DNA of 64,000 nucleotides. Source: a virus (taxonomy: Duplodnaviria; Caudoviricetes). The stretch is from IMG/VR virus record IMGVR_UViG_3300010362_000015, positions 9,593-73,592 of that record; one strand, 5' to 3'. A program made the translations under genes and the position numbers. The notes beneath the pieces were generated by a model. It was not told where the DNA came from, made no database searches, and saw only the letters and a list, made by a program, of their open reading frames with translations. Below, piece after piece: positions 1 through 64,000 of the stretch (the first letter of the stretch is position 1; every line of letters starts with the position of its first letter).

Positions 1-5
1 ACTCG

Positions 6-197
6 TTATCGCGGGCCCCGCTTCCTGGCTTCGCGCTCGCGCTTGCGCTCGATCAGCTCGTCGTAGGCCTTTGCCGAGGCCTCCAGCCGCGGCAGGCCCG
101 CGGCCTCCAGTTCGGCCATGCGGGCCGCATGCCACGCCAGGGCATTCCGCGCGTAGCGCTCGCGCGTCTTGTAGTCGCGGTTGCTGCCGAGGGCCAT
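6..197 (-). CDS. hypothetical protein (cassette 1, gene 2), 63 aa
   Basis: ATG overlaps the upstream stop (TAATG) with a GGAGG RBS; helical, charged sequence. Confidence 0.75.
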   Translation of the reverse strand: MALGSNRDYKTRERYARNALAWHAARMAELEAAGLPRLEASAKAYDELIERKREREARKRGPR

Positions 198-505
198 TAG
201 CGCACCTCCACGCCGCGCACGAGCGAGGTATAGGAGTTGACGTCCTCGGGCCGCACCGGCTCGACGGTGGCGCGCATGTCGGCGACGCCGGGCCGCGCGG
301 CGATCCAGCGTTCGGCGCCCGCGCGCGTCTTCCAGTACTTGACCTGCGAGACTTCGTTCTCGGTGTACCAGACGCCGTCCCAGGTGCCCGCGCCGTCGTT
401 CTTCGCGACCCAGGCGTTGCGCTCGAACTCGGGGCCGTACTGCCGGGCGATGATCACGCGGATTCGGTAGACCGGCTTGGTTTCGATTACTGCTGTGTTG
501 TTCAT
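197..505 (-). CDS. hypothetical protein (cassette 1, gene 1), 102 aa, leaderless start MNNTAV
   Basis: ATG lies 7 nt after the -10 of repeat promoter 1; the longer ORF-track start (571) runs through the promoter. Confidence 0.75.
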   Translation of the reverse strand: MNNTAVIETKPVYRIRVIIARQYGPEFERNAWVAKNDGAGTWDGVWYTENEVSQVKYWKTRAGAERWIAARPGVADMRATVEPVRPEDVNSYTSLVRGVEVR

Positions 506-556
506 ATTTCCTATTCTGCCTGATGCATGCATCTGCGTCAAGAGGCTTGGGGTGAA
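503..556 (-). promoter_or_regulatory. repeat promoter-operator copy 1
   Basis: Minus strand reads TTCACC-N9-TTGACG-17-CAGAAT-7-ATG; operator at 521-534. Confidence 0.85.
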
Positions 557-765
557 TTCTTCCAGGCCCAATCGCGCAGCCGGTCGGCGGCGTCGTTGCG
601 GCGCTCGCCTTCGAGTTGCAGCAGCGTGCTCTCGCCGGGCCGGTTGGGATGCACCAGGACGTCGGCGACGGCGAGCGGCAGATTCTTGCCGCGGTAGCCG
701 AGCGCCCGCGCGCCGCGGCGCAGGTGCTGGTCGGTGATGTCGCGCTCGGGCCGGGGCCGCCTCAT
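538..765 (-). CDS. hypothetical protein (cassette 2, gene 3), 75 aa
   Basis: ATGA overlap with the upstream ORF; its stop is the TGA inside the -35 of promoter 1. Confidence 0.7.
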   Translation of the reverse strand: MRRPRPERDITDQHLRRGARALGYRGKNLPLAVADVLVHPNRPGESTLLQLEGERRNDAADRLRDWAWKNSPQAS

Positions 766-1022
766 ACGTGGGCCGCCACGGCGTCAGCCAGCCTCTTCAG
801 GCCGTCGAGCACGGTCGCGAGATGCTCCAGCCGCTCGGCGTGCTGGTTGGTCGCCTGGATGAAAGCGCCGGGGCCCTGCGGGTAGTAGTCCCGCGCGTTG
901 GGGCCGTTCTCGGCGAGTACGCTGATCGCCTCGCGCACGGCGTTCATCGATTTGATGTAGCCGTCCAGCAGGTCACTGGCGGCGGTGCCGTTCAGGTGGA
1001 TCGAGGGGGTAATGAGTGCCAT
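762..1022 (-). CDS. hypothetical protein (cassette 2, gene 2), 86 aa
   Basis: AAAGG RBS and ATG 2 nt after the upstream stop; protein-like composition. Confidence 0.8.
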   Translation of the reverse strand: MALITPSIHLNGTAASDLLDGYIKSMNAVREAISVLAENGPNARDYYPQGPGAFIQATNQHAERLEHLATVLDGLKRLADAVAAHV

Positions 1023-1024
1023 GG

Positions 1025-1216
1025 TTAGTTGCCTTTCTCGGCCAGCTCCTCGAAGAGCCGGTCCAGTTCATCGTTCTGACGACGCCGGATGATCCGCTTG
1101 GTCGCCCGCCCGCAGCAGCCGCATTCCCATACCGGGCGCCCTTCGGCGTCCACGGTCGCAGTGTGCCGGGTCTGGCATCCGCAAGCTCCGTTGCACTGGC
1201 GTTTCGTCGTCTTCAT
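1025..1216 (-). CDS. small Zn-ribbon-like protein (cassette 2, gene 1), 63 aa
   Basis: CxxxC/CxC and WECGCC Cys clusters; ATG 7 nt after the -10. Confidence 0.7.
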   Translation of the reverse strand: MKTTKRQCNGACGCQTRHTATVDAEGRPVWECGCCGRATKRIIRRRQNDELDRLFEELAEKGN

Positions 1217-1268
1217 ACTTCCTATTGTGCCGGATGCATGCATCTGCCGTCAACGGGTATGGGGTGAA
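1214..1268 (-). promoter_or_regulatory. repeat promoter-operator copy 2
   Basis: TTTCACC-N9-TTGACG-18-CACAAT-7-ATG; operator at 1232-1245. Confidence 0.85.
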
Positions 1269-1534
1269 ACGCGCTCGCGCCTCGCAAAATACTGCTTGAT
1301 CATCTCGTCCTCCGACCGCTCGCGCTCCAGCTCGTTCCAGACCTCGCGCAGCAGGCGCCCGATGCTGCGGCCATAGGGCAGCAGGTCGATGCGGTCCAGC
1401 TCGGCCACGAGGTCGGGGTCGTCAATGCAGCCCATGACGCCGAGGGCCGAGGCCTTGAAGGCCTCCCAAGTCGTCGGGCCGTTCTTGCGCGCGACCACCA
1501 TCAGGCGGAACTTGATGCGCTGGCGGGCGGTCAT
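1250..1534 (-). CDS. hypothetical protein (cassette 3, gene 2), 94 aa
   Basis: ATG just after the upstream stop; terminates on the TGA in the -35 of promoter 2. Confidence 0.75.
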   Translation of the reverse strand: MTARQRIKFRLMVVARKNGPTTWEAFKASALGVMGCIDDPDLVAELDRIDLLPYGRSIGRLLREVWNELERERSEDEMIKQYFARRERVSPHTR

Positions 1535-1535
1535 G

Positions 1536-1727
1536 TTAGCTCACCCTTCCCATCAGCTTCAGGGCCCAGCGGGCGGCCAGCCGTGCGCAGCGACCGGCCT
1601 CAGCCGGGTTGTTGTCGCGAACGTGAAACTCGACCGCGTGGCCCCAGGCGGCAGCCTCGCCGCGGGCGTACTGCGTGTACTCCCGGTCCAGCATGTCTTT
1701 GCGCTCGGATTTGATCAGCTTCTTCAT
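1536..1727 (-). CDS. hypothetical protein (cassette 3, gene 1), 63 aa
   Basis: ATG 7 nt after the -10 TAGGAT. Confidence 0.75.
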   Translation of the reverse strand: MKKLIKSERKDMLDREYTQYARGEAAAWGHAVEFHVRDNNPAEAGRCARLAARWALKLMGRVS

Positions 1728-1778
1728 ACTCACTATCCTACCGGATGCATGCATCTGAGTCAATTGGTTTCAGGTGAA
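1725..1778 (-). promoter_or_regulatory. repeat promoter-operator copy 3
   Basis: TTTCACC-N9-TTGACT-17-TAGGAT-7-ATG; operator at 1743-1756. Confidence 0.85.
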
Positions 1779-1996
1779 ATCTTTGCGAGCGCCGCCAGGG
1801 CCTCGGTCTTGGTCTTGAAGCGTCCATACTCGGGGGCCTCGACCCAGCCGCGCACCGGCGAGATCGGATCTTCGGGCCGCACGAGCGACGAGTCCCAGCG
1901 GGCGATGCCCCAGCTGGCTGCGGTGCGCCGCGCGTAGCTGCGCTGGGAGTGGAAGGCCGTGAGGCGGCGGCTGCCGTAGTTGCGGACGGAGAGCAT
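1760..1996 (-). CDS. hypothetical protein (cassette 4, gene 2), 78 aa
   Basis: GGAGG plus TAATG coupling; stop lies in the -35 of promoter 3. Confidence 0.75.
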   Translation of the reverse strand: MLSVRNYGSRRLTAFHSQRSYARRTAASWGIARWDSSLVRPEDPISPVRGWVEAPEYGRFKTKTEALAALAKISPETN

Positions 1997-2232
1997 TAGC
2001 GCACCTCCGCGGGCGTCATCCAGGCCCGCCGGGTAGCTACGCTCTTCAGCATCTGGCGCACGGTCGAGGCGCTGTGGATGTGGCGGCTGCCGGTGGGATA
2101 TTCGAGCGTGACCAGAGAGCCGCCGGTGACCACGGTCGCGACCTCGAAGGCCTCAGTGTTGCGGTTCCAGTATTCAATCTTCATACCGGCCTCGAACTTC
2201 CGCGTGTGCTGAGTGACTGCTTTGTTCATCAT
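1996..2232 (-). CDS. hypothetical protein (cassette 4, gene 1), 78 aa, possible small SH3/Tudor-like beta fold
   Basis: ATG 7 nt after the -10 TAAGAT; FEAGMKIEY...FEVATVV beta-strand pattern (fold is a guess). Confidence 0.7.
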   Translation of the reverse strand: MMNKAVTQHTRKFEAGMKIEYWNRNTEAFEVATVVTGGSLVTLEYPTGSRHIHSASTVRQMLKSVATRRAWMTPAEVR

Positions 2233-2284
2233 GTCTCTAATCTTATCTGATGCATGCATCTGGAGTCAACGAGCAATGGGTGAA
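2230..2284 (-). promoter_or_regulatory. repeat promoter-operator copy 4
   Basis: TTTCACC-N9-TTGACT-18-TAAGAT-7-ATG; operator at 2248-2261. Confidence 0.85.
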
Positions 2285-2535
2285 ACGCGCCGGGCCTCGC
2301 GGCGTTCCTGCTCCGCGGCCAGCACCTCCTCCTGCCCGTAGATCAGAGCCAGGATGGTGATGCGGCGCTTGTAGTAGAGGCCGAGCCAGCCCTGCGCGGC
2401 GACCTTGCCGTTGCGGTCGTAGAGCCAGCCGCCGTTCATACCGTTGGCGCTGATCTCGACCTTCGCTGCGTACCACTTGGCGAGGCGCACGCGCGCCTCG
2501 CTCCAGGGATCTTGCCAGCACTTGGGAGTCTTCAC
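2266..2535 (-). CDS. hypothetical protein (cassette 5, gene 2), 89 aa
   Basis: AGGAGG RBS and GTG start overlapping the upstream stop; stop lies in the -35 of promoter 4. Confidence 0.75.
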   Translation of the reverse strand: MKTPKCWQDPWSEARVRLAKWYAAKVEISANGMNGGWLYDRNGKVAAQGWLGLYYKRRITILALIYGQEEVLAAEQERREARRVSPIAR

Positions 2536-2819
2536 TTACTTATCCTCCTTTGCACGCGGTAGCGGGCGACGATCTCGGCCCGGCGGGCGTGATCCTTCAG
2601 GGCGTCGGCCTCAGTGAGGTAGTAAACCCGGCGGCCCCTGGAGTCCTTATCCGGCCCCAGTTCGGCGAACATCCGGGTGCAGTGCAGGCAGCGCCATACC
2701 TTGTCATGCGTGACGCCGATCTCGGTCCCGGTCTTCAGGGCCGTCTTGCATTGCGGGCACTGTGAGTCAAACTTTGCCTTGATGGTTCGGATCTCGGCGG
2801 GCTTCATTGTCGTTTCCAT
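2532..2819 (-). CDS. Zn-finger protein (cassette 5, gene 1), 95 aa
   Basis: CPQC and CLHC pairs; ATG 6 nt after the -10. Confidence 0.75.
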   Translation of the reverse strand: METTMKPAEIRTIKAKFDSQCPQCKTALKTGTEIGVTHDKVWRCLHCTRMFAELGPDKDSRGRRVYYLTEADALKDHARRAEIVARYRVQRRISK

Positions 2820-2869
2820 GTTCTTAGTTTGCCAGATGCATGCATCTCACGCAAGGGGGAAGGGGTGAA
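2817..2869 (-). promoter_or_regulatory. repeat promoter-operator copy 5
   Basis: TTTCACC-N9-TTGCGT-17-CAAACT-6-ATG; perfect palindrome AGATGCATGCATCT at 2834-2847. Confidence 0.85.
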
Positions 2870-2873
2870 ATGC

Positions 2874-3110
2874 TCACCCCTGTGTCAGCCGCATGTGGCG
2901 CCGCGTCAGCCGCGGATGCCGCCGGAGCCGGTGGCCCTGGCTCATGTTGGTCAGCTGCTCGGCGACGCATGCGACGCGGAACCGCATGGGCGTGTGATGC
3001 GCCGCGGTGGCGTCCAGGGCCGCCGACATCGGCGAGCGCCCGTCGGTTTCGTCGCGGGCGGCCCGGCGCGCAGCGCCCCAGGCCAGATGGAATAATTCTC
3101 GTGTCGTCAT
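2874..3110 (-). CDS. hypothetical protein (cassette 6, gene 2), 78 aa, MTTREL start
   Basis: AAAGGA RBS upstream of ATG 3110. Confidence 0.7.
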   Translation of the reverse strand: MTTRELFHLAWGAARRAARDETDGRSPMSAALDATAAHHTPMRFRVACVAEQLTNMSQGHRLRRHPRLTRRHMRLTQG

Positions 3111-3124
3111 GTTCGTTCTTTCCT

Positions 3125-3388
3125 TTACCCTTTGAGGGCCGCCTCCGCGGCGGCCCGGTTGGTGCGCTTCCACTGCCCGTTCTGCATGAGGTAGAAGGTC
3201 GCGCGGAAGTGTTCCCGCTTGGGCATCGTGCGTGCGGTCACCGGAACCACATAAGCCTGGACGACGCCGTTGTCGGCGCTGCCTCTCTTCCAGCAAGCCT
3301 GAAACGTGCTGCCGTCTTCCCGGGTAACGGTGCGGATCTCCAGGGCCTTCGCGATTGCCGCGTCGATCAGTTGTTCTAACGTGTTCAT
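3125..3388 (-). CDS. hypothetical protein (cassette 6, gene 1), 87 aa
   Basis: ATG 6 nt after the -10 CATACT. Confidence 0.75.
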   Translation of the reverse strand: MNTLEQLIDAAIAKALEIRTVTREDGSTFQACWKRGSADNGVVQAYVVPVTARTMPKREHFRATFYLMQNGQWKRTNRAAAEAALKG

Positions 3389-3438
3389 GACTTAAGTATG
3401 CCAGATGCATGTATCTGGAGCAAGGGGCTTGGGGTGAA
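3386..3438 (-). promoter_or_regulatory. repeat promoter-operator copy 6
   Basis: TTTCACC-N9-TTGCTC-17-CATACT-6-ATG; operator variant AGATACATGCATCT at 3403-3416. Confidence 0.85.
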
Positions 3439-3442
3439 ATGC

Positions 3443-3470
3443 AAAAAAAGAGGGGCCCATTGCGGGCCCC
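3443..3470 (-). terminator. intrinsic terminator insulating the cassette array from the upstream operon
   Basis: GGGGCCC stem (3452-3458/3464-3470), 5-nt loop, then CT and a 7-nt T run on the minus strand. Confidence 0.85.
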
Positions 3471-3521
3471 GAATTAATGGAGCTGTAAATGAAGCCGCGG
3501 GCCGGAAGGCCCTGGCAGCTG

Positions 3522-3752
3522 TCAGTCTATCGTTGATCGGGGCCGACGGGTGATGCCTTTCGAGCCCCACTGTTCGATACACCACTGGCGGGCCAATTCC
3601 CGCACCGTGCGCCCGCAGCGCGTGCAGAGGATGCGCTGGACGCCGTCCTGCGAGTTCTGCACCACCGGCAGGCCGCAACAAAACGGGACCGCGTGCCCCT
3701 CGGGCGTGGTGCGCAGTTCCTCGAATTCCAGCAGGGCCTCGGCGAGAGTCAC
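3522..3752 (-). CDS. small Cys-rich hypothetical protein
   Basis: GTGA overlap; FCCG and LCTRCG motifs. Confidence 0.6.
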   Translation of the reverse strand: MTLAEALLEFEELRTTPEGHAVPFCCGLPVVQNSQDGVQRILCTRCGRTVRELARQWCIEQWGSKGITRRPRSTID

Positions 3753-4045
3753 AGCGCCTCGATCTCGAAGTGGCCGCCGCCGCGGTGCTCGACCCACGGC
3801 CCCCACGGTCTGCCGCCGATCTCCTCGCGCATGGCCAGCATGACCAGCTTGCCCTCGTCGCGCAGCAGCGTCATGCCGCCCGACCTGTCGATCACAAAGG
3901 GCGGCTTGTCGTCGAACGCCACGGCAATCGAGCGCTGGTTTGCGGAGATGATCAACACAGCGCCGGGCGCCGCCTGCTCCGGCGAGCCGTGCGGGTAAAC
4001 TCTCACGCGCTGGCCGGTGATCAATTTAGCCGATGGACCTTGCAT
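3749..4045 (-). CDS. hypothetical protein, 98 aa
   Basis: ATG 4045 (MQGPSAK); protein-like; stop overlaps the next start. Confidence 0.7.
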   Translation of the reverse strand: MQGPSAKLITGQRVRVYPHGSPEQAAPGAVLIISANQRSIAVAFDDKPPFVIDRSGGMTLLRDEGKLVMLAMREEIGGRPWGPWVEHRGGGHFEIEAL

Positions 4046-4191
4046 GCGCCAATCCTCCGCGCCCACTGCACCAGACTGTCGAGCGGCTGGCCCAGGAACC
4101 GGCGCACCATCGGGGCCGCGAAGACGATCACGCCCGCATCGTCCACATCCACCTGCACGGTGAACGCGCAGCATGTCACCCAGTACTTCAT
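4021..4191 (-). CDS. hypothetical protein, 56 aa
   Basis: ATGA overlap with the upstream stop at 4188. Confidence 0.6.
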   Translation of the reverse strand: MKYWVTCCAFTVQVDVDDAGVIVFAAPMVRRFLGQPLDSLVQWARRIGACKVHRLN

Positions 4192-4775
4192 CCGGCCAGC
4201 TTTGGCAGCCGCCACTCCTCACCCAGAGCGGCGCGCAACCAGGGCAGCGCCTGCTCTTCCGATAGTTTCTCACCTCGCCGCCAGAATTCCTGAGCGAGGT
4301 AAGGCCGCTCGGGCCGCACCGCAGACATCAGCGCCACGTTGCCCGGCTCTTCGAGCATGACGGCGCTGGCGACGGCGACGAAGATGTCGGGCCGGTCGGG
4401 GATGTGGGTCGGATCGTAGAGCATCGAGTATTCGGGCGGCACGTTCTGCGGGTCCACATGGATCTCGCGCTTGTAGTGGCGCGCAACGAGGTACGGGCAG
4501 ATCTGCAGTGCGAACTGGATGCACTCGTGGTGCCCGGGCAGATCGTAATACGCGCCGTGCTGGTGGTAGGCCGAGAGCGGTCCACCGGCGAACCACTTCC
4601 ACTTGCCCAGGCGCTCGCCGCACATCGGGCAGAGCTGCTGCCGGATGGCCCGCCGCCGTTTCTCATCGTCATTGACCGTGAACAGCGGGTCGCCGTTGCG
4701 ACCGATCACCACGTTCCACGGGACCGGCAGGCCGCGGAACCGCGGCAGCGCAGCGATACGTGGCGGCATGGTCAT
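4188..4775 (-). CDS. Zn-binding hypothetical protein
   Basis: LPVPW, LCPMCG, HxxC and CPYL motifs; ATGA coupling. Confidence 0.75.
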   Translation of the reverse strand: MTMPPRIAALPRFRGLPVPWNVVIGRNGDPLFTVNDDEKRRRAIRQQLCPMCGERLGKWKWFAGGPLSAYHQHGAYYDLPGHHECIQFALQICPYLVARHYKREIHVDPQNVPPEYSMLYDPTHIPDRPDIFVAVASAVMLEEPGNVALMSAVRPERPYLAQEFWRRGEKLSEEQALPWLRAALGEEWRLPKLAG

Positions 4776-5380
4776 AGCTCGGGGATCGACCACTGAACGT
4801 GATGAACGATCTCTTTGCATGTCTTCAACTCCCGAATCAGCGCCCCTGCGATTTTCATACGCCGGTTCAGGCTGCGCCAATCGGGGCTTCTCCGATACGC
4901 CTCATCCTCCATGCGCGAGTATTCGATGCGAACGCCAGCCATATTGCGTGCAGTCCACTGTTTTGCCCCGCTATACGGACCCATCAATCCCGGCCCGATG
5001 ATGATGCCATGTTGTGGCCGCTCGGCCTGCCAGATGGAGAAGTCCGCGAACACGCGGTCGGCGACCGCGATCAGATGGCCGTTCCACCTGCCGACGGTTG
5101 ATCCGACCGGAGGATGACCGAATCCGATCCCGATGCTATAGGAGCCGTCAACGCTGATCCACTTGCGGAGGTCGTAGTCGCCCTCGTCGATATGCATCGC
5201 GAACGCGCGGTTGTAGATCGCCACTTGGCAGGCGACGGGTTGAACCTCGATGCCAAAATATCGCGCGACTTCCATGGCGACGCGCACGCCGAACACGCAC
5301 AGGTCGCGCCGCTTCAGGTTCGTTTCAATCGCCGGGCCGATCCGCGGGACGAGCTGCTGGAAGAGTTCCGCGGCGGTCAC
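4772..5380 (-). CDS. hypothetical protein, possible transglutaminase/papain-like fold
   Basis: Cys in DLCVFG, His in WNGHLIAV, Asp in FADFS, in catalytic-triad order. Confidence 0.6.
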   Translation of the reverse strand: MTAAELFQQLVPRIGPAIETNLKRRDLCVFGVRVAMEVARYFGIEVQPVACQVAIYNRAFAMHIDEGDYDLRKWISVDGSYSIGIGFGHPPVGSTVGRWNGHLIAVADRVFADFSIWQAERPQHGIIIGPGLMGPYSGAKQWTARNMAGVRIEYSRMEDEAYRRSPDWRSLNRRMKIAGALIRELKTCKEIVHHVQWSIPEL

Positions 5381-5874
5381 TCTCCGGCCTCCGTCTCGTA
5401 GATCACCTCAGCATAGGCGAAGCGCACAAGCCGGATCTTCTTGCCCATGGCGCTGGCTTGCGCCTCGAAGCGCTCCGCGAAGGGCTCGACCTTGCCGCGC
5501 TTGACCGCCACGATGGGAATGTAGCCCGCCGGGCAGAGGCCTTGCTTGATGCCCCATTCGCCGGTGCGTTGAGTGCGGTCGGGCTGATCGTCCTGGCCGA
5601 TCCAGGCGTATAGCTCCATGTTCTTAATCCGTTCGGGTATGCGGTTCACGATCATTTCCTTGTCGATCACTCCCAGGTCTGTCGCCGCCCGCAACAAATC
5701 TTTCAGGTCATGCGCATCGAATTTTTCGTACAGGTGATACCAGTGGTTCCTCACGCTCTGAGAAGTTGTGCGCAGACGGCCTGCGATCTGCCGGGCGTTT
5801 CTTCCTGCGGCCAGCAGCTTGAGAATATCCAGCTCACGCGGAGTGAGGTGCGGCGGCTTTGCGGGCCCTGTCAC
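5377..5874 (-). CDS. LuxR/GerE-type HTH protein with an unknown C-terminal domain
   Basis: N-terminal LTPRELDILKLLAAGRNARQIAGRLRTTSQSVRNHWYHLYEKF matches the LuxR HTH pattern. Confidence 0.85.
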   Translation of the reverse strand: MTGPAKPPHLTPRELDILKLLAAGRNARQIAGRLRTTSQSVRNHWYHLYEKFDAHDLKDLLRAATDLGVIDKEMIVNRIPERIKNMELYAWIGQDDQPDRTQRTGEWGIKQGLCPAGYIPIVAVKRGKVEPFAERFEAQASAMGKKIRLVRFAYAEVIYETEAGE

Positions 5875-6065
5875 TCAATACCTCCTGTGGTTCTTGACCT
5901 GATGCTGCGTCGCCTCGGCGCAGGTCGCATAGTGGCCGTCGGTAAAAAACTCGTCGCACTGGCGGCAGTAGTTCTTCCAGACGTGCGCTTCGCAATGCGG
6001 GCAGCGCTTGCGCTCAGTTGCGTCGCGGGCCTGATCGGCGCGCAGGTTGACGATATCGTGATCAT
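5871..6065 (-). CDS. small Zn-finger protein, 64 aa
   Basis: CPHC, CRQC and HYATC motifs. Confidence 0.65.
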   Translation of the reverse strand: MITISSTCAPIRPATQLSASAARIAKRTSGRTTAASATSFLPTATMRPAPRRRSIRSRTTGGIE

Positions 6066-6271
6066 TCAACAGCGGCATGCTTCTCTTCGGCCTCCGCGAC
6101 CGAGCCGCGCTTGGCGTAGGAACGGTCGCATCGGAAATGGTAGTACCGCCCTTTCTCCGTGGTCACGCCCCAATTGTTGCCGCGTATCAAGCCGATCTCT
6201 TCCATGCGCAGCGCGATGGCCTTGAACTGGGAGTCGAAGAACTCGCGGTCGGCATTATCCATCGGCCTCAT
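6062..6271 (-). CDS. hypothetical protein, 69 aa
   Basis: ATGA overlaps on both sides. Confidence 0.65.
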   Translation of the reverse strand: MRPMDNADREFFDSQFKAIALRMEEIGLIRGNNWGVTTEKGRYYHFRCDRSYAKRGSVAEAEEKHAAVE

Positions 6272-6417
6272 GAATCCACTTCTTCCTCCAGCGCCTCGAT
6301 GGCTCTCGTCAGATTGGCCGCGGCGTCGCGCAGGTGGCCGAGCGTAGCAAGCTTGTCCTGCCCGTGCGCGGCCTGCAGGTCGATCATGGCGGCGTCCATC
6401 AGTTGTTCCCAGTTCAT
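6268..6417 (-). CDS. hypothetical protein, 49 aa (MNWEQLMDAAM...EEEVDS), not in the ORF track
   Basis: Read manually; ATGA overlaps with both neighbours. Confidence 0.65.
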   Translation of the reverse strand: MNWEQLMDAAMIDLQAAHGQDKLATLGHLRDAAANLTRAIEALEEEVDS

Positions 6418-6755
6418 TGCACGGTCCCCTTTTTGCGCAGCATCTCAGCCGTGGCCTTCGCCACCTTATCCGCCAGCCCCGGCTCTTGCATCGAGCTGGC
6501 CTCGATCACCACGTCGGCGACCTGCCGCAGCCGCGCGGGCAGCTCCGCGTTGTCCGTCCCGAGCACCACCAGGGGTTTGTCGAGCAGTAGCGCCAGCCCC
6601 AATTGCAGCGCCATCCAGATGTCCTTGTCCTTGTCGCTGAAGATGGGGCAGAACACCATCGCCGAATTCGTCATCTTCGGGATGATGTCGCCGCGCGCCT
6701 TATCGCGCAGGCGTTGGAACACCTCGCGGATTTCGTCTTCTGTTGGCTCTTTCAT
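6414..6755 (-). CDS. nucleoside 2-deoxyribosyltransferase-like (NDT/TIR-like) small protein
   Basis: DIWMALQLGLALLLDKPLVVL resembles the ExGxAxAxxKP motif but has Gln in place of Glu. Confidence 0.5.
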   Translation of the reverse strand: MKEPTEDEIREVFQRLRDKARGDIIPKMTNSAMVFCPIFSDKDKDIWMALQLGLALLLDKPLVVLGTDNAELPARLRQVADVVIEASSMQEPGLADKVAKATAEMLRKKGTVQ

Positions 6756-7345
6756 TGCGTGCGCCTCCGAATAAAATCATCGACGTCCGTCTTGCCGTCT
6801 CGCCGGTACATTTTCAGCCTGCCGTCGAAGTGGGAGGCGTCGCTGAAATGTACGTCGGGTTTGCCGGTGAACACACCGCGCCCCATGATGTCCTGGGAGT
6901 ACATGCACACGCGCTCGGGCGTCTGCGCGATGCAGGCGAGCGCGTCGCACATCGTCAGCAGGCCCTGTTTAAGCATCTCGTGATGGTGCTTATGGCCATC
7001 GGGATGTCGGTTGAGATGGTATTCGATCTCCTCGGGCGGCAACGTTTCCAGCGCTTTGGTCGGCCTGAATTTATTGACTACTGAGACGATCACGATGGCG
7101 TCAGGCGGCGACAGCGTACATGCATACTGGAGCATGCCGAAGCCAAGATCCTTCGATCCGCCGTGCTCCAGCCAATCCTCGCCCAGGCGTTCCTCGATTT
7201 CGCGCTCGAATTTGCGCATGCGGTACAGGGTTTCGCCCTCGTGATACGTCGCCAGCAGGATGCTGCGCCAGCGCTTCATTCGCAGATCGACTTTGGCCAT
7301 GTTGGCGGCTTGATAGCAGAGGCCCTCCAGCACCCTGTCGGTCAT
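6752..7345 (-). CDS. hypothetical protein, 197 aa
   Basis: AAGGA RBS, ATGA coupling, high GC3. Confidence 0.75.
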   Translation of the reverse strand: MTDRVLEGLCYQAANMAKVDLRMKRWRSILLATYHEGETLYRMRKFEREIEERLGEDWLEHGGSKDLGFGMLQYACTLSPPDAIVIVSVVNKFRPTKALETLPPEEIEYHLNRHPDGHKHHHEMLKQGLLTMCDALACIAQTPERVCMYSQDIMGRGVFTGKPDVHFSDASHFDGRLKMYRRDGKTDVDDFIRRRTQ

Positions 7346-7515
7346 TCCTTGTCCTGCTCTTTCCGCAGATCGTCGATGCGCGTCTCGCACCAGTCGATCT
7401 GCCGGTCGATGGCCGTCGAGGTGCGCCGCAGAAATTTGATCTGCTCGCGCAGGAACTCGATCTCCTTCTCGATCAGCTCGCGTTTGGTCATCTCAGGGGG
7501 CCCGGCGCTCTCCAT
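7342..7515 (-). CDS. small coiled-coil protein, 57 aa, not in the ORF track
   Basis: Read manually: KRELIEKEIEFLREQIKFL heptad pattern. Confidence 0.65.
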   Translation of the reverse strand: MESAGPPEMTKRELIEKEIEFLREQIKFLRRTSTAIDRQIDWCETRIDDLRKEQDKE

Positions 7516-7587
7516 ACCTACGGTTCTCTCTTTTACGACGATGGTAGCCGGGCCCCTTCCTCACCTTGCGGTGAAGCTCATCGAAAC

Positions 7588-7824
7588 TCATTGCCGATGC
7601 GTCCAATTCGTCCACGCAATCGCCGCCGCGCGCGCGGCCTGCCGCTTGGTCATCTGCGGCGGATCATTCTCATCCGAACCTTGCACGTAGCAGCCGCACC
7701 GGTGCTCGATGTGCGCGACCGATCCGGCGATGCTGCGGAATCCGCACTCGCCATGCATCGGCTGCTGGAAGTGGGGATGCTGTTCTAGCGCACCGACCGG
7801 CTCTTTACACCACGTGCAGTTCAT
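7588..7824 (-). CDS. Cys/His-rich hypothetical protein
   Basis: CTWC, MHGECG and HRCGC motifs; ATGA coupling. Confidence 0.7.
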   Translation of the reverse strand: MNCTWCKEPVGALEQHPHFQQPMHGECGFRSIAGSVAHIEHRCGCYVQGSDENDPPQMTKRQAARAAAIAWTNWTHRQ

Positions 7825-8162
7825 GACGTCGCCGCCATTTTCACCAGCTCCAGAATTCTCATGTGGCCCTCGACGGCTTTGTCGTAGCTGTCGTAGCGCC
7901 GCTGCTGGAGATCGTCGCGCCAGCGCCAGCCGCCGAAGACCATCGTTTCCCAAAGCACTGGCCCGCCGCGCCGCATCCAATTGTGGTCGATCCCCAAGAA
8001 CACGGTCGAGACGACGTAGTCGCCGATCTTGTCCTGGCGCACAATGCGATCCGCGGACTCGAACCACGCGGCCCACTTGAGCGTGTCGCGCTCGATCACC
8101 GGCGTTCTGCCGTCAGGCGCGAGCACGTAGTTGTCGAGCACGCTGCGCCGCCGCCCTCTCAT
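7821..8162 (-). CDS. phage hypothetical protein
   Basis: VSTVFLGIDH...WETMVFGG motif recalled from uncharacterised phage proteins. Confidence 0.75.
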   Translation of the reverse strand: MRGRRRSVLDNYVLAPDGRTPVIERDTLKWAAWFESADRIVRQDKIGDYVVSTVFLGIDHNWMRRGGPVLWETMVFGGWRWRDDLQQRRYDSYDKAVEGHMRILELVKMAATS

Positions 8163-8620
8163 GTCAAATTCGTGATGGGGAATTTTTCCCCCTCGCGGTA
8201 TAGCGCCAGCCGTAGGGTAACGCCGGGGTAATACTCGCTGTCGGCGTCCACGCATACATCGAGCCCGGCGTCCAGCGCCCAATCCAAAAGCGTCTTCAGG
8301 GTGTCGCGGTCCAGGCGCGAGTAGGGATGAAAAATCGCCGCATAAGGCCGCCCGTTGCGGTTGTACAGTCGAATGTGGTCGAAGAGGTGTTCGATCTCCG
8401 ACTTCAGATCGAGGCCATGGTAATTGCCCCTCCGAAGACGCTCTGGGTGGGTCGCCAGACGGCGCAGAAAACTATCCACTGCGCGGTGACTGCGTTGCAT
8501 TCCGGCCTGTCGATAGCAGTCGGTATTGATGCGGCTCCGCTCATTTGCCAGAACCTGTACGGCGCGATCACAATCGCTCTTTCCAAACGAACCGCCCGCC
8601 GGGGCCAGATCGTCTCTCAT
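8159..8620 (-). CDS. hypothetical protein, 153 aa
   Basis: AAGGAGGGA RBS upstream of ATG 8620. Confidence 0.7.
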   Translation of the reverse strand: MRDDLAPAGGSFGKSDCDRAVQVLANERSRINTDCYRQAGMQRSHRAVDSFLRRLATHPERLRRGNYHGLDLKSEIEHLFDHIRLYNRNGRPYAAIFHPYSRLDRDTLKTLLDWALDAGLDVCVDADSEYYPGVTLRLALYREGEKFPITNLT

Positions 8621-8633
8621 GCTTCCCTCCTTC

Positions 8634-9563
8634 TCAAATCTTGACCTCCACATCGCGTTCCTTCACGATCTTCTTGCCGCGGTTGCCGCGCACGGTCATG
8701 GGCGACCAGACCAACGTGTTGTATTTCCCGAACAGGCCTGCACCTTGTCTGTAGTCCCTGAAATGCCCGCGGCAGATATGCAGCGCGCGTGCGAGCCCGA
8801 CCTTGTCGGAGCCGCCCTCACGCTTGAGAATCTGCTTGAGCGGCTCGATTACGAGCGTCTTGTAGCCCGACGGGCTCGCGCCCCCGTGCCGCTCGCGATA
8901 GCGCTTCACCAGCTTCGCGTCGGGCTGGTTGTCGATCACGCGCACATTCTTACAGTGCAGGAACGAGATCGCCAGGAAGGTCGGGTTGAGATAAGTGATG
9001 TGCGCCTTGAGGATCTCATCGTGCAGCCCGCCGGTGTAGGTCTGTATCCATGGCCGCTCGATGATCGCGCCGTTCTCATCCACCATGAGAAAGACCGAGC
9101 CATGCGGCCCGTCGGCGACGATATCGCGCCTGATCCGGTAGTCGATGAAATACTCGCACCATAAGATCCACTTGCATGTATCAGGTGCGGCCTTGTCGGC
9201 GACGATCTGGCCCTGAGGATCGAGGGCGGATACGAGCACGCCCATGCGCCCGCCCGCGAAGTGGTCGGAGATATCCGTCAGCCCCTTCTCTTTCGAATAA
9301 ACGTGGTTGGGCAGCGGATGCTCGAACCAGCACTGCGTCCACGGCGGCGCGAGGTTGGGCATGTCGGTGCGCAGATCCCAATACTCCTGATCGCTCTGGA
9401 AGAAATACTCCGCGATGTTGGCGATATGGATCACCGGCATATCGGCCTGCAGGAAGTCGAGCACCTTCTGCGCGTACCGCTCCCACACGTCTTCCATGCT
9501 GGGCGCGATGAACCACGGCATGCGCACCGGGCCGCGGCGAAGATCATCGAGGAAGCGGGCCAT
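8634..9563 (-). CDS. hypothetical protein, paralogue A, 309 aa
   Basis: Long ORF; C-terminal LHICRGHFRDYRQGAGLFGK shared with the neighbour. Confidence 0.85.
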   Translation of the reverse strand: MARFLDDLRRGPVRMPWFIAPSMEDVWERYAQKVLDFLQADMPVIHIANIAEYFFQSDQEYWDLRTDMPNLAPPWTQCWFEHPLPNHVYSKEKGLTDISDHFAGGRMGVLVSALDPQGQIVADKAAPDTCKWILWCEYFIDYRIRRDIVADGPHGSVFLMVDENGAIIERPWIQTYTGGLHDEILKAHITYLNPTFLAISFLHCKNVRVIDNQPDAKLVKRYRERHGGASPSGYKTLVIEPLKQILKREGGSDKVGLARALHICRGHFRDYRQGAGLFGKYNTLVWSPMTVRGNRGKKIVKERDVEVKI

Positions 9564-9566
9564 ATG

Positions 9567-10502
9567 TCAGATGCGTACTTTGATCTCGGGCGGCGTTGCC
9601 TTGGCGCCTTCTGCCTTCGAGCCGCGGACGTGCATCGGCTGCCAGTAGATCCCGTGGTGTTTGCCGAATAAGCCCGGGCCCTCGCGGAAATCCATGAAGT
9701 GTCCGCGGCAGATGTGCAGCGCCTTCTGCAGGCCGATCTCGCCCGACCGGCCCTCCTTCTCCAGGATGCCCTTTAATGGTTCGATTACGAGCGTCTTGTA
9801 TGGAGCCGGGCTCACGCCGCCATGGCGTTCGCGATAGCGCTTCGCCAGCTTGGGATCGGCGGTGTGATCGATAATTCGCACGTTCTTGCAATGCAGGAAG
9901 CATAGCGTTAGCAGAACAGGATTGAGCGACAGCTGTAGAGCTGCGCTCTCGCCAGGAACGGGCTTATCGCCGTAGGACGCCTGAAACCATCCGACCGGGC
10001 GCCCTTCTTTGCTTATGTCAACATAGATCGGAGGCGTTGGCCCCAATGGCTTCCAGCTGCGAACACCCCTGATCTGATAGCTCTCGCCGAAACTTAGGCA
10101 GAGTTCACACTGGAGAATCCATCTGGTTTCAGCGGACGGAGCTTGAGTTTCTGCGTAGTGGCCAACGAGAGCAGCGGGGTCAAGCGCTGTTATCAGAAAG
10201 CCGAAACGGGAGCGGGGACTTGCTACTGGTAGAAATTTACCCCAAGGCGGCTTGCGGAACTCGGCCCAAAACTGCGTGTAAGGTGGGGCGAGGTTCGGGA
10301 AGTCGCGCACAATATCCCACTTGATTTCTTCGCCGCCATAAATATAGTCGGCTATATTGTCGATCAGAAATATTGGCAGATCGCCCATCAAGGCAGTGGT
10401 GAAGCTTTCCCGGGCCTTGAGCCAGTGCGGCGATGTCACCGGAACGGACTCGGGCCTTTCCAATCTGCTATCGGCGCGCAGATCATCGATGAACCGGCTC
10501 AT
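9567..10502 (-). CDS. hypothetical protein, paralogue B, 311 aa
   Basis: Long ORF; shares MxRFxDDLR, PNLAPP and the C-terminal block with 8634-9563. Confidence 0.85.
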   Translation of the reverse strand: MSRFIDDLRADSRLERPESVPVTSPHWLKARESFTTALMGDLPIFLIDNIADYIYGGEEIKWDIVRDFPNLAPPYTQFWAEFRKPPWGKFLPVASPRSRFGFLITALDPAALVGHYAETQAPSAETRWILQCELCLSFGESYQIRGVRSWKPLGPTPPIYVDISKEGRPVGWFQASYGDKPVPGESAALQLSLNPVLLTLCFLHCKNVRIIDHTADPKLAKRYRERHGGVSPAPYKTLVIEPLKGILEKEGRSGEIGLQKALHICRGHFMDFREGPGLFGKHHGIYWQPMHVRGSKAEGAKATPPEIKVRI

Positions 10503-10509
10503 GACAACC

Positions 10510-10836
10510 TCACGCCGCGGTCGAGCGCTTCTGCGGCTCTTGCAGCTCGGCCCTGGTCGGCATTCGATACAGCGACGGGTCGAGCCACGTCGTCAGCGGC
10601 GCGTAGACGTTCTTGCGCGTGATGCTGGTGTGGCCGAACTGCTCCCAGGCCTCGACGCCCGCGCGCGTCGCGTGGAAGCCCTTGCCCGGCCTGTATGCGA
10701 CCCAGCCTCGGATCAACATGCTCCTGAGCGGCCTCTGGTCGTAGCGCGCCGCATCTACGACGGGCATGTACCAGTTGGTGCCGTTCTGCGCGAAGATCTT
10801 GAGCATCGGGTGCTGCCGGTTGCTGAGGTTGATCAT
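10510..10836 (-). CDS. hypothetical protein, possible winged helix, 108 aa
   Basis: LRSMLIRGWVAYRPGKGFHATRAG resembles a wHTH wing; GGAGAGAG RBS. Confidence 0.6.
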   Translation of the reverse strand: MINLSNRQHPMLKIFAQNGTNWYMPVVDAARYDQRPLRSMLIRGWVAYRPGKGFHATRAGVEAWEQFGHTSITRKNVYAPLTTWLDPSLYRMPTRAELQEPQKRSTAA

Positions 10837-11192
10837 TCGCTCTCTCCTTTCTTCGGCTCGCGCAGGATAGCTTCGACGTCCATTTGGTCGGCAATCGAAA
10901 AAGTGCTGGGATTGCCGCCGGGATTCGCGTAACCAGACCGCTCGGCGAGCCGTATGCGGGCCGGTGTGACGACGTGCAGGTCGCAATAGGCGCAGCAGCG
11001 GCCATTGTTGACCGGCTCGGCGTTGCTGGAGAATTCGGGAAACGGCTCCTGGCAGATCGAGCAAATTTGACGCCGCGGTTTGCGCCTGCCGGTGATCGCG
11101 AAGTGAGCGTGAGTCGTCGGCATGACGACTGCGCTGGTGATGCCGTTCGCCGCCAGATATTCGCGGGCCTCTGCTGCGGATTGAAATATCAT
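10833..11192 (-). CDS. Zn-finger hypothetical protein
   Basis: CSICQ and AEPVNNGRCCAYCD motifs; ATGA coupling. Confidence 0.7.
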   Translation of the reverse strand: MIFQSAAEAREYLAANGITSAVVMPTTHAHFAITGRRKPRRQICSICQEPFPEFSSNAEPVNNGRCCAYCDLHVVTPARIRLAERSGYANPGGNPSTFSIADQMDVEAILREPKKGESE

Positions 11193-11617
11193 GCTGCGGC
11201 CTCCGGCGATCCGTTGGTCTGCTTCGCCTTGCCGTTCATCTTGGAGATGAGGGCTTTCTGCTCCTTCGGCGTCATCCCGTCCCAGGCCTCGTTCTTTTTG
11301 GCCTTCTTGATTTTCACCGTCGGCTTCCACTTCGCCCTGCGCCGGGCCATCTCGGCCCTGCGCGCCTTCGGGTCCGCGGGCCAGCCGCTCGACAGCTTGG
11401 GCGGCCTGCCGCGGCGGCCTCGCACGGTGGCGGGCTTGACCAGCAGCTCGGTCGCAGCGTTCTGCGCGGCGTCGATCTCGTGCAGCTCGGCCTGTATTCT
11501 GGCCGCCATGGCGTCCAGCATGCGCATCACGCGCTTGATGCTCTCCAGCTGGACCTCCAGGCCCATGCGCTCGTACTCCGATGGCACGCGTGCCTCTGAT
11601 TCGGTGTTTTGCTTCAT
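11189..11617 (-). CDS. coiled-coil plus AT-hook basic protein (nucleoid-associated/silencer-like)
   Basis: N-terminal heptads, RGRRGRPPK AT-hook and Lys/Arg-rich tail. Confidence 0.7.
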   Translation of the reverse strand: MKQNTESEARVPSEYERMGLEVQLESIKRVMRMLDAMAARIQAELHEIDAAQNAATELLVKPATVRGRRGRPPKLSSGWPADPKARRAEMARRRAKWKPTVKIKKAKKNEAWDGMTPKEQKALISKMNGKAKQTNGSPEAAA

Positions 11618-11671
11618 CCTCTGATCAGCTCCATTTCCTTAGTGGTCTAGCCGCCACTTTTTTTGCTATTG

Positions 11672-11701
11672 ATACTACATCTATCGGGCGCGAAATTTCA
11701 A
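11672..11701 (-). promoter_or_regulatory. sigma70-type promoter for the accessory operon starting at 11617
   Basis: TTGAAA-18-TAGTAT in an AT-rich gap. Confidence 0.55.
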
Positions 11702-11752
11702 ACCATTCCTATTAGTCAAACGTGTGAAATAAAACTGGCTCCATCGCTAATG

Positions 11753-11791
11753 TTATCCAAAAACGGCAAAGAGTTGCCGAATCCTGGATAA
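11753..11791 (-). repeat. 39-bp hairpin A (TTATCCA...TGGATAA), twin of 24403-24443
   Basis: Inverted repeat directly after the stop of 11792-12136; G-U pairs on the minus strand. Confidence 0.8.
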
Positions 11792-12136
11792 TCAGGCCGC
11801 GGCGATGCAGGCGCATTTCTTCACGCAGGAAAAGCCGCCCTTCTCCACCCAGATCCAACCGGAGCCGCCGCAGACCGGGCAGCCGGTATTCTTCGGTGAG
11901 CTGAGGTTGTAGTCGTCCGGTGGATGAAAATAGTCGAAGATGTCGCCCGGCTTCGGGCACTCCCGTTTTCTCTGCGTCAGCGTCCAGCTATCGACAAAGC
12001 CTTCAGCGGCCTCGCGCGTGGGCGCTTCCATCATGGCCTTGAGCAGCTGCCCGACGGCTCCTTCGTCCTGCGGGAAATAGCTCAAACCCGACAATCTTCT
12101 AACTAGCACGTATGCGATTGCAGGATCTATCGGCAT
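11792..12136 (-). CDS. replication-associated protein with a C-terminal Zn finger (helicase loader-like position)
   Basis: Directly downstream of the initiator; CPKPGDI and CPVCGGSGW...CAC motifs. Confidence 0.6.
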   Translation of the reverse strand: MPIDPAIAYVLVRRLSGLSYFPQDEGAVGQLLKAMMEAPTREAAEGFVDSWTLTQRKRECPKPGDIFDYFHPPDDYNLSSPKNTGCPVCGGSGWIWVEKGGFSCVKKCACIAAA

Positions 12137-13202
12137 ATAGCCTCAGCACCTCCTCCATCTTTGCGTCGGCTTTGCTCATGGGCTTGCGCACCACCGGCTC
12201 GATGCGCCACTCGCCCTCGGCTATCCATCGCCACAACTGCGGAACGTACTTTTCCACCGGTAGCGTCGCCCAGTATTCGCACCACGCCGGATGATGCTCG
12301 CGCATAACGTTGGCAGCTGACGGGTCGCGCCGCAGAACCTTGTCGATCTCCGCGGCGGCCTTGAGCGGCAGGCCCGGCTGTGGATGTTCCGCCATCAGCT
12401 CGAAGGCCAGCTGCTCGGCCTCGGAAACCTGTCGAACTTCGCCGTGCTCGCCCGGTATATAGTTCGGGGGCGGCGAGTCGGGTCTGGTCCCGGGCCGGTA
12501 GTCTGCACCGTCAGCCACTCGTTGAACGGCGTCGCCCCCTGAGCACACCCCCTGGCTCACCGGCTGAGCCCGGGCTTGTAAATTCTCCTTCAATGAACCA
12601 GATCGAACCGGTTCTGCTGCCGGTTCCACTCGCGCTCGGTGTTGCTCTATTTTCGACTCATCACACGCCGCCGCCGCCGCCGCCGGTCGCGCCTCGTCTC
12701 GCCCCTTCTTAACTTCAACAGGCGGCACGGCGGCGAGTGGTTCAGAAACAGATGGTTCAAAGACAGTTGGTTCATATATAGATAGCGGCAGCTCGAACTG
12801 TCGCTGGTGACAACTTGTCTTTGTCATCGGTGACAACTTGTCTTTGTCATCGGTGACAGTTCGGCTTCGTCTCGCCCGTGGCCGAGTTGCCCGGTTCTCG
12901 GCCTTCTGCCACTGGTCCTCGGTGGCGATTACGTAGTCACAGGACAAGCTGCCATGCTGCTGGACTCGGAGGATGCCGCGGGACCGCAGCAGGCCGGTCG
13001 CCCGATCCAATGTGCTGAGCGAAATCCCGGCACGCTCGGCCAGCTTCTCGCGCTTGGGATTACACTGGCCCGTCTGCCTGTTACGAAACGTCATTAAAGC
13101 GGCGAAAACTCTTATCACCGAGTGCGTGACGGAATGATCACAAGCCAATACTTGAGGGATGCAAATGTAAGGGGTTGTGGGATAATAAGCAGCAGTGGAC
13201 AC
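12099..13202 (-). CDS. replication initiator with N-terminal HTH (lambda O-like organisation)
   Basis: CNPKREKLAERAGISLSTLDRATGLLRSRGIL HTH; internal iterons; GTG 13202 with AGGGAGA RBS. Confidence 0.75.
   Translation of the reverse strand: MSTAAYYPTTPYICIPQVLACDHSVTHSVIRVFAALMTFRNRQTGQCNPKREKLAERAGISLSTLDRATGLLRSRGILRVQQHGSLSCDYVIATEDQWQKAENRATRPRARRSRTVTDDKDKLSPMTKTSCHQRQFELPLSIYEPTVFEPSVSEPLAAVPPVEVKKGRDEARPAAAAAACDESKIEQHRARVEPAAEPVRSGSLKENLQARAQPVSQGVCSGGDAVQRVADGADYRPGTRPDSPPPNYIPGEHGEVRQVSEAEQLAFELMAEHPQPGLPLKAAAEIDKVLRRDPSAANVMREHHPAWCEYWATLPVEKYVPQLWRWIAEGEWRIEPVVRKPMSKADAKMEEVLRLYADRSCNRIRAS
12738..12858. repeat. putative replication origin: two perfect 23-bp iterons plus a partial third, and three TGGTTCA-led 15-mers
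   Basis: GGTGACAACTTGTCTTTGTCATC at 12806-12828 and 12829-12851; TGGTTCA at 12738, 12753 and 12768 next to ATATATAGAT. Confidence 0.75.
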
Positions 13203-13318
13203 CGGGTCATCTCCCTGGCCTTTGCGGACCTGACTAAGTCGTTTGCAGCGACTAAGGTGTTCGATGGGTAAAAGTCTCGCGGCTCGCACCGGCGGGCCGC
13301 ATTTGTTTTTTACGGTCC

Positions 13319-13675
13319 TTAAGGCGCGCGTTCGAGGCGTTCCAGCCAATCGCGGAGTTGCTCTCCGGCCTGCACGATGACGATGTCGAAGCCGTAGCCC
13401 ATACGCAGTTCGGCGTGCCGCTTGCGCTGCACGTCGGTCGGCTGCTCGCCGGGCCGCTTCGCTTCCATGAAGACGGAGCCGGGGGCGGCCAGCAGCCAGT
13501 CGGGATCGCCGGGCGTGCCCATCGTCACCCAGTTCCCATTCGGCGTGCGGAACCGCCCCACATGTTGGCGCACCGGGTAATACCCGTATCGCCGCGCCAG
13601 CTTCAAGCACACGCGCTCGACGTCGTTTTCGGAATACTCGACGCGCTCGGGGCGCAGTGCAAATCTGGAACTCAC
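13319..13675 (-). CDS. VRR-NUC / PD-(D/E)XK nuclease
   Basis: GDPDWLL...FMEAKRPGEQPTDVQRKRHAEL; GTGA overlap. Confidence 0.85.
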   Translation of the reverse strand: MSSRFALRPERVEYSENDVERVCLKLARRYGYYPVRQHVGRFRTPNGNWVTMGTPGDPDWLLAAPGSVFMEAKRPGEQPTDVQRKRHAELRMGYGFDIVIVQAGEQLRDWLERLERAP

Positions 13676-13893
13676 GCCGCGGCTCCTTCGGGCGCAGGCG
13701 GCGGGACGTTGACGATCTCGAAGCCGCAGTGCATGAACTGCCCGGCCAGCGAAACCCACAGGCCGCGCTCGCAGCCGATCACGCCGACCGTCGTCCACTC
13801 ACCCGAGCCGCGCTGCATCTCCATGCGACCGTGTACGCGATCCGGCACGCGCACGGCGTACCACATCACCCGATACTTGATGCTGGGGGTCAC
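13672..13893 (-). CDS. hypothetical protein, 73 aa
   Basis: GTGA overlaps on both sides. Confidence 0.6.
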   Translation of the reverse strand: MTPSIKYRVMWYAVRVPDRVHGRMEMQRGSGEWTTVGVIGCERGLWVSLAGQFMHCGFEIVNVPPPAPEGAAA

Positions 13894-14264
13894 GCTGCCA
13901 CTGCGTCCTGCGCCGCGCGCCTCACGCGGATGCGGCAGTTGGTGCAGACATCAGCTTTGTCCAGCTCGTCCCATTCGAGGTAGCCCTTCTTGTGACTGGC
14001 CTTGACCTCGGTTTTGCACCACGTGAGGTCGAAGCCGAACATCGAGAGATGGCGCACGCGCGAGATCACCGCGGTCTTCAACGCGCCCTTGCCGCGAACG
14101 ATCTGCGACAGCGCCTGGAGCTGCCGCGCTTCGACCGCGGCGTTGGACTTCTTCTTCACGCAGTCCATGCACTCGGCCCAGGCCGGAGTCACGGTCTTGT
14201 GGATGTTCGGATCGGGATGCTGGCTCGCCTCAGGAATGGGGTTGCCGCACGTCTTGCAGATCAT
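13890..14264 (-). CDS. Zn-finger hypothetical protein, 124 aa
   Basis: CKTC, CMDC and CTNC pairs. Confidence 0.7.
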   Translation of the reverse strand: MICKTCGNPIPEASQHPDPNIHKTVTPAWAECMDCVKKKSNAAVEARQLQALSQIVRGKGALKTAVISRVRHLSMFGFDLTWCKTEVKASHKKGYLEWDELDKADVCTNCRIRVRRAAQDAVAA

Positions 14265-14593
14265 CGGGCGACCTCCGGCGTTGTCATGGCGATGCGCAGC
14301 GCATCGATGTCATCGGGGTACTTGTTCTTGAAGTCGGCCAGCGTGTACGTGAGGTCGAGTTTGGGCCGCTTGCCCCACGGGCACATCGGACCTTCCCAGT
14401 GATAGCGGATGAGGTCGCCGTCGAGCTTGGCCCACTCGAACGATTCCTGCGTGATCGAACGGCGGAAGATCTCGATCATCGATTCCTCCCGAACGCAAAA
14501 AACCCGGGGGCGCGCGGCCCCCGGGTCGATTGGCATCCAATATTGGCCGGTGATCTCACGCGGCCCTCTTCCTGGCATATCTGCCGGGAACAC
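14261..14593 (-). CDS. hypothetical protein, up to 110 aa
   Basis: ORF overlapping the recombinase 3' end; start uncertain. Confidence 0.6.
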   Translation of the reverse strand: MFPADMPGRGPREITGQYWMPIDPGAARPRVFCVREESMIEIFRRSITQESFEWAKLDGDLIRYHWEGPMCPWGKRPKLDLTYTLADFKNKYPDDIDALRIAMTTPEVAR

Positions 14594-16247
14594 GTCCCTT
14601 TAAATTGAACGGGATAGTGACGAAAGAACTGTTATCGCCGGGAACACCGCAATAACAGTTTCCAGCCGGTAAAACTACCCGCCCGATGATCTCGAACTCG
14701 CGGGTGCGGTCGTCGTAGATGACCTTCTCGCAGAAGCGCTTGAGGATCTCCACGCGGTCGGCGAACTCAGTCGGCTCGCCGGGCTCCACGATCTCGTCGC
14801 AGAAACTCTCGATGGCCGCATCCTCCGGCATAGCCACCACGTTGGCCTGCGCTGCGATGTCGGCCTTCACCACCTCGATCTGCGCCTTCACGGCAGCCAA
14901 GCGCTTCTGCGCCTCCGCATAGGGCACTGAGCTGTTCTGGTCGTACACCACGTCCACTGCGCGCTTCTCCTGCTTCAGGAGGGCCGCCAACTGGGCCTTC
15001 AGGTCAGGACCGGCGGCGGGTTTGCCCTGGCATCCATAGTACGCCCGCACCCAGCCTTTGAGAGTAGCTTTGTTGGTGACTTCGGACCAGACCACGGTAA
15101 AGACCGACCGGTCCAGGAGCTTCGAGGAAACGCCCCCGGCGGGACACAACCGGACGCAGTAATCCTTGCGGTCTATGTTGCCGCAACGATACGTCGGGCC
15201 GCCGCTGCCCGGGCTGGTGCTCAGGCGGCTGCCGCAGCGCTTGCAGACGGCCATCTTGGAAAGCTCGTACTGCTTCGACGGACGGCCTACGCGCAGGGCC
15301 TTGTTCCGCAGGTTGGCCTGCACTTTGTGGAAGACCGCCGCGGTGACGATGCTGGGGCATTTGGTGATCTTCTCTTCGCCGTCGATGGACTCATGAAAGT
15401 CGCCGATGTAGGCCGTGTTGGTGAGCATCTGGTACACAGTGGTGCGGCCCCAGCGACCGTCGTTCACGTCGCCCCTGGTGCGGCTCTTCCTGCTCAGTTT
15501 CTTTCCGGCGCGTGGGCTTGGGATGCCGAGCTTGTTGAGTTTCCGCGCGATCTCGGTCGGCCCGAGATGCGGATCGCAGGCCCACAGGAACACCATGCGG
15601 ATGATCTCGGCCTGCGCATCGATGACAACCATGGTGCCGCGCGAGCCCTGCTTCTTGCCGACATACTTGTACCCGAAGGGCACACTGTTCGTCATGACGA
15701 ATCCCTCGCGGGCTTTCTGGCGGCGGCAGCGCGTGGTGCGCTCGATGATCTTGTACTTCTCGTACTCGTTCATCGCGCCCTTGAAGTGGCGCATCAGGTT
15801 TCCCTCGGGCGAACGGGCGTAGTCCTCGTTGACGAATTCCAGGCGCACGTTGTGCTGCTCGCACAGATCTTCGAGAAAGAGCTGCAAGCTCAGCTTGCGG
15901 ATCAGCCGGTCGAGCGAGAAGACCAGCAGCACGTCGATGAGTTCCGCGCGAATGATGTCGATCAACCTCTGGACGGCGGGCCGGTTGAGATCCTTGCCGC
16001 TGAAGTTGTCGTCGATGAACATCAGACTGTCATCGGTGTAGTAGCCGCGCTTCTTGGCGCATTCGAGCGTTTCGTAATCCTGCGACTTGATGGAGTAGTT
16101 GGCCCCGACCTCGCTCTCTGGCGTCGGCGAGATCCGCGCGTAGCGCGCGCAGACCAGCAGCTTGGTGTCGGGCCGCTTGAACACTACCTGAAGATCAGAT
16201 TTGGCGGCGGGCTGTTTAGGCCGCTTCGTTGGTCGCGGACTCATCAT
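14556..16247 (-). CDS. large serine recombinase (integrase-type)
   Basis: YARIS catalytic Ser, DDNFSGKDLNRP and SLDRLIR resolvase motifs, VPFGY recombinase domain, CKRCG...YRC Zn ribbon, coiled coil. Confidence 0.93.
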   Translation of the reverse strand: MMSPRPTKRPKQPAAKSDLQVVFKRPDTKLLVCARYARISPTPESEVGANYSIKSQDYETLECAKKRGYYTDDSLMFIDDNFSGKDLNRPAVQRLIDIIRAELIDVLLVFSLDRLIRKLSLQLFLEDLCEQHNVRLEFVNEDYARSPEGNLMRHFKGAMNEYEKYKIIERTTRCRRQKAREGFVMTNSVPFGYKYVGKKQGSRGTMVVIDAQAEIIRMVFLWACDPHLGPTEIARKLNKLGIPSPRAGKKLSRKSRTRGDVNDGRWGRTTVYQMLTNTAYIGDFHESIDGEEKITKCPSIVTAAVFHKVQANLRNKALRVGRPSKQYELSKMAVCKRCGSRLSTSPGSGGPTYRCGNIDRKDYCVRLCPAGGVSSKLLDRSVFTVVWSEVTNKATLKGWVRAYYGCQGKPAAGPDLKAQLAALLKQEKRAVDVVYDQNSSVPYAEAQKRLAAVKAQIEVVKADIAAQANVVAMPEDAAIESFCDEIVEPGEPTEFADRVEILKRFCEKVIYDDRTREFEIIGRVVLPAGNCYCGVPGDNSSFVTIPFNLKGRVPGRYARKRAA

Positions 16248-16416
16248 GAGCGCGCTTCTCCTCCTGCTCGCGTTTTCGCCGCCGTTGAATGCGCAGCAGC
16301 GCTTCGACCAGATCGCGCGCGTTCTGCTCGGCCTGGGGGCTTGGCTCCGCGCCGGTGATCGTCCCCTTCAGTAACGGCTGCTTGGACGACGCCCGCCCAG
16401 GTGGCTTCCTGGCCAT
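16216..16416 (-). CDS. small helical protein, 66 aa, nested in another frame of 16244-16627
   Basis: NARDLVEALLRIQRRRKRE amphipathic helix; coding status ambiguous. Confidence 0.45.
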   Translation of the reverse strand: MARKPPGRASSKQPLLKGTITGAEPSPQAEQNARDLVEALLRIQRRRKREQEEKRAHDESATNEAA

Positions 16417-16627
16417 CAGCGATAGCCTCCACGGCGGCGAGCTTGGCCTTGAGCACCGGGGCCGCGTAGTGGGCGCAGATGCGCAGCGCCTCGACGGGAT
16501 CGTCGGTCCTGGTATTGAGCTGCAGTACGTCGCCCCTGAGGTCGCGGTAGATCGCCCAGTAAACGACGCCTCGTTTGTGTATCGACCCGGCCCGAAACGG
16601 CAGCCGCGTCTGAATGGGTTTCTTCAT
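16244..16627 (-). CDS. protein with an integrase arm-binding-like N-terminus, first gene after promoter 9
   Basis: AGSIHKRGVVYWAIYRD resembles the GSIxKRxxxWxxxY start of tyrosine-integrase arm domains; ATGA coupling to the recombinase. Confidence 0.6.
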   Translation of the reverse strand: MKKPIQTRLPFRAGSIHKRGVVYWAIYRDLRGDVLQLNTRTDDPVEALRICAHYAAPVLKAKLAAVEAIADGQEATWAGVVQAAVTEGDDHRRGAKPPGRAERARSGRSAAAHSTAAKTRAGGEARS

Positions 16628-16677
16628 GTCTCGAAATTAACATGATCCGTATTAAGCCTCAAGAGTTTTGGGGTGAA
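16625..16677 (-). promoter_or_regulatory. repeat promoter copy 9 (no operator)
   Basis: TTTCACC-N9-TTGAGG-17-TAATTT-6-ATG; spacer lacks ATGCAT. Confidence 0.7.
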
Positions 16678-16973
16678 ATCGGGCGCTTGGGCTCCTCAAC
16701 CCGCCAGGGAGAATCTGGGCCCTGGGGCTCTCCCCGGTCGGCTGAATCGACTGCCTTTTCCTTTACGCGTTCCTGAGCGTCCCGCTGCCATACGCACGCC
16801 AGGATGTCTTCGGCCCACGTCACAGCCACCTCGATTTTCAACTTTCTTTTTCCGCCGATCTCGATGCCGTTGTATGTTTCTATCTGGCCTTGCAGCAGTA
16901 GCGTCGCCATCAAGGCCAGCAGGCGATTGTCAAAAGCGTCCCACTCTTCCATGGTCATAACCTTCTCCTTCAT
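16659..16973 (-). CDS. hypothetical protein, 104 aa
   Basis: ATG 16973; stop is the TGA in the -35 of promoter 9. Confidence 0.7.
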   Translation of the reverse strand: MKEKVMTMEEWDAFDNRLLALMATLLLQGQIETYNGIEIGGKRKLKIEVAVTWAEDILACVWQRDAQERVKEKAVDSADRGEPQGPDSPWRVEEPKRPISPQNS

Positions 16974-17272
16974 GGCTCCCACGGCGTCAGGGCGAACCCG
17001 TCGCCTTCCTCGGGCGGCTGATCCACCCACAGCGCCTCGTACAGCGACAAGCTGCGCGACACCACGCGATAGTCCAGCCTGCGCGCCTGCCGGAGCATGC
17101 GCAGAATTCGATCCGGCGAGCCCGGCGCGACCTCGCCCACAGCCACACGCACGTAGCGCCGGAGATCATCAGCGAAAAACTGGCGCCCGCGGGTTTGGCG
17201 CATGAACGCCAGCACCGCGCCGCCGATGCGCTCATTGACACGCTCGATGTTTTCCTGCTGCTCGGGGTCCAT
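16970..17272 (-). CDS. possible winged-helix protein, 100 aa
   Basis: APGSPDRILRMLRQARRLDYRVV pattern. Confidence 0.65.
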   Translation of the reverse strand: MDPEQQENIERVNERIGGAVLAFMRQTRGRQFFADDLRRYVRVAVGEVAPGSPDRILRMLRQARRLDYRVVSRSLSLYEALWVDQPPEEGDGFALTPWEP

Positions 17273-17276
17273 CGCG

Positions 17277-17531
17277 TCATTCCATTCCCAATTCCTGCCG
17301 CACTCCCGGCAGGTCCCTGAACCAGAACCGGCGCCCGTCAGCGGATTCGCCAGTCAGATGCATGCGAAGGATCGGGGAAGCCTTCCCGCGCAAGTGCTGG
17401 CGCAGCCACTGCAGGCCGACCACAATAAAGCCATGCGGGCTGCGCGGATCGATCTGAGGCGGCATGGCGGCGACTTCGCTCCGCGAGAGCACGCCGTCCA
17501 TTCCAGCCCAAGGATCGGGAAGGTCACTCAT
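17277..17531 (-). CDS. hypothetical protein, 84 aa
   Basis: Tightly packed in the operon. Confidence 0.55.
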   Translation of the reverse strand: MSDLPDPWAGMDGVLSRSEVAAMPPQIDPRSPHGFIVVGLQWLRQHLRGKASPILRMHLTGESADGRRFWFRDLPGVRQELGME

Positions 17532-17736
17532 CGTTCCAGCGGTCCATCCATGCTTCCATCAGCCGGTCGGCGCATGCGACGGCTTCCTGCGCGTGTAGAA
17601 CAGGATCATGATGAGCACCTGGGGCGCCTACCAGCGCCGCCACCGCCGTGAGGACTGCGCGCACCCAAAAGTCCATCCGAACTGCAGTCTGGGCTGCAGG
17701 CGCGAGCCCCGTCGAAGTTGCGGCCTCTTGCTTCAC
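17524..17736 (-). CDS. hypothetical protein, 70 aa
   Basis: GGAGG RBS, GTGA overlap. Confidence 0.6.
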   Translation of the reverse strand: MKQEAATSTGLAPAAQTAVRMDFWVRAVLTAVAALVGAPGAHHDPVLHAQEAVACADRLMEAWMDRWNDE

Positions 17737-17918
17737 TTGTCCTCCTCCGCGGCCAGCGCGATGGCCTCGCGCAGATTCCTGCCGGTGACCTCGCCCGGGC
17801 AGCCGGTCTTCTCGTAACAGAAGTTCAGGATCACTCTGGTCCCGGCGCTGAGGTCGCGCAGGATCTGCACGTCGTCAACGTGCTCTTCGGCCCAATCGAG
17901 TAGTTCCTTGTCGTTCAT
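17733..17918 (-). CDS. hypothetical protein, 61 aa
   Basis: ATGA overlap; acidic. Confidence 0.65.
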   Translation of the reverse strand: MNDKELLDWAEEHVDDVQILRDLSAGTRVILNFCYEKTGCPGEVTGRNLREAIALAAEEDK

Positions 17919-18205
17919 GGCTTGGCCTTCTTGAATAACTCCCTATCGACGCACGTTCCCCAGTGCGACGTGCCGTCCAGGTTGTAGATGCCGACGGCGC
18001 CGCTGACGTGCCGCACCATGTAGACGTTGGCCTTGCAGTTGGGCCCGCGACACACGCGCGGATCGCCGACCTTGCTCAGCAGCGCGCGCATGTTGGCCCG
18101 CCAGCGGTTCGCGGCGGCTTCGAGCGATTGGATCTCAGCAGCCAGCAGCTCGGCCCGTTCGGCCAGTGCGGAGGCCTGCGCCTCCAGAGCTTCGACGTCG
18201 GTCAT
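17915..18205 (-). CDS. coiled-coil plus Zn-ribbon protein, 96 aa
   Basis: CRGPNC...HWGTC motifs; ATGA overlap. Confidence 0.7.
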   Translation of the reverse strand: MTDVEALEAQASALAERAELLAAEIQSLEAAANRWRANMRALLSKVGDPRVCRGPNCKANVYMVRHVSGAVGIYNLDGTSHWGTCVDRELFKKAKP

Positions 18206-18423
18206 TCGAGACACTCCGTTCCTTCGCTGGTGATGGTCAGCTCGTGCAGCAGCTCGCGCGTCTTCGGGTTGCGCCACTCGATGCTGATGCCGCCGATCAA
18301 GTTGCACCGCACCTCGGGCGTCGCGTTCAGGACCTGTTCGGCGAACCAGATGGCCGCATCGGTCGGCGGCTGATCGCCGCAGCCGGGATCGACGCCGCGC
18401 AGGTGATCCAACTTTATGGTCAC
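18202..18423 (-). CDS. hypothetical protein, 73 aa
   Basis: GTGA/ATGA overlaps. Confidence 0.6.
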   Translation of the reverse strand: MTIKLDHLRGVDPGCGDQPPTDAAIWFAEQVLNATPEVRCNLIGGISIEWRNPKTRELLHELTITSEGTECLE

Positions 18424-18953
18424 GCCGCTCCCTTGTCTGAATCAGCCAATTGCTGCAAAGCTTCTTCGAGCATCAACTTGGGATTCGCATCCTGAAGCGG
18501 CTTAACAGCTCGGTGTACCCGATCAAATTCCACGCGCGAAGCGGCGACTTCTTCTTCGTGCTTCCGCAGTAAGTATGCATGAGAGTCCATCTGCCAGCCC
18601 ACCGCTTTGTAGTTCGCGACGAACTTGACTTTGTTGGCGCCCGACATAAAGCTGATCGCCCCTGGCAGCTCGATGCCCTGGAGGTTCAGGGGCAGCGTCA
18701 GTTGCGCTTTGCCATTGCGCGAAATTTCCAACGCACCCGAAGTGCCCAGTATGTCGTCGGCCCATTTGACCAGTAGCCGCAGGATTGAATATGCAGCTAT
18801 CCGACGCAGGAGGCGTTCCTCCTGGTTATAGAAGTCCTCGGCCAGGGCCTTGGTCGAAACGTCCGCTTTCACCTCCAGTTCGCCAGAGATGAAGCGCTCG
18901 AAACGCGAGCGCGCCTCCGTCTGTAGATCTTTGATGCTGCTATCTTTTTTCAT
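18420..18953 (-). CDS. hypothetical protein, 177 aa
   Basis: Coupled to the DUF3102 gene; lower GC. Confidence 0.75.
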   Translation of the reverse strand: MKKDSSIKDLQTEARSRFERFISGELEVKADVSTKALAEDFYNQEERLLRRIAAYSILRLLVKWADDILGTSGALEISRNGKAQLTLPLNLQGIELPGAISFMSGANKVKFVANYKAVGWQMDSHAYLLRKHEEEVAASRVEFDRVHRAVKPLQDANPKLMLEEALQQLADSDKGAA

Positions 18954-19777
18954 AACCGTTCATCGAAAAGTTTGAGTAACTCGACGGCTGCGCGCCGGTC
19001 AGCCGCCTTGAAATCGCCCTTCCAGCGCCGGTCCTTGACTAAGTCGGCGAGAGTCTCGGGCGAATCGGATGTAGAGGCGGCCCAGCGTATGAAGTCGGCT
19101 AGCATGCCCACGCGCTTCCAGTCGGCTCGCCATTGGGCCTGATCCTCAACTGTCATGGGCGGTTGATATACGCCATTGCGGTCGAGCGTGTGAGCGCCGG
19201 TTTCTATGGCTACCTTGCGGGCCTCTGCTGGCGACGGCAGCATTCTCTTCTGCTCGATCTCGGCCTGCTTGGCCACTCTGACCGCGTCGAACAATTTGGC
19301 AACGGCCTTGGGGGCGTCGCCCGTTCTGTTGTATTCGGCTACGACACTCTTCACCTCGGAGTGCGTAACCTTCTCGCCCATGTCCAGGCGGTGGATGACT
19401 TCGGCGCGAACTGGCTCGGGAGTCTTGGGGGCGGCGATCAGGTAGAGGGCAGAGACATCGATTTCCAAATTCCCAAAATTTGGGAGTTTCACATTTTGAT
19501 AAACCAGCATGAAGTTTTCGGCGCTTGATTTCTTCCATTGAAATTCCGCCTTGATCCATGTCAGGAATCCCAACCGCTCTTGATCCTCGCGACTCCGGCC
19601 CTTGTTGTACTCCCGCAGGCGTTCCTTCACTTCTGTCAGCCACTGTCCGATTCTTACGATGCCCGCAGCCGTCGCTCGCGCCGCTTGATGGATCTGCGCG
19701 GCCCGTTCTTTAACAAACTCGCGCGTGGATTTGTCCAGCGAGCCGTAATCGAAGGCCAGTTGTTCCGGCTGTTTCAT
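18950..19777 (-). CDS. DUF3102-domain protein
   Basis: IVRIGQWLTEVKERL...GFLTWIKAEFQWKKSSAENFM motif; start MKQPEQ. Confidence 0.8.
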   Translation of the reverse strand: MKQPEQLAFDYGSLDKSTREFVKERAAQIHQAARATAAGIVRIGQWLTEVKERLREYNKGRSREDQERLGFLTWIKAEFQWKKSSAENFMLVYQNVKLPNFGNLEIDVSALYLIAAPKTPEPVRAEVIHRLDMGEKVTHSEVKSVVAEYNRTGDAPKAVAKLFDAVRVAKQAEIEQKRMLPSPAEARKVAIETGAHTLDRNGVYQPPMTVEDQAQWRADWKRVGMLADFIRWAASTSDSPETLADLVKDRRWKGDFKAADRRAAVELLKLFDERL

Positions 19778-20073
19778 TCCTTCTCTTTCCTGAACTCGGC
19801 CCGCGCCTCCTCGATGGTCATGGGCTTCTCGAACTCCACGATCTCGACGCCCGCGCGCTCCATCTCTTCGGTGACGAGCTTCAGCAGGTCGCCGAACTCG
19901 TCGCTGTGCTCGTGGCCCAGCAGCCAGCACATGGCGTCGGCGTAGGCTTCGGCCCGCAGCCACTGCATGGGGTTCAGCGCATTACCGAGCGTCTCGGGGT
20001 GAAGGCAGTTCATCGCGAACATATCGTGCGCGTCTTGCACCTCGCGCTCGCTGCGGATGATCTTGCTTTCCAT
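19774..20073 (-). CDS. hypothetical protein, 99 aa
   Basis: ATGA overlap; protein-like. Confidence 0.7.
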   Translation of the reverse strand: MESKIIRSEREVQDAHDMFAMNCLHPETLGNALNPMQWLRAEAYADAMCWLLGHEHSDEFGDLLKLVTEEMERAGVEIVEFEKPMTIEEARAEFRKEKE

Positions 20074-20076
20074 CGG

Positions 20077-20580
20077 CTACAGGGGCTCCAGATACCGCAC
20101 CGGCTTGCCCAGGCATTCCGCGTATGTGATTTCCGCCGCCGTCGATGCGCCGATGTAGCCGCCGACGTTCAGCACCAGAACTTCGTCGGCGAGATCAATC
20201 TTGCGCAGGTGCAACACATCGAGCCGCGCCTTTTCCTCAGCTGTGAGAATCTCGCAATGCGTCCCCATCAGCGGCTCATCGACCGGCCCATGAACGAAGA
20301 AGCCGACCGTCAAGACGATGCGCCCGGCCCGCGTCTCGTCGCGGTTGGCCTCCTGGTATGCGCGCCAGAAGCGCGTCGATCCGCACAGGCAGACCACCCG
20401 CGGCTTGAGCGCGGCGATCTGGCGGGCCAGTTCGGGATCTCTGGTCTTGACGTCGCCCAGCGGCGAGCTGACCGGGACCGGCAATTCTTCTCGGCTCATA
20501 TTTCCACTCCTTTTCCAGGTATCGATCCACTCCCTGACGCTCATCGCCGGGCTGCTAAGGATCTGCTGCTTTGGGCTCAT
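20077..20580 (-). CDS. nucleoside 2-deoxyribosyltransferase-like protein
   Basis: VVCLCGSTRF...KIDLADEVLVLNVGGYIGASTAAEITYAECLGKPV motif. Confidence 0.7.
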   Translation of the reverse strand: MSPKQQILSSPAMSVREWIDTWKRSGNMSREELPVPVSSPLGDVKTRDPELARQIAALKPRVVCLCGSTRFWRAYQEANRDETRAGRIVLTVGFFVHGPVDEPLMGTHCEILTAEEKARLDVLHLRKIDLADEVLVLNVGGYIGASTAAEITYAECLGKPVRYLEPL

Positions 20581-20764
20581 ACACCCTCCTGAGGCCCGTC
20601 TGCTGTGCGAAGACCAGCAGCTTGTCGTACTCGACCGCGAAGCGTGCGCGTGTGCGCTTCTCGAAGATTTCCAGGTGCTGTGGAAACAACGTCACAACGA
20701 TAGGCCGGTCGCTCGCGCACAACGTCGCCGTCTCGCGCGTCACCGGGTCGGTGATCCTGGTCAC
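20555..20764 (-). CDS. hypothetical protein, 69 aa
   Basis: GTGA overlap. Confidence 0.6.
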   Translation of the reverse strand: MTRITDPVTRETATLCASDRPIVVTLFPQHLEIFEKRTRARFAVEYDKLLVFAQQTGLRRVYEPKAADP

Positions 20765-21114
20765 TCAGCCTCCGGCGGCTCGGCCCCATCGAAGAGGCTG
20801 CGCTGCCGCTCGGCGGGCGTCATCCACTCGTCGCGGTACTCGCCGTTGTCCCGGCGCACGAGCCGCTTCTTGCCGGGCTCGGGCGTGTCGGGCAGGACAT
20901 CGACTTCAACATCGATCATTTCGTAGCCCGAGAAAATCTTCTGCTGGAGGTCGCCGCACTCGCGCGCCAGGATTTTGATCTGCCCGCTGAACACCGCGGT
21001 GGCGGCCTTCTTCTGCTCTTCCAGCCGTCCCTTCTCGATACCCTTTTCGCTCAGCTCGCGGCCCATCGCCAGCTTCTCTTCATCTGTGAATTTCCGCGGA
21101 TATTGCTCGATCAT
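20761..21114 (-). CDS. phage hypothetical protein, 117 aa
   Basis: GGAGG RBS; helical N-half, RRDNGEY...ERQRSLF C-half. Confidence 0.75.
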   Translation of the reverse strand: MIEQYPRKFTDEEKLAMGRELSEKGIEKGRLEEQKKAATAVFSGQIKILARECGDLQQKIFSGYEMIDVEVDVLPDTPEPGKKRLVRRDNGEYRDEWMTPAERQRSLFDGAEPPEAE

Positions 21115-21281
21115 TCTTCCTCCAACGTTCCGCAGTCCAAACATCGGTGGCCCTTGTAGCTCCACGTCTCCGCATAGCCGTCAGGCGCATACACGCCGGT
21201 TTCGTACTCGCCCTCGACATACCGCAGGTTGGTCGAGCCGCAGTGCGAGCAGCAGGCCTCTACCTCCACCTCATCCGGCAT
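21111..21281 (-). CDS. Zn-ribbon protein, 56 aa (MPDEVEVEACCSHCGS...HRCLDCGTLEEE), not in the ORF track
   Basis: Read manually; two CxxC pairs; ATGA overlap. Confidence 0.7.
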   Translation of the reverse strand: MPDEVEVEACCSHCGSTNLRYVEGEYETGVYAPDGYAETWSYKGHRCLDCGTLEEE

Positions 21282-22260
21282 TGGGCGGCCCCTGCTCCGA
21301 TAGCGGCGGCTTGGAGAGAATCCTGTCCCGCACCTTCTGCCGGGGCTCCGGCTTCTCCTCGCCTTCGGCGGGCGCGTCCTTCATCCGCATGATGTCGGCC
21401 CAGCTATACTCGCCGTCCTTCAGACCGTTCCAGAGCGTGCGCAGTTCGCCCACATCCTTGGGCGTCAGTGAATCGAGGGGCTGGCCCAGATACTCCAGCA
21501 GCATCGACACCGTCACGCCGACCTTGGCGAAGCCGTCGATCAGCCTGCGCTTGACGGCATCGGGATCTTGGGTAGTGGTAGCGGCAAGAGTCTCATCGAT
21601 GACTTCGCGTGCGCGGTCCAGGATGTCGCGCGGCAGAAGCCGCTTGCCCTGGTCGCGGATCAGCTTGCTGCGCTCGGCCCCGATTAGCAGGCGAAACTCG
21701 TCCTTGGTGGCTTCGAGCAGATAGACGTCGTCGCCGTAGGTGTTCTGGCGCTGCCCGTGATGCTTGCGGCCCTCGGGCACAAACCTGCGCTCGACCAGCT
21801 TGTCCACCACGCTCTCGGTCGAGTAGCCGACATTGTTCTGCACATCAACCACGCCTACGGTGAGCTTGGCCTTCTCGACGTCCTCGTAGGGTATCCGCGA
21901 GGTAACGTGGACGTGCTGGTAATGCTGGATGGCAGTCTCGACAAACCGGATCGAGAAATCGATGGCGAAGCTCTGCTCCATCTTGCCGGTTTCGGCGTTC
22001 TTTTTCTTCCCAACGGGCTTACGGAAAAGCGCGATGTCGGCAAAGCTCGACCGGCGGCAGTCCTTGATGATGGCCTGCTCGAAGAGATCGATGTTCCGCG
22101 GATGATGCAGCGCATGGACGATGCGGGCCTCGATCTCGGCCCTGGCTTCGGCAGCCGCGGCGGCCACCGCCATCTCATGCGAGACTGTGCTCTCCTGCGC
22201 CAGATCCTGGCGCACCGTGACTTGTGATCCGCCTCTGATGAGGTCGGTTGGTTCAGGCAT
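21271..22260 (-). CDS. putative ssDNA-annealing/recombinase partner of the YqaJ exonuclease (family unassigned)
   Basis: TAATG coupling to the exonuclease; 329 aa; position typical of annealases. Confidence 0.55.
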   Translation of the reverse strand: MPEPTDLIRGGSQVTVRQDLAQESTVSHEMAVAAAAAEARAEIEARIVHALHHPRNIDLFEQAIIKDCRRSSFADIALFRKPVGKKKNAETGKMEQSFAIDFSIRFVETAIQHYQHVHVTSRIPYEDVEKAKLTVGVVDVQNNVGYSTESVVDKLVERRFVPEGRKHHGQRQNTYGDDVYLLEATKDEFRLLIGAERSKLIRDQGKRLLPRDILDRAREVIDETLAATTTQDPDAVKRRLIDGFAKVGVTVSMLLEYLGQPLDSLTPKDVGELRTLWNGLKDGEYSWADIMRMKDAPAEGEEKPEPRQKVRDRILSKPPLSEQGPPNAG

Positions 22261-23270
22261 TACGCTGCGTCCTCCTCTTCCTTCTTCGCCGCGGCCCGGG
22301 CTTCCTTCAGCGCCGGAGCCGTCAGCATGAATTTCCGGTAGTCCTTGCCCTGCCGGGTGTAGAACTCCTCCAGCTCGGCGTGCTTGGCTGGCTCCAAGAA
22401 TTGCTGTCTCAGGCCGATGGCCATGGACTTCCAGTCGGTGATCTTGCGGCCCTTGGTCGAGCGCCACGTGACCTTGCCGTCGGCCCATTCGATGCCCTCG
22501 CGATTCTGGATGGCCGACTGGATGTCGTACTCCAGCTTGTCGCGGCGCTGCTCCATCTCCTCCTGGTTCACGCGGAGCCACAGGTATTCCGTCAGCATCT
22601 CCAGCTCGCTCTCCTCAGCCGGTCGGATGTCGGGCTTCTTGTGATACGGGTATTCCAGGTTCAGCCACCGGCGCGTGATGTCGGTAGGCCGCTCGACCGG
22701 CACCGGCACGCGCTCGATGATGTGCTGCCGCCACCAATATTGGCCGTCGGCGAGGAAACGCGCGAACAGCTCCTGGTCGGGCTTGAACCAGAAATAGTGC
22801 ATGGTGCCGCGGTAGAAGACCGCCAGCAGCCAGTAGGCCCGCCCGGTGATGCCCAGGTAGGCCTGCACCTGAATGATCCACTGCCGGGGCAGGAGCAGCT
22901 CGTCATCGTCCACGAGCTTGATCGGGCTGAATTCGGAAACGAACTTGGACTCGACGCCGCCGCCGTCTTCGGTGAGTGCGTCGGGGCTGCCGACCAGCAC
23001 GGTGTCCTGGTAGCGCAGCGTGCGCGGCTCGGGAACGATCAGCTTGAGCTGGTGATCGCGCGCGGCCATCTTGAGGATGGCGGGCTCGAAGATGTCGCCC
23101 ATGTCGCGCTGGCGCTGCCTACTTGCGCTTACAGGGCCCTCCAGTGCGCCCGGCTCGCTGAGTTTGATGCGTTGCAGGTCGGCCTGCGGCAGGTCTGGAT
23201 TCTCGTCGTACAGGCTGGACAGCTCGGTCGCAGCGATCCCCTGGTGGCGCACTTCCCGGTCGAACGGCAT
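22260..23270 (-). CDS. YqaJ-like (lambda exonuclease family) viral recombinase exonuclease
   Basis: GIAATE, GDIFEP, GSPDAL, VESK and QVQAYL motifs. Confidence 0.9.
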   Translation of the reverse strand: MPFDREVRHQGIAATELSSLYDENPDLPQADLQRIKLSEPGALEGPVSASRQRQRDMGDIFEPAILKMAARDHQLKLIVPEPRTLRYQDTVLVGSPDALTEDGGGVESKFVSEFSPIKLVDDDELLLPRQWIIQVQAYLGITGRAYWLLAVFYRGTMHYFWFKPDQELFARFLADGQYWWRQHIIERVPVPVERPTDITRRWLNLEYPYHKKPDIRPAEESELEMLTEYLWLRVNQEEMEQRRDKLEYDIQSAIQNREGIEWADGKVTWRSTKGRKITDWKSMAIGLRQQFLEPAKHAELEEFYTRQGKDYRKFMLTAPALKEARAAAKKEEEDAA

Positions 23271-23429
23271 AGCTCTTCCTCAGGACGGGACGTGCTACCT
23301 CCAGCTGCCACTCACGCAGTTCGATCCACCAGCAGGGCCAGCAGAGCCAACGGTGGACAAGCCACTCGTCGCCCAGCTGGTCCCTGCAGCGGTCGCATAG
23401 CAGACTGGTAGCTGCTTCCAGCCAATCCA

Positions 23430-23717
23430 TCAACCTCTCCCGTTGGCGGATAACGTCTCGTCGTCGATACTGTCGATCTCGTTTACAGCAGCATTCTCGT
23501 TGGGCGCGGGCTTCAGATGCTTCATGGCCAGATCGGTGATGATCGTGCCGATGGGGGGCTTGCCGCGGCCCTTGAGGTACTGCTGTTGAATCTCCCACTT
23601 GATCCGCCGCAGAGCGACTCGGGTGACGGTAGCGTTGATCTTCGCGAGCGCGGCGTCGATTTCGGCCTGAGGCAACGTAGCCTCGATGACTGGTACAGCT
23701 TTCTTGGTCTTCTTCAC
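23430..23717 (-). CDS. small regulator-like protein, first gene of the leftward early operon (Cro/RHH-like position), 95 aa
   Basis: AGGAGA RBS and GTG; INATVTRVALRRIK...IGTIITDLAMKHL beta-helix-helix pattern. Confidence 0.55.
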   Translation of the reverse strand: MKKTKKAVPVIEATLPQAEIDAALAKINATVTRVALRRIKWEIQQQYLKGRGKPPIGTIITDLAMKHLKPAPNENAAVNEIDSIDDETLSANGRG

Positions 23718-23829
23718 ACAATTCTCCTGTCTGCGTTCAGGCCGTGGGAACGGTCGCCGCACCTGCTTGGTTAGTGAGTTAGCAACCCGCCAGGGATTCG
23801 CTGTCACTCAACAAATGCGGAACACCAAA

Positions 23830-23858
23830 AATATAAGCCGACACTTCGAGCGTGTCAA
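23830..23858 (-). promoter_or_regulatory. strong leftward early promoter with an overlapping inverted repeat
   Basis: TTGACA-17-TATATT; GACAC-N7-GTGTC at 23840-23856. Confidence 0.8.
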
Positions 23859-24402
23859 GCCATTTAAGTGCCTGAACGCAAAAAACTTAGTTATGTTTTA
23901 CGAACTACTTTTTTCACCAATTAGCAGGTGTTAGTGAAGCCATAACTCACCTGCTTACTATCCAACTTTTTTTCTGAAGTAATGGACCTGATCGCGTGCG
24001 GTTTCAACGGCGAGCTATGACTGCCAAAAAAGACGTGGCTAGAAGTGCTCAGCAAACAGCCGTGATCGTAGTGGGGGAGGTGGCAATAAAGGTGTGATCG
24101 CAGTGGTATCGAAAGAGTCGTTGCGACCACCTGTTGCATGGTGGGAATTATCCTATAAAATGCAGAGACAATCACAGGAGAAAATCTGCCTAGATAGAGT
24201 TGACTGTAACGTATGGTACATGGATCTGTCACAACCATTTCCACAAGGGAAACGCCCGTACCAGAACCACTTGGACTAATGGAATCAGAGGTTTGAATTG
24301 TGACTTGCGTTGTGGGTAATTCGGAACACTGTTACATATATTTCGGCGCAGCCAGGGCAGCCTTTAGCCAGGATTCATACCGGACATCCGGTAGGCCATT
24401 AA

Positions 24403-24443
24403 TTATCCAAAAACGACATGTTGAAGTTGCCGTTTCTGGATAA
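24403..24443 (-). repeat. 41-bp hairpin B, twin of 11753-11791
   Basis: 16-bp stem, fully paired on the minus strand with two G-U pairs; ends 16 nt before the AraC ATG. Confidence 0.8.
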
Positions 24444-24459
24444 CTGACAAAACCGTAAT

Positions 24460-25467
24460 ATGACTGGATCACAGAACTCCGCGCGCTTTGTTACCGATGA
24501 CCTGGAGCAAGCCTGCCGGTATTTCACGGGCGTCTATTGTAACCGCGTCGAGTCTATTGGCCGCAACCGGCATGAGTTCCACGTCACGGCGGAAACGATC
24601 CGGCTGGAACTGCTCACGGTCCATATCCTGCACGGGACCGGCAGTATGAACTGCACCATCCACAACGATAAGTCGTACACGTTCATTCGCATGGAAGAGG
24701 GAGTATTTGGCCGGAGCTACGATGGCCGTCAGTTCTATGTGCCCGCGGGCCGGGCCATCCTCGTGCCCGAACAGAGTGAGGGACTCATCCAGTGGGAAGG
24801 CGACTGCAATGGCGTCTCGATACAGATACCCGCCAGCGCGATCCAGCGCAAGGCCGAACGTCTGATCGCGGAGCCGCTCCCCGACCACCGCCGTCTCGAA
24901 CTCGACGGGATGTTGAATTTGACGGCCCCCACTCTCCTGGGGCAGGAGCTTGAATTCCTCCTGGAGCAACTGCAGAGCAACGGCTCGCTGTTCGATGACA
25001 AGTACCGGAAGCTGCGCGAGGCGTTTCAGCGGGCCATCATCCAGGCTTTGATCGAGGACACGCCCAACAACTATCAATCGCTACTCGCGCACCGCTATGG
25101 CGGCGCGGCCCGGAGATATGCATCCAAGTTCGACGAGTACATCGAGGAGCATATCGAGCTGCCGGTCGGCATCGTGGACATCGCCGCGACCATCGGCTGC
25201 AGTGCGCGAACCCTGCGGAACGCCTGCTGGCGCGTGTATGACGAGTCGCCGGAAACGCGGCTCAGGCGGAAGCGGCTCCACCGGGCCCATGCGCGCCTCG
25301 AAAATCCTCTGCCCGAAGACACCGTCGATTCGATAGCTCGTGAATCCGGCTTCGTTCATCTGGGCCGGTTTGCACAGCGATACCAACAGGAATTCCAGGG
25401 TGAGCTGCCGCGCGAAACACTGCGCGAAGGACGCCGGAAGCGGGGCATCGTCATCGATAAGGGATGA
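24460..25467 (+). CDS. AraC/XylS-family transcriptional regulator with ligand-binding N-domain (EutR/AntR-like)
   Basis: C-terminal DIAATIGCSARTL...SIARESGFVHLGRFAQRYQQEFQGELPRETL double HTH. Confidence 0.92.
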   Translation: MTGSQNSARFVTDDLEQACRYFTGVYCNRVESIGRNRHEFHVTAETIRLELLTVHILHGTGSMNCTIHNDKSYTFIRMEEGVFGRSYDGRQFYVPAGRAILVPEQSEGLIQWEGDCNGVSIQIPASAIQRKAERLIAEPLPDHRRLELDGMLNLTAPTLLGQELEFLLEQLQSNGSLFDDKYRKLREAFQRAIIQALIEDTPNNYQSLLAHRYGGAARRYASKFDEYIEEHIELPVGIVDIAATIGCSARTLRNACWRVYDESPETRLRRKRLHRAHARLENPLPEDTVDSIARESGFVHLGRFAQRYQQEFQGELPRETLREGRRKRGIVIDKG

Positions 25468-25833
25468 CTAGCTCGGCTTGGCTTCAACGGGCTGCTTCTG
25501 CTCCAACTCCTGCAGCAGCGGCTCGAACCAATCCAACATTCCCGTCGCCAGCTCGACGCTGTCGCCCAGTTTGATCAGCCGCCGGATCTCGTCGTCACTG
25601 AGCGGCACCTTGAGCGGAGTCATGCGCGCCGCGGCTGTCTCGTCGAAGAACTGCCCGTTGCCGTTCGGCCCGGGGTGCAGCAGCTGCTTGCGTTCCTCGG
25701 AGCCCAGTCTGATTTTGTTGCGGATGTTATACCAGACTCGCAAGTCTTCGCGCTTGCCCTTCTGCTCGCCCAGTAAGTTCTCCAGCCCGATCCTCTGGAT
25801 CGCGCTAAATTCGATAGAACGTTCTCTCGCCAT
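25468..25833 (-). CDS. hypothetical protein after the tail fibre (possible fibre chaperone), 121 aa
   Basis: ATG 25833 just after the fibre stop; last gene of the late operon. Confidence 0.65.
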   Translation of the reverse strand: MARERSIEFSAIQRIGLENLLGEQKGKREDLRVWYNIRNKIRLGSEERKQLLHPGPNGNGQFFDETAAARMTPLKVPLSDDEIRRLIKLGDSVELATGMLDWFEPLLQELEQKQPVEAKPS

Positions 25834-25844
25834 ATGGTTTGATC

Positions 25845-28800
25845 TTACGTCAGATTCTTGAATAACCCACCTACAAAGTGCAAGGTCCCGACACCCGCAA
25901 TTACGATATCCGCGTTTCCGCCGACGAACGAGCCCAGAATGCCGAAATCGCCGCCGAACACATGGCCGGAAGTCTGCACGCTCTGCACCCAGAGCCGGTC
26001 GGAGCCCACGCATTTGATGCCAGCGATATCCAACTCCTGGCAGGAGACGACGCCCGCGCGGTTGACCTGGAAGTTGACGCCGCCGGAATTCTGGAAGGTG
26101 ATGCCGGTCGATGAGGATTGCAGCACGCCGTTGGCGGTGATGTTGTTCCAGGTCGGGCTCGCGCCCGAAGAGACATCCTGGCCGATGTTGATGGTGACTG
26201 CAGTTGTACCGCTGACGGTGACGCCGGTGCCGCCCAGGATGCTGCTCACCGAAGTGGTAAGACTCACGCTCACCCAGACGCTGCCGTTGAACAGCCAGTA
26301 ATTGGCGCCGCCCGCATAGGCGATGCCGCCCACGCCGCCGAACGCCGGAAGGTTGGCGCTGGAGGTGACCTGCGTCATCATGTAGGCCGCGCCGTTCGGA
26401 TCGGCTGCCCGGAAATTGCCGTTGTTGAGCAGCACGCCGATGGACCGCGCGTTGTTGGCAGCCGTGTCGGTGGTCTGGCCGGTGATCTCCAGCTGGCCCG
26501 CGTGATGCAGCCACATCTTGGCGTAGCGCGTGAGCTGGCCGTTGGGCGTCACATTGAAGCTGATCTCGGTGCCGTTGGCGGCCAGCGTCCAGCCCTCGCT
26601 GGTAACGAATGTCATCGAAGCGGTGGCGCTGCCGGTGAACCCGTTGGTGGTGGAGCCGCGCCCGCCCAATGACGCCAGCGTGACGCCGCTCGCCAGATTT
26701 TGAAAGTTTCCGATGCCCGGCGTGCCGGTGTAAGCCGCGCGCCTTCCGATGAAGCCCGTGACGACACTGGTTCCTCCGCTGGTGTCGTAGGCGTCAATCA
26801 GAAAAGCGTTGGTCGCATTCAGCGTGACGAAGAGGCCCGTCACGCCCGTCAGGCCCGACCCCAAATCGGGAGTGAGGGCCGGGAGCACGCAGATCCTTCC
26901 CAGCGCGACGATGCCGCCTGACGTCTGGATCGTGTTGTAGGCCGTGTTAGTGGCGGTCACCAGATAGCCGCCGGTGGACTGTATGTAGCCGCTCGCCGCG
27001 CTAATGGCCGCCGTGCCCGCCGCCGCATTGACAGTCAGCAGGCGCGATGAATTGTTCCAGCTGAGATTATCGCTGCCCGCGAAGGTTCCCGGGCCGGTGT
27101 TGTATTGCACGTTGCCCGCGTTGCCGCCCGGGACGCCGCCGGTGGCAGACAAATTCACGGTCGCCCAGCCCGTGCCGTTCCAATAGTAGTAAACAGCTCC
27201 GCTCTGCCAGCTGAGGCCGCCATAACCGTTCGGTGCATCGCTGAGGCCGGTGGTGTTGGCGCGACCGAAGAGATAGACGCCCTGCCCCAGAACCGCGCCG
27301 CCGGTGGATGCGACGAAGGCCGCTGCACCGTTTACCTGAGAGATGAACGCCGCCGCCGCGGTGACGCCCGCGTTGGTACACAGCGTGTAGGCCGTTACGG
27401 GAGTTGTGGTCCCGTTGCTGGGTGCAGTCCACAGAAGCACGTCTCCGTTATTGGCGATGACGAATGAAGCGTTGTTGAGCGCAACCGGGAAGTTCTTGGC
27501 TCCTCCGAGCACCGGTATGTCGATGTAGCCGCCCTGCGATGCCGACGACGTGATCCCCAGGCCCATCGAGAACAGGCCGCCCGCGGGCGCCTGGATGGCC
27601 GTATAGCCGGTGTTGCTCGTGTAGTAACCGCCGTCGGAATCGATGTAGCCGGTCTGCACCTTGAGGCCGACCGACGGAGCCGGAGTCTTGGCGATGATCG
27701 TCATCGCCTGCGTGGTGTAGTTCCACTTCAGATTTGCGTCGCCGGTGAACGCGCCCGCGGCGTTGCGGTACTGGATGCTCTGATCGCTGCCGCCCGGGGC
27801 CAGACCTGCGACCGCGGTGAAGTCGATGGACTTCCACACCGCCGTATCCAGATACCAATAGGTGCTGCCGCTCTTGTAGGCGAACCCGCCATAACCGGCG
27901 CCCCCGGTGGCCGGGGCGGTGCCGTTGGCCGCCAGAAAGACGGACTTGCCCAGCATTGCGGAGCCCGGCGCGAAGAACGCAGCCGTGCCCCCCTCAGTGG
28001 TGATGAAGCTCGCGGCCGCGCGCACGCCTGCATTGATGCAGAGCGAGGAGCTGGTATTCGGCGTCGCGGTGTTGTTGACGCCCGACGCCCACAGAATCAC
28101 ATCGGTGTCGGGCAAGCTCGCGTTAGTCAGCGCCACCGGATAAGTGGCCTGCGGAGGCAGGTCGATATAGCCGCCCTTGCCGCCGCTGGTGGCGATGCCC
28201 AGCCCTGCGCAGTTCACGCCGCCGAAGGAAACCTTGACCGCCTGATAACTGCTATTGCTGGTGTAGTAGCCGATGTCCGACTCGACATAGCCAGCCTGGA
28301 TCTTGAGCGCGAGGTTGGGCACCGGCGGCGTACCGGCGGCGGGCTTGGCGATGATCGTCATGACCTGATTGCCGTAGTCCCATTTCAAGTTGCCGTCGCC
28401 CTGAAAAGATCCCCACGCAGGCGGCTCCTTGCGATATTGGATGGACTGATCGAAACCGCCCGGTGGGCTGGCCTGAGCCGCGGCGTTGAAGTCGATGATC
28501 TTCCATGCGCCCGCGCCCGCGGCGTCCCAATACCAGTAACTCGATCCGGCCTGGAATCCGAGCGCGCCGTAACCCGCAGGCGAGAGGTTCAAGCCATTGG
28601 CATTGCCGCTGTTGGCGTGACCTTTCAAATACACACCCATGCCCAGCGTTGCGCCGCCAGCATCCGATTGGAACGCCGCGACGCCGGTGTTGGCGCTGAG
28701 AAACGAGGCCTGCGACCGGATGCCTGCATTGCAGCAGAGTGCATAGGTCGTGATCGTGGTGTTGGTGCCGAGCGCCTGCGCCGACCATAGCAATATGTGG

Positions 28801-30422
28801 TCTGTGCCGAATGTGGCGGGCGGCAGACATATGGCGGTGTTACTCAAGCTATTGGGCGGAATGTCGATGTAGCCGCCAGCCCCGGCCGCGGTAGTAGTAA
28901 TTCCGAGAGCGCAGGCGAACACGCCGCCCTTGGTCGCCTGGATGGCGTTGTAGTCGGTGTCGGTGGTGAGATAGCCGCCGTCTGCATCCACATAGCCGGA
29001 AATCACCTTGAGCCCGAGCGGAGCCCCTGTCTTGGCAGTGACGCGCAATACCTGATTGCCGTAGTCCCATTTCAAGTTGCCGTCGCCCTGAAACACGCCC
29101 GCGGTCGGAGGCTCCTGGCGGAACTGGATGCTCTGGTCGAAGCCGCCGGGATTGGTCGCGCCGCCGATGGGTACGCCGTTCACCCGATAGACGCCCGTCA
29201 CATTGACGTCGCCGGTGATGTCGAGCGGATAGGCCGGATTAGCGCCGTTCAGCCCGATGTAGCCGTTCGAGCGTTTGACAAAGATCGGTTGGCCTAAGTA
29301 AGCGCCGGTGTTGTCGTAGCGACCGAGCACCCAGTCGGAGCCGCCAGCAGGCGCGGATTCCGCGGTCGGCGTCTTGCCCCAGAACCAGCGCGGTGAGCCG
29401 CCCTGATAGGCATAGTAGTAACCCTGATTCGAGTTGATCGCCGAGCCCTTCACTTGAACCGATGCGCACTGCACGCCGCCGCTGCCCGATACCGACAGAT
29501 AGTCGGTCGTAAACACGATGCCGTAGCCTGCCAGCGTGTTGACCTCCAGCCCCTGGTCCGCATTGAAGATCGTCTCGCCCGTGCCGCGGATGAACGAGGC
29601 CTGTGTGCGGAGGAAGGTGCCGTCGTCTTTGTACGCGAAGAGATGCAGGTCGCTGCCGGTGTTGTTGACGCCCGACTCTGCGCCGACCTGCGCCAGCGCC
29701 CAGCGCAGGTTGCCGAGGTTGTACCAGACCACCTCGTAGGGCAGCATGGCGAGCGTCTGCTCGTGGCCCGCCGTGCCGTCGCCCGCCACCGTCACCAGCG
29801 TGGCGTTGTGCAGGTTGTGCTGCGCAGCGTCCACGTCGGTGAGCCAGGGGGTCTGCGATCCGCCGCCGCCGCCTGAGACATTCGTGGCTCCGGCTCCCGA
29901 ACCGTGTATGACTATCCAGACGCGGCTGCCGTCCTGCGGCGCGACGAGCGTGACCGGATGGCTGTCGGCCAGTACCATCGAAGTGCCGCCGCCGGGAAAG
30001 TGGTCGAAGTTTCCGCCGGTGTCCTGGGCCGCCAGGATCTTGACGTAATTCCCGTCGGCGGTGCTCTTGTGGACGATGGTCTTCTTGTTGGGCTGGTCGC
30101 TGATCAGCAGCAGCTGATAACTCACCGAGCCCGGCAGTGTGACGGCAGTGCCGCTGTTGTGCGGAGTCGCGCTGGCCGCGCGCACCACGATGGCGTCGGT
30201 GGCCGTATGGGATTGTACGAGCACCTGCTCGGAAGGATCGGTCCCGTCGTCGGCGATGGTGAGGTAGGTGCCGTCCACCACGTTGCTCGTATCGGCCAGA
30301 GGGATGTCGGTGACCGTAGCATTGATATTCGAGGTCAGCGTCGTCGCAGCCGGGGTCGAGCCCGCCGGAGGACTGCCGGTGTCGATCTGGACGATGCCGT
30401 GCCGGATCTTCTGGAGGCCCAT
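25845..30422 (-). CDS. tail fibre / receptor-binding protein, 1525 aa
   Basis: Follows the tail-tip gene; Gly/Ser/Thr-rich; four ~225-aa PGGxDQSIQ repeats; YPLDITGDVNVTG fibre motif. Confidence 0.8.
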   Translation of the reverse strand: MGLQKIRHGIVQIDTGSPPAGSTPAATTLTSNINATVTDIPLADTSNVVDGTYLTIADDGTDPSEQVLVQSHTATDAIVVRAASATPHNSGTAVTLPGSVSYQLLLISDQPNKKTIVHKSTADGNYVKILAAQDTGGNFDHFPGGGTSMVLADSHPVTLVAPQDGSRVWIVIHGSGAGATNVSGGGGGSQTPWLTDVDAAQHNLHNATLVTVAGDGTAGHEQTLAMLPYEVVWYNLGNLRWALAQVGAESGVNNTGSDLHLFAYKDDGTFLRTQASFIRGTGETIFNADQGLEVNTLAGYGIVFTTDYLSVSGSGGVQCASVQVKGSAINSNQGYYYAYQGGSPRWFWGKTPTAESAPAGGSDWVLGRYDNTGAYLGQPIFVKRSNGYIGLNGANPAYPLDITGDVNVTGVYRVNGVPIGGATNPGGFDQSIQFRQEPPTAGVFQGDGNLKWDYGNQVLRVTAKTGAPLGLKVISGYVDADGGYLTTDTDYNAIQATKGGVFACALGITTTAAGAGGYIDIPPNSLSNTAICLPPATFGTDHILLWSAQALGTNTTITTYALCCNAGIRSQASFLSANTGVAAFQSDAGGATLGMGVYLKGHANSGNANGLNLSPAGYGALGFQAGSSYWYWDAAGAGAWKIIDFNAAAQASPPGGFDQSIQYRKEPPAWGSFQGDGNLKWDYGNQVMTIIAKPAAGTPPVPNLALKIQAGYVESDIGYYTSNSSYQAVKVSFGGVNCAGLGIATSGGKGGYIDLPPQATYPVALTNASLPDTDVILWASGVNNTATPNTSSSLCINAGVRAAASFITTEGGTAAFFAPGSAMLGKSVFLAANGTAPATGGAGYGGFAYKSGSTYWYLDTAVWKSIDFTAVAGLAPGGSDQSIQYRNAAGAFTGDANLKWNYTTQAMTIIAKTPAPSVGLKVQTGYIDSDGGYYTSNTGYTAIQAPAGGLFSMGLGITSSASQGGYIDIPVLGGAKNFPVALNNASFVIANNGDVLLWTAPSNGTTTPVTAYTLCTNAGVTAAAAFISQVNGAAAFVASTGGAVLGQGVYLFGRANTTGLSDAPNGYGGLSWQSGAVYYYWNGTGWATVNLSATGGVPGGNAGNVQYNTGPGTFAGSDNLSWNNSSRLLTVNAAAGTAAISAASGYIQSTGGYLVTATNTAYNTIQTSGGIVALGRICVLPALTPDLGSGLTGVTGLFVTLNATNAFLIDAYDTSGGTSVVTGFIGRRAAYTGTPGIGNFQNLASGVTLASLGGRGSTTNGFTGSATASMTFVTSEGWTLAANGTEISFNVTPNGQLTRYAKMWLHHAGQLEITGQTTDTAANNARSIGVLLNNGNFRAADPNGAAYMMTQVTSSANLPAFGGVGGIAYAGGANYWLFNGSVWVSVSLTTSVSSILGGTGVTVSGTTAVTINIGQDVSSGASPTWNNITANGVLQSSSTGITFQNSGGVNFQVNRAGVVSCQELDIAGIKCVGSDRLWVQSVQTSGHVFGGDFGILGSFVGGNADIVIAGVGTLHFVGGLFKNLT

Positions 30423-30433
30423 AGTGTTCTCCT

Positions 30434-33400
30434 TCAGCTGGTGATTACGACAGTGCCCTGCGCGCCGGTGATGTAGATCATGCGCAGCGGCTCGTTGGGG
30501 AATCCCGCCTCGACGCCGTCCTGGTCCGCGGTCACGCCGCCGATCAACAGCGGCAGCTGGTTGTAGTTGTTGACGGTGATCTCTATCGAGGTCGTCTTGG
30601 TGGGGTCCGCATTGTTCACGCGCACCTGATTCTGGACCTCCCAGTCGGCGTGCGCCACGATCCAGAAGCTGGTCGCATCGATGGGCAGCGGCTGGTCGAG
30701 CGTGTAGTCGGTCGCGGTGTTCGAAACGATCTTGGCTGACATGCCGCGGGACTTACCCTGGATCACGATCACCATGTTGCCGATGCGATTGGGATCGTTG
30801 GGCGTCTCGCCCGCGTGCGGCGTCGGGTTGGTGGCGTTGGCGATGCCCGGGTCGCCGATCACATAAGGGTTGGCGGAATTGTCGTAGCCCTTGAACATGA
30901 CTGCGAAGACGTCGCCCACCTGCACGCCTGACAGGACCGGATCGCGGTCCAGCAGATACTCGCCGGTCGAAGGCACAAAATTGTTGATCATGAAATGCGC
31001 GAAGGGCGCCTTGCCCGGCGGATCGCCGCGGCCGATGATGGCCAGTGCGCGGCCGTTCCAGTTGTCGGTGCCGAGCGAATCGATGGTCGCGTAGCTGGTG
31101 ATGATGGTGCCTGCGATTTTGTCGATGCCCGCGCCGACCGGCCCGCCGTGGATCAGGCGGCGGCCCTTCAGGTTGAGATAACCCATATCCGGGTCAGGCA
31201 CTGCGTAGGTCGAGCGCTTGGGAACCGCGGTCACAGTGATGGCCGTCGGCGTGTAGCCGCTCGCGCCGCCGGTGAGTGAGCCGGTGAGCTGACCGCACAC
31301 CAGATCCGGCTGATCGCTGAAGAACACTACATAGCCGGTGAGCCCGTCGATGGGCGGCCAGTGAATGTCCTGGATCGTGAACTGGTTGGTGTTGGTCCCG
31401 TTGGGCACCTGGATGATCAGCACCTCGCTCGGCGGCGAGTAGCGGCCCTTGGCGTCGGTGGCGCAGATCTGCACGTAGTATGTCGCGCCGCCCGGCAGCG
31501 TCCCGCCGGTAGTCGAGCGGGTTACTTCGCCCACTTTGACATCCACCGCACCGCAATTGGGGATGAACTGATTGACCGGCAACCGGCCGGAGGCGACGAC
31601 TTTGGGAATCGGGCTGCCGTCGGTGGCGAACTCGTAGACCTGCGAGAGGTCGAAGGTCCACTCGTTGGGGAAGACCGCGTCGGCCGCGTTGGCCTGCACC
31701 TGATAGGGCGCCCACTGAGGAAGAGCCATGGGGTAATACATCACCGGCAGGGGCTGCTGCACTGCGCCGGTGGGCTGCGGCCCGACCTCGGTGTCGTACA
31801 TCGAATCGACCACGGAGTCGGCGACGATGGTGACGCTCCAGTCCGAGTGCAGCATCCACTTCTGAATGCGGAAGGGCCAAGTATTCGCCGGGAATGGTCC
31901 GTTCGAACCGGGCCGCGAACCGGCGTGCGCGCCCGGGTAGGTCGGCACATCGGGATGCTGGATCGAGATCACCTGCCCGACTTCGGTCGAGAGCGCCAGC
32001 AGCGTCGAGCGAAAGGTCGCGCGCTTGTGGTTGTCCCACTCGATGTAGGGATTCGCGAGATCGGTGCGCATGATGCCGCCGATCTCCTCGCGCGTGCGCG
32101 AGACGGCCACGCGCAGGCCTTGCGAGAGCGAGGGGCAGCCCACCGAGCGCATGCTGGAGGTCAGCGGGCAGCCGCCGCGCCCGTAGTAGAGTGCGTGATC
32201 CTTGTCCTGATACTCGGCCAAGTCCTGCTGGTATTGCAGCTCCATGTTGGCGAAGCTGACCTTCAGGTATTCGAACTTGGCCGGGATCGGCGTGAGCGCG
32301 AGCGACTGATAGAGCATCGAGCCGAGGCCGAAGGTGTCGGTCGGCACCGCGGAATAGCGGATACCCAGCTTGAGTGCGCCGAACTCGAAGCAGTAGTAAC
32401 CCATCGCGCAGTTCAGAATTTCCTGCAACCAGTCGCGAAACGGTTTGAATTCCGCGATGGTCCCCTGGAACATGAACTGCGGCTCCTGGCCGCCCGCGGC
32501 GGTCTGCGTGATGTAACCGGCGGCGATGGCCTGATCGATGGTCCTGGTGATCACGGTGGAGCCGGAGAGATAGGTGAAGGTGCCGTTCCAGTAATCGAGG
32601 TTGGGCTGTGTGAGCGCTTGGCCCGCCGACGTGAGTGCATAGGACGGGATCGGCGTTCCGACAATCGGCGGAACGAAGATCGCCGCGATATCGGCGCAGC
32701 CGGTGCCCGATGCGTTGGTGATCGAGTTGAGGACCAGATAGCTGACCTGCGTGGCTGCGTCGGCCTGATCGATGGCCAGCGCGCGGAAGTAGCAATTGGC
32801 TGCGACCCAGAAGGGATTGATGACTCCCGGCACCAGCGTGCGGTTGCCGCTCGCATCGAACGTCGCGCCGGTCAGGCCCTTGGCGATGGGCACCTGCATG
32901 TTGTGCGATTCGGCGGTGGTCGGCGAGACGCCGCCTCCGGCGCTCTTGGTGTAGCGCATCTCGCACAGCGCCGTGCCCGCAGCGTAAGGGATGACGCGCT
33001 TGGAAACTCCGGGGATGTTCGACCAGTTGGCGTCGGGCTCGGACCAGTTCTGCGGCGTGCCAGCGCCCAACGAAAAGGCGTCCGCGCCGTCGGTCGGGGC
33101 AGTGCCCAGGTGCGCCGGGTCGTTGCCCGATGACTGACGCAGGCCCACGCCGGGCAGGTACATCGAGAAGTTGAGCTGCGTGTTGACCTTGAATCCCTGC
33201 GGGTAGAATCCGTCCGCGGTGGGCGAGACGACGAACTTATAGCCGTCGGCGTTGGTCTGAATTGACGAGCCCTCGAACCCTCCGAGCGGGCCCGCGCCGA
33301 TGATGCCGAGGATGTCCTCGAAGTCCGACTCGTCGCGCACCGCGGCGATCAGGCAGTTGGCCCAGAATGCGCGCTGCGCCGTGCCGCCGTGATTGCACCA

Positions 33401-34624
33401 GATCTCGGCGAGCGGCTTGCCGTAGATGCTGTCGGAGAGGATCGAGGTCGAAGTTATGGTCGAGCGGAAGAAGCCGCCCCAGATGCCGGTGCCGTTGTCC
33501 TTGATCACTACGCCTTGCGGCTGCTGCGCGTGGCCGCCGAAGTAGTTGCTCATGCCGTGCGCGAGACAGCCGTTCGGCGAATTGAAGAAGTAGTCGCAGG
33601 TGGTCGGGTCGCCCGGGCCGGAGCCGTGCCCCGAATACGGACAGGGCTTGAAGCCGCTGGCGGTGACGGCCTTGTCGAAGGGCTTCCAGCACTGGCGCGA
33701 AATGCTGCGCGCGGGATACTGCTGCGTCACCGGGTAGAGGCCGTCCGAACACTCGACGGAGAACTGCGGCGAGCCGTCCACCTGCCAGGAGAGGATCAGC
33801 CCTTTCCACAATTGCAGCAGCGCGCCCGAGTTGTAGTGCAGCAGCGAGAGATCAATCTCGGCGAATTCAAGCGAGCAGTCGTTCACCAGCTTGGCCATCA
33901 CGCGGTCGGCGTTGCCGAATGTAAACCGCACATTGTCCGCGCGCCCGTCGATGGACTGCGACATGATGACGTCGCCGCCGCCGGGGATTCCCATGTTGAT
34001 CAGCCGCGGCAGGAACGTGACGAAGCTCGTGCCCGGGAACCCGTACACATCGATGCGCCGGTCGGAGAGATAGATATCCGGCACCGCGGGATTGCGCACC
34101 TTGATGTGGATGAGCGGGACGATGGCCTGCACCTGCGACTGCAGCGCCGACGCCAGGGCCGTGGACGGGAAGCGCTTCGAGACGCTGGTGATGTTGCTGG
34201 TGGGCGCGAGTGAGGGGTCGAGGATCTCCAGAAACGTGATGCCGGTGGTCGCGCGGTTGGCCAGCTCGGTGATGGTGAGCGGCTGCGTGTCGAAGACCAC
34301 TTGGTAATTGGTGAAGGTCTGCCGGTCGGTGTTGGGCACCGGATAGGTGAAGGATTTGTAGCTGCCCTGCACGGCGTCGAAGAAGGCCAGCAGCGACTGC
34401 TGGTCGCGGTAGCTCAGGCTGCTCTTGACGAAATGAAACTTGCGCGCCCCGGCCCCCAGCGCATACCGCTGGATGGCCATGGTGGCCAGCTCGCCGAAGC
34501 GGTGCTCGATGATCTTGTAGTCGCGGTCGAACCCATAGCCGTACTCGCTCACCAGCGGGAAGGGCTGCGAGGGCGGCAGCGGCGTCGGCACCGGCACCGG
34601 TATGCGACCGATGGAATCGGACAC
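30434..34624 (-). CDS. fused tail-tip protein (Dit-like, gpL-like Cys cluster and gpJ-like hub)
   Basis: N-terminal LLAFFDAVQGSYKSF Dit-like motif; QCWK...CPY...CDY...GC...YFGG; 1396 aa. Confidence 0.75.
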   Translation of the reverse strand: MSDSIGRIPVPVPTPLPPSQPFPLVSEYGYGFDRDYKIIEHRFGELATMAIQRYALGAGARKFHFVKSSLSYRDQQSLLAFFDAVQGSYKSFTYPVPNTDRQTFTNYQVVFDTQPLTITELANRATTGITFLEILDPSLAPTSNITSVSKRFPSTALASALQSQVQAIVPLIHIKVRNPAVPDIYLSDRRIDVYGFPGTSFVTFLPRLINMGIPGGGDVIMSQSIDGRADNVRFTFGNADRVMAKLVNDCSLEFAEIDLSLLHYNSGALLQLWKGLILSWQVDGSPQFSVECSDGLYPVTQQYPARSISRQCWKPFDKAVTASGFKPCPYSGHGSGPGDPTTCDYFFNSPNGCLAHGMSNYFGGHAQQPQGVVIKDNGTGIWGGFFRSTITSTSILSDSIYGKPLAEIWCNHGGTAQRAFWANCLIAAVRDESDFEDILGIIGAGPLGGFEGSSIQTNADGYKFVVSPTADGFYPQGFKVNTQLNFSMYLPGVGLRQSSGNDPAHLGTAPTDGADAFSLGAGTPQNWSEPDANWSNIPGVSKRVIPYAAGTALCEMRYTKSAGGGVSPTTAESHNMQVPIAKGLTGATFDASGNRTLVPGVINPFWVAANCYFRALAIDQADAATQVSYLVLNSITNASGTGCADIAAIFVPPIVGTPIPSYALTSAGQALTQPNLDYWNGTFTYLSGSTVITRTIDQAIAAGYITQTAAGGQEPQFMFQGTIAEFKPFRDWLQEILNCAMGYYCFEFGALKLGIRYSAVPTDTFGLGSMLYQSLALTPIPAKFEYLKVSFANMELQYQQDLAEYQDKDHALYYGRGGCPLTSSMRSVGCPSLSQGLRVAVSRTREEIGGIMRTDLANPYIEWDNHKRATFRSTLLALSTEVGQVISIQHPDVPTYPGAHAGSRPGSNGPFPANTWPFRIQKWMLHSDWSVTIVADSVVDSMYDTEVGPQPTGAVQQPLPVMYYPMALPQWAPYQVQANAADAVFPNEWTFDLSQVYEFATDGSPIPKVVASGRLPVNQFIPNCGAVDVKVGEVTRSTTGGTLPGGATYYVQICATDAKGRYSPPSEVLIIQVPNGTNTNQFTIQDIHWPPIDGLTGYVVFFSDQPDLVCGQLTGSLTGGASGYTPTAITVTAVPKRSTYAVPDPDMGYLNLKGRRLIHGGPVGAGIDKIAGTIITSYATIDSLGTDNWNGRALAIIGRGDPPGKAPFAHFMINNFVPSTGEYLLDRDPVLSGVQVGDVFAVMFKGYDNSANPYVIGDPGIANATNPTPHAGETPNDPNRIGNMVIVIQGKSRGMSAKIVSNTATDYTLDQPLPIDATSFWIVAHADWEVQNQVRVNNADPTKTTSIEITVNNYNQLPLLIGGVTADQDGVEAGFPNEPLRMIYITGAQGTVVITS

Positions 34625-35064
34625 TACGCGACCTCCACGAGCATGAGCCCGGGCATGACGTGGCGGCCCAGTTCGGTGCGCTGCGACCAATCGCCGCGGA
34701 AGATGCAGGTCACGCGCCCCTGCGTGCTGGCGCCCGATGAGTCGTAGTTGCTGCCCATGTGATGATTCGGCAGGACGTCGAAGGGATTGTAGAAGTAGAA
34801 GGGCCGCAGGCCGCCCTGCACCGTGACGTCGAAGAAGTTGTAGAGGGTGGCGAGCTGGCCGGAGTTGAGCCGTTTGGCCATCGTCCAGGTACGCAGCGCG
34901 CGCGGCGCGTTGACGCCGTCCTGGATGACGGAACGTTCGAGCGTCCCGTCGTTGTACATCATGACCAGCAGCGGGTAGGAGAGGGATTCGGCGAAGGAGG
35001 TGCAGAGGGATTGCGGCAGCACCGCACCAGCCGCAACTGACGCTGCAGCGAGGTTCCCGGGCAC
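34624..35064 (-). CDS. distal tail protein (Dit-like)
   Basis: LYNFFDVTVQGGLRPFYFYNP motif; lies between tape measure and tail tip. Confidence 0.7.
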   Translation of the reverse strand: MPGNLAAASVAAGAVLPQSLCTSFAESLSYPLLVMMYNDGTLERSVIQDGVNAPRALRTWTMAKRLNSGQLATLYNFFDVTVQGGLRPFYFYNPFDVLPNHHMGSNYDSSGASTQGRVTCIFRGDWSQRTELGRHVMPGLMLVEVA

Positions 35065-35089
35065 GATGCTGCTATTTTAGCTGGGGTTT

Positions 35090-35281
35090 TTACGCCGGGC
35101 GAGGCCGGATGGCAAAGATCTCGGCTGACGGATATACCCTGCGGATCGCTTCCATGTTCGATTCGTCCCGCCCGGGGAAGATATCATCCAGGCCGTGGTC
35201 GCACTCGATTTTCTGAGTGCGATTGTTCCAGGAGGCATATACTGCGAGGTCCATCTTGGGAAAGTAGATTGTGTAATTCAT
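35090..35281 (-). CDS. hypothetical protein (cassette 7, gene 2), 63 aa
   Basis: GGGGAG RBS, ATGA overlap. Confidence 0.7.
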   Translation of the reverse strand: MNYTIYFPKMDLAVYASWNNRTQKIECDHGLDDIFPGRDESNMEAIRRVYPSAEIFAIRPRPA

Positions 35282-35484
35282 CGGCCTTCTCCCCGGCGAG
35301 CGGTCATGCCGTGGTTGCCGTGGCTGTCCTCCACGCTGAGGCCGAGCGCCAGGGCCACTACGCGGAGCTGGCCCTTGGGGACGCCGCACTCGCGCGACGC
35401 CCTCGTCAGCGAAACCCAGCCGCGGCGACCGGCTGCCACTTCCTTCATCTGGTTGACCGCTTTGTCGTATGCTTCGTTCTTCAT
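35278..35484 (-). CDS. hypothetical protein (cassette 7, gene 1), 68 aa, possible HTH
   Basis: ATG 6 nt after the -10; WVSLTRASRECGVPKGQLRVVAL is HTH-like. Confidence 0.7.
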   Translation of the reverse strand: MKNEAYDKAVNQMKEVAAGRRGWVSLTRASRECGVPKGQLRVVALALGLSVEDSHGNHGMTARRGEGR

Positions 35485-35534
35485 ATTTTCAGGATAGAGC
35501 AGATGCATGCATGGCGCAACAGTCTTGGGGTGAA
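35482..35534 (-). promoter_or_regulatory. repeat promoter-operator copy 7 (inside the tail operon)
   Basis: TTTCACC-N9-TTGCGC-17-TATCCT-6-ATG; operator at 35501-35514. Confidence 0.85.
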
Positions 35535-35535
35535 A

Positions 35536-35811
35536 TCAGAACAGGATGTCGTCGGGGTGAGGCGTCCACAAGTCGGGCCGTTCGGGGTGCTCGTAGGGTT
35601 CGTCCGCTGCCTGGGGGAGATCATCCGCCTGGGGCTCATCGGCCTCGGGCTTATCGGCCTGATGGCGGATGTAGGAGGCGTGGTCGAACCAGGGCAGCTG
35701 GACTGCGCGAAACATGGTGTAATCGGCGTTCCAGACGAACTCGAAGCGGTTCGGGTTAAAGTTCTCGCACTCGCTCGCCGGGAACCACTTGCTGTTATCG
35801 TGTGTGCTCAT
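35536..35811 (-). CDS. acidic protein (cassette 8), 91 aa, C-terminus PDDILF
   Basis: ATG 6 nt after the -10 TAGACT; Asp/Glu/Pro-rich tail. Confidence 0.75.
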   Translation of the reverse strand: MSTHDNSKWFPASECENFNPNRFEFVWNADYTMFRAVQLPWFDHASYIRHQADKPEADEPQADDLPQAADEPYEHPERPDLWTPHPDDILF

Positions 35812-35862
35812 ATTCAAAGTCTAACGTCGGATGCATGTATCTGGCAAGAGGCTTTGGGTGAA
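35809..35862 (-). promoter_or_regulatory. repeat promoter-operator copy 8 (directly after the tape measure stop)
   Basis: TTTCACC-N9-TTGCCA-18-TAGACT-6-ATG; operator at 35829-35842. Confidence 0.85.
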
Positions 35863-35864
35863 AT

Positions 35865-38800
35865 CTAGGCGGCGATGCTGCCCGGCTCGCTCATCATCAG
35901 CGCCTGGGGCACGCGGCCTGCAGATCCCGACATAGCCGAGGCATACTGCGCCTGCACCACGTCGGGCGTCACCACGTTGCCCTGCAGGAAGCTGGCGGTG
36001 TCCTGACCGGCGATGTTGAGGGAGAGGGACAGGTTGCCGTAGTTGCCGGTCGAGCCGCCGCCGTAGGTCGGCAGGTTGGACCGGTAGGTGTACGGGTTGC
36101 CGTACTGATAGCTGGCCTGCTGATACATGGCACCGCCCGACTCCACCAGCGACGCGCCGTGAGGCGTCGAGAGGCCCTGCGGGAATTGAGCGGCCTGCCC
36201 GGTGCCCGCGGCATACAGGCCCAACATCTGGCGCACCTCGGGCGAACGCACGGCCACCGAGACGTGACCGCCGTAGGACTGGTTGGCGATGCTCACGATC
36301 TGGTCTGCCGACTGGTTGTTGATCGAGATGTGATAGACCTGCTGCACCAGCCGCTTGGCCTCATTGCGCGGAGACTCCACGCCGAAGATCTTCTCGCCGA
36401 TTCCGATGCCCAGGCCTGCGGCCAGCCCGACGCCCGCGCCGATCAGAGTGCCGATGCCCGGCATGATCATGGTGCCGATGCCCGCGCCGGTGAGCATGCC
36501 GCCCAGGCTCGACTCCAGAATTCCACCGGCAGTCCCGCGGCGCTGGCCCAGGATGCCCGCCATGGCGAGCGGTATGCCAATGCCCATCTCCAGCTGCGCC
36601 CCGGCCTGCGAGGTCAGCACACCGGCGAATTTGCCGCCGATACCCATGCTCCCGGCAGCGCGCGTAACGCCCGATGCGAGGTTGATGTTCTCATTCCAGA
36701 AACTGGACTTGAGCGCGTTCAGCCAGCCCGCCGGGTTGAAACCGCCGCCGCCACCACCGCCGCCACCTCCACCGCCTGCACTCCAGCCGATCCCTGCGGC
36801 CCTGTCGCCCCCGAGGTCTGACATATATCCGCCCAGCGCGGATGTGGAGAGGATGTCCAGCGGCCTCGTCGGCAGACCGGCGATCCCGGCGCTGGTGGTA
36901 ATGCCGCTTGAATAGTCGCCCGGGCTGGGGCCGAAATACATGTTCGGCCCGGTCATGGCGGGACCTTGCAAGCTCGACGGGTACTCATCGTAAGCAGGAG
37001 GGAAATACGTGGACGGAATCCCGTGCTGCGTAAGCCATTGCCGGGCCTCGTCAGGCCCGCTCAGAGTGACAGGATGCGCCGATCCCTGCGGCATCACGAT
37101 GGGCTCGACGCCCTTCGTCCAGTCAGGCATATGGCGGCTCGCGCCGCCGATGCCACTGCCGCCGCCGCCGTTAGTGACATGCACCGGCACCGATCCGTCG
37201 GGCGTGAGATGCACGTCTTGCAGCTTGCCGCCGCCGAGGCCGAACATGTTGCGGAATCCGCCTGCGATGCCGCCGGTGCCGCTCTCGCCGAAGATCAGCG
37301 GATGCAGCGCACGCGCGGCCAGCTCGCTCAGGCCGCTGGTAATCGGTTTGAGCGTCGCCTCGGTGATGGTGCTGCGGAACTGCTGGCCGAACTTCGACGG
37401 GTCGGTGAACAACGTATGGAACAAGGGCTCGACCGTGGATTTGATCTCGCCCATCTGCTGCTTCATTTCGGTGGCCCACGCTTCGGCGTATTTGTTCTGC
37501 GCCTCGGCCACCTCAGCCGCATGCGTGAGCCGCAGCTTCTTCAATTCGATTTCGCGGTTCCGCTCGTCGGTGTATTCATCGGCAATCTTCGCCCGGCGGT
37601 TTCGGAACTCTTCGTCCGCGTCCTGAATTTTCGCGTCGCGGATGCGCGCCTCTTCCGCCAGCCGCGTCTCGATGGTCTGCGGGCCGAGCAAATAGTTCAC
37701 GCGCGCGGCGCCCTCGGCCCGCGTGAGTTCGAGCTTGCGGTTGGCGGCCAGCATCTCCTCGCCCAGCTTGATGAATTCCGCAGAGGTTTTGCCGGTGGTT
37801 TCGGCCCAGATCTTCTGCTGCCGCTGGAAGGCCTGATTCTGCTCGTTGAGCCAATTGGCGGTCTGCCGCGCGAACTGCTCGGGCGTGACCGGCTCCTTAT
37901 CCACGATCCCGGCGATGCGCTCGGATTCCGCACGCGCCGCGCCGACGGCCCGCTGAATTCTCAGCCGGTTCTCTTCGGCCAGCCGGGGCCCTTCGAGCGC
38001 CCGCTCGCGCGCGATCAAGTCGGGGAAGTTGCGATACTGAGCCGCAAAATCCAGCATCCTCTTCTCGGTTTCGGGCATGCCGTAGGGGTGCTTCCTCTTT
38101 TCCTCCTTCTCATATTCCAGGCGCGCGATGATCTCCTCCGCGGTCTTGCGGTCGGCCACGGCCTTGCGCATATCCTCAACGAGCTTTTTCTGCTCCCTCA
38201 ATTCCTTGGTTATTTCCTTATAGTGGGTGACATCTCTGACCAGTCCTGCTGAGGCCTCCGTCCGGGCCTCGTTCCACTGCTTTTGGAGTTCCTGTAATTT
38301 CGCTTCCTGCTCTTCGAGCGTGGCGCCCTCGCGATGCATGTAGTCGATGGTCGATTGAAATACCATCGGCGGGCGCCCGGCGCGCTGCACATCATGCGAC
38401 AGATCCTGTAACCGCTGGAGGCCTTGCTCCGCTGCCTGCCTCGCTCCCCGCATGAAGAATTCGTCGCCCTGCTTGCCGAGTGCGCCTCCTCCTACGGGCC
38501 GGTCGGGCTCCTCCTTCTCCATCACCATCCGCAGCGTGAAGATGAACGGCTTCGCGAGAGTCTCTTCGACGCGCAGGATGAACTGATCCCACATCGTCCC
38601 GGCCAGCTTGATTTCCTTGTTCACTTGAACGAACTGATCGATGGTTTTTTCGCCCATGAACTGGACGCCTTCGGTGCGCTTGATGCTGTCGCTCATCTCC
38701 GTCAGCACCGGCAGCGCGTCGATACCGGCGCGTTTGAAGAGGTCGATAGCCTCCTTGTTCCGCATCCAGAGATTGGGCTGCCGTTCCAGGCCGGAGCCGA

Positions 38801-39653
38801 CCTGTTTGAGCAGGTCCATAGTGCCGATATAACCCTGCCTCAGGGCGATCACATCCACGCCCATGCCCTGCAGGACTTGGCGGGCCTTCTGGCCTTTGGA
38901 GCCCTGGTCCTCCACAGCCTGGGTGAGCCCGCGCATCATGCGGTTGAGTACGCCGACATCCTGGCCGGTCACCTTGGCCGCATATTCAAACTGCTGCACC
39001 TCCTTCGCGCTCATGCCGGTGACGATTGCCGTGTCATGGATTTTCTGGGAGTAGTCGGCAACCGCCGTGGCGGCCTTCATCGAAGCGATTTCAATCGCAG
39101 CGAATGTGCCCGCCATCCCGGCCAGCGCTCCGGCTGCACCGGCGACTCCGGCGAACCCTCCAGTGCCTCCAATGGCCGACCACAGGCCCCTGCCGATCTG
39201 CATCTCACCCGCACCGATGCGCCCCTGGAAGATATCGCGCGCGCCCTGAACGAACGGAGAAGCCCCCAGCCCCTTCTTGGCTTCGTCCTCGCGCTTCTTC
39301 TCGACGTCGATCATCTTCTGGTAGGCGGCGGTGACGCGCTTGATGGCCTCCTCTTCATTGCCCAAGCGCTTGATGTGCTGGTCGCGCAGTGCGATCAGTT
39401 TCTCGACGCCCGAGCGCCCATAGGCCGCCGCCGCTTTTTCGAGCGACTCGATGTGACGCTTCTGGGCCGCCTGCGCGCGGTCGGTGACGGTGACTACGGA
39501 TTTCGCGAACTCCTCGTAGCCCTTCTGCATGCGCTCCGCAGCGCCGGTCACGCCCTTGGCCACGTCCGCGGAGGCCGCCTGCATTTCTTTCATCGCGCGC
39601 AGGATCGCCGTGTTATCGAACTTATAAACGATGTCTACCGGCGAAGGACCCAT
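35865..39653 (-). CDS. tape measure protein, 1262 aa
   Basis: Long Ala/Gly-rich helical ORF downstream of the tail chaperones; Gly-rich C-terminus. Confidence 0.88.
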   Translation of the reverse strand: MGPSPVDIVYKFDNTAILRAMKEMQAASADVAKGVTGAAERMQKGYEEFAKSVVTVTDRAQAAQKRHIESLEKAAAAYGRSGVEKLIALRDQHIKRLGNEEEAIKRVTAAYQKMIDVEKKREDEAKKGLGASPFVQGARDIFQGRIGAGEMQIGRGLWSAIGGTGGFAGVAGAAGALAGMAGTFAAIEIASMKAATAVADYSQKIHDTAIVTGMSAKEVQQFEYAAKVTGQDVGVLNRMMRGLTQAVEDQGSKGQKARQVLQGMGVDVIALRQGYIGTMDLLKQVGSGLERQPNLWMRNKEAIDLFKRAGIDALPVLTEMSDSIKRTEGVQFMGEKTIDQFVQVNKEIKLAGTMWDQFILRVEETLAKPFIFTLRMVMEKEEPDRPVGGGALGKQGDEFFMRGARQAAEQGLQRLQDLSHDVQRAGRPPMVFQSTIDYMHREGATLEEQEAKLQELQKQWNEARTEASAGLVRDVTHYKEITKELREQKKLVEDMRKAVADRKTAEEIIARLEYEKEEKRKHPYGMPETEKRMLDFAAQYRNFPDLIARERALEGPRLAEENRLRIQRAVGAARAESERIAGIVDKEPVTPEQFARQTANWLNEQNQAFQRQQKIWAETTGKTSAEFIKLGEEMLAANRKLELTRAEGAARVNYLLGPQTIETRLAEEARIRDAKIQDADEEFRNRRAKIADEYTDERNREIELKKLRLTHAAEVAEAQNKYAEAWATEMKQQMGEIKSTVEPLFHTLFTDPSKFGQQFRSTITEATLKPITSGLSELAARALHPLIFGESGTGGIAGGFRNMFGLGGGKLQDVHLTPDGSVPVHVTNGGGGSGIGGASRHMPDWTKGVEPIVMPQGSAHPVTLSGPDEARQWLTQHGIPSTYFPPAYDEYPSSLQGPAMTGPNMYFGPSPGDYSSGITTSAGIAGLPTRPLDILSTSALGGYMSDLGGDRAAGIGWSAGGGGGGGGGGGGFNPAGWLNALKSSFWNENINLASGVTRAAGSMGIGGKFAGVLTSQAGAQLEMGIGIPLAMAGILGQRRGTAGGILESSLGGMLTGAGIGTMIMPGIGTLIGAGVGLAAGLGIGIGEKIFGVESPRNEAKRLVQQVYHISINNQSADQIVSIANQSYGGHVSVAVRSPEVRQMLGLYAAGTGQAAQFPQGLSTPHGASLVESGGAMYQQASYQYGNPYTYRSNLPTYGGGSTGNYGNLSLSLNIAGQDTASFLQGNVVTPDVVQAQYASAMSGSAGRVPQALMMSEPGSIAA

Positions 39654-40132
39654 CAGGCGACCTGTGATTCGGACGTCTGTGTCTGGATGACCGGTCGGCG
39701 TTCCAGCACGCCGCGGACAGCCGTCACCAGCGCTTCGTTATCGCTGGGCGACATGCCCCACATGTGATCCCACTTGTTGCGGATCTGGATGATGCGCAGC
39801 GCCTCCATCGACACCGGCCCGACTGTTGCCATATCCTCGGAAACCGTCTTGACCTTGAGCGCTTGCAGCGTGCGCCCGCGCAGCGTCCAGTCGCGGTACG
39901 GCGCCCCGCTGTATTTGCGCAGGCCGCCCAGCGCCACATACCGGCCCTGGCGTTTCTCGACGGCGTACTTGTCCGAGAGCGGCCTCGCGATTCCGTCTTG
40001 GATATCATGCACCGATTTGATGCGCTCGACCACATGGTTGAGCGTCTTCTGCGCGATGGCCATCATGTCCTCAGCCGAGAACGGGCTGAGCGTGAATTTC
40101 ACCCGGGTGATCTTGGCCTGGAAAAACGGCAT
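39653..40132 (-). CDS. virion morphogenesis / tail completion protein (Mu gpG/P2 gpS-like)
   Basis: RPLSDKYAVEK...WTLRGRTLQAL...ATVG...WGMSPSD pattern. Confidence 0.55.
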   Translation of the reverse strand: MPFFQAKITRVKFTLSPFSAEDMMAIAQKTLNHVVERIKSVHDIQDGIARPLSDKYAVEKRQGRYVALGGLRKYSGAPYRDWTLRGRTLQALKVKTVSEDMATVGPVSMEALRIIQIRNKWDHMWGMSPSDNEALVTAVRGVLERRPVIQTQTSESQVA

Positions 40133-40229
40133 TTTGAGGCCTCCCGTGTCCCCTCCATTCTACTCGCGGGCAGGCCGTTTATCCCCTTGAAACTCTGGCC
40201 GGAGGCTCGATAGTTGTTACCCTGCCGGT

Positions 40230-40613
40230 ATGAGAACGGCCTCGGGCATTATTATCGGCATCATCCTGGCGTTCGGGGCGGTGATCGCGATCCACTACGC
40301 ACTGCAAGACCCCGACCCAGGACCTCGCACCGTATCAGTAACCTATGAGAGCGTCTACCATACTCCATCAGGCCGCCTCTGCGCCGATGACGACGTGGCG
40401 CGGCAACTCCTGCACGGCGTCCAGGCGGGCGAGGAACCTTGCGTGAGAGATGCGAAGCTGCACAAAACAGAGGTCGCGCTGCCCCGAAAAACCACCGAAG
40501 AACTGCGTGTGGAATATATGTGCGGCATGCTCCGTCGGAAGAAACTCGCCGATCTGACGGTGGACGAATGGCACACGGTGCAACTCTGCGAAACCGCGGG
40601 CGCCGGTCGCTAA
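40230..40613 (+). CDS. membrane-anchored or secreted moron protein, 127 aa
   Basis: N-terminal hydrophobic IIIGIILAFGAVIAIHYAL; opposite strand; TGtTACCCT extended -10 lies 6 nt before the ATG. Confidence 0.7.
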   Translation: MRTASGIIIGIILAFGAVIAIHYALQDPDPGPRTVSVTYESVYHTPSGRLCADDDVARQLLHGVQAGEEPCVRDAKLHKTEVALPRKTTEELRVEYMCGMLRRKKLADLTVDEWHTVQLCETAGAGR

Positions 40614-41094
40614 CGCCGCTGCTGCATCTCGCGTAACCGCCGCTGCTCCTCGCGCCGCTGCTCGGCCTTCTCGCGCGTCTCCTTCTCCCACCGGAAGCGC
40701 TCGTTCCTGAAAATCTTGAGGCCCTCGCGAAGGTCGGCGGGCACCGAGCCGGGATCGACGCCGTAGTGCTCTGCGTCGAAGTCATGCTCCAGCACTCGCT
40801 CCAATAGCTGGCCGGTGGCCGTGTGCTCGCGGTAGTATTGCACCTCGTTCACTGCGCAGGACTCGCAGCGATTGACGGTCGCGGCCCGCTGGCGGCAGGA
40901 GGGGCAGGCCTCGACCACGGCCACATCTTCAGGCTTCCACTCGTGATCGCAGCTGACGCAGTGGACCGTGTCGGCCAGCGGGCAGCCCGATGCACCTTCC
41001 TCCTCGCCGCCGCGGCACATTTCTTCGGCGCGCAGCACGCGGAAGATCAGCAGCCGGAGAGGCAGAGGCTGCGGCCATTCATCCGGCTCTATAA
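40610..41094 (-). CDS. tail assembly chaperone, -1 frameshift extension (lambda gpT-like)
   Basis: The -1 frame is open from the slippery site (LIEPDEWPQPLPLRLLIFRVLRAEEM) into ORF 40610-41038. Confidence 0.75.
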
Positions 41095-41796
41095 GTTTGG
41101 GTCGAGCGGCGGGTCGAGATTGAAGATCTCGTTGGAGACTTCGATGGCCACGTTGCGCTTGTGATGCGGCGGGATGTTGGGCAGCAGCGCCCTCATCTCA
41201 GCGGTCCCGGCCTTGCACAGATTGTGGTTGCCGTTCATCGAGGCAGCGGGAACGTTGAACACCGGCGCGTAGCCTTCAACCGACAGGATGATCGCGTCGT
41301 AGAACTGCACCGGCACGTCGGGCGGGAAGCGCTGCTCCTCGACGTCATGCGGCAGCTGGCGCGTCTTGTAGAGATTGTCGCGGTAGGCCTGCAGCTCCGC
41401 GCGCGTGGGCATGCGCAGGCGATGCACGAGACGGCCCCCGATGCTCGCTACGGTGACCACGAACTCGTTGCCGTCCTGTTCGGTCGAGAGCGTCTCCTGC
41501 GCCAGGATGCGGGTGAGCGCGTAGTCCACTTCCGCGGGGTCGAACTCCTCGCCCTTGTCGATGCGGATCTTCTGGAAGAGCTTGCGCTGCGACTCCTTGT
41601 TCTCGGCGTTCTGGCTCTCCGAGCGGCCCCGGCCCAGGCGGCGCGTGAGCAGGCGCACGGTCGAGACGTAGGCCGTGATCTCCTCCGACGTCGGCAGGCG
41701 CAGCACGGCGGTCTTGGGCGGATTCTGAATCACCACCGGAAAGCCGGGGATCTCCTCGCCCGTCTCCGTCTTGATCAGTGGCAGTTCACCGTACAT
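41089..41796 (-). CDS. tail assembly chaperone (lambda gpG-like)
   Basis: Lies between tail tube and tape measure; ends at a slippery heptamer. Confidence 0.75.
   Translation of the reverse strand: MYGELPLIKTETGEEIPGFPVVIQNPPKTAVLRLPTSEEITAYVSTVRLLTRRLGRGRSESQNAENKESQRKLFQKIRIDKGEEFDPAEVDYALTRILAQETLSTEQDGNEFVVTVASIGGRLVHRLRMPTRAELQAYRDNLYKTRQLPHDVEEQRFPPDVPVQFYDAIILSVEGYAPVFNVPAASMNGNHNLCKAGTAEMRALLPNIPPHHKRNVAIEVSNEIFNLDPPLDPNL
41095..41101 (-). other. programmed -1 ribosomal frameshift site C CCA AAC
   Basis: X XXY YYZ heptamer in frame (GAC CCA AAC TTA TAG), one codon before the stop. Confidence 0.8.
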
Positions 41797-41797
41797 A

Positions 41798-42055
41798 TCA
41801 GTCCACCGGCGCGATCAGGCCGCGGTTGAAGTCCCGCTCCAGCAGGTCGGGCCGGGAGTACAAGGTCGCAGTTGCGGCGTCGTAGGGAATGGTCGCGCCC
41901 TTGGCGTAAGTCGCACCGGCATAGTTGTAGTTGTCGCGCCGCGGCGCATACTGCTGCGTGCCGTTGACCTCGAAGCAGCGGTATTGCGCGGGCGTAAGGG
42001 TTTTGATAAATCGGCGGATGCCGACGTTAACCTTGCTAAAAGCCCCTGCGGGCAT
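41798..42055 (-). CDS. hypothetical tail-region protein, 85 aa
   Basis: GAGGAGG RBS before ATG 42055. Confidence 0.7.
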   Translation of the reverse strand: MPAGAFSKVNVGIRRFIKTLTPAQYRCFEVNGTQQYAPRRDNYNYAGATYAKGATIPYDAATATLYSRPDLLERDFNRGLIAPVD

Positions 42056-42069
42056 GTGGGCCTCCTCGC

Positions 42070-43077
42070 CTATTGTGCAATGCCTGCGATCCCGCAGGCC
42101 GCGGTGACCTTCAGGACGCCGTTGACCGGATCGCTCTTGCACGCCACGTTGACCGTCACGCTGACGATGCCGTCCTGCTCACCATTGACCACAGTCTCGT
42201 ACTGAACCGACTCGAATAAGAAATTCACATAGTGGGTCGCATCGAAGGTGGCGTTGATGGCGGCTGTGCCGGTGGTTCCGGCGAGCAGCTTCGTATATTC
42301 GTCGCTGTTCTTCAGCAGGCGCGCGGTGAACGTCAGCGACGCAGCGCGCGGGCCGTATTCCAGGCGCCCGCGGATGGCCGCGCCGTTCTGCACGCCCGAG
42401 CCGGGATAGAAGCCGGGGCCGACCAATAAGTTGTTCTTCCAGCCGATGGAGCCCGAGAGCAGCGTCTTGGCAGCGATGTAGTCCTTGCCGTTGATGTTGA
42501 TGGTCATCCCGGCAGACAACATGTAGTGCTCGGCCACTACCGGCGGGATCGTCACGCCCGAGGGCGTGGTCATCTTTCCCGAGCCGACCCAGTTGACCGT
42601 GACGCGCCCCGATTGGCGGCCCGGCCCGTAATTGAACTCGTACAGAAAGTCTTCGATGGCGCATCCCAGGAAGGCGTTGTCGAGCGCCATGCCGCCGCCT
42701 TCGCAGACCTGCTCGGCTACAGTGAAGTACGGCAGCTCCAGACCGTTGAGGCAGGGATCGAGCGGCACGATGGTGTAGACGCCGGTGGCTTCGGTGACGC
42801 CGCCCAGGCCGAAGCACAGCGCCCAGGTCATGAACTCCGCGCTCGAATATTTGTCGATGCGGGCCGCGGGATTCCAGCTCACCGGAAAGACGCCCGAGGC
42901 CGAAATGAATTCATCGCCCTTGCCGATCTCACCGGCGTCGTTCTCGGTCATGAAGCCGGTCGGCGCAAGCTCCGCATTCAATTGCCTAAAACGTAAGAAG
43001 GTGGTTGCGGCAGTGGCGATGTCGGTCTGCTTGCCCTTGCTCAGGCCGAGGATTTTATTCTGTATGCGTGTTGCCAT
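42070..43077 (-). CDS. major tail (tube) protein, 335 aa
   Basis: GGAGGGAGGAG RBS; position; beta-rich tail-tube-like sequence. Confidence 0.75.
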   Translation of the reverse strand: MATRIQNKILGLSKGKQTDIATAATTFLRFRQLNAELAPTGFMTENDAGEIGKGDEFISASGVFPVSWNPAARIDKYSSAEFMTWALCFGLGGVTEATGVYTIVPLDPCLNGLELPYFTVAEQVCEGGGMALDNAFLGCAIEDFLYEFNYGPGRQSGRVTVNWVGSGKMTTPSGVTIPPVVAEHYMLSAGMTININGKDYIAAKTLLSGSIGWKNNLLVGPGFYPGSGVQNGAAIRGRLEYGPRAASLTFTARLLKNSDEYTKLLAGTTGTAAINATFDATHYVNFLFESVQYETVVNGEQDGIVSVTVNVACKSDPVNGVLKVTAACGIAGIAQ

Positions 43078-43091
43078 AACTCCTCCCTCCG

Positions 43092-43631
43092 TTAATCAGG
43101 GCAGAGCAGATCCACGCCGGGCGGGCCGACGTCGCCTTTCTCTGCGAACACCATCATTGAGGACCAGAGATCCTGCCCCATCTCGTCGGTGCGGGGCATG
43201 CCGGTCGGCAGATCCATGAGCTGCAGATTGCCGTCGCACAGCTCGATGTAGCGGATGTTGTTGGCGGGCTCCGGCACGCTGATGGGATAGTTCATAGCCA
43301 TCCACCAGAGATCGGCGGCGCTCAGCGAGCTGTGATTGGTGACGACGTCGGTGGCCTTGTTCCGGCTGCGCACATAGCAGCCGATCTGATGTTTCCAGAC
43401 CGTCTGGCCGTCGAAGTTGCCGCCCAGGTAAGCCAGATAGCCGAGCAGGATACTCGGCTGCCGCATGGTCGCCAGATCCTTGGCCAGTGCGTTCTCCTCG
43501 CCCGAGTAGTAGTAGTGACCGTAGATCGTCTGAGTCGCCGGAACCGCCGGGCCGCCCAGCTCGGCGACCAGCTGCGGGATCGAGCGCAGCGATTCGAGGA
43601 TCGCATCCAGCACTACGGTGGGTTGCAGCAT
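43092..43631 (-). CDS. tail terminator / completion protein
   Basis: Position directly before the tail tube; 179 aa. Confidence 0.55.
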   Translation of the reverse strand: MLQPTVVLDAILESLRSIPQLVAELGGPAVPATQTIYGHYYYSGEENALAKDLATMRQPSILLGYLAYLGGNFDGQTVWKHQIGCYVRSRNKATDVVTNHSSLSAADLWWMAMNYPISVPEPANNIRYIELCDGNLQLMDLPTGMPRTDEMGQDLWSSMMVFAEKGDVGPPGVDLLCPD

Positions 43632-43634
43632 GAC

Positions 43635-43988
43635 TCATTGGCCGTATGGCAGCTCCCGGCGGCGCATGCGCAGGTGCAGGCCTCCCACGCGGTCGCCATC
43701 CGACTGCACGATGTCGTAGTCCACGCCTCCGTAGGTCGCCGTATCGCCGCGCACTCCCATCAGGCCCTGACTCGCGGGGATGAAGAGGAGCAGCATGCCG
43801 GTCCCCTGCGGCGAGCCGGGCACGTAGTCTTCTTCCATGAACGGGTTCTTGACCACGCAGTGCGCCGATATATCGAGCGAACCATCGTTGAAATGGATGG
43901 TCACCGGCAACACGTCGCCGCCCTCGTACTTCTCGAAGGTGGCGGTGACGATGTCGTCGGCGATGGCCATGAGCGAATCGAAGTCCAT
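43635..43988 (-). CDS. head-tail joining protein (gpFII-like)
   Basis: MDFDSLM...GDTATYGGVDYDIVQSDGDRVGGLHLRM pattern. Confidence 0.65.
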   Translation of the reverse strand: MDFDSLMAIADDIVTATFEKYEGGDVLPVTIHFNDGSLDISAHCVVKNPFMEEDYVPGSPQGTGMLLLFIPASQGLMGVRGDTATYGGVDYDIVQSDGDRVGGLHLRMRRRELPYGQ

Positions 43989-43995
43989 GGGCTCC

Positions 43996-44361
43996 TCAAC
44001 GCTTGCGCGGCTTCGGCCTGGGCGAGTCCTCTTCGCCCACCTCGACCGCGGGCAGATCGGCCACGATGCAGGCCGCCACCGGGGTGATGGGCGCGACGGG
44101 CGGCTCCAGGCCCTGCATGCGCGCGAAGCGCTCGCGATAGTACTGCCGCGTGTTGGGCTGCGGATCGACCGGCTCCAGCAGCCGCTGCTCATAGAACTGC
44201 CGCAGGCGCATGCGGCGGATCGCAGGCGCGAACAACTCGGGATCGAGCGTCTCGCCGACTTCCACCGTGACGCCCCCTACCACCAGCGCACGGCGGGCCA
44301 CCTTCAGCGGCGGTACGCCGTTGCGCGTGAGCAAGGTCCAGGGTGTGAGATTGCGGATCAT
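43996..44361 (-). CDS. hypothetical virion-region protein, 121 aa
   Basis: ATGA overlap within the structural operon. Confidence 0.65.
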   Translation of the reverse strand: MIRNLTPWTLLTRNGVPPLKVARRALVVGGVTVEVGETLDPELFAPAIRRMRLRQFYEQRLLEPVDPQPNTRQYYRERFARMQGLEPPVAPITPVAACIVADLPAVEVGEEDSPRPKPRKR

Positions 44362-44645
44362 GGCGTGGCAGGCGGCGGCGTGGTCGCGGGCGCCGCGGTT
44401 GCGGGCGGTGCAGCGGCGGCCGCCTTCATGGCCGCCTTCTGTTCGGTCATGAATTCGTCTACGGCGCGCTTGCAGTCGCCGGTCACGTAGTGCTCGCGCA
44501 GATAGCCGCTCATGATGTCATACAGGCATTCGGCCTTCACGCCCGGGTCGAGCGGCGGCTCGGCTGGCGGCGTGGTGGCCGTCGTCGTAGGACTGGCGGG
44601 CGGTTGCGGCGTCGCCGTGGGATCGGGTGTCGGTGTAGTCGCCAT
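44358..44645 (-). CDS. Pro/Thr-rich protein, 95 aa, with YLREHYVTG core
   Basis: Low-complexity termini around a helical core. Confidence 0.7.
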   Translation of the reverse strand: MATTPTPDPTATPQPPASPTTTATTPPAEPPLDPGVKAECLYDIMSGYLREHYVTGDCKRAVDEFMTEQKAAMKAAAAAPPATAAPATTPPPATP

Positions 44646-44648
44646 GTA

Positions 44649-45365
44649 TCAGGCCCCTTTCACACTTAAGATCACAGAGCCGGTACGCAGGCTCTGGTTG
44701 ATTTTGTAAATGAACTGCAAGCAGACATCCTTCTCGGGCCCTGTGACCAGATGCTCGCGGACATACGTATTGACGGCTTCGCGCAGCGTGATGGCTTTGA
44801 AGTCCGAGGGCATTACGGTGAAGATCGCCGCGCCGGTTGCGACCTCGTTATCGGTTGTCACGATCACGTCCGACACGCCCATCTGGGCGGCTGCATCGAT
44901 GGTCAGGGTGGCCGAGAGATGGGTGGCGTCGATCAGCGTGATGTTAGACGCGGCGATTCCCGTGGAGCTGAATGTTATCGCCGACGTCGCCTTGAAGTTG
45001 GTGTTCTGCCCGGTGATCTCCACGTCTACCGTATCGCCCTGTGGCCCGCTGGCCGGAGCCACCGAAGCGAGCGCCGCGACCGGCTTTGCGCGAACCACTA
45101 CGTGGAACTGTCCAGCGCCGATTGCGACCTCGGCCCCGGTGGTCACCGTGACGTCGGATGCATCGAGCTGCGCCGCGGCGTCGATGGTGAGCGTGGCAGT
45201 CAGGTGCGTCGCGTCTACGAAAGCCACGTTACTGACGGCTATGCCCGTGTGGCTGAACGTGACCGTCGAAGTCGCGTCGAAAGTCGTCCCCGACCCGACG
45301 ATCTCGACGTTCAGCGAGTCGCCTTGCGAGGCGCTCGCCGGAGTCACGCTGGAGATCGATGCCAT
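44649..45365 (-). CDS. two IPT/TIG (Ig-like) domain protein, probable virion decoration
   Basis: Two ~88-aa repeats SVxPASxxQGD...VTVTTxxEVA; directly after the major capsid gene. Confidence 0.8.
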   Translation of the reverse strand: MASISSVTPASASQGDSLNVEIVGSGTTFDATSTVTFSHTGIAVSNVAFVDATHLTATLTIDAAAQLDASDVTVTTGAEVAIGAGQFHVVVRAKPVAALASVAPASGPQGDTVDVEITGQNTNFKATSAITFSSTGIAASNITLIDATHLSATLTIDAAAQMGVSDVIVTTDNEVATGAAIFTVMPSDFKAITLREAVNTYVREHLVTGPEKDVCLQFIYKINQSLRTGSVILSVKGA

Positions 45366-45373
45366 TGCTGCGC

Positions 45374-46453
45374 CTAGATGCAGTTCTGCAGGAATCCGCC
45401 CATGTCCGCGGAGATCACCTTGTGGACGTAGGCCGATTCGATTTCGACGTGCGTCGAGCGGTCGGGCTGGAAGTAGTAGGAGCTGATCCGCTCGCCCGCC
45501 TGCGTTGCGCCGAAGTAGCCCGACCATGCGAAGGTATAGCCGCAGGCCGGAGTGTTGAGGCCCGGCCGATCCGGGGTAAAGCCGATCCAAACGTGCGGGC
45601 CGGTCATGAAGGCGTTGGACTCACCGGCGTTGATCCCCGCGTTGTAAGTGGGCGGCGCATAGGCCGCGCCCGAATCGACGCCCGCGGCTTCAGCGGCGGT
45701 ATTGTAGATCGCCTCACTGACATGCACGCGATCCATTTCGAAGATCGCCGCGAGTACATCGAGCGTGACCTGGGCGGGCTTGGATGCAGTCTGCCCGTAC
45801 TTCACGCGATCCAGAAAGTCGGGATGATCGAGCAGCGCGTCGAACACCGGCCTGCCGATCACCATGCGATTCGGCCTGAAGGTGCAAGTCATCTGCACGA
45901 TACGCTTAAGGGTGCGGATGTCCTGAATGGGATTGGAGTTCGGATCACTCCATTTCATGAAGGTGTAACTGCTGGCCGTCGAGGTCGCCGGTGCGCTCGG
46001 ATAGGGTGGAACCGCCGCGGCCGCGCCCGACCACATATTCGACCAGACGCCCGGCTGGAAGAACGCCGCCATCCAGTTGTACTCGCGGTTGATGAGCGAG
46101 GCCGTGGTGAGCAGCTGCGTGGCTTCCATGTCGAGGTTGAAGACGCTGTCGGCGTTGCCGCGCACCTGATCGTCAATCGTCCTGCCGAGCGCCCAGACGT
46201 CGCATAGGTAATTGGGCACGGTATCGACGCGATAGCCTGCCGTCTTCACCAGCGTGCCGGGGGCGCGCTTCTGCATCAGGTTGCGGTTGAAGTCTGCGCG
46301 CGAGAAGACCGTGTACCGGTCGGAGATCTTCGCCACCGGAACGATGGGAAACACGTCGCGGGCGATGAATCCCGCTGCGTCCTGCGCGTACATCGCGCTC
46401 ATGTCGGTGAGCAGCGCATTGACGTGAACGTCACTCATTGTGGGTTGAGCCAT
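45374..46453 (-). CDS. major capsid protein (lambda gpE-like, HK97 fold)
   Basis: DVHVNALLTDMS...FIARDVFPIVPV start; 359 aa; position. Confidence 0.85.
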   Translation of the reverse strand: MAQPTMSDVHVNALLTDMSAMYAQDAAGFIARDVFPIVPVAKISDRYTVFSRADFNRNLMQKRAPGTLVKTAGYRVDTVPNYLCDVWALGRTIDDQVRGNADSVFNLDMEATQLLTTASLINREYNWMAAFFQPGVWSNMWSGAAAAVPPYPSAPATSTASSYTFMKWSDPNSNPIQDIRTLKRIVQMTCTFRPNRMVIGRPVFDALLDHPDFLDRVKYGQTASKPAQVTLDVLAAIFEMDRVHVSEAIYNTAAEAAGVDSGAAYAPPTYNAGINAGESNAFMTGPHVWIGFTPDRPGLNTPACGYTFAWSGYFGATQAGERISSYYFQPDRSTHVEIESAYVHKVISADMGGFLQNCI

Positions 46454-46463
46454 AGTCGTTCTC

Positions 46464-46862
46464 CTAGAAGGCTGCGTTGCCCGGCAGCAGCATGGCGCTG
46501 ATGATCATGACCTGGGCTGTTGACGCCAGCGGTTCCATGGCCTGAGCCACAGCCGTCCCGGCGCCGTGCGGAAGCAGCGTGCCGCCCGTGTCCACGTCGA
46601 GCAGCCCACCGGCCGCGACCACCTGCGAGGCCGAGATGGCCACCTTGGTGGTGCCCGAGCGCTGGATGGTGGCGGCCTGCCCACTCAGCGGATTGTTCTG
46701 TAAGACGCCCGCGCAGGCCTTGCCCGCGGCTGCGACGGCGGCCTTCACGCCCGGCGGATTGGCGGCGTCCGCAACGAGACTCACGGCGTAGAACTGCTTG
46801 CCGCTGAAGTCGGCGCCAGCGGGCGCGCTCACGGTATTGAGTAGTCCCTCGTTATAAGCCAT
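46464..46862 (-). CDS. capsid cement/decoration protein (DUF2190-like)
   Basis: AGVLQNNP...ATIQRSGTTKV...AGGLLDVDTGG motif; lies between protease and capsid. Confidence 0.75.
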   Translation of the reverse strand: MAYNEGLLNTVSAPAGADFSGKQFYAVSLVADAANPPGVKAAVAAAGKACAGVLQNNPLSGQAATIQRSGTTKVAISASQVVAAGGLLDVDTGGTLLPHGAGTAVAQAMEPLASTAQVMIISAMLLPGNAAF

Positions 46863-46885
46863 TCAATCCTCCTTCCTCTCGCGCC

Positions 46886-47557
46886 TCACATCGACCGGCG
46901 CACCGGCACGTCTTCCATGGCGGTGCTCAAGCCGAGGTTCTGCAGATAGCGCCGCTGGCTGTTGAGCACAAACTCGGTCAGCACCGGCCCGCGGCCCGAC
47001 GGCGACCGCGCGATGGCCTCGTCGCGTTCGGCGTTGTAGCCCTCGTAGATCTCCGGGTTCGCGCGCAGGATGCGCTCCATGGCCTGCGACTGCGAGAGCT
47101 GGCCGCCGGAATTGGCGGCCATGGTCCGCGCCTGCTGAATGGCCTGATCGACCGTGGAGCGCGCCCTGCCCACTCCCGTATCACCCGAGACGAAAGACCG
47201 AACGGAATTTTCCGCCGACATTTTCGCGCGCCGGTCGCGCAGGAACTTGCGGACCTGGGCCACGCTATATCCCTTCAAGATGTACTTGCCGGTGAGCTGC
47301 TCCATACCGGCGATCTCGCACAGCTCGGCGATCATCTGGGCCCGGGCTTCGGCGGCCACCGGCAGCTCGGTGACGTTGCCGCACTTGCCTTCGGCGTCGT
47401 CCTCGTCCTTGGCGGCCTTCTTGGTTTTCTTGTCGTCACCGGCCTGCTTGTCGTCCTGCTCTTCCTCTTCTTCTTCCTCGTCGTCCTTCGGTTCGGCGGC
47501 GAGCACGGCTTTGGTGTCGTCCTTTTCAGCCTTCTTCTCCTCGGCTTCCTTGGGCAT
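46886..47557 (-). CDS. in-frame internal scaffolding protein (Nu3-like)
   Basis: Strong AAGGAGG RBS before the in-frame ATG 47557 (MPKEAEEK); acidic linker; same layout as lambda C/Nu3. Confidence 0.65.
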   Translation of the reverse strand: MPKEAEEKKAEKDDTKAVLAAEPKDDEEEEEEEQDDKQAGDDKKTKKAAKDEDDAEGKCGNVTELPVAAEARAQMIAELCEIAGMEQLTGKYILKGYSVAQVRKFLRDRRAKMSAENSVRSFVSGDTGVGRARSTVDQAIQQARTMAANSGGQLSQSQAMERILRANPEIYEGYNAERDEAIARSPSGRGPVLTEFVLNSQRRYLQNLGLSTAMEDVPVRRSM

Positions 47558-48529
47558 GGATTCCTCCTTCGCTGGGGTTTCGGCGCTCGCGCCGGGATTG
47601 AAATTGAGCTGAGGCTTGGTCACCTTGCGGGTCAGCTCAGCCAAGACTTCCTCGCAGGTGGCGACCTCGTCGGCCAGCAGGCCGAGAGCTTGATCGCCGT
47701 ACTTGACGATGGCTTCGGTGTCGCGGATCTGCGCCGGAGTCGCGCCGCGGTTGCGCGCCACGCAGGCGACGAACATCTCGTACTCGCGGTCCACCTCGGC
47801 CTGGATATCCTTGCGCGCGCCCTTCGACAGCGGCTCGTGCGGGTTGCCGTCGATCTTCTTGCCGCCCGCGTACAGATACGTGAACTTCAGGCCCGCGGCC
47901 TCGTCGCTCGCCGACTGATCGACGTGCAGCGCGAACACTCCGATGCTGCCGACGCCGCCGGTGCGCGTCACGTACACCCGGTCGGCTGCGCTGGCCAGAG
48001 CGTAGGCCGCACTCGCAGCCAGATCGTTGGCGCAGGCCCACATGGGCTTGTCGCCCGACCGGCGCATCTGGAAGAGCGAGTCGGCCAGCTCGAAGCAGCC
48101 GTGCGTGGTGCCGCCCGGCGAATCCACATCGAGCAGCAGCGCCTTCACCTGGGGATCTTCGAGCGCCGCCGTACTCGCCCGCCTGACGCCCTCATAGGTG
48201 CTCAGGCCGGAGTACGCAGCCAGCCAGGAGTAGCGCTTCATGAGTGTGCCGCGGATAGGAATTACCGCCACACCTTCGGGCGTCAGCTTGTACGGTTTGG
48301 CCGCAGCGTCGTCGTCATCATCCATCTGCGCCTGGATGCGCGCCGCATGATCCGCCGGATGCGCCCCTGACTGCAGGGCTCCGCTGTCGATCAGATCGCA
48401 CAGCGCAGCCTCATCCAAACCCAGCCGCGGGCCCACCGCACGCAGTATGACTTCTAATTTTTCGGGGAAGATGGCCAGCGGGGTATTAAACACCAGAGAT
48501 GCGACATGAATTAGCGGACTCTTTGCCAT
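46886..48529 (-). CDS. S49 head maturation protease fused to scaffold (lambda gpC-like)
   Basis: LLDVDSPGG, ASAAYALASAAD and GSIGV S49 motifs. Confidence 0.92.
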   Translation of the reverse strand: MAKSPLIHVASLVFNTPLAIFPEKLEVILRAVGPRLGLDEAALCDLIDSGALQSGAHPADHAARIQAQMDDDDDAAAKPYKLTPEGVAVIPIRGTLMKRYSWLAAYSGLSTYEGVRRASTAALEDPQVKALLLDVDSPGGTTHGCFELADSLFQMRRSGDKPMWACANDLAASAAYALASAADRVYVTRTGGVGSIGVFALHVDQSASDEAAGLKFTYLYAGGKKIDGNPHEPLSKGARKDIQAEVDREYEMFVACVARNRGATPAQIRDTEAIVKYGDQALGLLADEVATCEEVLAELTRKVTKPQLNFNPGASAETPAKEESMPKEAEEKKAEKDDTKAVLAAEPKDDEEEEEEEQDDKQAGDDKKTKKAAKDEDDAEGKCGNVTELPVAAEARAQMIAELCEIAGMEQLTGKYILKGYSVAQVRKFLRDRRAKMSAENSVRSFVSGDTGVGRARSTVDQAIQQARTMAANSGGQLSQSQAMERILRANPEIYEGYNAERDEAIARSPSGRGPVLTEFVLNSQRRYLQNLGLSTAMEDVPVRRSM

Positions 48530-48550
48530 TTCGGAGCCACACTACGCGGC

Positions 48551-48626
48551 ATCATAGCAGGTTTGTTTTGAAAAACTAACAACTTCTTTCGGCGCAGTTA
48601 GTTAATCGGGTATATAATAGATACCC
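48551..48626. promoter_or_regulatory. divergent promoter region: leftward extended -10 for the capsid genes, rightward -10 with an inverted repeat for the HTH gene
   Basis: TGcTATGAT (minus, 48551-48559); TATAAT (48613-48618) within GGGTAT-N7-ATACCC. Confidence 0.55.
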
Positions 48627-48656
48627 AGAAGTTATGAGCAGTAATGAGATGTAACT

Positions 48657-48947
48657 ATGTCACTTACTGAGAAAGCCAAGAGTAATACCCGCACCAGACC
48701 GAGCCAACGCGGCCTCGGGCCGGAGGGCGGCGCATGGAGCATTCAGCAGGCGGCGGCGTGGTGCGGGATCGGCGAGCACAACCTGCGGCGGATGGTGCAG
48801 GCCCGGCAGGTGCCGTGCGCGTTCTTCATCGGTCGGAGGATTTTGCTGCCGCGCGAGGGATTCAAGGCTTGGTTCAACGGCGGCGGCGTGGCGCCGCGGA
48901 ATGCTCCGCGTAAGCCGGTGGGACGTTCGGTTACCCGGCCTTCTTGA
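48657..48947 (+). CDS. excisionase-type HTH DNA-binding protein, 96 aa
   Basis: WSIQQAAAWCGIGEHNLRRMVQARQVPCAFFIGRRILLPREGFKAWF pattern. Confidence 0.8.
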   Translation: MSLTEKAKSNTRTRPSQRGLGPEGGAWSIQQAAAWCGIGEHNLRRMVQARQVPCAFFIGRRILLPREGFKAWFNGGGVAPRNAPRKPVGRSVTRPS

Positions 48948-50637
48948 AGCCCGGTGCGGGGCCGTCTTCGGCGTCCTGCTGCTCTTCGTCTTCGACTGCC
49001 TCGGGCGGCCCCTCTTCGGCCACTTGGGGATTGGCTTCTTTGCCCACCAGAATCTTGCGCGGGTCGGAGTCGTACACCAGACCGGCAGCGTCGGCGCGCT
49101 CGTTGTCGCGCACCTGCTGCGCATCGATCTGGCTCGCGTCCTCGCCGGTTTCGGCGCACACGGCTTCACGCGATGTGAACCCGCAGCGCACCGCAGTCAT
49201 CTTGGCTTCCACGTCCTTGGTGGGATCGAGCCACGCCCAGCCGGATGCGTTCCATTGAACATCGAGATACTTCTCGGGCTCCTGCGCGTAGCCCGGCAGC
49301 ACCAGCCGACCGCTGAGCACGGCCTCGTCCATCCACCATCGCAGGATCGGCTCGCAGAACTGCGTGACCAGCACATTGAAAATGAACTGCTCGCACTTGC
49401 GGTGCGCGTCCTGCACGCCCGAGCGGATCGAGGAGAGGTTGACGCCGCGGAGATCGCCGGTGATCTGCTCGTAGGTCGCGCCGATGCCGACCGCGAACTG
49501 GTGCAGCATGGTGCTCATGAAGGTCCCGAGATCGTTGTTCTGCGGCAGGTTCGGAAACGTGATGTCCTCGCCGGGATACAGCTCGTTGAGCGAGCCCGGC
49601 TCGATGTGCGCGTTGCGGATGCCCGGCTGCGGGTAGCCGATGGCCGAAATATTCTGCGGCACGTTGGAGGGCAGGTCGGTGGGGATGATGTCCGACTCGG
49701 GCACCATCTTCTTGACGAAGCCCGCGAACATGGCTTGCACCTGACGCGCGACCACGGTGGCGTCGGTGTATTTGGCCAGCTCGTGCAAGAGCACCAGCAC
49801 AACCGACAGATGCGGCTGCCCGCGCAGCAGGCCTGCGCGATAGGGCTTGTAGCAGTGGAGCATGTGATCCGAGGTAATGCGGATGAACCGCAGCGGCGAG
49901 CTGCTGGCAAAAAACATCGTTTCGCCGGGGTGCTCCTCGAACATGTGGAAGGCGGCCAGCCGCCCGTCCTTGTCGAACTCCTTGCCGGTGCGCACCACCG
50001 ATCCCGCGGGCACCGTGGTCGAGCCTGAGCCTACCGCGGTGATGTTCAGCCAGATCGGGACCTGCTCGCTCTCGATCAATTGGAACTGGATAGGCACGCG
50101 CATGGGCCGCTTGAGGTTGGGGTTGGGCGACCATTTGTCGGGCCGCAGATGGCGACGGACGAACACTTCGCCGCCCTCGAAGATCTCGCGCGCGGCCAGC
50201 GCCTGCAGGCCGTAGAAGTCGCACAGCCCGGCCTGATCGATCTCGTTGGAGGTGGCCGACAGCGCGAACTCCGTCTCGATCTTGAGCTTCTGCTCATCGG
50301 GCAGGTTGCGCCATTTGGGCTTCACGCCGTTGCCGACGATCTGACTCTCGAAGTTATCTACGGCGCTCGCGGCCAGCGGGTTGTTCCTGATCTCATCGTG
50401 GCAGCGCGCCAGCATGAGATCGCGCGTGGCCCACAGCGACGTGGTCGGCCCCAGGCGAGTGGGATTCCAGGCGCCCAACCGGCGGCCCGTCTGGGAGGCG
50501 TCGTAGGGCGCCCCCGAGGCGCTGTAGCCGGTGTAGCTGCCGGGGAAGGTGGTGCCGTTGTCGGCCCGGCGCTGGACGACGCCCGGGGTCGAGCCCGATG
50601 GGTTGTGCAGGCGCGCGATGCTGCGTGAGGAAGCCAT
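48931..50637 (-). CDS. portal protein, lambda family
   Basis: RNNPLAASAV...IVGNG, LRGQPHL, NLSSIR, WLDPTKD and GFTSRE motifs; ATG 50637. Confidence 0.92.
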   Translation of the reverse strand: MASSRSIARLHNPSGSTPGVVQRRADNGTTFPGSYTGYSASGAPYDASQTGRRLGAWNPTRLGPTTSLWATRDLMLARCHDEIRNNPLAASAVDNFESQIVGNGVKPKWRNLPDEQKLKIETEFALSATSNEIDQAGLCDFYGLQALAAREIFEGGEVFVRRHLRPDKWSPNPNLKRPMRVPIQFQLIESEQVPIWLNITAVGSGSTTVPAGSVVRTGKEFDKDGRLAAFHMFEEHPGETMFFASSSPLRFIRITSDHMLHCYKPYRAGLLRGQPHLSVVLVLLHELAKYTDATVVARQVQAMFAGFVKKMVPESDIIPTDLPSNVPQNISAIGYPQPGIRNAHIEPGSLNELYPGEDITFPNLPQNNDLGTFMSTMLHQFAVGIGATYEQITGDLRGVNLSSIRSGVQDAHRKCEQFIFNVLVTQFCEPILRWWMDEAVLSGRLVLPGYAQEPEKYLDVQWNASGWAWLDPTKDVEAKMTAVRCGFTSREAVCAETGEDASQIDAQQVRDNERADAAGLVYDSDPRKILVGKEANPQVAEEGPPEAVEDEEQQDAEDGPAPGFKKAG

Positions 50638-50996
50638 CAGAAGGTCCCGGCTATGTGCGGCACAGCCAACAGGAACCGCGGCGACTCGGCGGCCAGCAGC
50701 TCGTCGATAGCCTCGCGCAGGATGGTGGCGGCCTTGCCGCCCTGCTCCTCGGCCATCATGGCGGCGATGTCGAGCGCGCGCTGGCGGGCGTCGTTGGCTG
50801 CGGCCATGTTGCCCCGCAGGGCTGCATCCTCGATCTTCAGCTCTTCGAGCGGATCGTCGGCCTCGACGCCCGAGACGAAGCTCCACAGCGCGTTGTCGCG
50901 GTACATCATCCAGATGCGCAAGGTCGAGACGAGCGCGGCCTTGGGCGTGATGATCGTCTTGGCCCTGGCCGTCGCCACTACGCTCGGCTGCGTCAT
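50637..50996 (-). CDS. hypothetical protein between gpW and portal, 119 aa
   Basis: Coupled ORF. Confidence 0.65.
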   Translation of the reverse strand: MTQPSVVATARAKTIITPKAALVSTLRIWMMYRDNALWSFVSGVEADDPLEELKIEDAALRGNMAAANDARQRALDIAAMMAEEQGGKAATILREAIDELLAAESPRFLLAVPHIAGTF

Positions 50997-50999
50997 CGC

Positions 51000-51221
51000 C
51001 TAGAGCCCCTTGGTGGTGTAGACGCGCAGCGTGCGATGCGCTCCGTTGGGGTTCTGCAGCAGATACGCGAATTGATAGGCCGCTATGCGGTCCTTGAGCG
51101 TCACATAAGTTACATCGCGATCCTGGAAGTGGACGCGCGCGACGCCGCCCGAGATCGAATCCTGGAGCGCAGCCAGCTGCAACTCAGCCGCGGTCGGAAG
51201 CGGATTGCCGGGTATGGCCAT
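51000..51221 (-). CDS. head completion protein (gpW-like)
   Basis: LQDSISGGVARVHFQDRDVTY...TTKGL motif; upstream of the portal. Confidence 0.75.
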   Translation of the reverse strand: MAIPGNPLPTAAELQLAALQDSISGGVARVHFQDRDVTYVTLKDRIAAYQFAYLLQNPNGAHRTLRVYTTKGL

Positions 51222-51253
51222 ATGCTCTCCTCCTGGCGCCTATTATGGCGCGT

Positions 51254-51544
51254 TCAGATTAACTTGTTGATCACAGCCTCGACGGCCCCCTGCAGGGCTG
51301 CGTCGGTGATGCTGGCCCCTCCTCCGTTCTGGACAGCGGGGTCCATGACCACCGGCGGCTGCAGCTGCAGCGCAACAGCGTCGGGCTGCTGATACATGGT
51401 TTGCGCCCAGCGCATGCGCGCGTTGTGGGCGGTGACGGTCGGCTCTTCATTCATGATCGAGGTCGCAAATTGCATGGCGCTGACCTTGATGCGACCGCGG
51501 AAAGGGACGTCGGTCATTAAGCTAGCGGATTCTTCGTAAGTCAT
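51254..51544 (-). CDS. hypothetical protein after the giant fibre (possible fibre chaperone), 96 aa
   Basis: Starts 4 nt after the fibre stop. Confidence 0.65.
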   Translation of the reverse strand: MTYEESASLMTDVPFRGRIKVSAMQFATSIMNEEPTVTAHNARMRWAQTMYQQPDAVALQLQPPVVMDPAVQNGGGASITDAALQGAVEAVINKLI

Positions 51545-51548
51545 AAAA

Positions 51549-54500
51549 TTATTTCCATTCGGCCCAAGTAACGATATTCATACTGGTCGCATTGACCTTG
51601 TAGTAATAGTTCGGCAGCACGATAAATGTCACCGTGCGATACGCTGTCGTCTCTGCATACGTGCTCGTTTGAAGATTCGCTACCAACGTCGTCGGACTGG
51701 AAGAGGCGTCACAGTACCCGAAGAGGGCTTGCGAGCCGCTGCTAGTGGAGCCCTGCGCCACCACACTGACGAATATTGGCGTAGTGCCCGTGTTTTGATA
51801 AACCGTGTTGAATACGCGGCTGGCGCTAGTGTATGTCGCGAATGTGGTCGGCCCGCCGCTCGAAATTGCAACTCCGTTGATGCGGTAGACGCCTGAGATA
51901 TTGCAATCGCCGGTCACATTCAACGCATAGTTGCCCGTGGTGTTGCCGATGCAAATGGCTCCACCCAGCGGATTCAGGCATAGTGCAAATAGAGTCCCTG
52001 CGCCGCTTATGTATTGCCCCTGTATCCAACCTTTACCCGTCCCGTCCACGCCCATCAGCATTCCATAGGTACGGTCGCTGTTACTCACCAACATTGACGC
52101 GTTCGTAGCTGCGCCCGCAGTCGGAAAGCCGAACGCCGATCCGACCACATGAAGGCTGGTCGCCGGATTCGTTGTCCCGATACCGCAATTGCCGTTTTTA
52201 TCGATCACCCACCGTATCGGAAAGCCGCTTGCCACTAGATCCCGCAACTGAAAGCTCTTGGAAGCGCCGCCATCAGTGTCAATGCCGAGATCGTAGGTAT
52301 AGGACGAGGTCCGATCCGCAACGAACTCCACCACAGCACGGCCATCTGCGGTGCTTCTATTCCAGATCCGCATTCCGGCTTGAGAGCCGAGATCCTTGTT
52401 GACATCGAGAGCGTAGGTTGGGGCCGCGCCGACGCCCACATTGCCGCCGAACGTGGCGTTGCCCGTCGAACGCGTAAACGTCAGCGCCGCGCCTAGTGAG
52501 CTTCCCGCGTCGTTGTAGCGAAGCAGCATCAAGTTGCTGCCGACGTTGGAGCCGGTTTCAGACGTGGCGTCCGTCAACCACACCCATCGGTTTGATCCAT
52601 TGATCGAAAAGGCCAGTGAGCCCCAAGATGCCGTAGACGGTGCATCTGTTCTGATACCACCTGACGAGGAGGTGATCGCACCGGCAACAGCGAGATTGCC
52701 GCTCATCGTGACATTACCGGTAGAACGGGTAATGCTCAGCGGCGTGCTCAAATATACCTGCGTGTCGCTATAGCGGTTGATGTTGAAATCGGAGCCAGCA
52801 TTGCTTCCAGATTCAGCACCACTGTTTTTGCCCACTGCCCAACGTACTTGGCTACCACTCGTTCTGTAATAAACATAAGATCCGCCGCCCGCAGTATCAA
52901 GAATGTTAACGTCGTTCCCCGCTGTGAGGTTTGCATTTGACACAAGCGTCCCGGTGAACGTGGAGGCAGTTGAAGTGACCGTAAAAGACGGTAGCGTCAC
53001 TGCACTAGGTCCAGAGATGGTTAGCGCCGCAGCCGCCGAACCTGTTGAATTGCCGCTCTGGATGTAATTCATACCGGGGGCGGCTATGATTCCAATTAAT
53101 CCGTTCGCCGTTTGGACATATATCGTCGCGCCCACCGTTATTATGCCGGTTGCTCTAGCGATACTCAGCGCACTACCTAGAAACGCGCCAGCATCACTAT
53201 ACCGGCTGATTTGCAGATCGGAGCCCGCGTTGGAGCCCGACTCCGCGCCACCCCTGAGTATGTTCCAGCGGGCCCCTGTCGTGTACCACGTGATCCCGTC
53301 AGCATCCACATTTACGTTCTTGCCGGTGGCGTATAGGCCAACTGCGCCCAGCACGTTCACGGGACCGCCAAAGTAGGACAGAGCGTTACCGGCGTGATAC
53401 ATGGTGTAGCTGTTTGCCGCTGACGCTTGGTTGGTGTAGATGGCATAGTTACCGGAAGTGCCCGCCGTCTGCGGATCAATCACTAGTCCGAAAACAGTGG
53501 ATATCTTCGTGCCAAAAGAGGAGTTCACAGTGCGCGCCCAGAAGGATCGCCAACTGGAGATCGTCGAGGTAGCACCACCGCCATACGCCCCAGCCTGCAC
53601 CAGAAAGCCGGTCACATTGCTGACTGCTCCGCTGGCATTGTTCCAGAAATACGGGTTGGTCTGGAACCCAGTCATGTAACTGATCGCGCCCGAACCTTGC
53701 ATATAGGGCCGATTCTCAGAAACACAGAAATCAGGGCACGTAGTAGTGCCCTGCATGATGACTAGGTTGAGGGTGCCGAAACAACTGCTGGTGACCGTAC
53801 AGTTGTTGAAGTCGTGCTCGGTGTAGTTCCCTATCGGAACCGAACCAGAGGCCCCCGTAACGACCGATGTCGTATCGAAATTGAAGGGCAAGGCGTCCGT
53901 AAAGCTTGAAATCGTACGCTGGACAGAGAGCCTACCGTAAAAAAGAGCCCGGCCATCAGAACGCGAAATACCAAAATTGAGGCCTAGATTGGCCCCGGCA
54001 TCGCTGTAGCGATATAGAGCAAAATCCGAACCGGCATTGGAGCCGCTTTCGGCTGAGTTATTCTTTCCTATTCCCCAGCGTGAAACATTACCGCTCGATC
54101 TCAGGAACAGATAGGAGCCGCCGCCAGCCGTATCCACAACACTGACATTGTCGCCAGTGGTAGTTGCGCCGGTGACCGTCAATGTTGAGACGTTGCTTAA
54201 TGAGAATCCGCCACCATTCACATTCTGTAGCCATGGCGTCTGCGCCCATCCCCGGATATCCACGCCGTTGATGCGATAGACAGAGCCGCTAGAGAGGTTA
54301 CAATCGCCTGAGACGTCTAACTGATAATTCGGCTGCGCCGAACTGCCGATTCGCATGAAATGGTTGGAGCCATTGATTAAGACCAGCCCAGTGCCGCTGG
54401 TATTGTCGGAGAAGATGAAATTGCCGCCGCTGTCGGAGTAGATTCCGTAGTTGCGTCCTATGGATGCAGTCGTATTGTTGAATTGAATGCCACTAGCCCA

Positions 54501-57500
54501 GCCAGCTGATGCTCCGCTCAGCACCAGCGCCACAACGTTAAAGTTACCTACTCCTATCCTTACGGGTTGATTTTGATAAATGGCACCAGTCGCTGAAGCT
54601 CCGCCCATCAGCTGCAGAACCATCTGTGAGTTGACCATGTCGCGGAAGTAAAGATTCTTGTCGCCGCCGCCGACGGTATATATCAACCAGCTGCCGTCGG
54701 TCCACTGAAAGCCGGTCCCGAGAGTCGCGATGAAGTTGCTAGCGTAGACTGCGCTGCTAAAATTACCGCCGCCGGTTACGTCGAGGGCGAAGGCTGGACT
54801 AACTTTGTTTATCCCGACATTGCCGCCCAAGGGGTTCAGTTCCAGCGCATAAAGCGTGGTCACTGCGTCAAATCGTTGGCTCTGTATCCAGGCGTTGCCA
54901 TTGCCACGCGCCCCCATTGCGAGGCCGTACAATCCCCCAACAGCGAACAACCCTAGGCTGCCGCTCCCATCTCCTGCGACCGGAACGCCTGCGCTTCCGG
55001 CTACGCGTAGAATGCCGTTGTTCACGTCCAGTCTGTAGCCTGGATTAGTTGTCCCAATTCCAACATTCCCTGCGCCTTCACATAGTGTCACATTCCTATT
55101 GGCAACGCCTTGCTCTATCGCACTGATGGCAAGTCGTATTGGGCCAGGACTACTGCCACGGAGTTCTAACCTGCCCTGTAGCGGCAGGCTAAGATCCGAT
55201 GAGGAGATATATAGGATGCCTACATAATCGGAAGCTTTCAGGGCGCCGGTAACTTTTAGACTGCTTGACACAATTTCGGGCAGATTTGTTAATTTGAAAC
55301 TGCCAGCATTGATGTCCTGTAGCCACGGCGTTTGCGCCGCCGCGATCAGCGACACGCCGCCGACTGTAGGAGTCACTCCAAAATCCACAACGCCTGTAGA
55401 GCGGGTGATAGTGAGCGGGTAACCTATAAGCGCACCGGCGTCTGTATATCGGCCAAGGAACAAATTAGTTCCAGTATTGGAGCCTGTTTCTGCAACCCCT
55501 GTTTTCCACTGCCAACGATTAAGGCCCGCAACGGATTGAAACGTCTGGTAAGCGCCATTGTTATCTGCTGTCAGATCGAATCGAAATGTTGATGTAGAGA
55601 ACACCTGGATATCGCTGACATTCGTCAGGCTAAAGCCTGCTCCAGCGATATTTTGCAGCCAAGGTGTCTGCGCCGCCGCGATCAACCCCGTGCCGTTCAC
55701 GCGGTACGCCCCGGTGATGTTTACATCGCCGCTCACATCAAGCGGATATGCAGGTACGGCGACGCCGATGCCGATGCGGCCTCCGAAGTAGCTCTGCGCC
55801 GTGCCATTGTTGTAGATCGTGTAGGCGCCCGTGGCAGCGGCCTGATTGGTGTAGATCGCGAAGTTGTTGGCGGTGCCGCCGGTGATCGGATCGACCACCA
55901 GCCCGTAGGCCGTGCCGATCTTGCCCGCGGCGCCCGACGTGATCGACCGGATGTAGATCTGCCGCCAGTTGGTGATGGTGGAGGTCGCGCCGCCGCCGTA
56001 AGCGCCCGCGCCCGCCACAATGGCGTTCATGCTCCCGATGGTGCCGGTGGCGCTGCTCGTCCAGACATAGGGATCGCTGTAGAACGCCGCCATCTGCGAG
56101 ATGTTGCCCGAGCCCTGCATGTAGGGGCGGCTCAGCTGGACGAAGAAGTCGGTGGTGGCCGTCGTACCGAGCGCGACCACCGAGAAGATCTGGCCGTACA
56201 GAAGATTGGAGAAGGTGCAGTTGTTGATACTGAGGTTGGTGTTATTGAAGACGACGTTGCTGTTGCCCGTCGCGCCGGTCACCGTGTAGTTCTGGTCGAT
56301 GCCGAACGCAGTGAGATCGGTCACGGCGCTGAGCGAGGCCGTCATCGCCAGCCGCTTGAGACTGCTTAACGCAAAGCCGTTCGCATTGATGTCGCTGACC
56401 CACGGCGTCTGGGCGCTGGTCGCGATGGCTGTGCCGTTGACGCGATAGACGCCGGTGATATTCACGTCGCCCGTCACGTCGAGGGGATAGAGGGGCGACC
56501 GGTCGCCAATACCTACGAAGCCGTTACCGCGGAGAATATAGAACGGCGTGCCAACATATGTGCCGCTATTGTTATAGCGATAGATGGCATAGTTAGATCC
56601 GTTATTACTGGCGTCTTCTGCAGTGGCATTCTTGACGGTAGCCCAGCGGGCCAGCCCGTCTTGAGTGAACATTAGATTCGACACATTGCCATTACTGGCG
56701 TGACCATCACTATAAAGAACATTGGCTGCAATGGATTGGAAGTTGATAATGGCGTTTAAGCTACCATCCAGATCCCCGCCAAGAACGGTGCGCCCGCCCG
56801 CAGGTTGTAACTTCAACGAATAGACCAGTGCAGCTGTGACGTTCTGTGACTGTATCCACGCGGTGCCGCCAGCATCGACGCCCATCAGGAGCCCGTAGGA
56901 CGGGTTGGTGTTGCTGACGAGCAAACCACCGTTGGTCGCCGCGCCCGGCGTCGGGAAGCCGTCGCTTCCAGCCGCAATGTGAAGGCGTGTGGCCGGTGCG
57001 GCTACGCTGATTCCAGTGTTTCCGTTCGACAGGATGCGCATCCGCTCGTTTCGGGGGTACGAGTAGAACGCCAATGCCGTGGCGTAACCTGTGGTGCCTT
57101 CATATACCGCGCTCAGGCCGGGGCCGAGGTTATATGCACCGGCGCTGCAATAGTTGCCGTCTCCCAGGTAGAGGCTGGAGCCGATTGGTGATCCCGCGCT
57201 GGTGGAAACAGCCGAATAGACGCCAGCATTTCCGATCACGGTTAATGGCGCCCATGCCGGTCCTGAAACAGCGGCGTTGTTCACTTTAACCGTGGATGCG
57301 AACGTTGTCGCGCCGCTGGCGCGAGTCAACGCGAGATGATTGATATAGAAGTTGCCCGCGTCATCGAAGCTCCAGACTTCAAAATTGGAGCCCGCATTGC
57401 TGCCTGTTTCTGCCTCGCTGTTGCTACCGAATCTCCAGCGCCTCTTATTGGCGATGTTCCAGCCTACCGTCGGCGGTGTGCTCGGCGACGCTCCATTGAG

Positions 57501-59669
57501 CGAAACGGAAAGAGCGCCGGATAAGCTATATCCCGAGCCGTCGATATTGCTCAGCCACGGTGTCTGAGACTTCGAGATGATCGATACGCCGCCGATGGTG
57601 GGCGTCTGCGAGAAGTTCACCACGCCGCTCGCGCGGTTGATCCCCAACGGAATATCTATCGCGGTTCCGGCGTCGTTGAATCGCTGGAGGTAGAAGTCGC
57701 TGCCGCTGTTCCCGCCCGTCTCTGTGCCGGTTATGCCGCTATTCCAACGGATAACGGCGCCTGGACCCATGAAGCCGATGGCTGCTGGATTCATGAGAAT
57801 TTGTGGTTGGCCGTTAGGGCCTACCTGCACAGTGTTTTGCGCCTGGACCATCGGAGTGGAAACATAGCCCTGCGCCCAAACGTAATTGGAGGCCGTAATA
57901 TTCAGGGCATTGCTCAGGCTCTTCCCATTGCCATCGATGTTCTGCAGCCACGGTGTCTGCGCTACTGCGATCAGCGAAGCGCCGCCGATAGTGGGCGTCT
58001 GGGGAAATTCAACTACGCCCGTGGCGCGGATGATCTTCAACGCATAGCCTATATAACTGCCCGCGTCGCTATATCGGTACAGATACAGGTTAGAACCAAG
58101 GTTGCCGGTGCTTTCTGCATCGCCCTTATAAAGCGCCCAACGATCTAGCCCGTGGGTGTACCATCCGACGATCAGTGAACTGAGAAATGTCTGGTCCCCT
58201 GACGCCACCGGGTACGGACCAACCTGAACGTTGTTTGTGAACAGCCCGGTGGGCATCTGACAATAGCCGGAGCCAGTGAGCGCGGCGACGTTCACTAGGT
58301 CATGGCCGGATGCATCGATATTCTGCAACCACGGCGTCTGTCCCGGGATCGTCACGTTAACCCGGTTATTCCCCACGTCGTCCGTCGCAGTAACGCCCGC
58401 GCCCACAAAGTTCAGCGCACTGCGCGTCGCGAACGCCGAGCCTTCATCCTGGACGATGGTCGGCGGCCCTTGCGGCCCTTGTGGTCCTTGACTGCCGGTC
58501 GCGCCGGTTGCACCAGGATCGCCTTGCGGCCCCTGTGGGCCGGTTGCGCCGGTCGCGCCGGTGTTGCCCGGCGGCCCCTGGATGCCCTGCGCGCCCTGCA
58601 CGCCAGCCGGGCCTTGCGGTCCTGTCGCCCCGTCGGGACCTATCGGCCCCTGCGCGCCGGTTGCGCCGGTGGCGCCCGTGTCGCCCTTGGGGCCCTGTGC
58701 GCCGGTCGAGCCGGTTGCACCAGGATTGCCTTGCGGGCCCTGTGGACCTTGCGGCCCCTGTGGGCCGGTTGCGCCGGTCGGCCCTGCCGGTCCTGTGGGG
58801 CCAGCCGGTCCAGTGACGTTCCCGGCGTCTGCCCACGCGCCCGGCGGCGTGCTCCAGACCCACATGTGGCCGGTATCCGCTGTGATCCATGCATCTCCAG
58901 GTGCGCCGCTCGTCGGCAGATCCGCGGAGGTCGGCACCGAACCCTTGATCGCGATGCTGGTGCCCGGCGGGCCGGTCGCGCCGGTGTCGCCCTGCGGACC
59001 GATGGGCCCCGGTATCCCTTGCGATCCCTGAGCCCCTGTCGCGCCGGTTGGTCCTGCCGGTCCATCGGCTCCGGTTGCGCCGGTCGGCCCGGTCGGCCCG
59101 GGAAGGCCCTGATCGCCCTGCGGCCCTTGCGGGCCCGTGTTGCCGGTCGGCCCCTGCGCGCCGGTTGCGCCCTGCGGCCCTTGCGGCCCCTGTGCTCCTG
59201 CCGGTCCTGTCGAGCCTGCAGGCCCCGTCGGACCTATCGGGCCCTGCGGTCCTACATCGCCCTGCGGACCTGCCGGTCCTGTCGGCCCGGTCGCTCCAGG
59301 CAGGCCTTGCGGCCCTTGCGCGCCGGTAGCGCCCGTGTTGCCTTGCGGCCCCTGCGGGCCGGTCAGCCCAGGCGGCCCCTGTATCCCTTGCGTGCCTTGA
59401 GGCCCCTGCGGCCCAACCGGCCCGACGTCGCCCTGCGGCCCTTGCGGGCCTACGGGCCCTACCGGCCCCTGTGGTCCTACATCGCCCTGAGGTCCCTGCG
59501 GCCCTGCCGGTCCCACCGGTCCCTGTGGCCCCTCCGGTCCAGGCGGCCCTTGCGGCCCCGGCGGCCCGACCGCGGGAACCACGCCTGCGAGCTTGGCGTT
59601 GAGGTTGGTGGTCTTGATCGAGGCGTTCAGCCCCTGCGGCGTCAGGGTAGCTTTCAGATCGGTCGCCAT
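51549..59669 (-). CDS. giant collagen-like fibre protein, 2706 aa
   Basis: About 100 Gly-X-Y triplets at the N-terminus; nine RW...AE(S/T)GSN repeats; seven QTPW repeats; fibre-type C-terminal domain ([19 protein letters not shown]...WAEWK). Confidence 0.85.
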
Positions 59670-59672
59670 AAG

Positions 59673-60002
59673 TTACCGGGTGACTTCCTGAGTTACTAAT
59701 ACCTTGCCTGCTAAGAGCGTAGTTATCGAACCGTCTGGCGAAGTAACTTGTAAGTCCCAGAGATACCAGCCGCTCATGCCGGTAGTCTCGGAGGACGGAA
59801 TGGTCAGGGTAATGTGCGGCGAGGCGACTCCGGTCTGGATTTCGACGGCGACCTGGGAATTCTGATCGGCCGGTCCCAGGCGGATCTGCGCCTTGGCTTG
59901 AAATCCGGCGATCACCTCATCGGGCGGCAGGCCGCCGGTCACCGTGACCAGCACCGCCCAATCGTCGCCTTGGTAGATCTGGAGGTCTGCATGGCCCGCC
60001 AT
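59673..60002 (-). CDS. fibre adaptor/anchor (BppU N-terminal / LtfC-like beta sandwich), 109 aa
   Basis: DLQIYQGDDW...ITLTIPSSET...YLWDLQV...LLAGKVLVTQEVTR motif. Confidence 0.7.
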   Translation of the reverse strand: MAGHADLQIYQGDDWAVLVTVTGGLPPDEVIAGFQAKAQIRLGPADQNSQVAVEIQTGVASPHITLTIPSSETTGMSGWYLWDLQVTSPDGSITTLLAGKVLVTQEVTR

Positions 60003-60259
60003 GGCTTTACTCCGAAGTGCGCCGCGGCCCGGGCTCTGGCGATGATCGAGGCGTCAGCTGGCGGGTCTGAGCAGCCCGCTCATGGTTCGTCAGATCCGGG
60101 TGCCGGGCGCCAACCCGAGCTGCGCTTCGAGCGTCGGGGAGTTCGAGAGTTCTCACGTCTTGCCTCCGCAAGGAAGTGGTAAACTTCGCTGCAGTAGAAC
60201 AAGCTCGATTCAAAACCACCTTCGGAGGAAGCCGCCGGATTGGAGACATCCGGCGGCTT
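60003..60259 (-). ncRNA. candidate structured cis-regulatory RNA in the leader of the fibre module
   Basis: Long-range stem 60003-60019/60217-60233 covering the RBS; several internal hairpins; 12-bp hairpin at 60229-60259. Confidence 0.4.
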
Positions 60260-60266
60260 TCGTTTG

Positions 60267-61022
60267 TCAGGACACCACAACTATGTCGTCGGCGGCGGCG
60301 GCGGGAAAGGTCCCGGCCGGTTGCGGTGCGGGCGCCGCGCCTTCAGCAGGCAGCGTGCCTGCTACGGGAGGAACTGGACCGGTGCTGGCAATCGGAGGAA
60401 TGGCGATTCCCTGCGGAGGCGGCACCATTACCCAGCCGAGGCCGGGAACGAATTGCAGAGTCCAGCCCCCGGAAATAGGAAGCTCGACGTGTGCGCCGCC
60501 GGGCGGTTCAGGAGGTTGCGACGGCGGCAAAATCGGGCCGCCACCGACTTGAGGCGGGTAATAGATTGGTGGAGCTATGACGGGAGGGCCGCCAGATGGC
60601 GGATAGACCGGCCCACCACCGATCACCGGAGGTCCACCCGGGGGCGGCCAAGTGCCCACCGGCGGATAGACGGGACCTCCACCGACTTGAGGCGGCCCAC
60701 CTGGGGGCGGCCAGACGGCGACTGGCGGCTGCGCCGGGTACACGGGCCCACCGCCCACTACGGGCGGCCCACCTGGGGGCGGCCAAATGCCTGGAGGCGG
60801 CCCTACCGGTGGATAAACAGGGCCACCGCCCACTACCGGAGGTCCACCCGGGGGCGGCCAGATGCCTACCGGAGGTTGCGCCGGGTACACGGGTCCACCA
60901 CCAACTACCGGCGGCCCACCTGGGGGCGGCCAGATCCCCGGCGGCGGCTGAGGCGGCAAGAAAATTGGAGGTTCCGGGTGCGCGCCCGTCGGCGGAACCG
61001 GGATGATGTAATAAGCCTGCAT
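60267..61022 (-). CDS. Pro/Gly-rich repeat protein, 251 aa
   Basis: AGGAGAG RBS and ATG 61022; five WPPPGGPPxxGGGPVYP repeats. Confidence 0.75.
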   Translation of the reverse strand: MQAYYIIPVPPTGAHPEPPIFLPPQPPPGIWPPPGGPPVVGGGPVYPAQPPVGIWPPPGGPPVVGGGPVYPPVGPPPGIWPPPGGPPVVGGGPVYPAQPPVAVWPPPGGPPQVGGGPVYPPVGTWPPPGGPPVIGGGPVYPPSGGPPVIAPPIYYPPQVGGGPILPPSQPPEPPGGAHVELPISGGWTLQFVPGLGWVMVPPPQGIAIPPIASTGPVPPVAGTLPAEGAAPAPQPAGTFPAAAADDIVVVS

Positions 61023-61191
61023 CGATGCTTCTCTCCTAGGTGTGGCGGCGGCGCCACGGTTTGCATGTCTCTGCTCAGCTTGTTTGTAAGCCCTCACTGC
61101 CCTATAGGTCAAGACTTTTGGCCTAGTTATCTCAGTGAAAATATGGTGACTAAGCCTTAAGTCGAGATATTGAGGTTTAAGGGCGTTTTGC

Positions 61192-63252
61192 TTACTTCAG
61201 GAAACTACCGCGCACGGGACGGAAACCTCCGTAGCTCGGCTGTGCGACGGTGACCGGCGCGGTCGGCGGCGCTGCCGGTGGAGGCTGCGGCGGTGGGGCC
61301 GGTTGCGGTGCAGGCGTTCCGCCGATGGGCTCGACGGCCTTCTCGAATTTGCGCCAGACGTCCTCGTTGAAGCGGTCGATGCCGACCATGGCCGCAGCGC
61401 CGCGGTTGTACACCGCGAGATCGACCGGCTCGTTGCGCGGGCCGCGCTGCTCGTAGACCACTTCGCCCGAGGGCTTGACGATCTTCACTTCGCTGGTGAG
61501 TCCCTCGAAGTAGCTCATGTCGTACATCGGGAAGTGGTAGCAGCCGGGCGACGGCGAGTCGTCCGAAGTCGGCAGCGCATGCGTCAGCAGGTCGAAGATC
61601 TCGGCTTTCGCGCAGTGCGTGCCGACGCCGATGATGCGCACGCCCTGGCGCTTGCGCGCGGCGTCCTCCTTCGAGAGCGAGCTGATGATGCGCAGCGGAT
61701 CGGGCGTGCCCTTCACCGGCGCGATGGTGCGCGCGGCGATCAGCTTGATGCCCATCGGCCCGTAGTGCAGCTGATGATGGCCCGGCCTGCGCGTGAATTC
61801 GTAGACCGGCTTGGGATTGCCGCCGGTGTCGATGGCCAGACAGAGGATCGGCAGCCGGTGGCCGGATGCATGCAACCAGTCGCGCTGCAGCAATTCTTCG
61901 AGACGGTCCCAGACCTCGCGCGAGCTGACCGGCAGCTCCTGCCCGTTCTCGGCGAAGGCCTGCAGCACCCAGTAGCCGATGCTCCAGTTCTCGCGCCCGC
62001 GGCCCCAGGCCTTCAACTCCACCTCCAGCCGCGGCGGATGCTCCTGCACGTCGCACGCAGCCGTGAGGAAGAGGCCGCGCTGCGGGATGATGGCCGCGTC
62101 GCCGAACGCATAATGCTCGCGCCGCGCGAACAGCTTCTCCTTCTCGGGCGCCTCGCCTTCCTCCACCCACTCTTCTGCCAACACCGTGTTGACAAAAGTC
62201 TTCAGCGACTGCCGGTCCTGCTTCGCCTGGAGGAAGTGCTGCGTGATGGAACTCGCCGTCTTCCACGTCGGCGGCACATACAGGTGGTTGCACCAGAAGC
62301 CCGCGATCTTGCCGTCCACGCCGCCGGGCCTGTGGGCCCGCCACTCTACATGATTGACGGCCTGCCAGCGTTCCTGCTCCGTCCAGGGCTTGTCGCACTT
62401 CACGCAGTAGTAGCGCGCCGTCGATGGTTGCAGTTCGCGCGCGACCCCGGTGTCCCAGCGGACGTGATAGCCGGTCTGATCGCGGAACCGCAGCACCTGC
62501 AAGTGCCCGCAGTGCGGGCAGGGCGCATACGGATGGCGCTGGTCGCTGATCGCAAACATCTTCCCGATGCGCGACTGACCGGCCACGGTCGGCGTGCAGG
62601 CCACCAGCCGCTTGCGGCGCGATCCGAACGTCATCGCGCGTTCCCAGGCCAGATCAATCGGGTCGCCTTCGCCCTGCCGGTCCATGCTGCCGCCCACATC
62701 TGCACCATACTTGTCCACTTCGTCGCAGACCAGATAGCGGATGGTGTGCTGCGCCAGATCGATGGGCGTGCCCGCGCTCACGATCAAGAGATTCCCGCCG
62801 GGAAAGTCCTTCGCCAGAATTGTGTTGTGCCCGTCATGCACGCTCTCGCTGATGCGGCCATGCAGAACCGCGCAATCACGGCTCAAGGGCATCAATCTGC
62901 GCTTGGAAAACTGCCTCGCAGCGTCGATTTTGGGCTCTACCAGCAGAATTGGCCCCGGATCTTCCGCAATCCAGTACGCGATTGCGCACATCAGGGCCAG
63001 CGATTTGATCACCTGGGTGCTCGTCATGATGACGATTTGCTCGATATCCGGGTCCGAAATAGCGTCGAAAACGCCCTTTTGCCACCCAAAAAGGTGCAGC
63101 GGACCGGTCGAATTCGAGTATTCCGGCGACAAAACGATGTTGTTTTCGGCCCATTCGCTCAGTGTGAGACGCTTGACCGGCCTCAAAAGCGCGCGAAACT
63201 CGGCAAACAGCGGCGGCGGGTACGGGAAGCGCGCTAATAGCTCGGGACTCAC
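61192..63252 (-). CDS. terL: terminase large subunit, lambda GpA family
   Basis: DEVDKY, GDPIDLAWERAMTF, ACTPTVAGQSRI, CPHCG and NEPVDLAVY motifs; GTGA overlap with terS. Confidence 0.95.
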   Translation of the reverse strand: MSPELLARFPYPPPLFAEFRALLRPVKRLTLSEWAENNIVLSPEYSNSTGPLHLFGWQKGVFDAISDPDIEQIVIMTSTQVIKSLALMCAIAYWIAEDPGPILLVEPKIDAARQFSKRRLMPLSRDCAVLHGRISESVHDGHNTILAKDFPGGNLLIVSAGTPIDLAQHTIRYLVCDEVDKYGADVGGSMDRQGEGDPIDLAWERAMTFGSRRKRLVACTPTVAGQSRIGKMFAISDQRHPYAPCPHCGHLQVLRFRDQTGYHVRWDTGVARELQPSTARYYCVKCDKPWTEQERWQAVNHVEWRAHRPGGVDGKIAGFWCNHLYVPPTWKTASSITQHFLQAKQDRQSLKTFVNTVLAEEWVEEGEAPEKEKLFARREHYAFGDAAIIPQRGLFLTAACDVQEHPPRLEVELKAWGRGRENWSIGYWVLQAFAENGQELPVSSREVWDRLEELLQRDWLHASGHRLPILCLAIDTGGNPKPVYEFTRRPGHHQLHYGPMGIKLIAARTIAPVKGTPDPLRIISSLSKEDAARKRQGVRIIGVGTHCAKAEIFDLLTHALPTSDDSPSPGCYHFPMYDMSYFEGLTSEVKIVKPSGEVVYEQRGPRNEPVDLAVYNRGAAAMVGIDRFNEDVWRKFEKAVEPIGGTPAPQPAPPPQPPPAAPPTAPVTVAQPSYGGFRPVRGSFLK

Positions 63253-63821
63253 GCGACCTTCTCTTCGACGGCCACGCCACCGGACCACAATTCTTCGAGG
63301 CGCTGCCACTTGGCGAGCACACGCTCCAGGTAGCTCTGCATGATCGCCGCGCAGCGCGCCGGATCGCTCTCGGTGGCCATGATGTCCTGCAGTTCAGACG
63401 GCATCTTCAACAACTCATCGCGACCATCAATAATGAATCGCGATCCCCACTTGCGCGCATACGCCACCGGGATCAGCTCGCCGCGTTTTAATGCGTTCTC
63501 CAATTCCTGGCGCTCGGCGAGAGCTTCTGCGCGCCGCAGCTTGGCCTGATCGATGGCCTCCATGCGTTCCTGGCCGCGGACCACCAGATCGTATTCGCTC
63601 GTGCCTGGAGCGGGGGCCTGCTCTTCAGGTGGTTTTGGCGAGGAAATGGACGCACCCTTAGGAGCAAGGCCTTCCCGCATGCGGGCCATCTGCCGGATCT
63701 GATCCGGCGTGTAGCCCTGACGCATTTTAAGGCTCACCGTGGACTGCGGCATGCCCGTCTCGCGCGCGAGCGCCACCACGCCCACTTGATGCGTGCGCTT
63801 AGTGACGGTGCGCTTGCCCAT
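63249..63821 (-). CDS. terS: terminase small subunit (Nu1-like)
   Basis: N-terminal HTH-like segment; AKLRRAEALAERQELENALKRGELIPV motif; directly upstream of terL. Confidence 0.8.
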   Translation of the reverse strand: MGKRTVTKRTHQVGVVALARETGMPQSTVSLKMRQGYTPDQIRQMARMREGLAPKGASISSPKPPEEQAPAPGTSEYDLVVRGQERMEAIDQAKLRRAEALAERQELENALKRGELIPVAYARKWGSRFIIDGRDELLKMPSELQDIMATESDPARCAAIMQSYLERVLAKWQRLEELWSGGVAVEEKVA

Positions 63822-63980
63822 GCGGCTAACTTTACCAGTTGCATGGCTCTTAGACCAACGCAAACGCGGCCCGGCCATCTGCGCCGCACCCCTGGTATGC
63901 CTAGGTGAAAGTGAGCTAAGCTATTGAGCCACAATGACTTATGTATGGAGCAGTTGAATGCTTCTGCAGCAGTCGCTCAC

Positions 63981-63998
63981 GTGGCGCCCTGCGGCCAC
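63981..63998. other. possible cosN site
   Basis: GTGGC-GCCCTGCG-GCCAC dyad about 160 bp upstream of terS; GpA terminases use cos ends. Confidence 0.2.
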
Positions 63999-64000
63999 CA

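Follow-up and report, generated by a model that had tools for sequence, protein, structure and literature searches.

A Recurrent Promoter Module with a Putative Spacer Operator Heads Small-Gene Cassettes in a Temperate Siphovirus

Introduction

What governs the cassettes of tiny genes that recur in the genome of one temperate siphovirus, headed by near-identical promoters with a palindrome lodged between the hexamers? The phage (G000 hereafter) is represented by a source record of 73,592 bp (73.6 kb), and the stretch analysed here, termed the window, is one cut of 64,000 nucleotides from that record. Besides a serine integrase and a tape-measure gene, the genome contains packaging and head genes of the lambda type. 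One strand carries nearly everything, and the sole clear exception is the gene of an AraC-family regulator (24460–25467, plus strand), which is divergent from the main early promoter region. The host is probably an acidobacterium of soil, an assignment that rests on one binned MAG contig, and the early 8 kb returned no match in a blastn comparison with the phage database. Given the single coding strand, the lambda-like head genes, the integrase and the tape measure, N4-like hairpin promoters for a virion RNA polymerase were discarded, and the 2706-aa ORF considered as that polymerase is collagen-like.

A preliminary description of the window had proposed a single-repressor regulon of eight promoters and 16 genes. 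The reading favoured here, judged probable on the strength of sequence comparison, is that about 15 promoter modules carry a dyad operator for a phage-specific dimeric repressor that would silence all of them, and that the modules double as joints between cassettes.

Anatomy and Distribution of the Modules

All eight minus-strand sites of the preliminary description are present as described, each with a TTG-type -35, a 17–18 nt spacer, an xAxxxT -10 when the minus strand is read, and ATGCATGYAT between the hexamers. The array begins with module P1 (3386–3439; ATG 3388; ATGCATGYAT at 3405), which is composed of TTTCACCCC, the -35 TTGCTC, a spacer with CCAGATACATGCATCTGG and the -10 CATACT, and which lies just downstream of a strong intrinsic terminator (3452–3470, minus strand; 8-bp GC stem and T-run) that closes the long early operon. 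P2 (2817–2870; ATG 2819; motif at 2836) holds the perfect palindrome AGATGCATGCATCT at 2834–2847, and is followed by P3 (2230–2285; ATG 2232; motif at 2250; TTGACT, 18 nt, TAAGAT), P4 (1725–1779; ATG 1727; motif at 1745; TTGACT, 17 nt, TAGGAT), P5 (1214–1269; ATG 1216; motif at 1234; TTGACG, 18 nt, CACAAT) and P6 (503–557; ATG 505; motif at 523; TTGACG, 17 nt, CAGAAT). The remaining two lie between late genes, each supplying its own promoter: the module at 35809–35863 (ATG 35811; motif at 35831), which follows the tape-measure gene as an insertion, precedes an acidic ORF of 91 aa (35536–35811, pI 4.4), and the module at 35482–35535 (ATG 35484; motif at 35503), whose left operator arm is weakened (CCATGCATGCATCTG), heads a 68-aa winged-helix ORF and a 63-aa ORF.

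In the 9.6 kb beyond window position 1, four further canonical modules (genome positions 9155, 8347, 7425 and 6807) continue the array after P6, together with several variants (5440, 4915, 1553 and 358). The whole record thereby holds 12 canonical modules and 4–5 variants, the genome-wide count being put at about 15–17, and all of them follow the direction of transcription. Ten form a tandem series over 7 kb of accessory sequence, and two sit within the block of tail genes. Each promoter is followed by 1–3 ORFs of 63–102 aa, as was first described, and 16 such ORFs fall in the window (13 of them at 6–3388, minus strand) against about 37 module-driven ORFs genome-wide; the earlier totals of eight promoters and 16 genes are thus a window artefact. 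No intrinsic terminator was found between modules P1 and P10, where several upstream cassette ORFs end on a TGA within the next module's -35, and none was seen after the tail-block cassettes in the sequence read down to about 35040.

A canonical module, roughly 55 bp in length, runs in the order TTTCACCCC, N7, TTGACn, a 17–18 nt spacer with the palindrome CAGATGCATGCATCTG, cAnAaT, 6–7 nt and ATG. The TTTCACCCC element is invariant and lies 7 nt upstream of the -35, while the palindrome has a 10-bp perfect core and a full extent of about 16 bp (up to 16–18 bp). A chassis-only copy at 16625–16678 (minus strand) retains TTTCACCCC, N7, TTGAGG, a palindrome-free spacer, TTAATT, 7 nt and ATG, and heads a 127-aa ORF abutting the serine integrase gene. 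This copy, the invariant TTTCACCCC, the ~16 bp palindrome, the modules beyond the window and the leaderless geometry discussed below are all additions to the preliminary description. The hexamers and their spacing fit a sigma-70-type promoter (-35 TTGACA-like, -10 TAnnnT-like, 17 ± 1 nt) in 12 of 12 canonical modules; in a sigma-70 scan with a threshold of 9-of-12 consensus, seven modules passed, against 0.6 and 1.7 matches expected in the two scanned regions. Readings of the module as a sigma-32 promoter, a sigma-54 promoter or a LexA box were compared by eye, and none fits.

The distance from the -10 to the ATG is 6–7 nt in all 12 canonical modules, and the ATG takes the same position in the relatives G001, G003, G004, G009 and L199. 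This geometry predicts a transcription start at the A of the ATG and, consequently, leaderless module mRNAs. Where AGGA occurs at a module start it is only 1–3 nt from the ATG, leaving no usable Shine-Dalgarno sequence; internal cassette genes do have such sequences.

An invariant element upstream of the -35 also invites the opposite view of these promoters, namely that they form a middle-gene regulon that is switched on and not off, with TTTCACCCC and the spacer motif as sites for a positive factor (a phage sigma factor, an activator or an appropriated polymerase). Such a role would suit TTTCACCCC, which is not a general host promoter element and which appears to work in either orientation and at slightly varying distances, like asymmetric activator sites; moreover, the gene of a LuxR-type protein lies immediately upstream of the array, and g59 (4188–4880) and a 309-aa family co-occur with module-bearing phages, the unrelated G006 included. 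However, both hexamers match sigma-70 well and are canonically spaced, and a protein within a 17–18 nt spacer is placed to block polymerase and not to help it; spacer-site activation, as by MerR-type factors, uses a 19–20 nt spacer. No sigma factor or polymerase family was present in the parts of the proteome scanned, and L217, a relative, carries the same palindrome without TTTCACCCC, so that phage-directed activation is considered improbable.

Constraint on the Spacer Palindrome

The motif ATGCATGYAT gave 14 strand-hits against 0.26 expected, and no shuffle got to 14. In a profile of the modules, information is near-maximal at the palindrome, TTCACCCC and TTG, and almost absent from the linker, the spacer flanks and the stretch from -10 to ATG. 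As the dyad has been kept while its flanks diverged almost to randomness, the spacer element seems to have been selected and not merely inherited, and the sliding of the palindrome by 0–2 nt relative to both hexamers points to a separate element.

A palindrome under constraint need not be bound by a dedicated protein. It may instead be a structural spacer element, such as an alternating purine-pyrimidine or cruciform-prone tract through which supercoiling adjusts promoter strength, kept identical by copy-correction; indeed, ATGCATGCAT is a perfect 10-nt alternating purine-pyrimidine tract, and the modules are clearly copies of one another, some sharing their first codons (ATGAACAAC...). Yet copying does not spare the flanks of the same modules, which have diverged almost to randomness, and the dyads of the relatives, with only 6–8 alternating bases and with inner positions that are not complementary, fit Z-DNA as poorly as they fit a cruciform, while the conserved spacer motifs of G006 and L199 are not palindromic at all. 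This explanation is accordingly held to be unlikely, and a Z-DNA reading, drawn from weak Z-alpha matches and the alternating tract, was dropped on the same ground that the relatives' dyads do not alternate. Homogenisation by gene conversion could contribute to the within-genome identity of the modules.

A host-wide repeat unrelated to promoters, which the preliminary description had named among the outcomes that would refute it, can be dismissed for the module composite. Seven single matches were found in 596 Gb of genomes, and 401 Acidobacteriota genomes gave 14 single matches against 11 for a reversed control; the module pattern was not found in the Terriglobales MAG bearing a related phage contig. 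A metagenome scan for the same palindrome produced 29 chance matches and one real one. The combination of strong constraint, a phage-specific dyad (see below) and the lack of host-wide occurrence is the expected look of an operator for one phage-encoded repressor, and to this extent the single-repressor proposal stands.

A Common Chassis with Differing Spacer Motifs

Comparison of G000 with its relatives (G001, G003, G004, G009 and L199) and with the unrelated phage G006 separates the module into two parts. At 77–84% capsid identity, the relatives have the same chassis with other spacer motifs: AAAC-NN-CATG-NN-GTTT in G003, G004 and G009, and ACGTCTGCATGCGGACGT and variants in G001 (whose modules are heterogeneous, two being barely palindromic). 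Non-palindromic conserved motifs occupy the spacers of L199 (CATACWAGCCT) and of the unrelated G006 (AAAWTCGAGCGAT). The inner NN pairs of the G003, G004 and G009 dyads are often non-complementary, which argues for a protein site rather than a hairpin. These comparisons support a spacer element that is phage-specific within a promoter otherwise common to the relatives.

The G000-clade spacer dyads all have a central CATG or GCATGC, and this shared centre, together with the failure to assign a phage repressor, could indicate that a global or stress-responsive host repressor binds the dyad and ties the accessory genes to host physiology, as LexA does for some phages. Against such a host regulator, phages whose capsids are about 80% identical, and whose hosts are probably similar, have different outer arms, the distance of the CATG centre from the -35 varies among phages (11, 12–14 or 15 nt), and the Terriglobales MAG with a related phage contig lacks the pattern; the chance that the reader belongs to the host is therefore rated as slight.

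A broader proposition can be put forward tentatively, and is thought possible but rather doubtful as a whole. A soil-phage clade would share a portable promoter chassis with an exchangeable operator slot, such that a gene landing between modules comes under a strong leaderless promoter and is enrolled in a regulon spanning the genome; specificity would change in concert (CAGATGCATGCATCTG, AAAC-N2-CATG-N2-GTTT, TCGAGCGA or CATACWAGCCT) in an immunity-like diversification over 5–15 promoters. In that case the protein reading the slot would belong to a novel family of small DNA-binding proteins, and TTTCACCCC would represent a novel upstream element of the promoter or a novel site for a factor.

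Candidate Readers of the Palindrome

For the favoured phage-encoded repressor, two proteins remain as possible candidates. The first is a LuxR/GerE (NarL-type) protein of 165 aa (5377–5874, minus strand) with an N-terminal DNA-binding domain. It has no homologue in the relatives examined, and its database homologues have no recorded GerE domain and cover only about 54–69% of the protein; its gene lies deep in the long early operon, a position from which it could not maintain lysogeny. The second is the 68-aa winged-helix protein (35278–35484, minus strand), a putative self-regulated reader encoded behind a module. Its predicted winged-helix fold has a pLDDT of 88.7 with weak fold matches only, and a 69% identical homologue in L199 lies behind a module with a quite different, non-palindromic spacer.

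Two other candidates of the preliminary description fare worse. ORF 48657–48947 (plus strand) is antisense to the portal gene and has a weak codon-position pattern (GC of 0.62, 0.61 and 0.76), and is probably a shadow frame and not a gene. The AraC protein is an unlikely reader: G000 and G001 have different dyads yet conserved recognition helices in this protein, and G006 carries modules although it lacks an AraC protein. Two AraC monomers would, moreover, need a site longer than a 16-bp dyad. The g58 and g59 families co-occur with modules and have no DNA-binding signature, a search for loci related to g58 found none, and no link to the modules could be made for a 67-aa Zn-ribbon family common to G003, G004 and G009. 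Among the phages compared, no protein family was found to track the spacer-motif type.

Cassette Genes and Their Turnover

Hardly any protein encoded behind the modules has an assignable function. Pfam assigns one significant family (GP88) among 39 ORFs, and 9 of the 39 match PHROGs, all of which are PHROGs of unknown function. Known Acr and Aca families were not detected among the module-driven ORFs, nor was any Pfam or PHROG function except GP88. An AcrVA2-like lead concerns genes other than these. The immediate-early timing and the anti-defence or host-takeover role that the preliminary description proposed for the cassette genes are speculative.

Cassette content differs between relatives, and the gains and losses are bounded by modules. 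For example, the g75–g84 stretch of G001 consists of a g75 homologue, one module and a g84 homologue, and that of G000 of g75, three module-headed cassettes (P7–P9) and P10 heading g84, four modules in total; in L217, g69 is absent between the g68 homologue and a module with the same palindrome as in G000. At the g72-module junction, G000 and G003 are too divergent for a DNA alignment to be informative. This turnover, along with the cassettes in late-gene regions of several relatives, might suggest that a site-specific nuclease or recombinase acts on the dyad to move cassettes, mobility being the first role of the modules and promoter activity their second. No enzyme is needed, however, since homologous recombination between 55-bp repeats explains the indels; no homing-endonuclease family occurs among the proteins scanned, and mobility would not call for a dyad placed, without exception, exactly between -35 and -10. 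An enzymatic mobility site is hence very improbable.

Proposed Mechanism and Significance

Under repression by a phage-encoded protein, the chassis (TTTCACCCC, -35 TTGAC, 17–18 nt spacer and -10 cAnAaT) would be read by the host sigma-70-type RNA polymerase, and a dimeric, phage-specific protein would bind the ~16-bp dyad CAGATGCATGCATCTG in the spacer slot, between the hexamers, and block the polymerase. One protein would silence all modules together, whether during lysogeny or, following an early burst, through negative feedback. Because no terminators intervene, tandem modules would reinforce one long transcript, and because the modules are near-identical, they could act as joints for cassette gain, loss and exchange.

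If this reading holds, a temperate phage carries dozens of fast-evolving accessory genes under one switch, and, as each cassette brings its own standard promoter-operator copy, its gain, loss or exchange would never break regulation. The chassis, with spacer motifs particular to each lineage, amounts to a naturally occurring collection of matched promoter-operator variants, which should help in studying how the specificities of operator and repressor shift jointly at many sites. To our knowledge, Acidobacteria, a major soil phylum, have almost no phage genetics, and the modules would give initial insight into how promoters are organised, and leaderless mRNAs expressed, in their phages. The roughly 37 small proteins, whose roles are presumptive, make a defined pool to screen for host-directed or anti-defence activity.

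Comparison with Known Systems

The suggestion of an undescribed system was overstated, as dispersed single-repressor regulons with repeated early promoters are known. In the Streptomyces phage phiC31, the c repressor binds conserved inverted repeats (CIRs) and alone controls the whole set. Like G000, phiC31 is a temperate siphovirus that encodes a serine integrase and has nearly all of its genes on a single strand, and both have many near-identical early promoters and many scattered copies of a perfect 16-bp palindrome; direct inspection of the phiC31 genome (AJ006589) gave 13 exact CTACTCACGTGAGTAG (CIRs) and 9–10 promoter repeats. However, the phiC31 promoter repeats are not sigma-70-like, and its CIRs lie mostly apart from promoters, with one close pair only, whereas here the dyad is inside a sigma-70-type promoter spacer, the mRNAs look leaderless and the genes are tiny accessory ORFs. 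A phmmer search for a phiC31 c repressor homologue in this phage found none.

Many dispersed sites for one phage repressor (here a putative one) are also shared with phage P1, with its C1 operators, and with Cluster A mycobacteriophages, with their stoperators (L5 gp71 type; PMC9283540, PMC6550527). In these systems a single repressor has about 17–30 sites scattered over the genome, and its specificity varies from one relative to another. A stoperator is an asymmetric 13-bp sequence recognised by a monomer, and the majority affect elongation within transcribed regions (PMC9283540); in contrast, the site here is a dyad, and nearly every copy is in a promoter spacer. In acr-aca operons, a strong promoter precedes small unknown genes, and promoter inverted repeats are bound by a small HTH protein of the same operon, giving a burst and then shut-off (PMC9410906, PMC8633003). 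The pair formed by the acidic and winged-helix ORFs (35536–35811 and 35278–35484) has that look, but one operator type here serves about 15 promoters and not one operon.

As for cassette exchange, the T4 PeSLs are small repeated regulatory sequences that bound variable small-ORF cassettes and mark indel ends between related phages (PMC2839356, PMC4122927). The modules similarly sit at indel boundaries (G001 versus G000; L217), although a PeSL combines a terminator with a promoter, whereas here no terminator separates the cassettes, the phage is temperate and the module has a putative operator. The cassettes at 35482–35863, self-promoted and between late genes, resemble in promoter and position lambdoid morons, which are self-promoted genes inserted between late genes. 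The type of control is thus known from other phages; what is unusual is its construction from repeated modules whose site is not the same in related phages.

Promoter Modules and Their Anatomy

Eight places in the window carry the motif ATGCATGYAT, for a total of 14 strand-hits against 0.26 expected, and each coordinate in the preliminary description was borne out when read on the minus strand. All eight promoters of the set it proposed are present, but the array is cut by the window, and the whole genome holds 12 canonical modules (genome 45432, 45104, 13006, 12437, 11851, 11346, 10835, 10124, 9155, 8347, 7425, and 6807; window coordinates are lower by 9592). The consensus of these units, about 55 bp long, reads TTTCACCCC, N7, TTGACn, a 17–18 nt spacer with the dyad CAGATGCATGCATCTG, cAnAaT, 6–7 nt, and ATG. 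Variant modules have the upstream element inverted (GGGGTGAAA; genome 5440 and 4915) or, before a GP88-family gene, a -35 supplied by the dyad itself (genome 1553); additionally, a solitary dyad accompanied by a TAGAAT box lies in the repeat-rich non-coding record end (genome 358), and a copy of the chassis (the module minus its dyad) heads a 127-aa ORF abutting the serine integrase gene (window 16625–16678). In the relative G001, the serine integrase (L040, G001 39569–41356) is the leaderless first gene of a module that combines an inverted element (GGGGTGAAA) with a spacer of the G001 type; the integrase operon of the present phage (G000) has the chassis without a dyad.

Information content is near maximal in TTCACCCC, TTG, and 10–13 dyad positions, and about zero in the N7 linker, the remaining spacer, and the stretch from -10 to ATG; the copies have therefore been free to diverge outside the positions that some reader recognizes. 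The dyad slides by 0–2 nt relative to both hexamers and is an independent element, separate from polymerase recognition. Because the ATG lies 6–7 nt past the -10 box in all 12 canonical modules, transcription is predicted to begin at the A of this codon, which would make the mRNAs leaderless; the second and third genes of the cassettes, in which one to three small ORFs follow a module, carry ordinary Shine-Dalgarno sequences. The first six codons are common to P6 (window 503–520) and P9 (L009:7380–7398, in the stretch of the record beyond window position 1), namely ATGAACAACACAGCAGT, encoding MNNTAV, after which the ORFs diverge. MN(N) starts are frequent among module-first genes, and may reflect either a module that extends into coding sequence or a preference of leaderless translation.

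Ten modules (P1–P10) stand in tandem. One strong terminator immediately precedes P1 (window 3452–3470) and another comes after the 308-aa gene behind P10 (genome 5808–5826); none was found between the ten modules, and several upstream ORFs stop at a TGA within the next module's -35, thus the array is not a set of insulated units. It is a 7-kb stretch with a new predicted promoter every 500–950 bp.

That the motif might be a host-wide repeat, a possibility raised at the outset, is ruled out by the full module pattern having seven single matches in 596 Gb of prokaryote genomes; none was found in other viral contigs. In 401 Acidobacteriota genomes, TTTCACCCC-N6/7-TTGAC gave 14 single matches against 11 for the reversed control, and it gave none in two MAGs carrying related phage contigs; based on the 401-genome scan, TTTCACCCC is not a general host element. 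Both orientations of it are found, and the phage contig L217 lacks it. The module feature is real and striking.

Chassis and Spacer Site across Relatives

Capsids 77–84% identical to that of G000 are encoded on 14 IMG/VR contigs; the relatives compared were mostly fragments, yet they gave the most telling evidence of the analysis. In them the chassis is retained, down to the leaderless ATG, with another conserved motif in the spacer. The motif CAGATGCATGCATCTG is found in G000 and L217, of which L217 is without TTTCACCCC, while G003, G004, and G009 carry (T/G)AAAC-NN-CATG-NN-GTTT with an N6 linker; the inner NN of this motif is often non-complementary, which argues for protein contacts over a hairpin. 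G001 is heterogeneous (ACGTCTGCATGCGGACGT, ACTGCATGTAGT, and weaker forms), and L199 has the non-palindromic CATACWAGCCT. The complete 66-kb genome G006, which shares neither capsid nor terminase, has AAAWTCGAGCGAT in the spacer, a second TCGAGCGA after the -10 box, and a normal leader. The distance from the -35 box to the dyad center is 11, 12–14, or 15 nt, depending on the phage. A widely shared chassis combined with a lineage-specific spacer site is the pattern expected of phage-specific repressor operators, and is hard to explain otherwise.

Phage Genome and Host

The source IMG/VR record (73,592 bp), of which the window covers bases 9593–73592, is rated 100% complete. PHROG and Pfam scans identify a lambda-type large terminase (61192–63309), a portal protein (48931–50886), a head protease and major capsid protein (45374–46453), a 1262-aa tape-measure protein (35865–39653), a RecE-like exonuclease, a replication initiator, and a large serine integrase (14556–16247). 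As judged from third-position GC, the minus strand carries essentially all genes, with the exception of an AraC-family gene. Gene content and layout thus mark the phage as a temperate siphovirus. A Terriglobales MAG includes a binned contig with a capsid homologue at 75% identity, a Bryobacteraceae MAG has one at 41%, and the host is likely an acidobacterium.

Between terminase and portal lies a 2706-aa ORF (window 51549–59669, minus strand) that contains collagen triple-helix repeats (E 1e-44) as well as a stretch of lower GC (about 55%); a collagen-like gene of 1281 aa occupies the same place in the Terriglobales MAG contig. The non-coding record end (L009:1–520, genome 1–520, beyond window position 1) holds many short direct repeats (CCACCAC, GCCGTCGGCCCG). 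With the record ends joined, it would lie upstream of the small terminase at a distance of about 1 kb, and it is a possible packaging or late-promoter region.

Cassette Genes and Their Turnover

Structural genes are 50–84% identical across the relatives; most cassette ORFs are without a counterpart there, and the few matches occupy other cassettes or positions. In G001, a single module stands between the homologue of gene g75 and that of g84, which encodes a 308-aa Zn-finger protein; in G000, g75 and g84 are separated by three module-headed cassettes (P7–P9, eight ORFs), and P10 heads g84. In L217 a g68 homologue is directly followed by a module with the G000-type palindrome and a g70 homologue, g69 being absent. 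Modules also lie between terminase and portal in G009 and G004, and two lie between the tape-measure and distal tail genes in G000. The role proposed for T4-type PeSLs (PMC2839356, PMC4122927) matches this cassette turnover at modules; the module here, unlike PeSLs, includes no terminator.

Among 39 ORFs scanned, GP88 was the only significant Pfam family, and nine matched PHROGs of unknown function. The cassette proteins are mostly basic (pI 9–12), several with CxxC pairs; that encoded at 35536–35811 is strongly acidic (pI 4.4). Based on position and size, putative anti-defence or host-takeover functions are a reasonable guess.

Two tandem paralogues of about 310 aa (window 8634–9563 and 9567–10502, minus strand) belong to PHROG 20769, of unknown function, and had no match in the Pfam set scanned; the closest ESM Atlas clusters bear in part an AcrVA2-like annotation (PF26125; 28 of 30 matches, score 0.98), which serves as a lead only. 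G001 and G004 have homologues, as does G006, which is otherwise unrelated. Genes g59 and g58 (window 4188–4880 and 4772–5380, both minus strand) represent unknown-function families co-occurring with module-bearing phages, g59 being found also in G006 and g58 being module-driven in G001 and G004; their Atlas neighbors are viral hypothetical proteins only.

Candidate Readers of the Dyad

By Pfam, the regulatory half of the genome encodes only three DNA-binding proteins: AraC, LuxR/GerE, and an HTH_36 match from a batch scan, which is probably the replication initiator (12099–13610). A 720-bp AT-rich region, from which the AraC-family gene (24460–25467, plus strand) points away, contains the promoter of the long early operon, a conventional TTGACA-17-TATATT. 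The AraC-family regulator has an AraC_binding_2 domain and is placed where an immunity repressor would be (window 23740–25467 region). Its candidacy in the preliminary description now appears unlikely, because the recognition helices are conserved in the G001 and G002 homologues though the dyads differ, and the protein is absent from G006.

The LuxR/GerE protein (5377–5874) has a NarL/EsrB-type domain, and NarL-type domains bind as dimers to dyads of about 16 bp. No homologue was found in the relatives examined. Against this candidate, its gene sits deep in the early operon, and the only homologues in databases have no GerE domain on record. The 68-aa ORF at 35278–35484 lies directly behind a module with a weakened left operator arm, a layout reminiscent of Aca-type autorepressors (PMC9410906). 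Its relatives form a family of 60–80-aa proteins, and it has a confident winged-helix fold (predicted structure, pLDDT 88.7), with only weak fold matches to MarR, Rrf2, and Z-alpha-type domains. What counts against this ORF is that a homologue with 69% identity sits behind a module whose spacer differs and is not palindromic. Some other reader is the likeliest of the three options, though less likely than not; the GerE protein is less probable, and the winged helix slightly less probable again.

Comparison with Known Systems

Repression at a spacer operator common to about 15 predicted leaderless promoters is the most likely mechanism. Phage phiC31 is the closest known kind; analyzed directly, its genome has the 16-bp palindrome CTACTCACGTGAGTAG in 13 exact copies, along with 9–10 copies of a conserved early-promoter sequence. 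phiC31 thus already establishes the principle: a temperate siphovirus carrying a serine integrase can combine many like promoters with a single dyad and a single repressor. The present phage differs from phiC31 in having its dyad within a sigma-70-type promoter spacer, in its leaderless geometry and TTTCACCCC element, in serving tiny cassettes with fast turnover, and in having no homologue of the repressor. The stoperators of L5-type phages are asymmetric and act mostly on elongation (PMC9283540, PMC6550527), and Aca systems control single operons. The points of real interest are the chassis-plus-slot design among relatives and the readers of the putative sites; the kind of phage regulon is already known, and the variant found here is new.

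What the first reader, a model, noticed from the sequence alone, without database searches (positions are those of the whole stretch)
551..35862. Invariant TTCACC element exactly 9 nt upstream of the -35 in all nine promoters
Seen: TTCACC (TTTCACC in eight of nine) is followed by exactly 9 variable nt and then TTG in every copy (551-556, 1263-1268, 1773-1778, 2279-2284, 2864-2869, 3433-3438, 16672-16677, 35529-35534, 35857-35862). The 9-nt spacer sequence varies while its length does not. Inference: fixed helical phasing suggests a protein contact site at about -45 to -50, either an activator or alpha-CTD site or an unrecognised promoter element of the host polymerase. AraC-family activators bind next to -35 boxes, so the phage AraC is one candidate.
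Basis: partly seen in the sequence, partly recalled or inferred. Interest (0 to 1): 0.75.

Follow-up and report, generated by a model that had tools for sequence, protein, structure and literature searches.

The report
Conserved upstream box in phage promoters
Nearly every promoter of this soil phage, and of several barely related phages, carries the same 12-letter DNA box at a fixed distance upstream of the -35 site; this is probably a docking site for a host transcription component and has not been described before.

Summary
TTCACC-N9-TTG occurs nine times in the window, all on the minus (coding) strand, where 0.23 is expected. There are 13 copies in the 73.6-kb temperate siphovirus genome.

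TTCACC is the core of a 12-nt box, RTTTCACCCCAA. Five variable bases follow, then TTGAC. Each box heads a sigma-70-type promoter with a 17-18-nt spacer, usually a GATGCATGCATC palindrome, a -10, and an ATG 6-7 nt later (a leaderless-type start).

The box, at about -52 to -41, is conserved in at least four other phage genomes and in many soil contigs. Their operators, leaders and genes differ, and they share few or no proteins with this phage. The box also occurs inverted at the same position and in tandem 21-22 nt apart.

The AraC candidate fails: one relative has seven modules and no AraC. No phage protein tracks the box.

The box is not enriched in 401 Acidobacteriota reference genomes. An exact copy does sit at a chromosomal groESL promoter of a Terracidiphilus-like bacterium, but this may be coincidence.

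Best reading (about 0.5): a contact site for a host-supplied factor or the RNA polymerase alpha subunit. What reads it is unknown.

The parts
503..558 (-). Promoter module 1: box AATTCACCCCAA 547-558; -35 TTGACG 536-541; palindrome core 523-532; -10 CAGAAT 513-518; ATG 503-505 (102-aa ORF 197-505)
   Evidence: the independent consensus scan called it sigma-70-like
1214..1270 (-). Promoter module 2: box GTTTCACCCCAT 1259-1270; -35 TTGACG 1248-1253; palindrome core 1234-1243; -10 CACAAT 1224-1229; ATG 1214-1216 (63-aa ORF)
1725..1780 (-). Promoter module 3: box ATTTCACCTGAA 1769-1780; -35 TTGACT 1758-1763; palindrome core 1745-1754; -10 TAGGAT 1735-1740; ATG 1725-1727 (63-aa ORF)
2230..2286 (-). 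Promoter module 4: box GTTTCACCCATT 2275-2286; -35 TTGACT 2264-2269; palindrome core 2250-2259; -10 TAAGAT 2240-2245; ATG 2230-2232 (78-aa ORF)
2817..2871 (-). Promoter module 5: box ATTTCACCCCTT 2860-2871; -35 TTGCGT 2849-2854; palindrome core 2836-2845; -10 CAAACT 2826-2831; ATG 2817-2819 (95-aa ORF with weak zinc-ribbon matches)
3386..3440 (-). Promoter module 6: box ATTTCACCCCAA 3429-3440; -35 TTGCTC 3418-3423; palindrome core 3405-3414 (1 mismatch); -10 CATACT 3395-3400; ATG 3386-3388 (87-aa ORF). An intrinsic-terminator-like hairpin lies just upstream at 3452-3470
16625..16679 (-). Promoter module 7, without the palindrome: box ATTTCACCCCAA 16668-16679; -35 TTGAGG 16657-16662; -10 TAATTT 16634-16639; ATG 16625-16627 (127-aa ORF 16244-16627, directly upstream of the serine integrase 14556-16247)
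35482..35536 (-). Promoter module 8: box ATTTCACCCCAA 35525-35536; -35 TTGCGC 35514-35519; palindrome core 35503-35512; -10 TATCCT 35491-35496; ATG 35482-35484 (68-aa ORF, followed by tail genes)
35809..35864 (-). Promoter module 9: box ATTTCACCCAAA 35853-35864; -35 TTGCCA 35842-35847; palindrome core 35831-35840 (1 mismatch); -10 TAGACT 35818-35823; ATG 35809-35811 (91-aa ORF). Lies directly after the tape-measure gene 35865-39653

Best explanation
TTCACC is the core of a 12-nt upstream promoter box, RTTTCACCCCAA. Five variable bases separate it from the -35 hexamer of sigma-70/sigma-A-type promoters. If the ATG is taken as +1, the box spans about -52 to -41.

It is a module in its own right. 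It is independent of the palindromic operator in the -35/-10 spacer and of the type of 5' end (leaderless or with a leader). It accompanies almost every recognisable promoter of this temperate siphovirus and of several barely related soil phages.

Most likely it is a docking site for something the host supplies. That could be a sequence-specific host DNA-binding activator, or the C-terminal domain of the RNA polymerase alpha subunit acting as at an UP element. Either would help recruit polymerase to phage promoters from the first moments of infection.

Shown: the anatomy, the fixed spacing, conservation across phages, the absence of a co-occurring phage protein, and the failure of AraC as a candidate.
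For: 1. Enrichment and strand bias. The window has 10 TTCACC-N9-TTG matches against 0.23 expected, nine of them the minus-strand copies. The genome has 13. RTTTCACCC occurs 19 times against 0.63 expected in G000, 9 against 0.79 in G067, 7 against 0.82 in G001, and 4 against 0.62 in G069.

2. A defined 12-nt box. The sum of the per-position values is about 20 bits. The flanks are randomised: nothing is conserved upstream, and the next five bases vary.

3. Locked to the -35. Spacing is 9 in 24 of 26 promoter copies and 8 in the other two. The palindrome's offset in the same modules varies from 7 to 10 nt.

4. The promoters are sigma-70-type. Spacers are 17-18 nt, and the -10 hexamers have A at position 2 and T at position 6. 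An independent scan called four modules in window 1-4000 against 0.6 expected.

5. Conserved while everything else changes. G001 has CTGCATGCRG spacers. G067 has TTCGAGCGA spacers and leaders with a Shine-Dalgarno sequence. A metagenome phage family has AGCGCT spacers.

6. Module 16677 has the box but no palindrome. A box promoter also drives the integrase in G001. The box is therefore not tied to one regulatory class. Promoters that must fire first cannot wait for a phage-made protein.

7. No protein is shared by all box-bearing phages. G068 shares none with G000. G067 shares only four, and none of those showed a DNA-binding match; only the 309-aa family was tested by fold.

8. Among high-GC soil contigs, 17 of 34 exact-core sites have a correctly spaced -10. 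Among chance hits in reference genomes the figure is 2 of 38.

9. An exact box at the right spacing sits at a chromosomal sigma-A-type groESL promoter with CIRCE, in a bacterium whose GroEL is 93-94% identical to Terracidiphilus MAGs.

10. Related groESL promoters have TTCACA or TTTTACC at N9, or ATTT-rich patches, at the same position.
Against: 1. Box plus TTGAC is at chance level in candidate host-lineage genomes: about 44 against 36 for the control in 61 Acidobacteriaceae, and 8 against 8 in 401 Acidobacteriota. Nearly all of those hits lie inside long ORFs and lack a -10. The bare 9-mer is not enriched either.

2. The closest relatives of the groESL promoter that has the box lack the full box. 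About 1e12 bases were scanned (my rough estimate), so the bacterial hits may be chance.

3. The host assignment is weak. The Terracidiphilus MAG contigs that carry phage relatives hold only phage genes.

4. Known UP elements are A/T-rich and degenerate. This box is half C-rich and nearly invariant.

5. The box also occurs inverted at the same position and in tandem 21-22 nt apart. That fits a discrete DNA-binding protein better than a direct alpha-subunit contact, and it does not by itself indicate activation.

6. Most copies already have a good -35, so the promoters do not obviously need an activator.

7. There are no transcript or binding data.
Confidence: 0.5

Rival explanations
1. The box is the binding site of a phage-encoded regulator, an activator or co-regulator made early or carried in the virion. 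Candidates are the AraC-family protein (window 24460-25467), the GerE/LuxR-type HTH protein (5377-5874), or a small, fast-evolving DNA-binding protein.
For: The box is far denser in phage genomes than in bacterial ones: 19 per 73.6 kb against about chance. Its information content, tandem copies in helical phase, and inverted copies are typical of a dedicated DNA-binding protein. In G000, a cluster of inverted boxes flanks a basic 101-aa ORF at genome 5468-5773, which could be an autoregulated gene.
Against: No protein co-occurs with the box. AraC is found only in G000 and G001. The GerE-type HTH protein was not found in any relative. GP88 is absent from G067 and G068. The 101-aa ORF has no homologue in the other four genomes. 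G068 shares no protein with G000. A 12-bp specificity that stays invariant while the protein diverges beyond detection is unlikely. Promoters that fire first cannot depend on a protein not yet made.
Confidence: 0.2
2. The box is a negative or insulating site. It could be a stoperator-like roadblock or a second operator that stops read-through from the upstream cassette, or that hinders polymerase at the adjacent promoter.
For: It is an asymmetric site present in many copies, mostly in one orientation relative to transcription. It lies at the 3' ends of upstream genes in a head-to-tail array that has almost no terminators. This resembles the multi-copy asymmetric repressor sites of cluster A mycobacteriophages (from my own knowledge).
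Against: The distance to the -35 is strictly fixed, which a roadblock would not need. The box is conserved among phages whose operators differ, so these would have to share a repressor, and no shared protein exists. It is also present at the first promoter of an array and at a chromosomal groESL promoter.
Confidence: 0.12
3. The box is a linker or hitch-hiker of mobile promoter cassettes. On this view it is kept because cassettes spread and recombine through the shared module, as proposed for T4-type PeSL elements, and it has no direct role in transcription.
For: The array consists of one to three small ORFan genes, each behind the same roughly 55-nt module. Two modules are inserted moron-like between tail genes. 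PeSL cassettes of T4-type phages behave this way (PMC2839356).
Against: Between phages only 12 + 5 bases are shared, which is too short for homologous exchange. The flanks and the 5-nt linker are randomised while the box and its spacing are kept, which indicates selection on the box itself.
Confidence: 0.08
4. The element acts at the RNA level in read-through transcripts, for example as a processing site or a C-rich Rho-loading patch.
For: Transcripts from upstream promoters must contain the box, and it is C-rich.
Against: Its spacing is fixed to a DNA element, the -35. It functions in either orientation at the same DNA position. It is present at promoters with no upstream transcription unit.
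Confidence: 0.03

Closest known systems
UP elements of sigma-70 promoters (rrnB P1; T4 early promoters)
   Same: An extra promoter element in the -40 to -60 zone, upstream of a sigma-70-type -35. It is used by phage early promoters that must compete for host polymerase without any phage protein. T4 early promoters also show consensus beyond -35 and -10 (PMC2988021). The 5' half of the box (ATTTCA) is A/T-rich, and related host groESL promoters have ATTT-rich patches at the same place.
   Different: UP elements are A/T-rich and degenerate. This box has an invariant C-rich half (CACCCC) and about 20 bits. It also occurs inverted and in tandem 21-22 nt apart. It is not enriched in the host-lineage genomes searched.
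Fixed-position sites of monomeric or adaptor-type activators next to the -35 (MarA/SoxS marboxes; the Spx-alpha-CTD -44 element; lambda CII at PRE/PI) - from my own knowledge
   Same: A short asymmetric site with a strict distance requirement to the -35, centred at about -45.
   Different: No cognate protein has been identified. Marboxes are about 20 bp, degenerate, and constrained in orientation. CII sites flank the -35. Here most promoters already have a good -35.
Stoperators and asymmetric repressor sites of cluster A mycobacteriophages (L5 gp71) - from my own knowledge
   Same: A 12-13-bp asymmetric site in about 20 copies per genome, mostly in one orientation relative to transcription, in short intergenic spaces.
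   Different: Stoperator sequence tracks immunity type and the repressor. This box is shared by phages with different operators and no common repressor, and it is locked to the -35.
PeSL promoter cassettes of T4-type phages (PMC2839356)
   Same: Repeated composite promoter modules directly upstream of ORFans in plastic genome regions. A few cassettes are inserted among core genes.
   Different: PeSLs combine an A/T-rich early promoter with a stem-loop terminator. Here there is a C-rich upstream box, an operator palindrome and a leaderless-type start, and only one module is preceded by a terminator.

Membership tests
Sigma-70/sigma-A-type promoter | -35 TTGACA-like and -10 TATAAT-like hexamers separated by 16-18 nt | tested here: met
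   All nine window modules have TTG[A/C]NN, then 17-18 nt, then a hexamer with A at position 2 and T at position 6. An independent scan found 4 in window 1-4000 against 0.6 expected.
Sigma-70/sigma-A-type promoter | Transcription starts about 7 nt downstream of the -10 | not testable with these tools
   No transcript data. An ATG lies 6-7 nt after the -10 in all 13 G000 modules, which is consistent with leaderless mRNAs but is an inference.
UP element (alpha C-terminal domain site) | Located between -40 and -60 | tested here: met
   The box spans about -52 to -41 if the ATG is +1.
UP element (alpha C-terminal domain site) | A/T-rich sequence (PMC2988021) | tested here: not met
   Only the first 5-6 bases are A/T-rich; CACCCC is invariant.
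UP element (alpha C-terminal domain site) | Contacted by the alpha C-terminal domain and increases transcription | not testable with these tools
   Needs footprinting or in vitro transcription with an alpha C-terminal-domain deletion.
Binding site of the phage AraC-family regulator | The regulator co-occurs with its sites | tested here: not met
   An AraC homologue is found in G000 and G001 only. G067 (7 modules), G068 and G069 have none.
Binding site of the phage AraC-family regulator | Two recognition segments about one helical turn apart within roughly 17-20 bp | tested here: not met
   There is a single contiguous 12-nt conserved block. The next conserved block (TTGAC) is centred about 15 bp away. 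The criterion itself comes from my own knowledge of MarA/AraC sites.
Stoperator-type repressor site | The site sequence co-varies with immunity type or repressor | tested here: not met
   The box is identical in phages with three or more different spacer palindromes and no shared repressor candidate.
PeSL-type mobile promoter cassette | A composite of an early promoter and a stem-loop terminator flanking ORFans | tested here: inconclusive
   Promoter modules precede ORFans. Only one of six modules in window 1-4000 has a terminator-like hairpin upstream. No recombination evidence was sought.

The most novel reading that the evidence does not exclude
The box is a new kind of sequence-specific upstream promoter element, a half C-rich counterpart of the UP element. 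On this reading it is read directly by the RNA polymerase (alpha C-terminal domain or sigma region 4) of a Terracidiphilus-like Acidobacteria lineage. That lineage's phages and mobile elements exploit it at almost every promoter, while the host itself uses it sparingly.
Probability: 0.2. Interest if true: 0.75.

Novelty: new variant of a known kind. Interest (0 to 1): 0.55.

Why it matters
Little is known about promoters and phage gene control in Acidobacteria, a dominant but rarely cultured group of soil bacteria. A fixed-position 12-nt box shared by otherwise unrelated phages would have several uses:

1. It gives a testable entry point to how their polymerase is recruited.
2. It could serve as a sequence signature linking uncultivated phages and mobile elements to a common host group.
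3. It offers a ready-made strong-promoter design (box, -35, operator, -10, leaderless start) for genetic tools in these organisms.

If a host factor reads the box, the phages have tied all their promoters to that factor's activity. That would be an unusual regulatory dependence.

Tried and rejected
1. N4-like phage with hairpin promoters. Rejected: the large ORFs are a collagen-like fibre, tape measure and tail proteins, with a lambda-type terminase and a serine integrase.

2. First viral scan with box plus palindrome. It found only a conserved coding sequence of unrelated phages, which are chance hits.

3. Rejected by co-occurrence.

4. GerE/LuxR-type HTH protein. Not found in the relatives.

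5. The 309/311-aa paralogue pair shared by G000, G001, G067 and G069. It has no DNA-binding fold, and its only suggestive structural match is the anti-CRISPR AcrVA2. A 68-kb relative with a homologue has no box in the 16 kb held.

6. The 196-aa protein shared by the three array-bearing genomes. It has no known family, is absent from G068 and G069, and its structure was not examined beyond the atlas look-up.

7. GP88. Absent from G067 and G068.

8. A divergent repressor gene next to the box cluster of G067. None was found.

9. Alternative sigma readings (sigma-54, ECF, sigma-32; TTTCAC as a -35). No conserved partner element at the required distance across phages (by inspection).

10. IHF, CRP/FNR, DnaA-box, LexA and marbox resemblances. 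Spacing or sequence does not fit (by inspection, from my own knowledge of the consensus sequences).

11. Chi-like site. The 9-mer is at chance level in five host-lineage genomes.

12. The excess of the 9-mer in MAG G006. Those sites lie inside ORFs.

13. Coding artefact. In five window copies the upstream ORF reads through the box and stops on the TGA inside the -35. In the other four, and in the relatives, the box is non-coding.

14. Literature search for the box sequence. Nothing relevant.

15. AraC homologues as a host clue. The search returned only the query.
Full report
**1. What the window is**

The window is bases 9593-73592 of a 73,592-bp IMG/VR virus record, rated complete. Its GC content is about 62.6%. 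The genome encodes:

- a lambda-type gpA terminase
- an S49 prohead protease
- a tape-measure protein
- a 2706-aa collagen-repeat fibre
- a serine integrase
- an O/DnaD-like replication protein

This makes it a temperate siphovirus. Almost all genes lie on the minus strand. The exception is an AraC-family gene (24460-25467, plus strand) in a lower-GC island.

**2. The observation**

- TTCACC-N9-TTG occurs 10 times in the window against 0.23 expected. Nine matches are the copies reported, all on the minus strand.
- The tenth match (40098, plus strand) has no -10 and I judge it chance.
- The full genome has four more copies upstream of the window, 13 in all.

**3. The module**

Aligning the copies shows a module of about 55 nt. 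It consists of, in order:

- R-TTTCACC-CCAA
- five variable bases
- TTG(A/C)NN
- a 17-18-nt spacer; in 12 of 13 copies it holds the palindrome GATGCATGCATC
- a -10 hexamer with A at position 2 and T at position 6 (CAGAAT, TAGGAT, CATACT and others)
- 6-7 nt
- an invariant ATG that opens an ORF of 63 to 308 aa

An independent consensus scan calls the same hexamers: 4 promoter-like sites in window 1-4000 against 0.6 expected. With the ATG only 6-7 nt after the -10, these would be leaderless or nearly leaderless mRNAs. This is an inference, as there are no transcript data.

The promoter-proximal ORFs have no significant Pfam family match. Ten modules form a head-to-tail array of small cassettes at genome positions 6830-13030. 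Two lie just after the tape-measure gene. One heads the integrase region.

**4. The element is a 12-nt box**

I built a logo from 26 promoter copies in five phage genomes. One coding-strand chance hit was also included in the alignment.

- The conserved block is R-T-T-T-C-A-C-C-C-C-A-A. Summing the per-position values gives about 20 bits against genome composition.
- No conservation is seen in the 10 bases upstream, and very little in the next five bases. TTGAC follows.
- If the ATG is +1, the box covers about -52 to -41.

**5. Spacing is under selection**

The distance from TTCACC to TTG is 9 in 13 of 13 G000 copies and in 24 of 26 copies overall; the other two have 8. In the same modules the palindrome's offset from the -35 takes the values 7, 8, 9 and 10. 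Small insertions and deletions are thus tolerated inside the module, but not between the box and the -35.

In five window copies the upstream ORF reads through the box and stops on the TGA inside TTGAC or TTGAGG (ORF ends at 538, 1250, 1760, 2266). In the other four, and in the relatives, the box is non-coding. Coding constraint therefore does not explain its conservation.

**6. Relatives**

*G001.* The portal protein found a complete 70.8-kb relative, G001 (68% identity). It has five modules with the same box, TTGAC, a -10 and an ATG at the leaderless distance. Its spacer word is different: CTGCATGCRG-like.

*G067.* Scanning IMG/VR with the box-plus-TTGAC core found G067 (66.4 kb). It has a seventh box at 4856 with no TTGAC, plus six full modules (4902-12527) that all share the box, a third spacer word (TTCGAGCGA) and a GAAACT -10. 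Five of the six have TTGACA exactly 9 nt after TTCACC; the sixth (9695) has 8. They have leaders of about 25 nt with a Shine-Dalgarno sequence.

*Others.* G068 and G069 each carry copies. Further relatives show the box upstream of leaderless-type promoters even where the -35 is poor: L023, L025 (TTACGC) and L029 (TAGACC).

*Enrichment.* RTTTCACCC counts against dinucleotide shuffles:

| Genome | Observed | Expected |
|---|---|---|
| G000 | 19 | 0.63 |
| G067 | 9 | 0.79 |
| G001 | 7 | 0.82 |
| G069 | 4 | 0.62 |

The box is therefore a module separate from the operator-like palindrome. It persists across phages whose operators and 5' ends differ.

**7. Other configurations**

- *Inverted.* GGGGTGAAAY lies 3-5 nt upstream of a -35-like hexamer at G000 genome positions 4936 and 5465, and at G001 39564. 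At 5465 the core covers exactly the same nine positions as in the direct copies. The G001 copy drives that phage's serine integrase from a leaderless-type start.
- *Tandem.* Boxes 21-22 nt apart occur in G067 (4833/4854) and in metagenome phages (L264, L292).
- *No palindrome.* The G000 module at 16677 has the box but no palindrome, and it heads the integrase region.

The box thus accompanies promoters of different regulatory classes. Only one operator-bearing site, at genome position 358, lacks it.

**8. Who reads it: the phage?**

All-against-all BLASTP and phmmer comparisons of ORFs found no protein common to G000, G001, G067, G068 and G069. Candidates examined:

| Candidate | Result |
|---|---|
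| AraC | In G000 and G001 only; G067 has seven modules and none |
| GerE-type HTH protein | Not found in any relative |
| 309/311-aa paralogue pair | Large family; confident model (pLDDT 83); only suggestive fold match is AcrVA2 |
| 196-aa protein | Only in the three array-bearing genomes; no known family |
| GP88 | Absent from G067 and G068 |

A dedicated phage-encoded reader is therefore not supported. A very small or fast-evolving protein cannot be excluded.

**9. Who reads it: the host?**

*Host identity.* The only relative in a species genome is on a Terracidiphilus sp. MAG. The two MAG contigs concerned carry only phage genes, so that link rests on binning.

*Reference genomes.* Box plus TTGAC is at chance level:

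- About 44 against 36 for the control in 61 genomes of that family.
- 8 against 8 in 401 genomes of the phylum, with no genome having several hits.
- Almost all of these hits lie in long ORFs without a -10.

The family-level tallies and the groES survey include two genomes flagged unpublished (G008, G031). No individual claim rests on them.

*Metagenome scan.* A scan with ATTTCACCCCAA-N5-TTGAC gave 107 loci.

- 17 of the 34 distinct high-GC sites have a correctly spaced -10. Among chance hits in reference genomes the figure is 2 of 38.
- Most of these are phage-like arrays.
- One, L307, is a bacterial chromosome. The box sits five bases upstream of TTGACA-N18-TATCGT. A CIRCE-like repeat follows, then groES and groEL. 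A tRNA-Arg and a cobalamin riboswitch lie nearby.
- The L307 GroEL is 93-94% identical to several Terracidiphilus MAG proteins.
- Other box promoters precede a CarboxypepD_reg-domain protein, an epimerase, a VWA protein and a LysM protein.

*Caveat.* The groESL promoters of L307's closest relatives carry only ATTTCACTTAGG (N8) or ATTTTGCTTAAA there. More distant family members show TTCACA-N9, TTTTACC-N9 or ATTT-rich patches. About 1e12 bases were scanned (my rough estimate), so the bacterial hits could be rare coincidences built on an A/T-rich, UP-like patch. They show that the box is compatible with a host sigma-A promoter. They do not show that the host uses it systematically.

**10. Weighing the readings**

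Four points favour recognition by something the host provides:

- The box is at nearly all promoters, including those that must fire before any phage protein exists.
- It is conserved across phages that share few or no proteins.
- No phage protein co-occurs with it.
- It occupies the zone where the alpha C-terminal domain and activators make contact.

Four points count against a classical UP element and favour a discrete DNA-binding protein:

- the invariant C-rich half
- about 20 bits of information
- inverted copies at the same position
- tandem copies in helical phase

I put about 0.5 on a positive-acting contact site for a host-supplied component, either a host factor or the alpha subunit. 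The remainder is about 0.2 on a phage-encoded regulator, 0.12 on a negative or insulating site, 0.08 on a cassette linker with no direct role, and 0.03 on an RNA-level role. I hold with much higher confidence, about 0.85, that the box is a functional protein-contact element coupled to the -35.

**11. Comparison with known systems**

- It works most like an UP element or a fixed-position activator site. T4 early promoters are the best phage precedent for extra upstream information used to capture host polymerase (PMC2988021).
- The cassette array resembles T4-type PeSL cassettes (PMC2839356).
- The multi-copy asymmetric site recalls cluster A mycobacteriophage stoperators (from my own knowledge).
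- It fails defining tests for each: it is not A/T-rich, has no stem-loop terminators, and does not co-vary with immunity.
- No paper in the library mentions the box in a phage or promoter context.

I rate it a new variant of a known kind. Earlier unchecked notes of this scan on the same genome had already described the module array. I found no note of the box on other DNA.

Noticed in passing
window 8634-9563 and 9567-10502 (minus strand): Two adjacent paralogues (309 and 311 aa, 41% identical) belong to a large, well-conserved phage family: 585 homologues, PHROG 20769, function unknown. A confident AlphaFold model (pLDDT 83) has only one suggestive PDB match, the anti-CRISPR AcrVA2 (7ci2_A, probability 0.72, similar length).
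   Followed up: partly
window 523-532, 1234-1243, 1745-1754, 2250-2259, 2836-2845, 3405-3414, 35503-35512, 35831-35840: A GATGCATGCATC palindrome sits in the -35/-10 spacer of 12 of 13 modules, at an offset of 7-10 nt from the -35. Related phages have different palindromes at the same place (CTGCATGCRG, TTCGAGCGA, AGCGCT). These look like operators of heteroimmune repressors. The repressor gene was not identified.
   Followed up: partly
window 16625-16679: This is the only module without the palindrome. It heads a 127-aa ORF that overlaps the start of the serine integrase. In relative G001 the integrase itself is driven by an inverted-box, leaderless-type promoter.
   Followed up: partly
window 503-505, 1214-1216, 1725-1727, 2230-2232, 2817-2819, 3386-3388, 16625-16627, 35482-35484, 35809-35811: An ATG lies 6-7 nt downstream of every -10, which implies leaderless mRNAs. 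G067, G068 and a metagenome phage family use the same box with 25-90-nt leaders and Shine-Dalgarno sequences instead.
   Followed up: partly
window 538, 1250, 1760, 2266, 16659: The upstream ORFs read through the box and terminate on the TGA inside the next promoter's -35 (TTGAC or TTGAGG). Gene ends and promoters therefore overlap.
   Followed up: yes
window 24460-25467 (plus strand): A full-length AraC-family gene (AraC_binding_2 plus HTH_18) is the only plus-strand gene. It lies in a 57% GC island and has a 42% identical homologue at the equivalent place in G001. Its role is unknown: lysogenic conversion, or an immunity-like regulator.
   Followed up: partly
L016 (genome) 4900-5850, outside the window: Three or four promoters with inverted boxes share a second operator-like word, (T)ACATGTATCT. 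They flank a basic 101-aa ORF (genome 5468-5773) that has no homologues in the relatives.
   Followed up: partly
L307 2560-2700; L342-L371: groESL promoters of Acidobacteriaceae carry both a HAIR-like repeat (TGAGT-N7-ACTCA) upstream of the -35 and a CIRCE element after the -10. This suggests dual HspR- and HrcA-type control.
   Followed up: no
G067 leaders (L204 about 6630-6660, 9720-9750, 12555-12585): In G067 the start codons behind box promoters are preceded by a conserved A(Y)ACCCC-ATG context. The CACCCC core of the box is repeated there. Its meaning is unknown.
   Followed up: no
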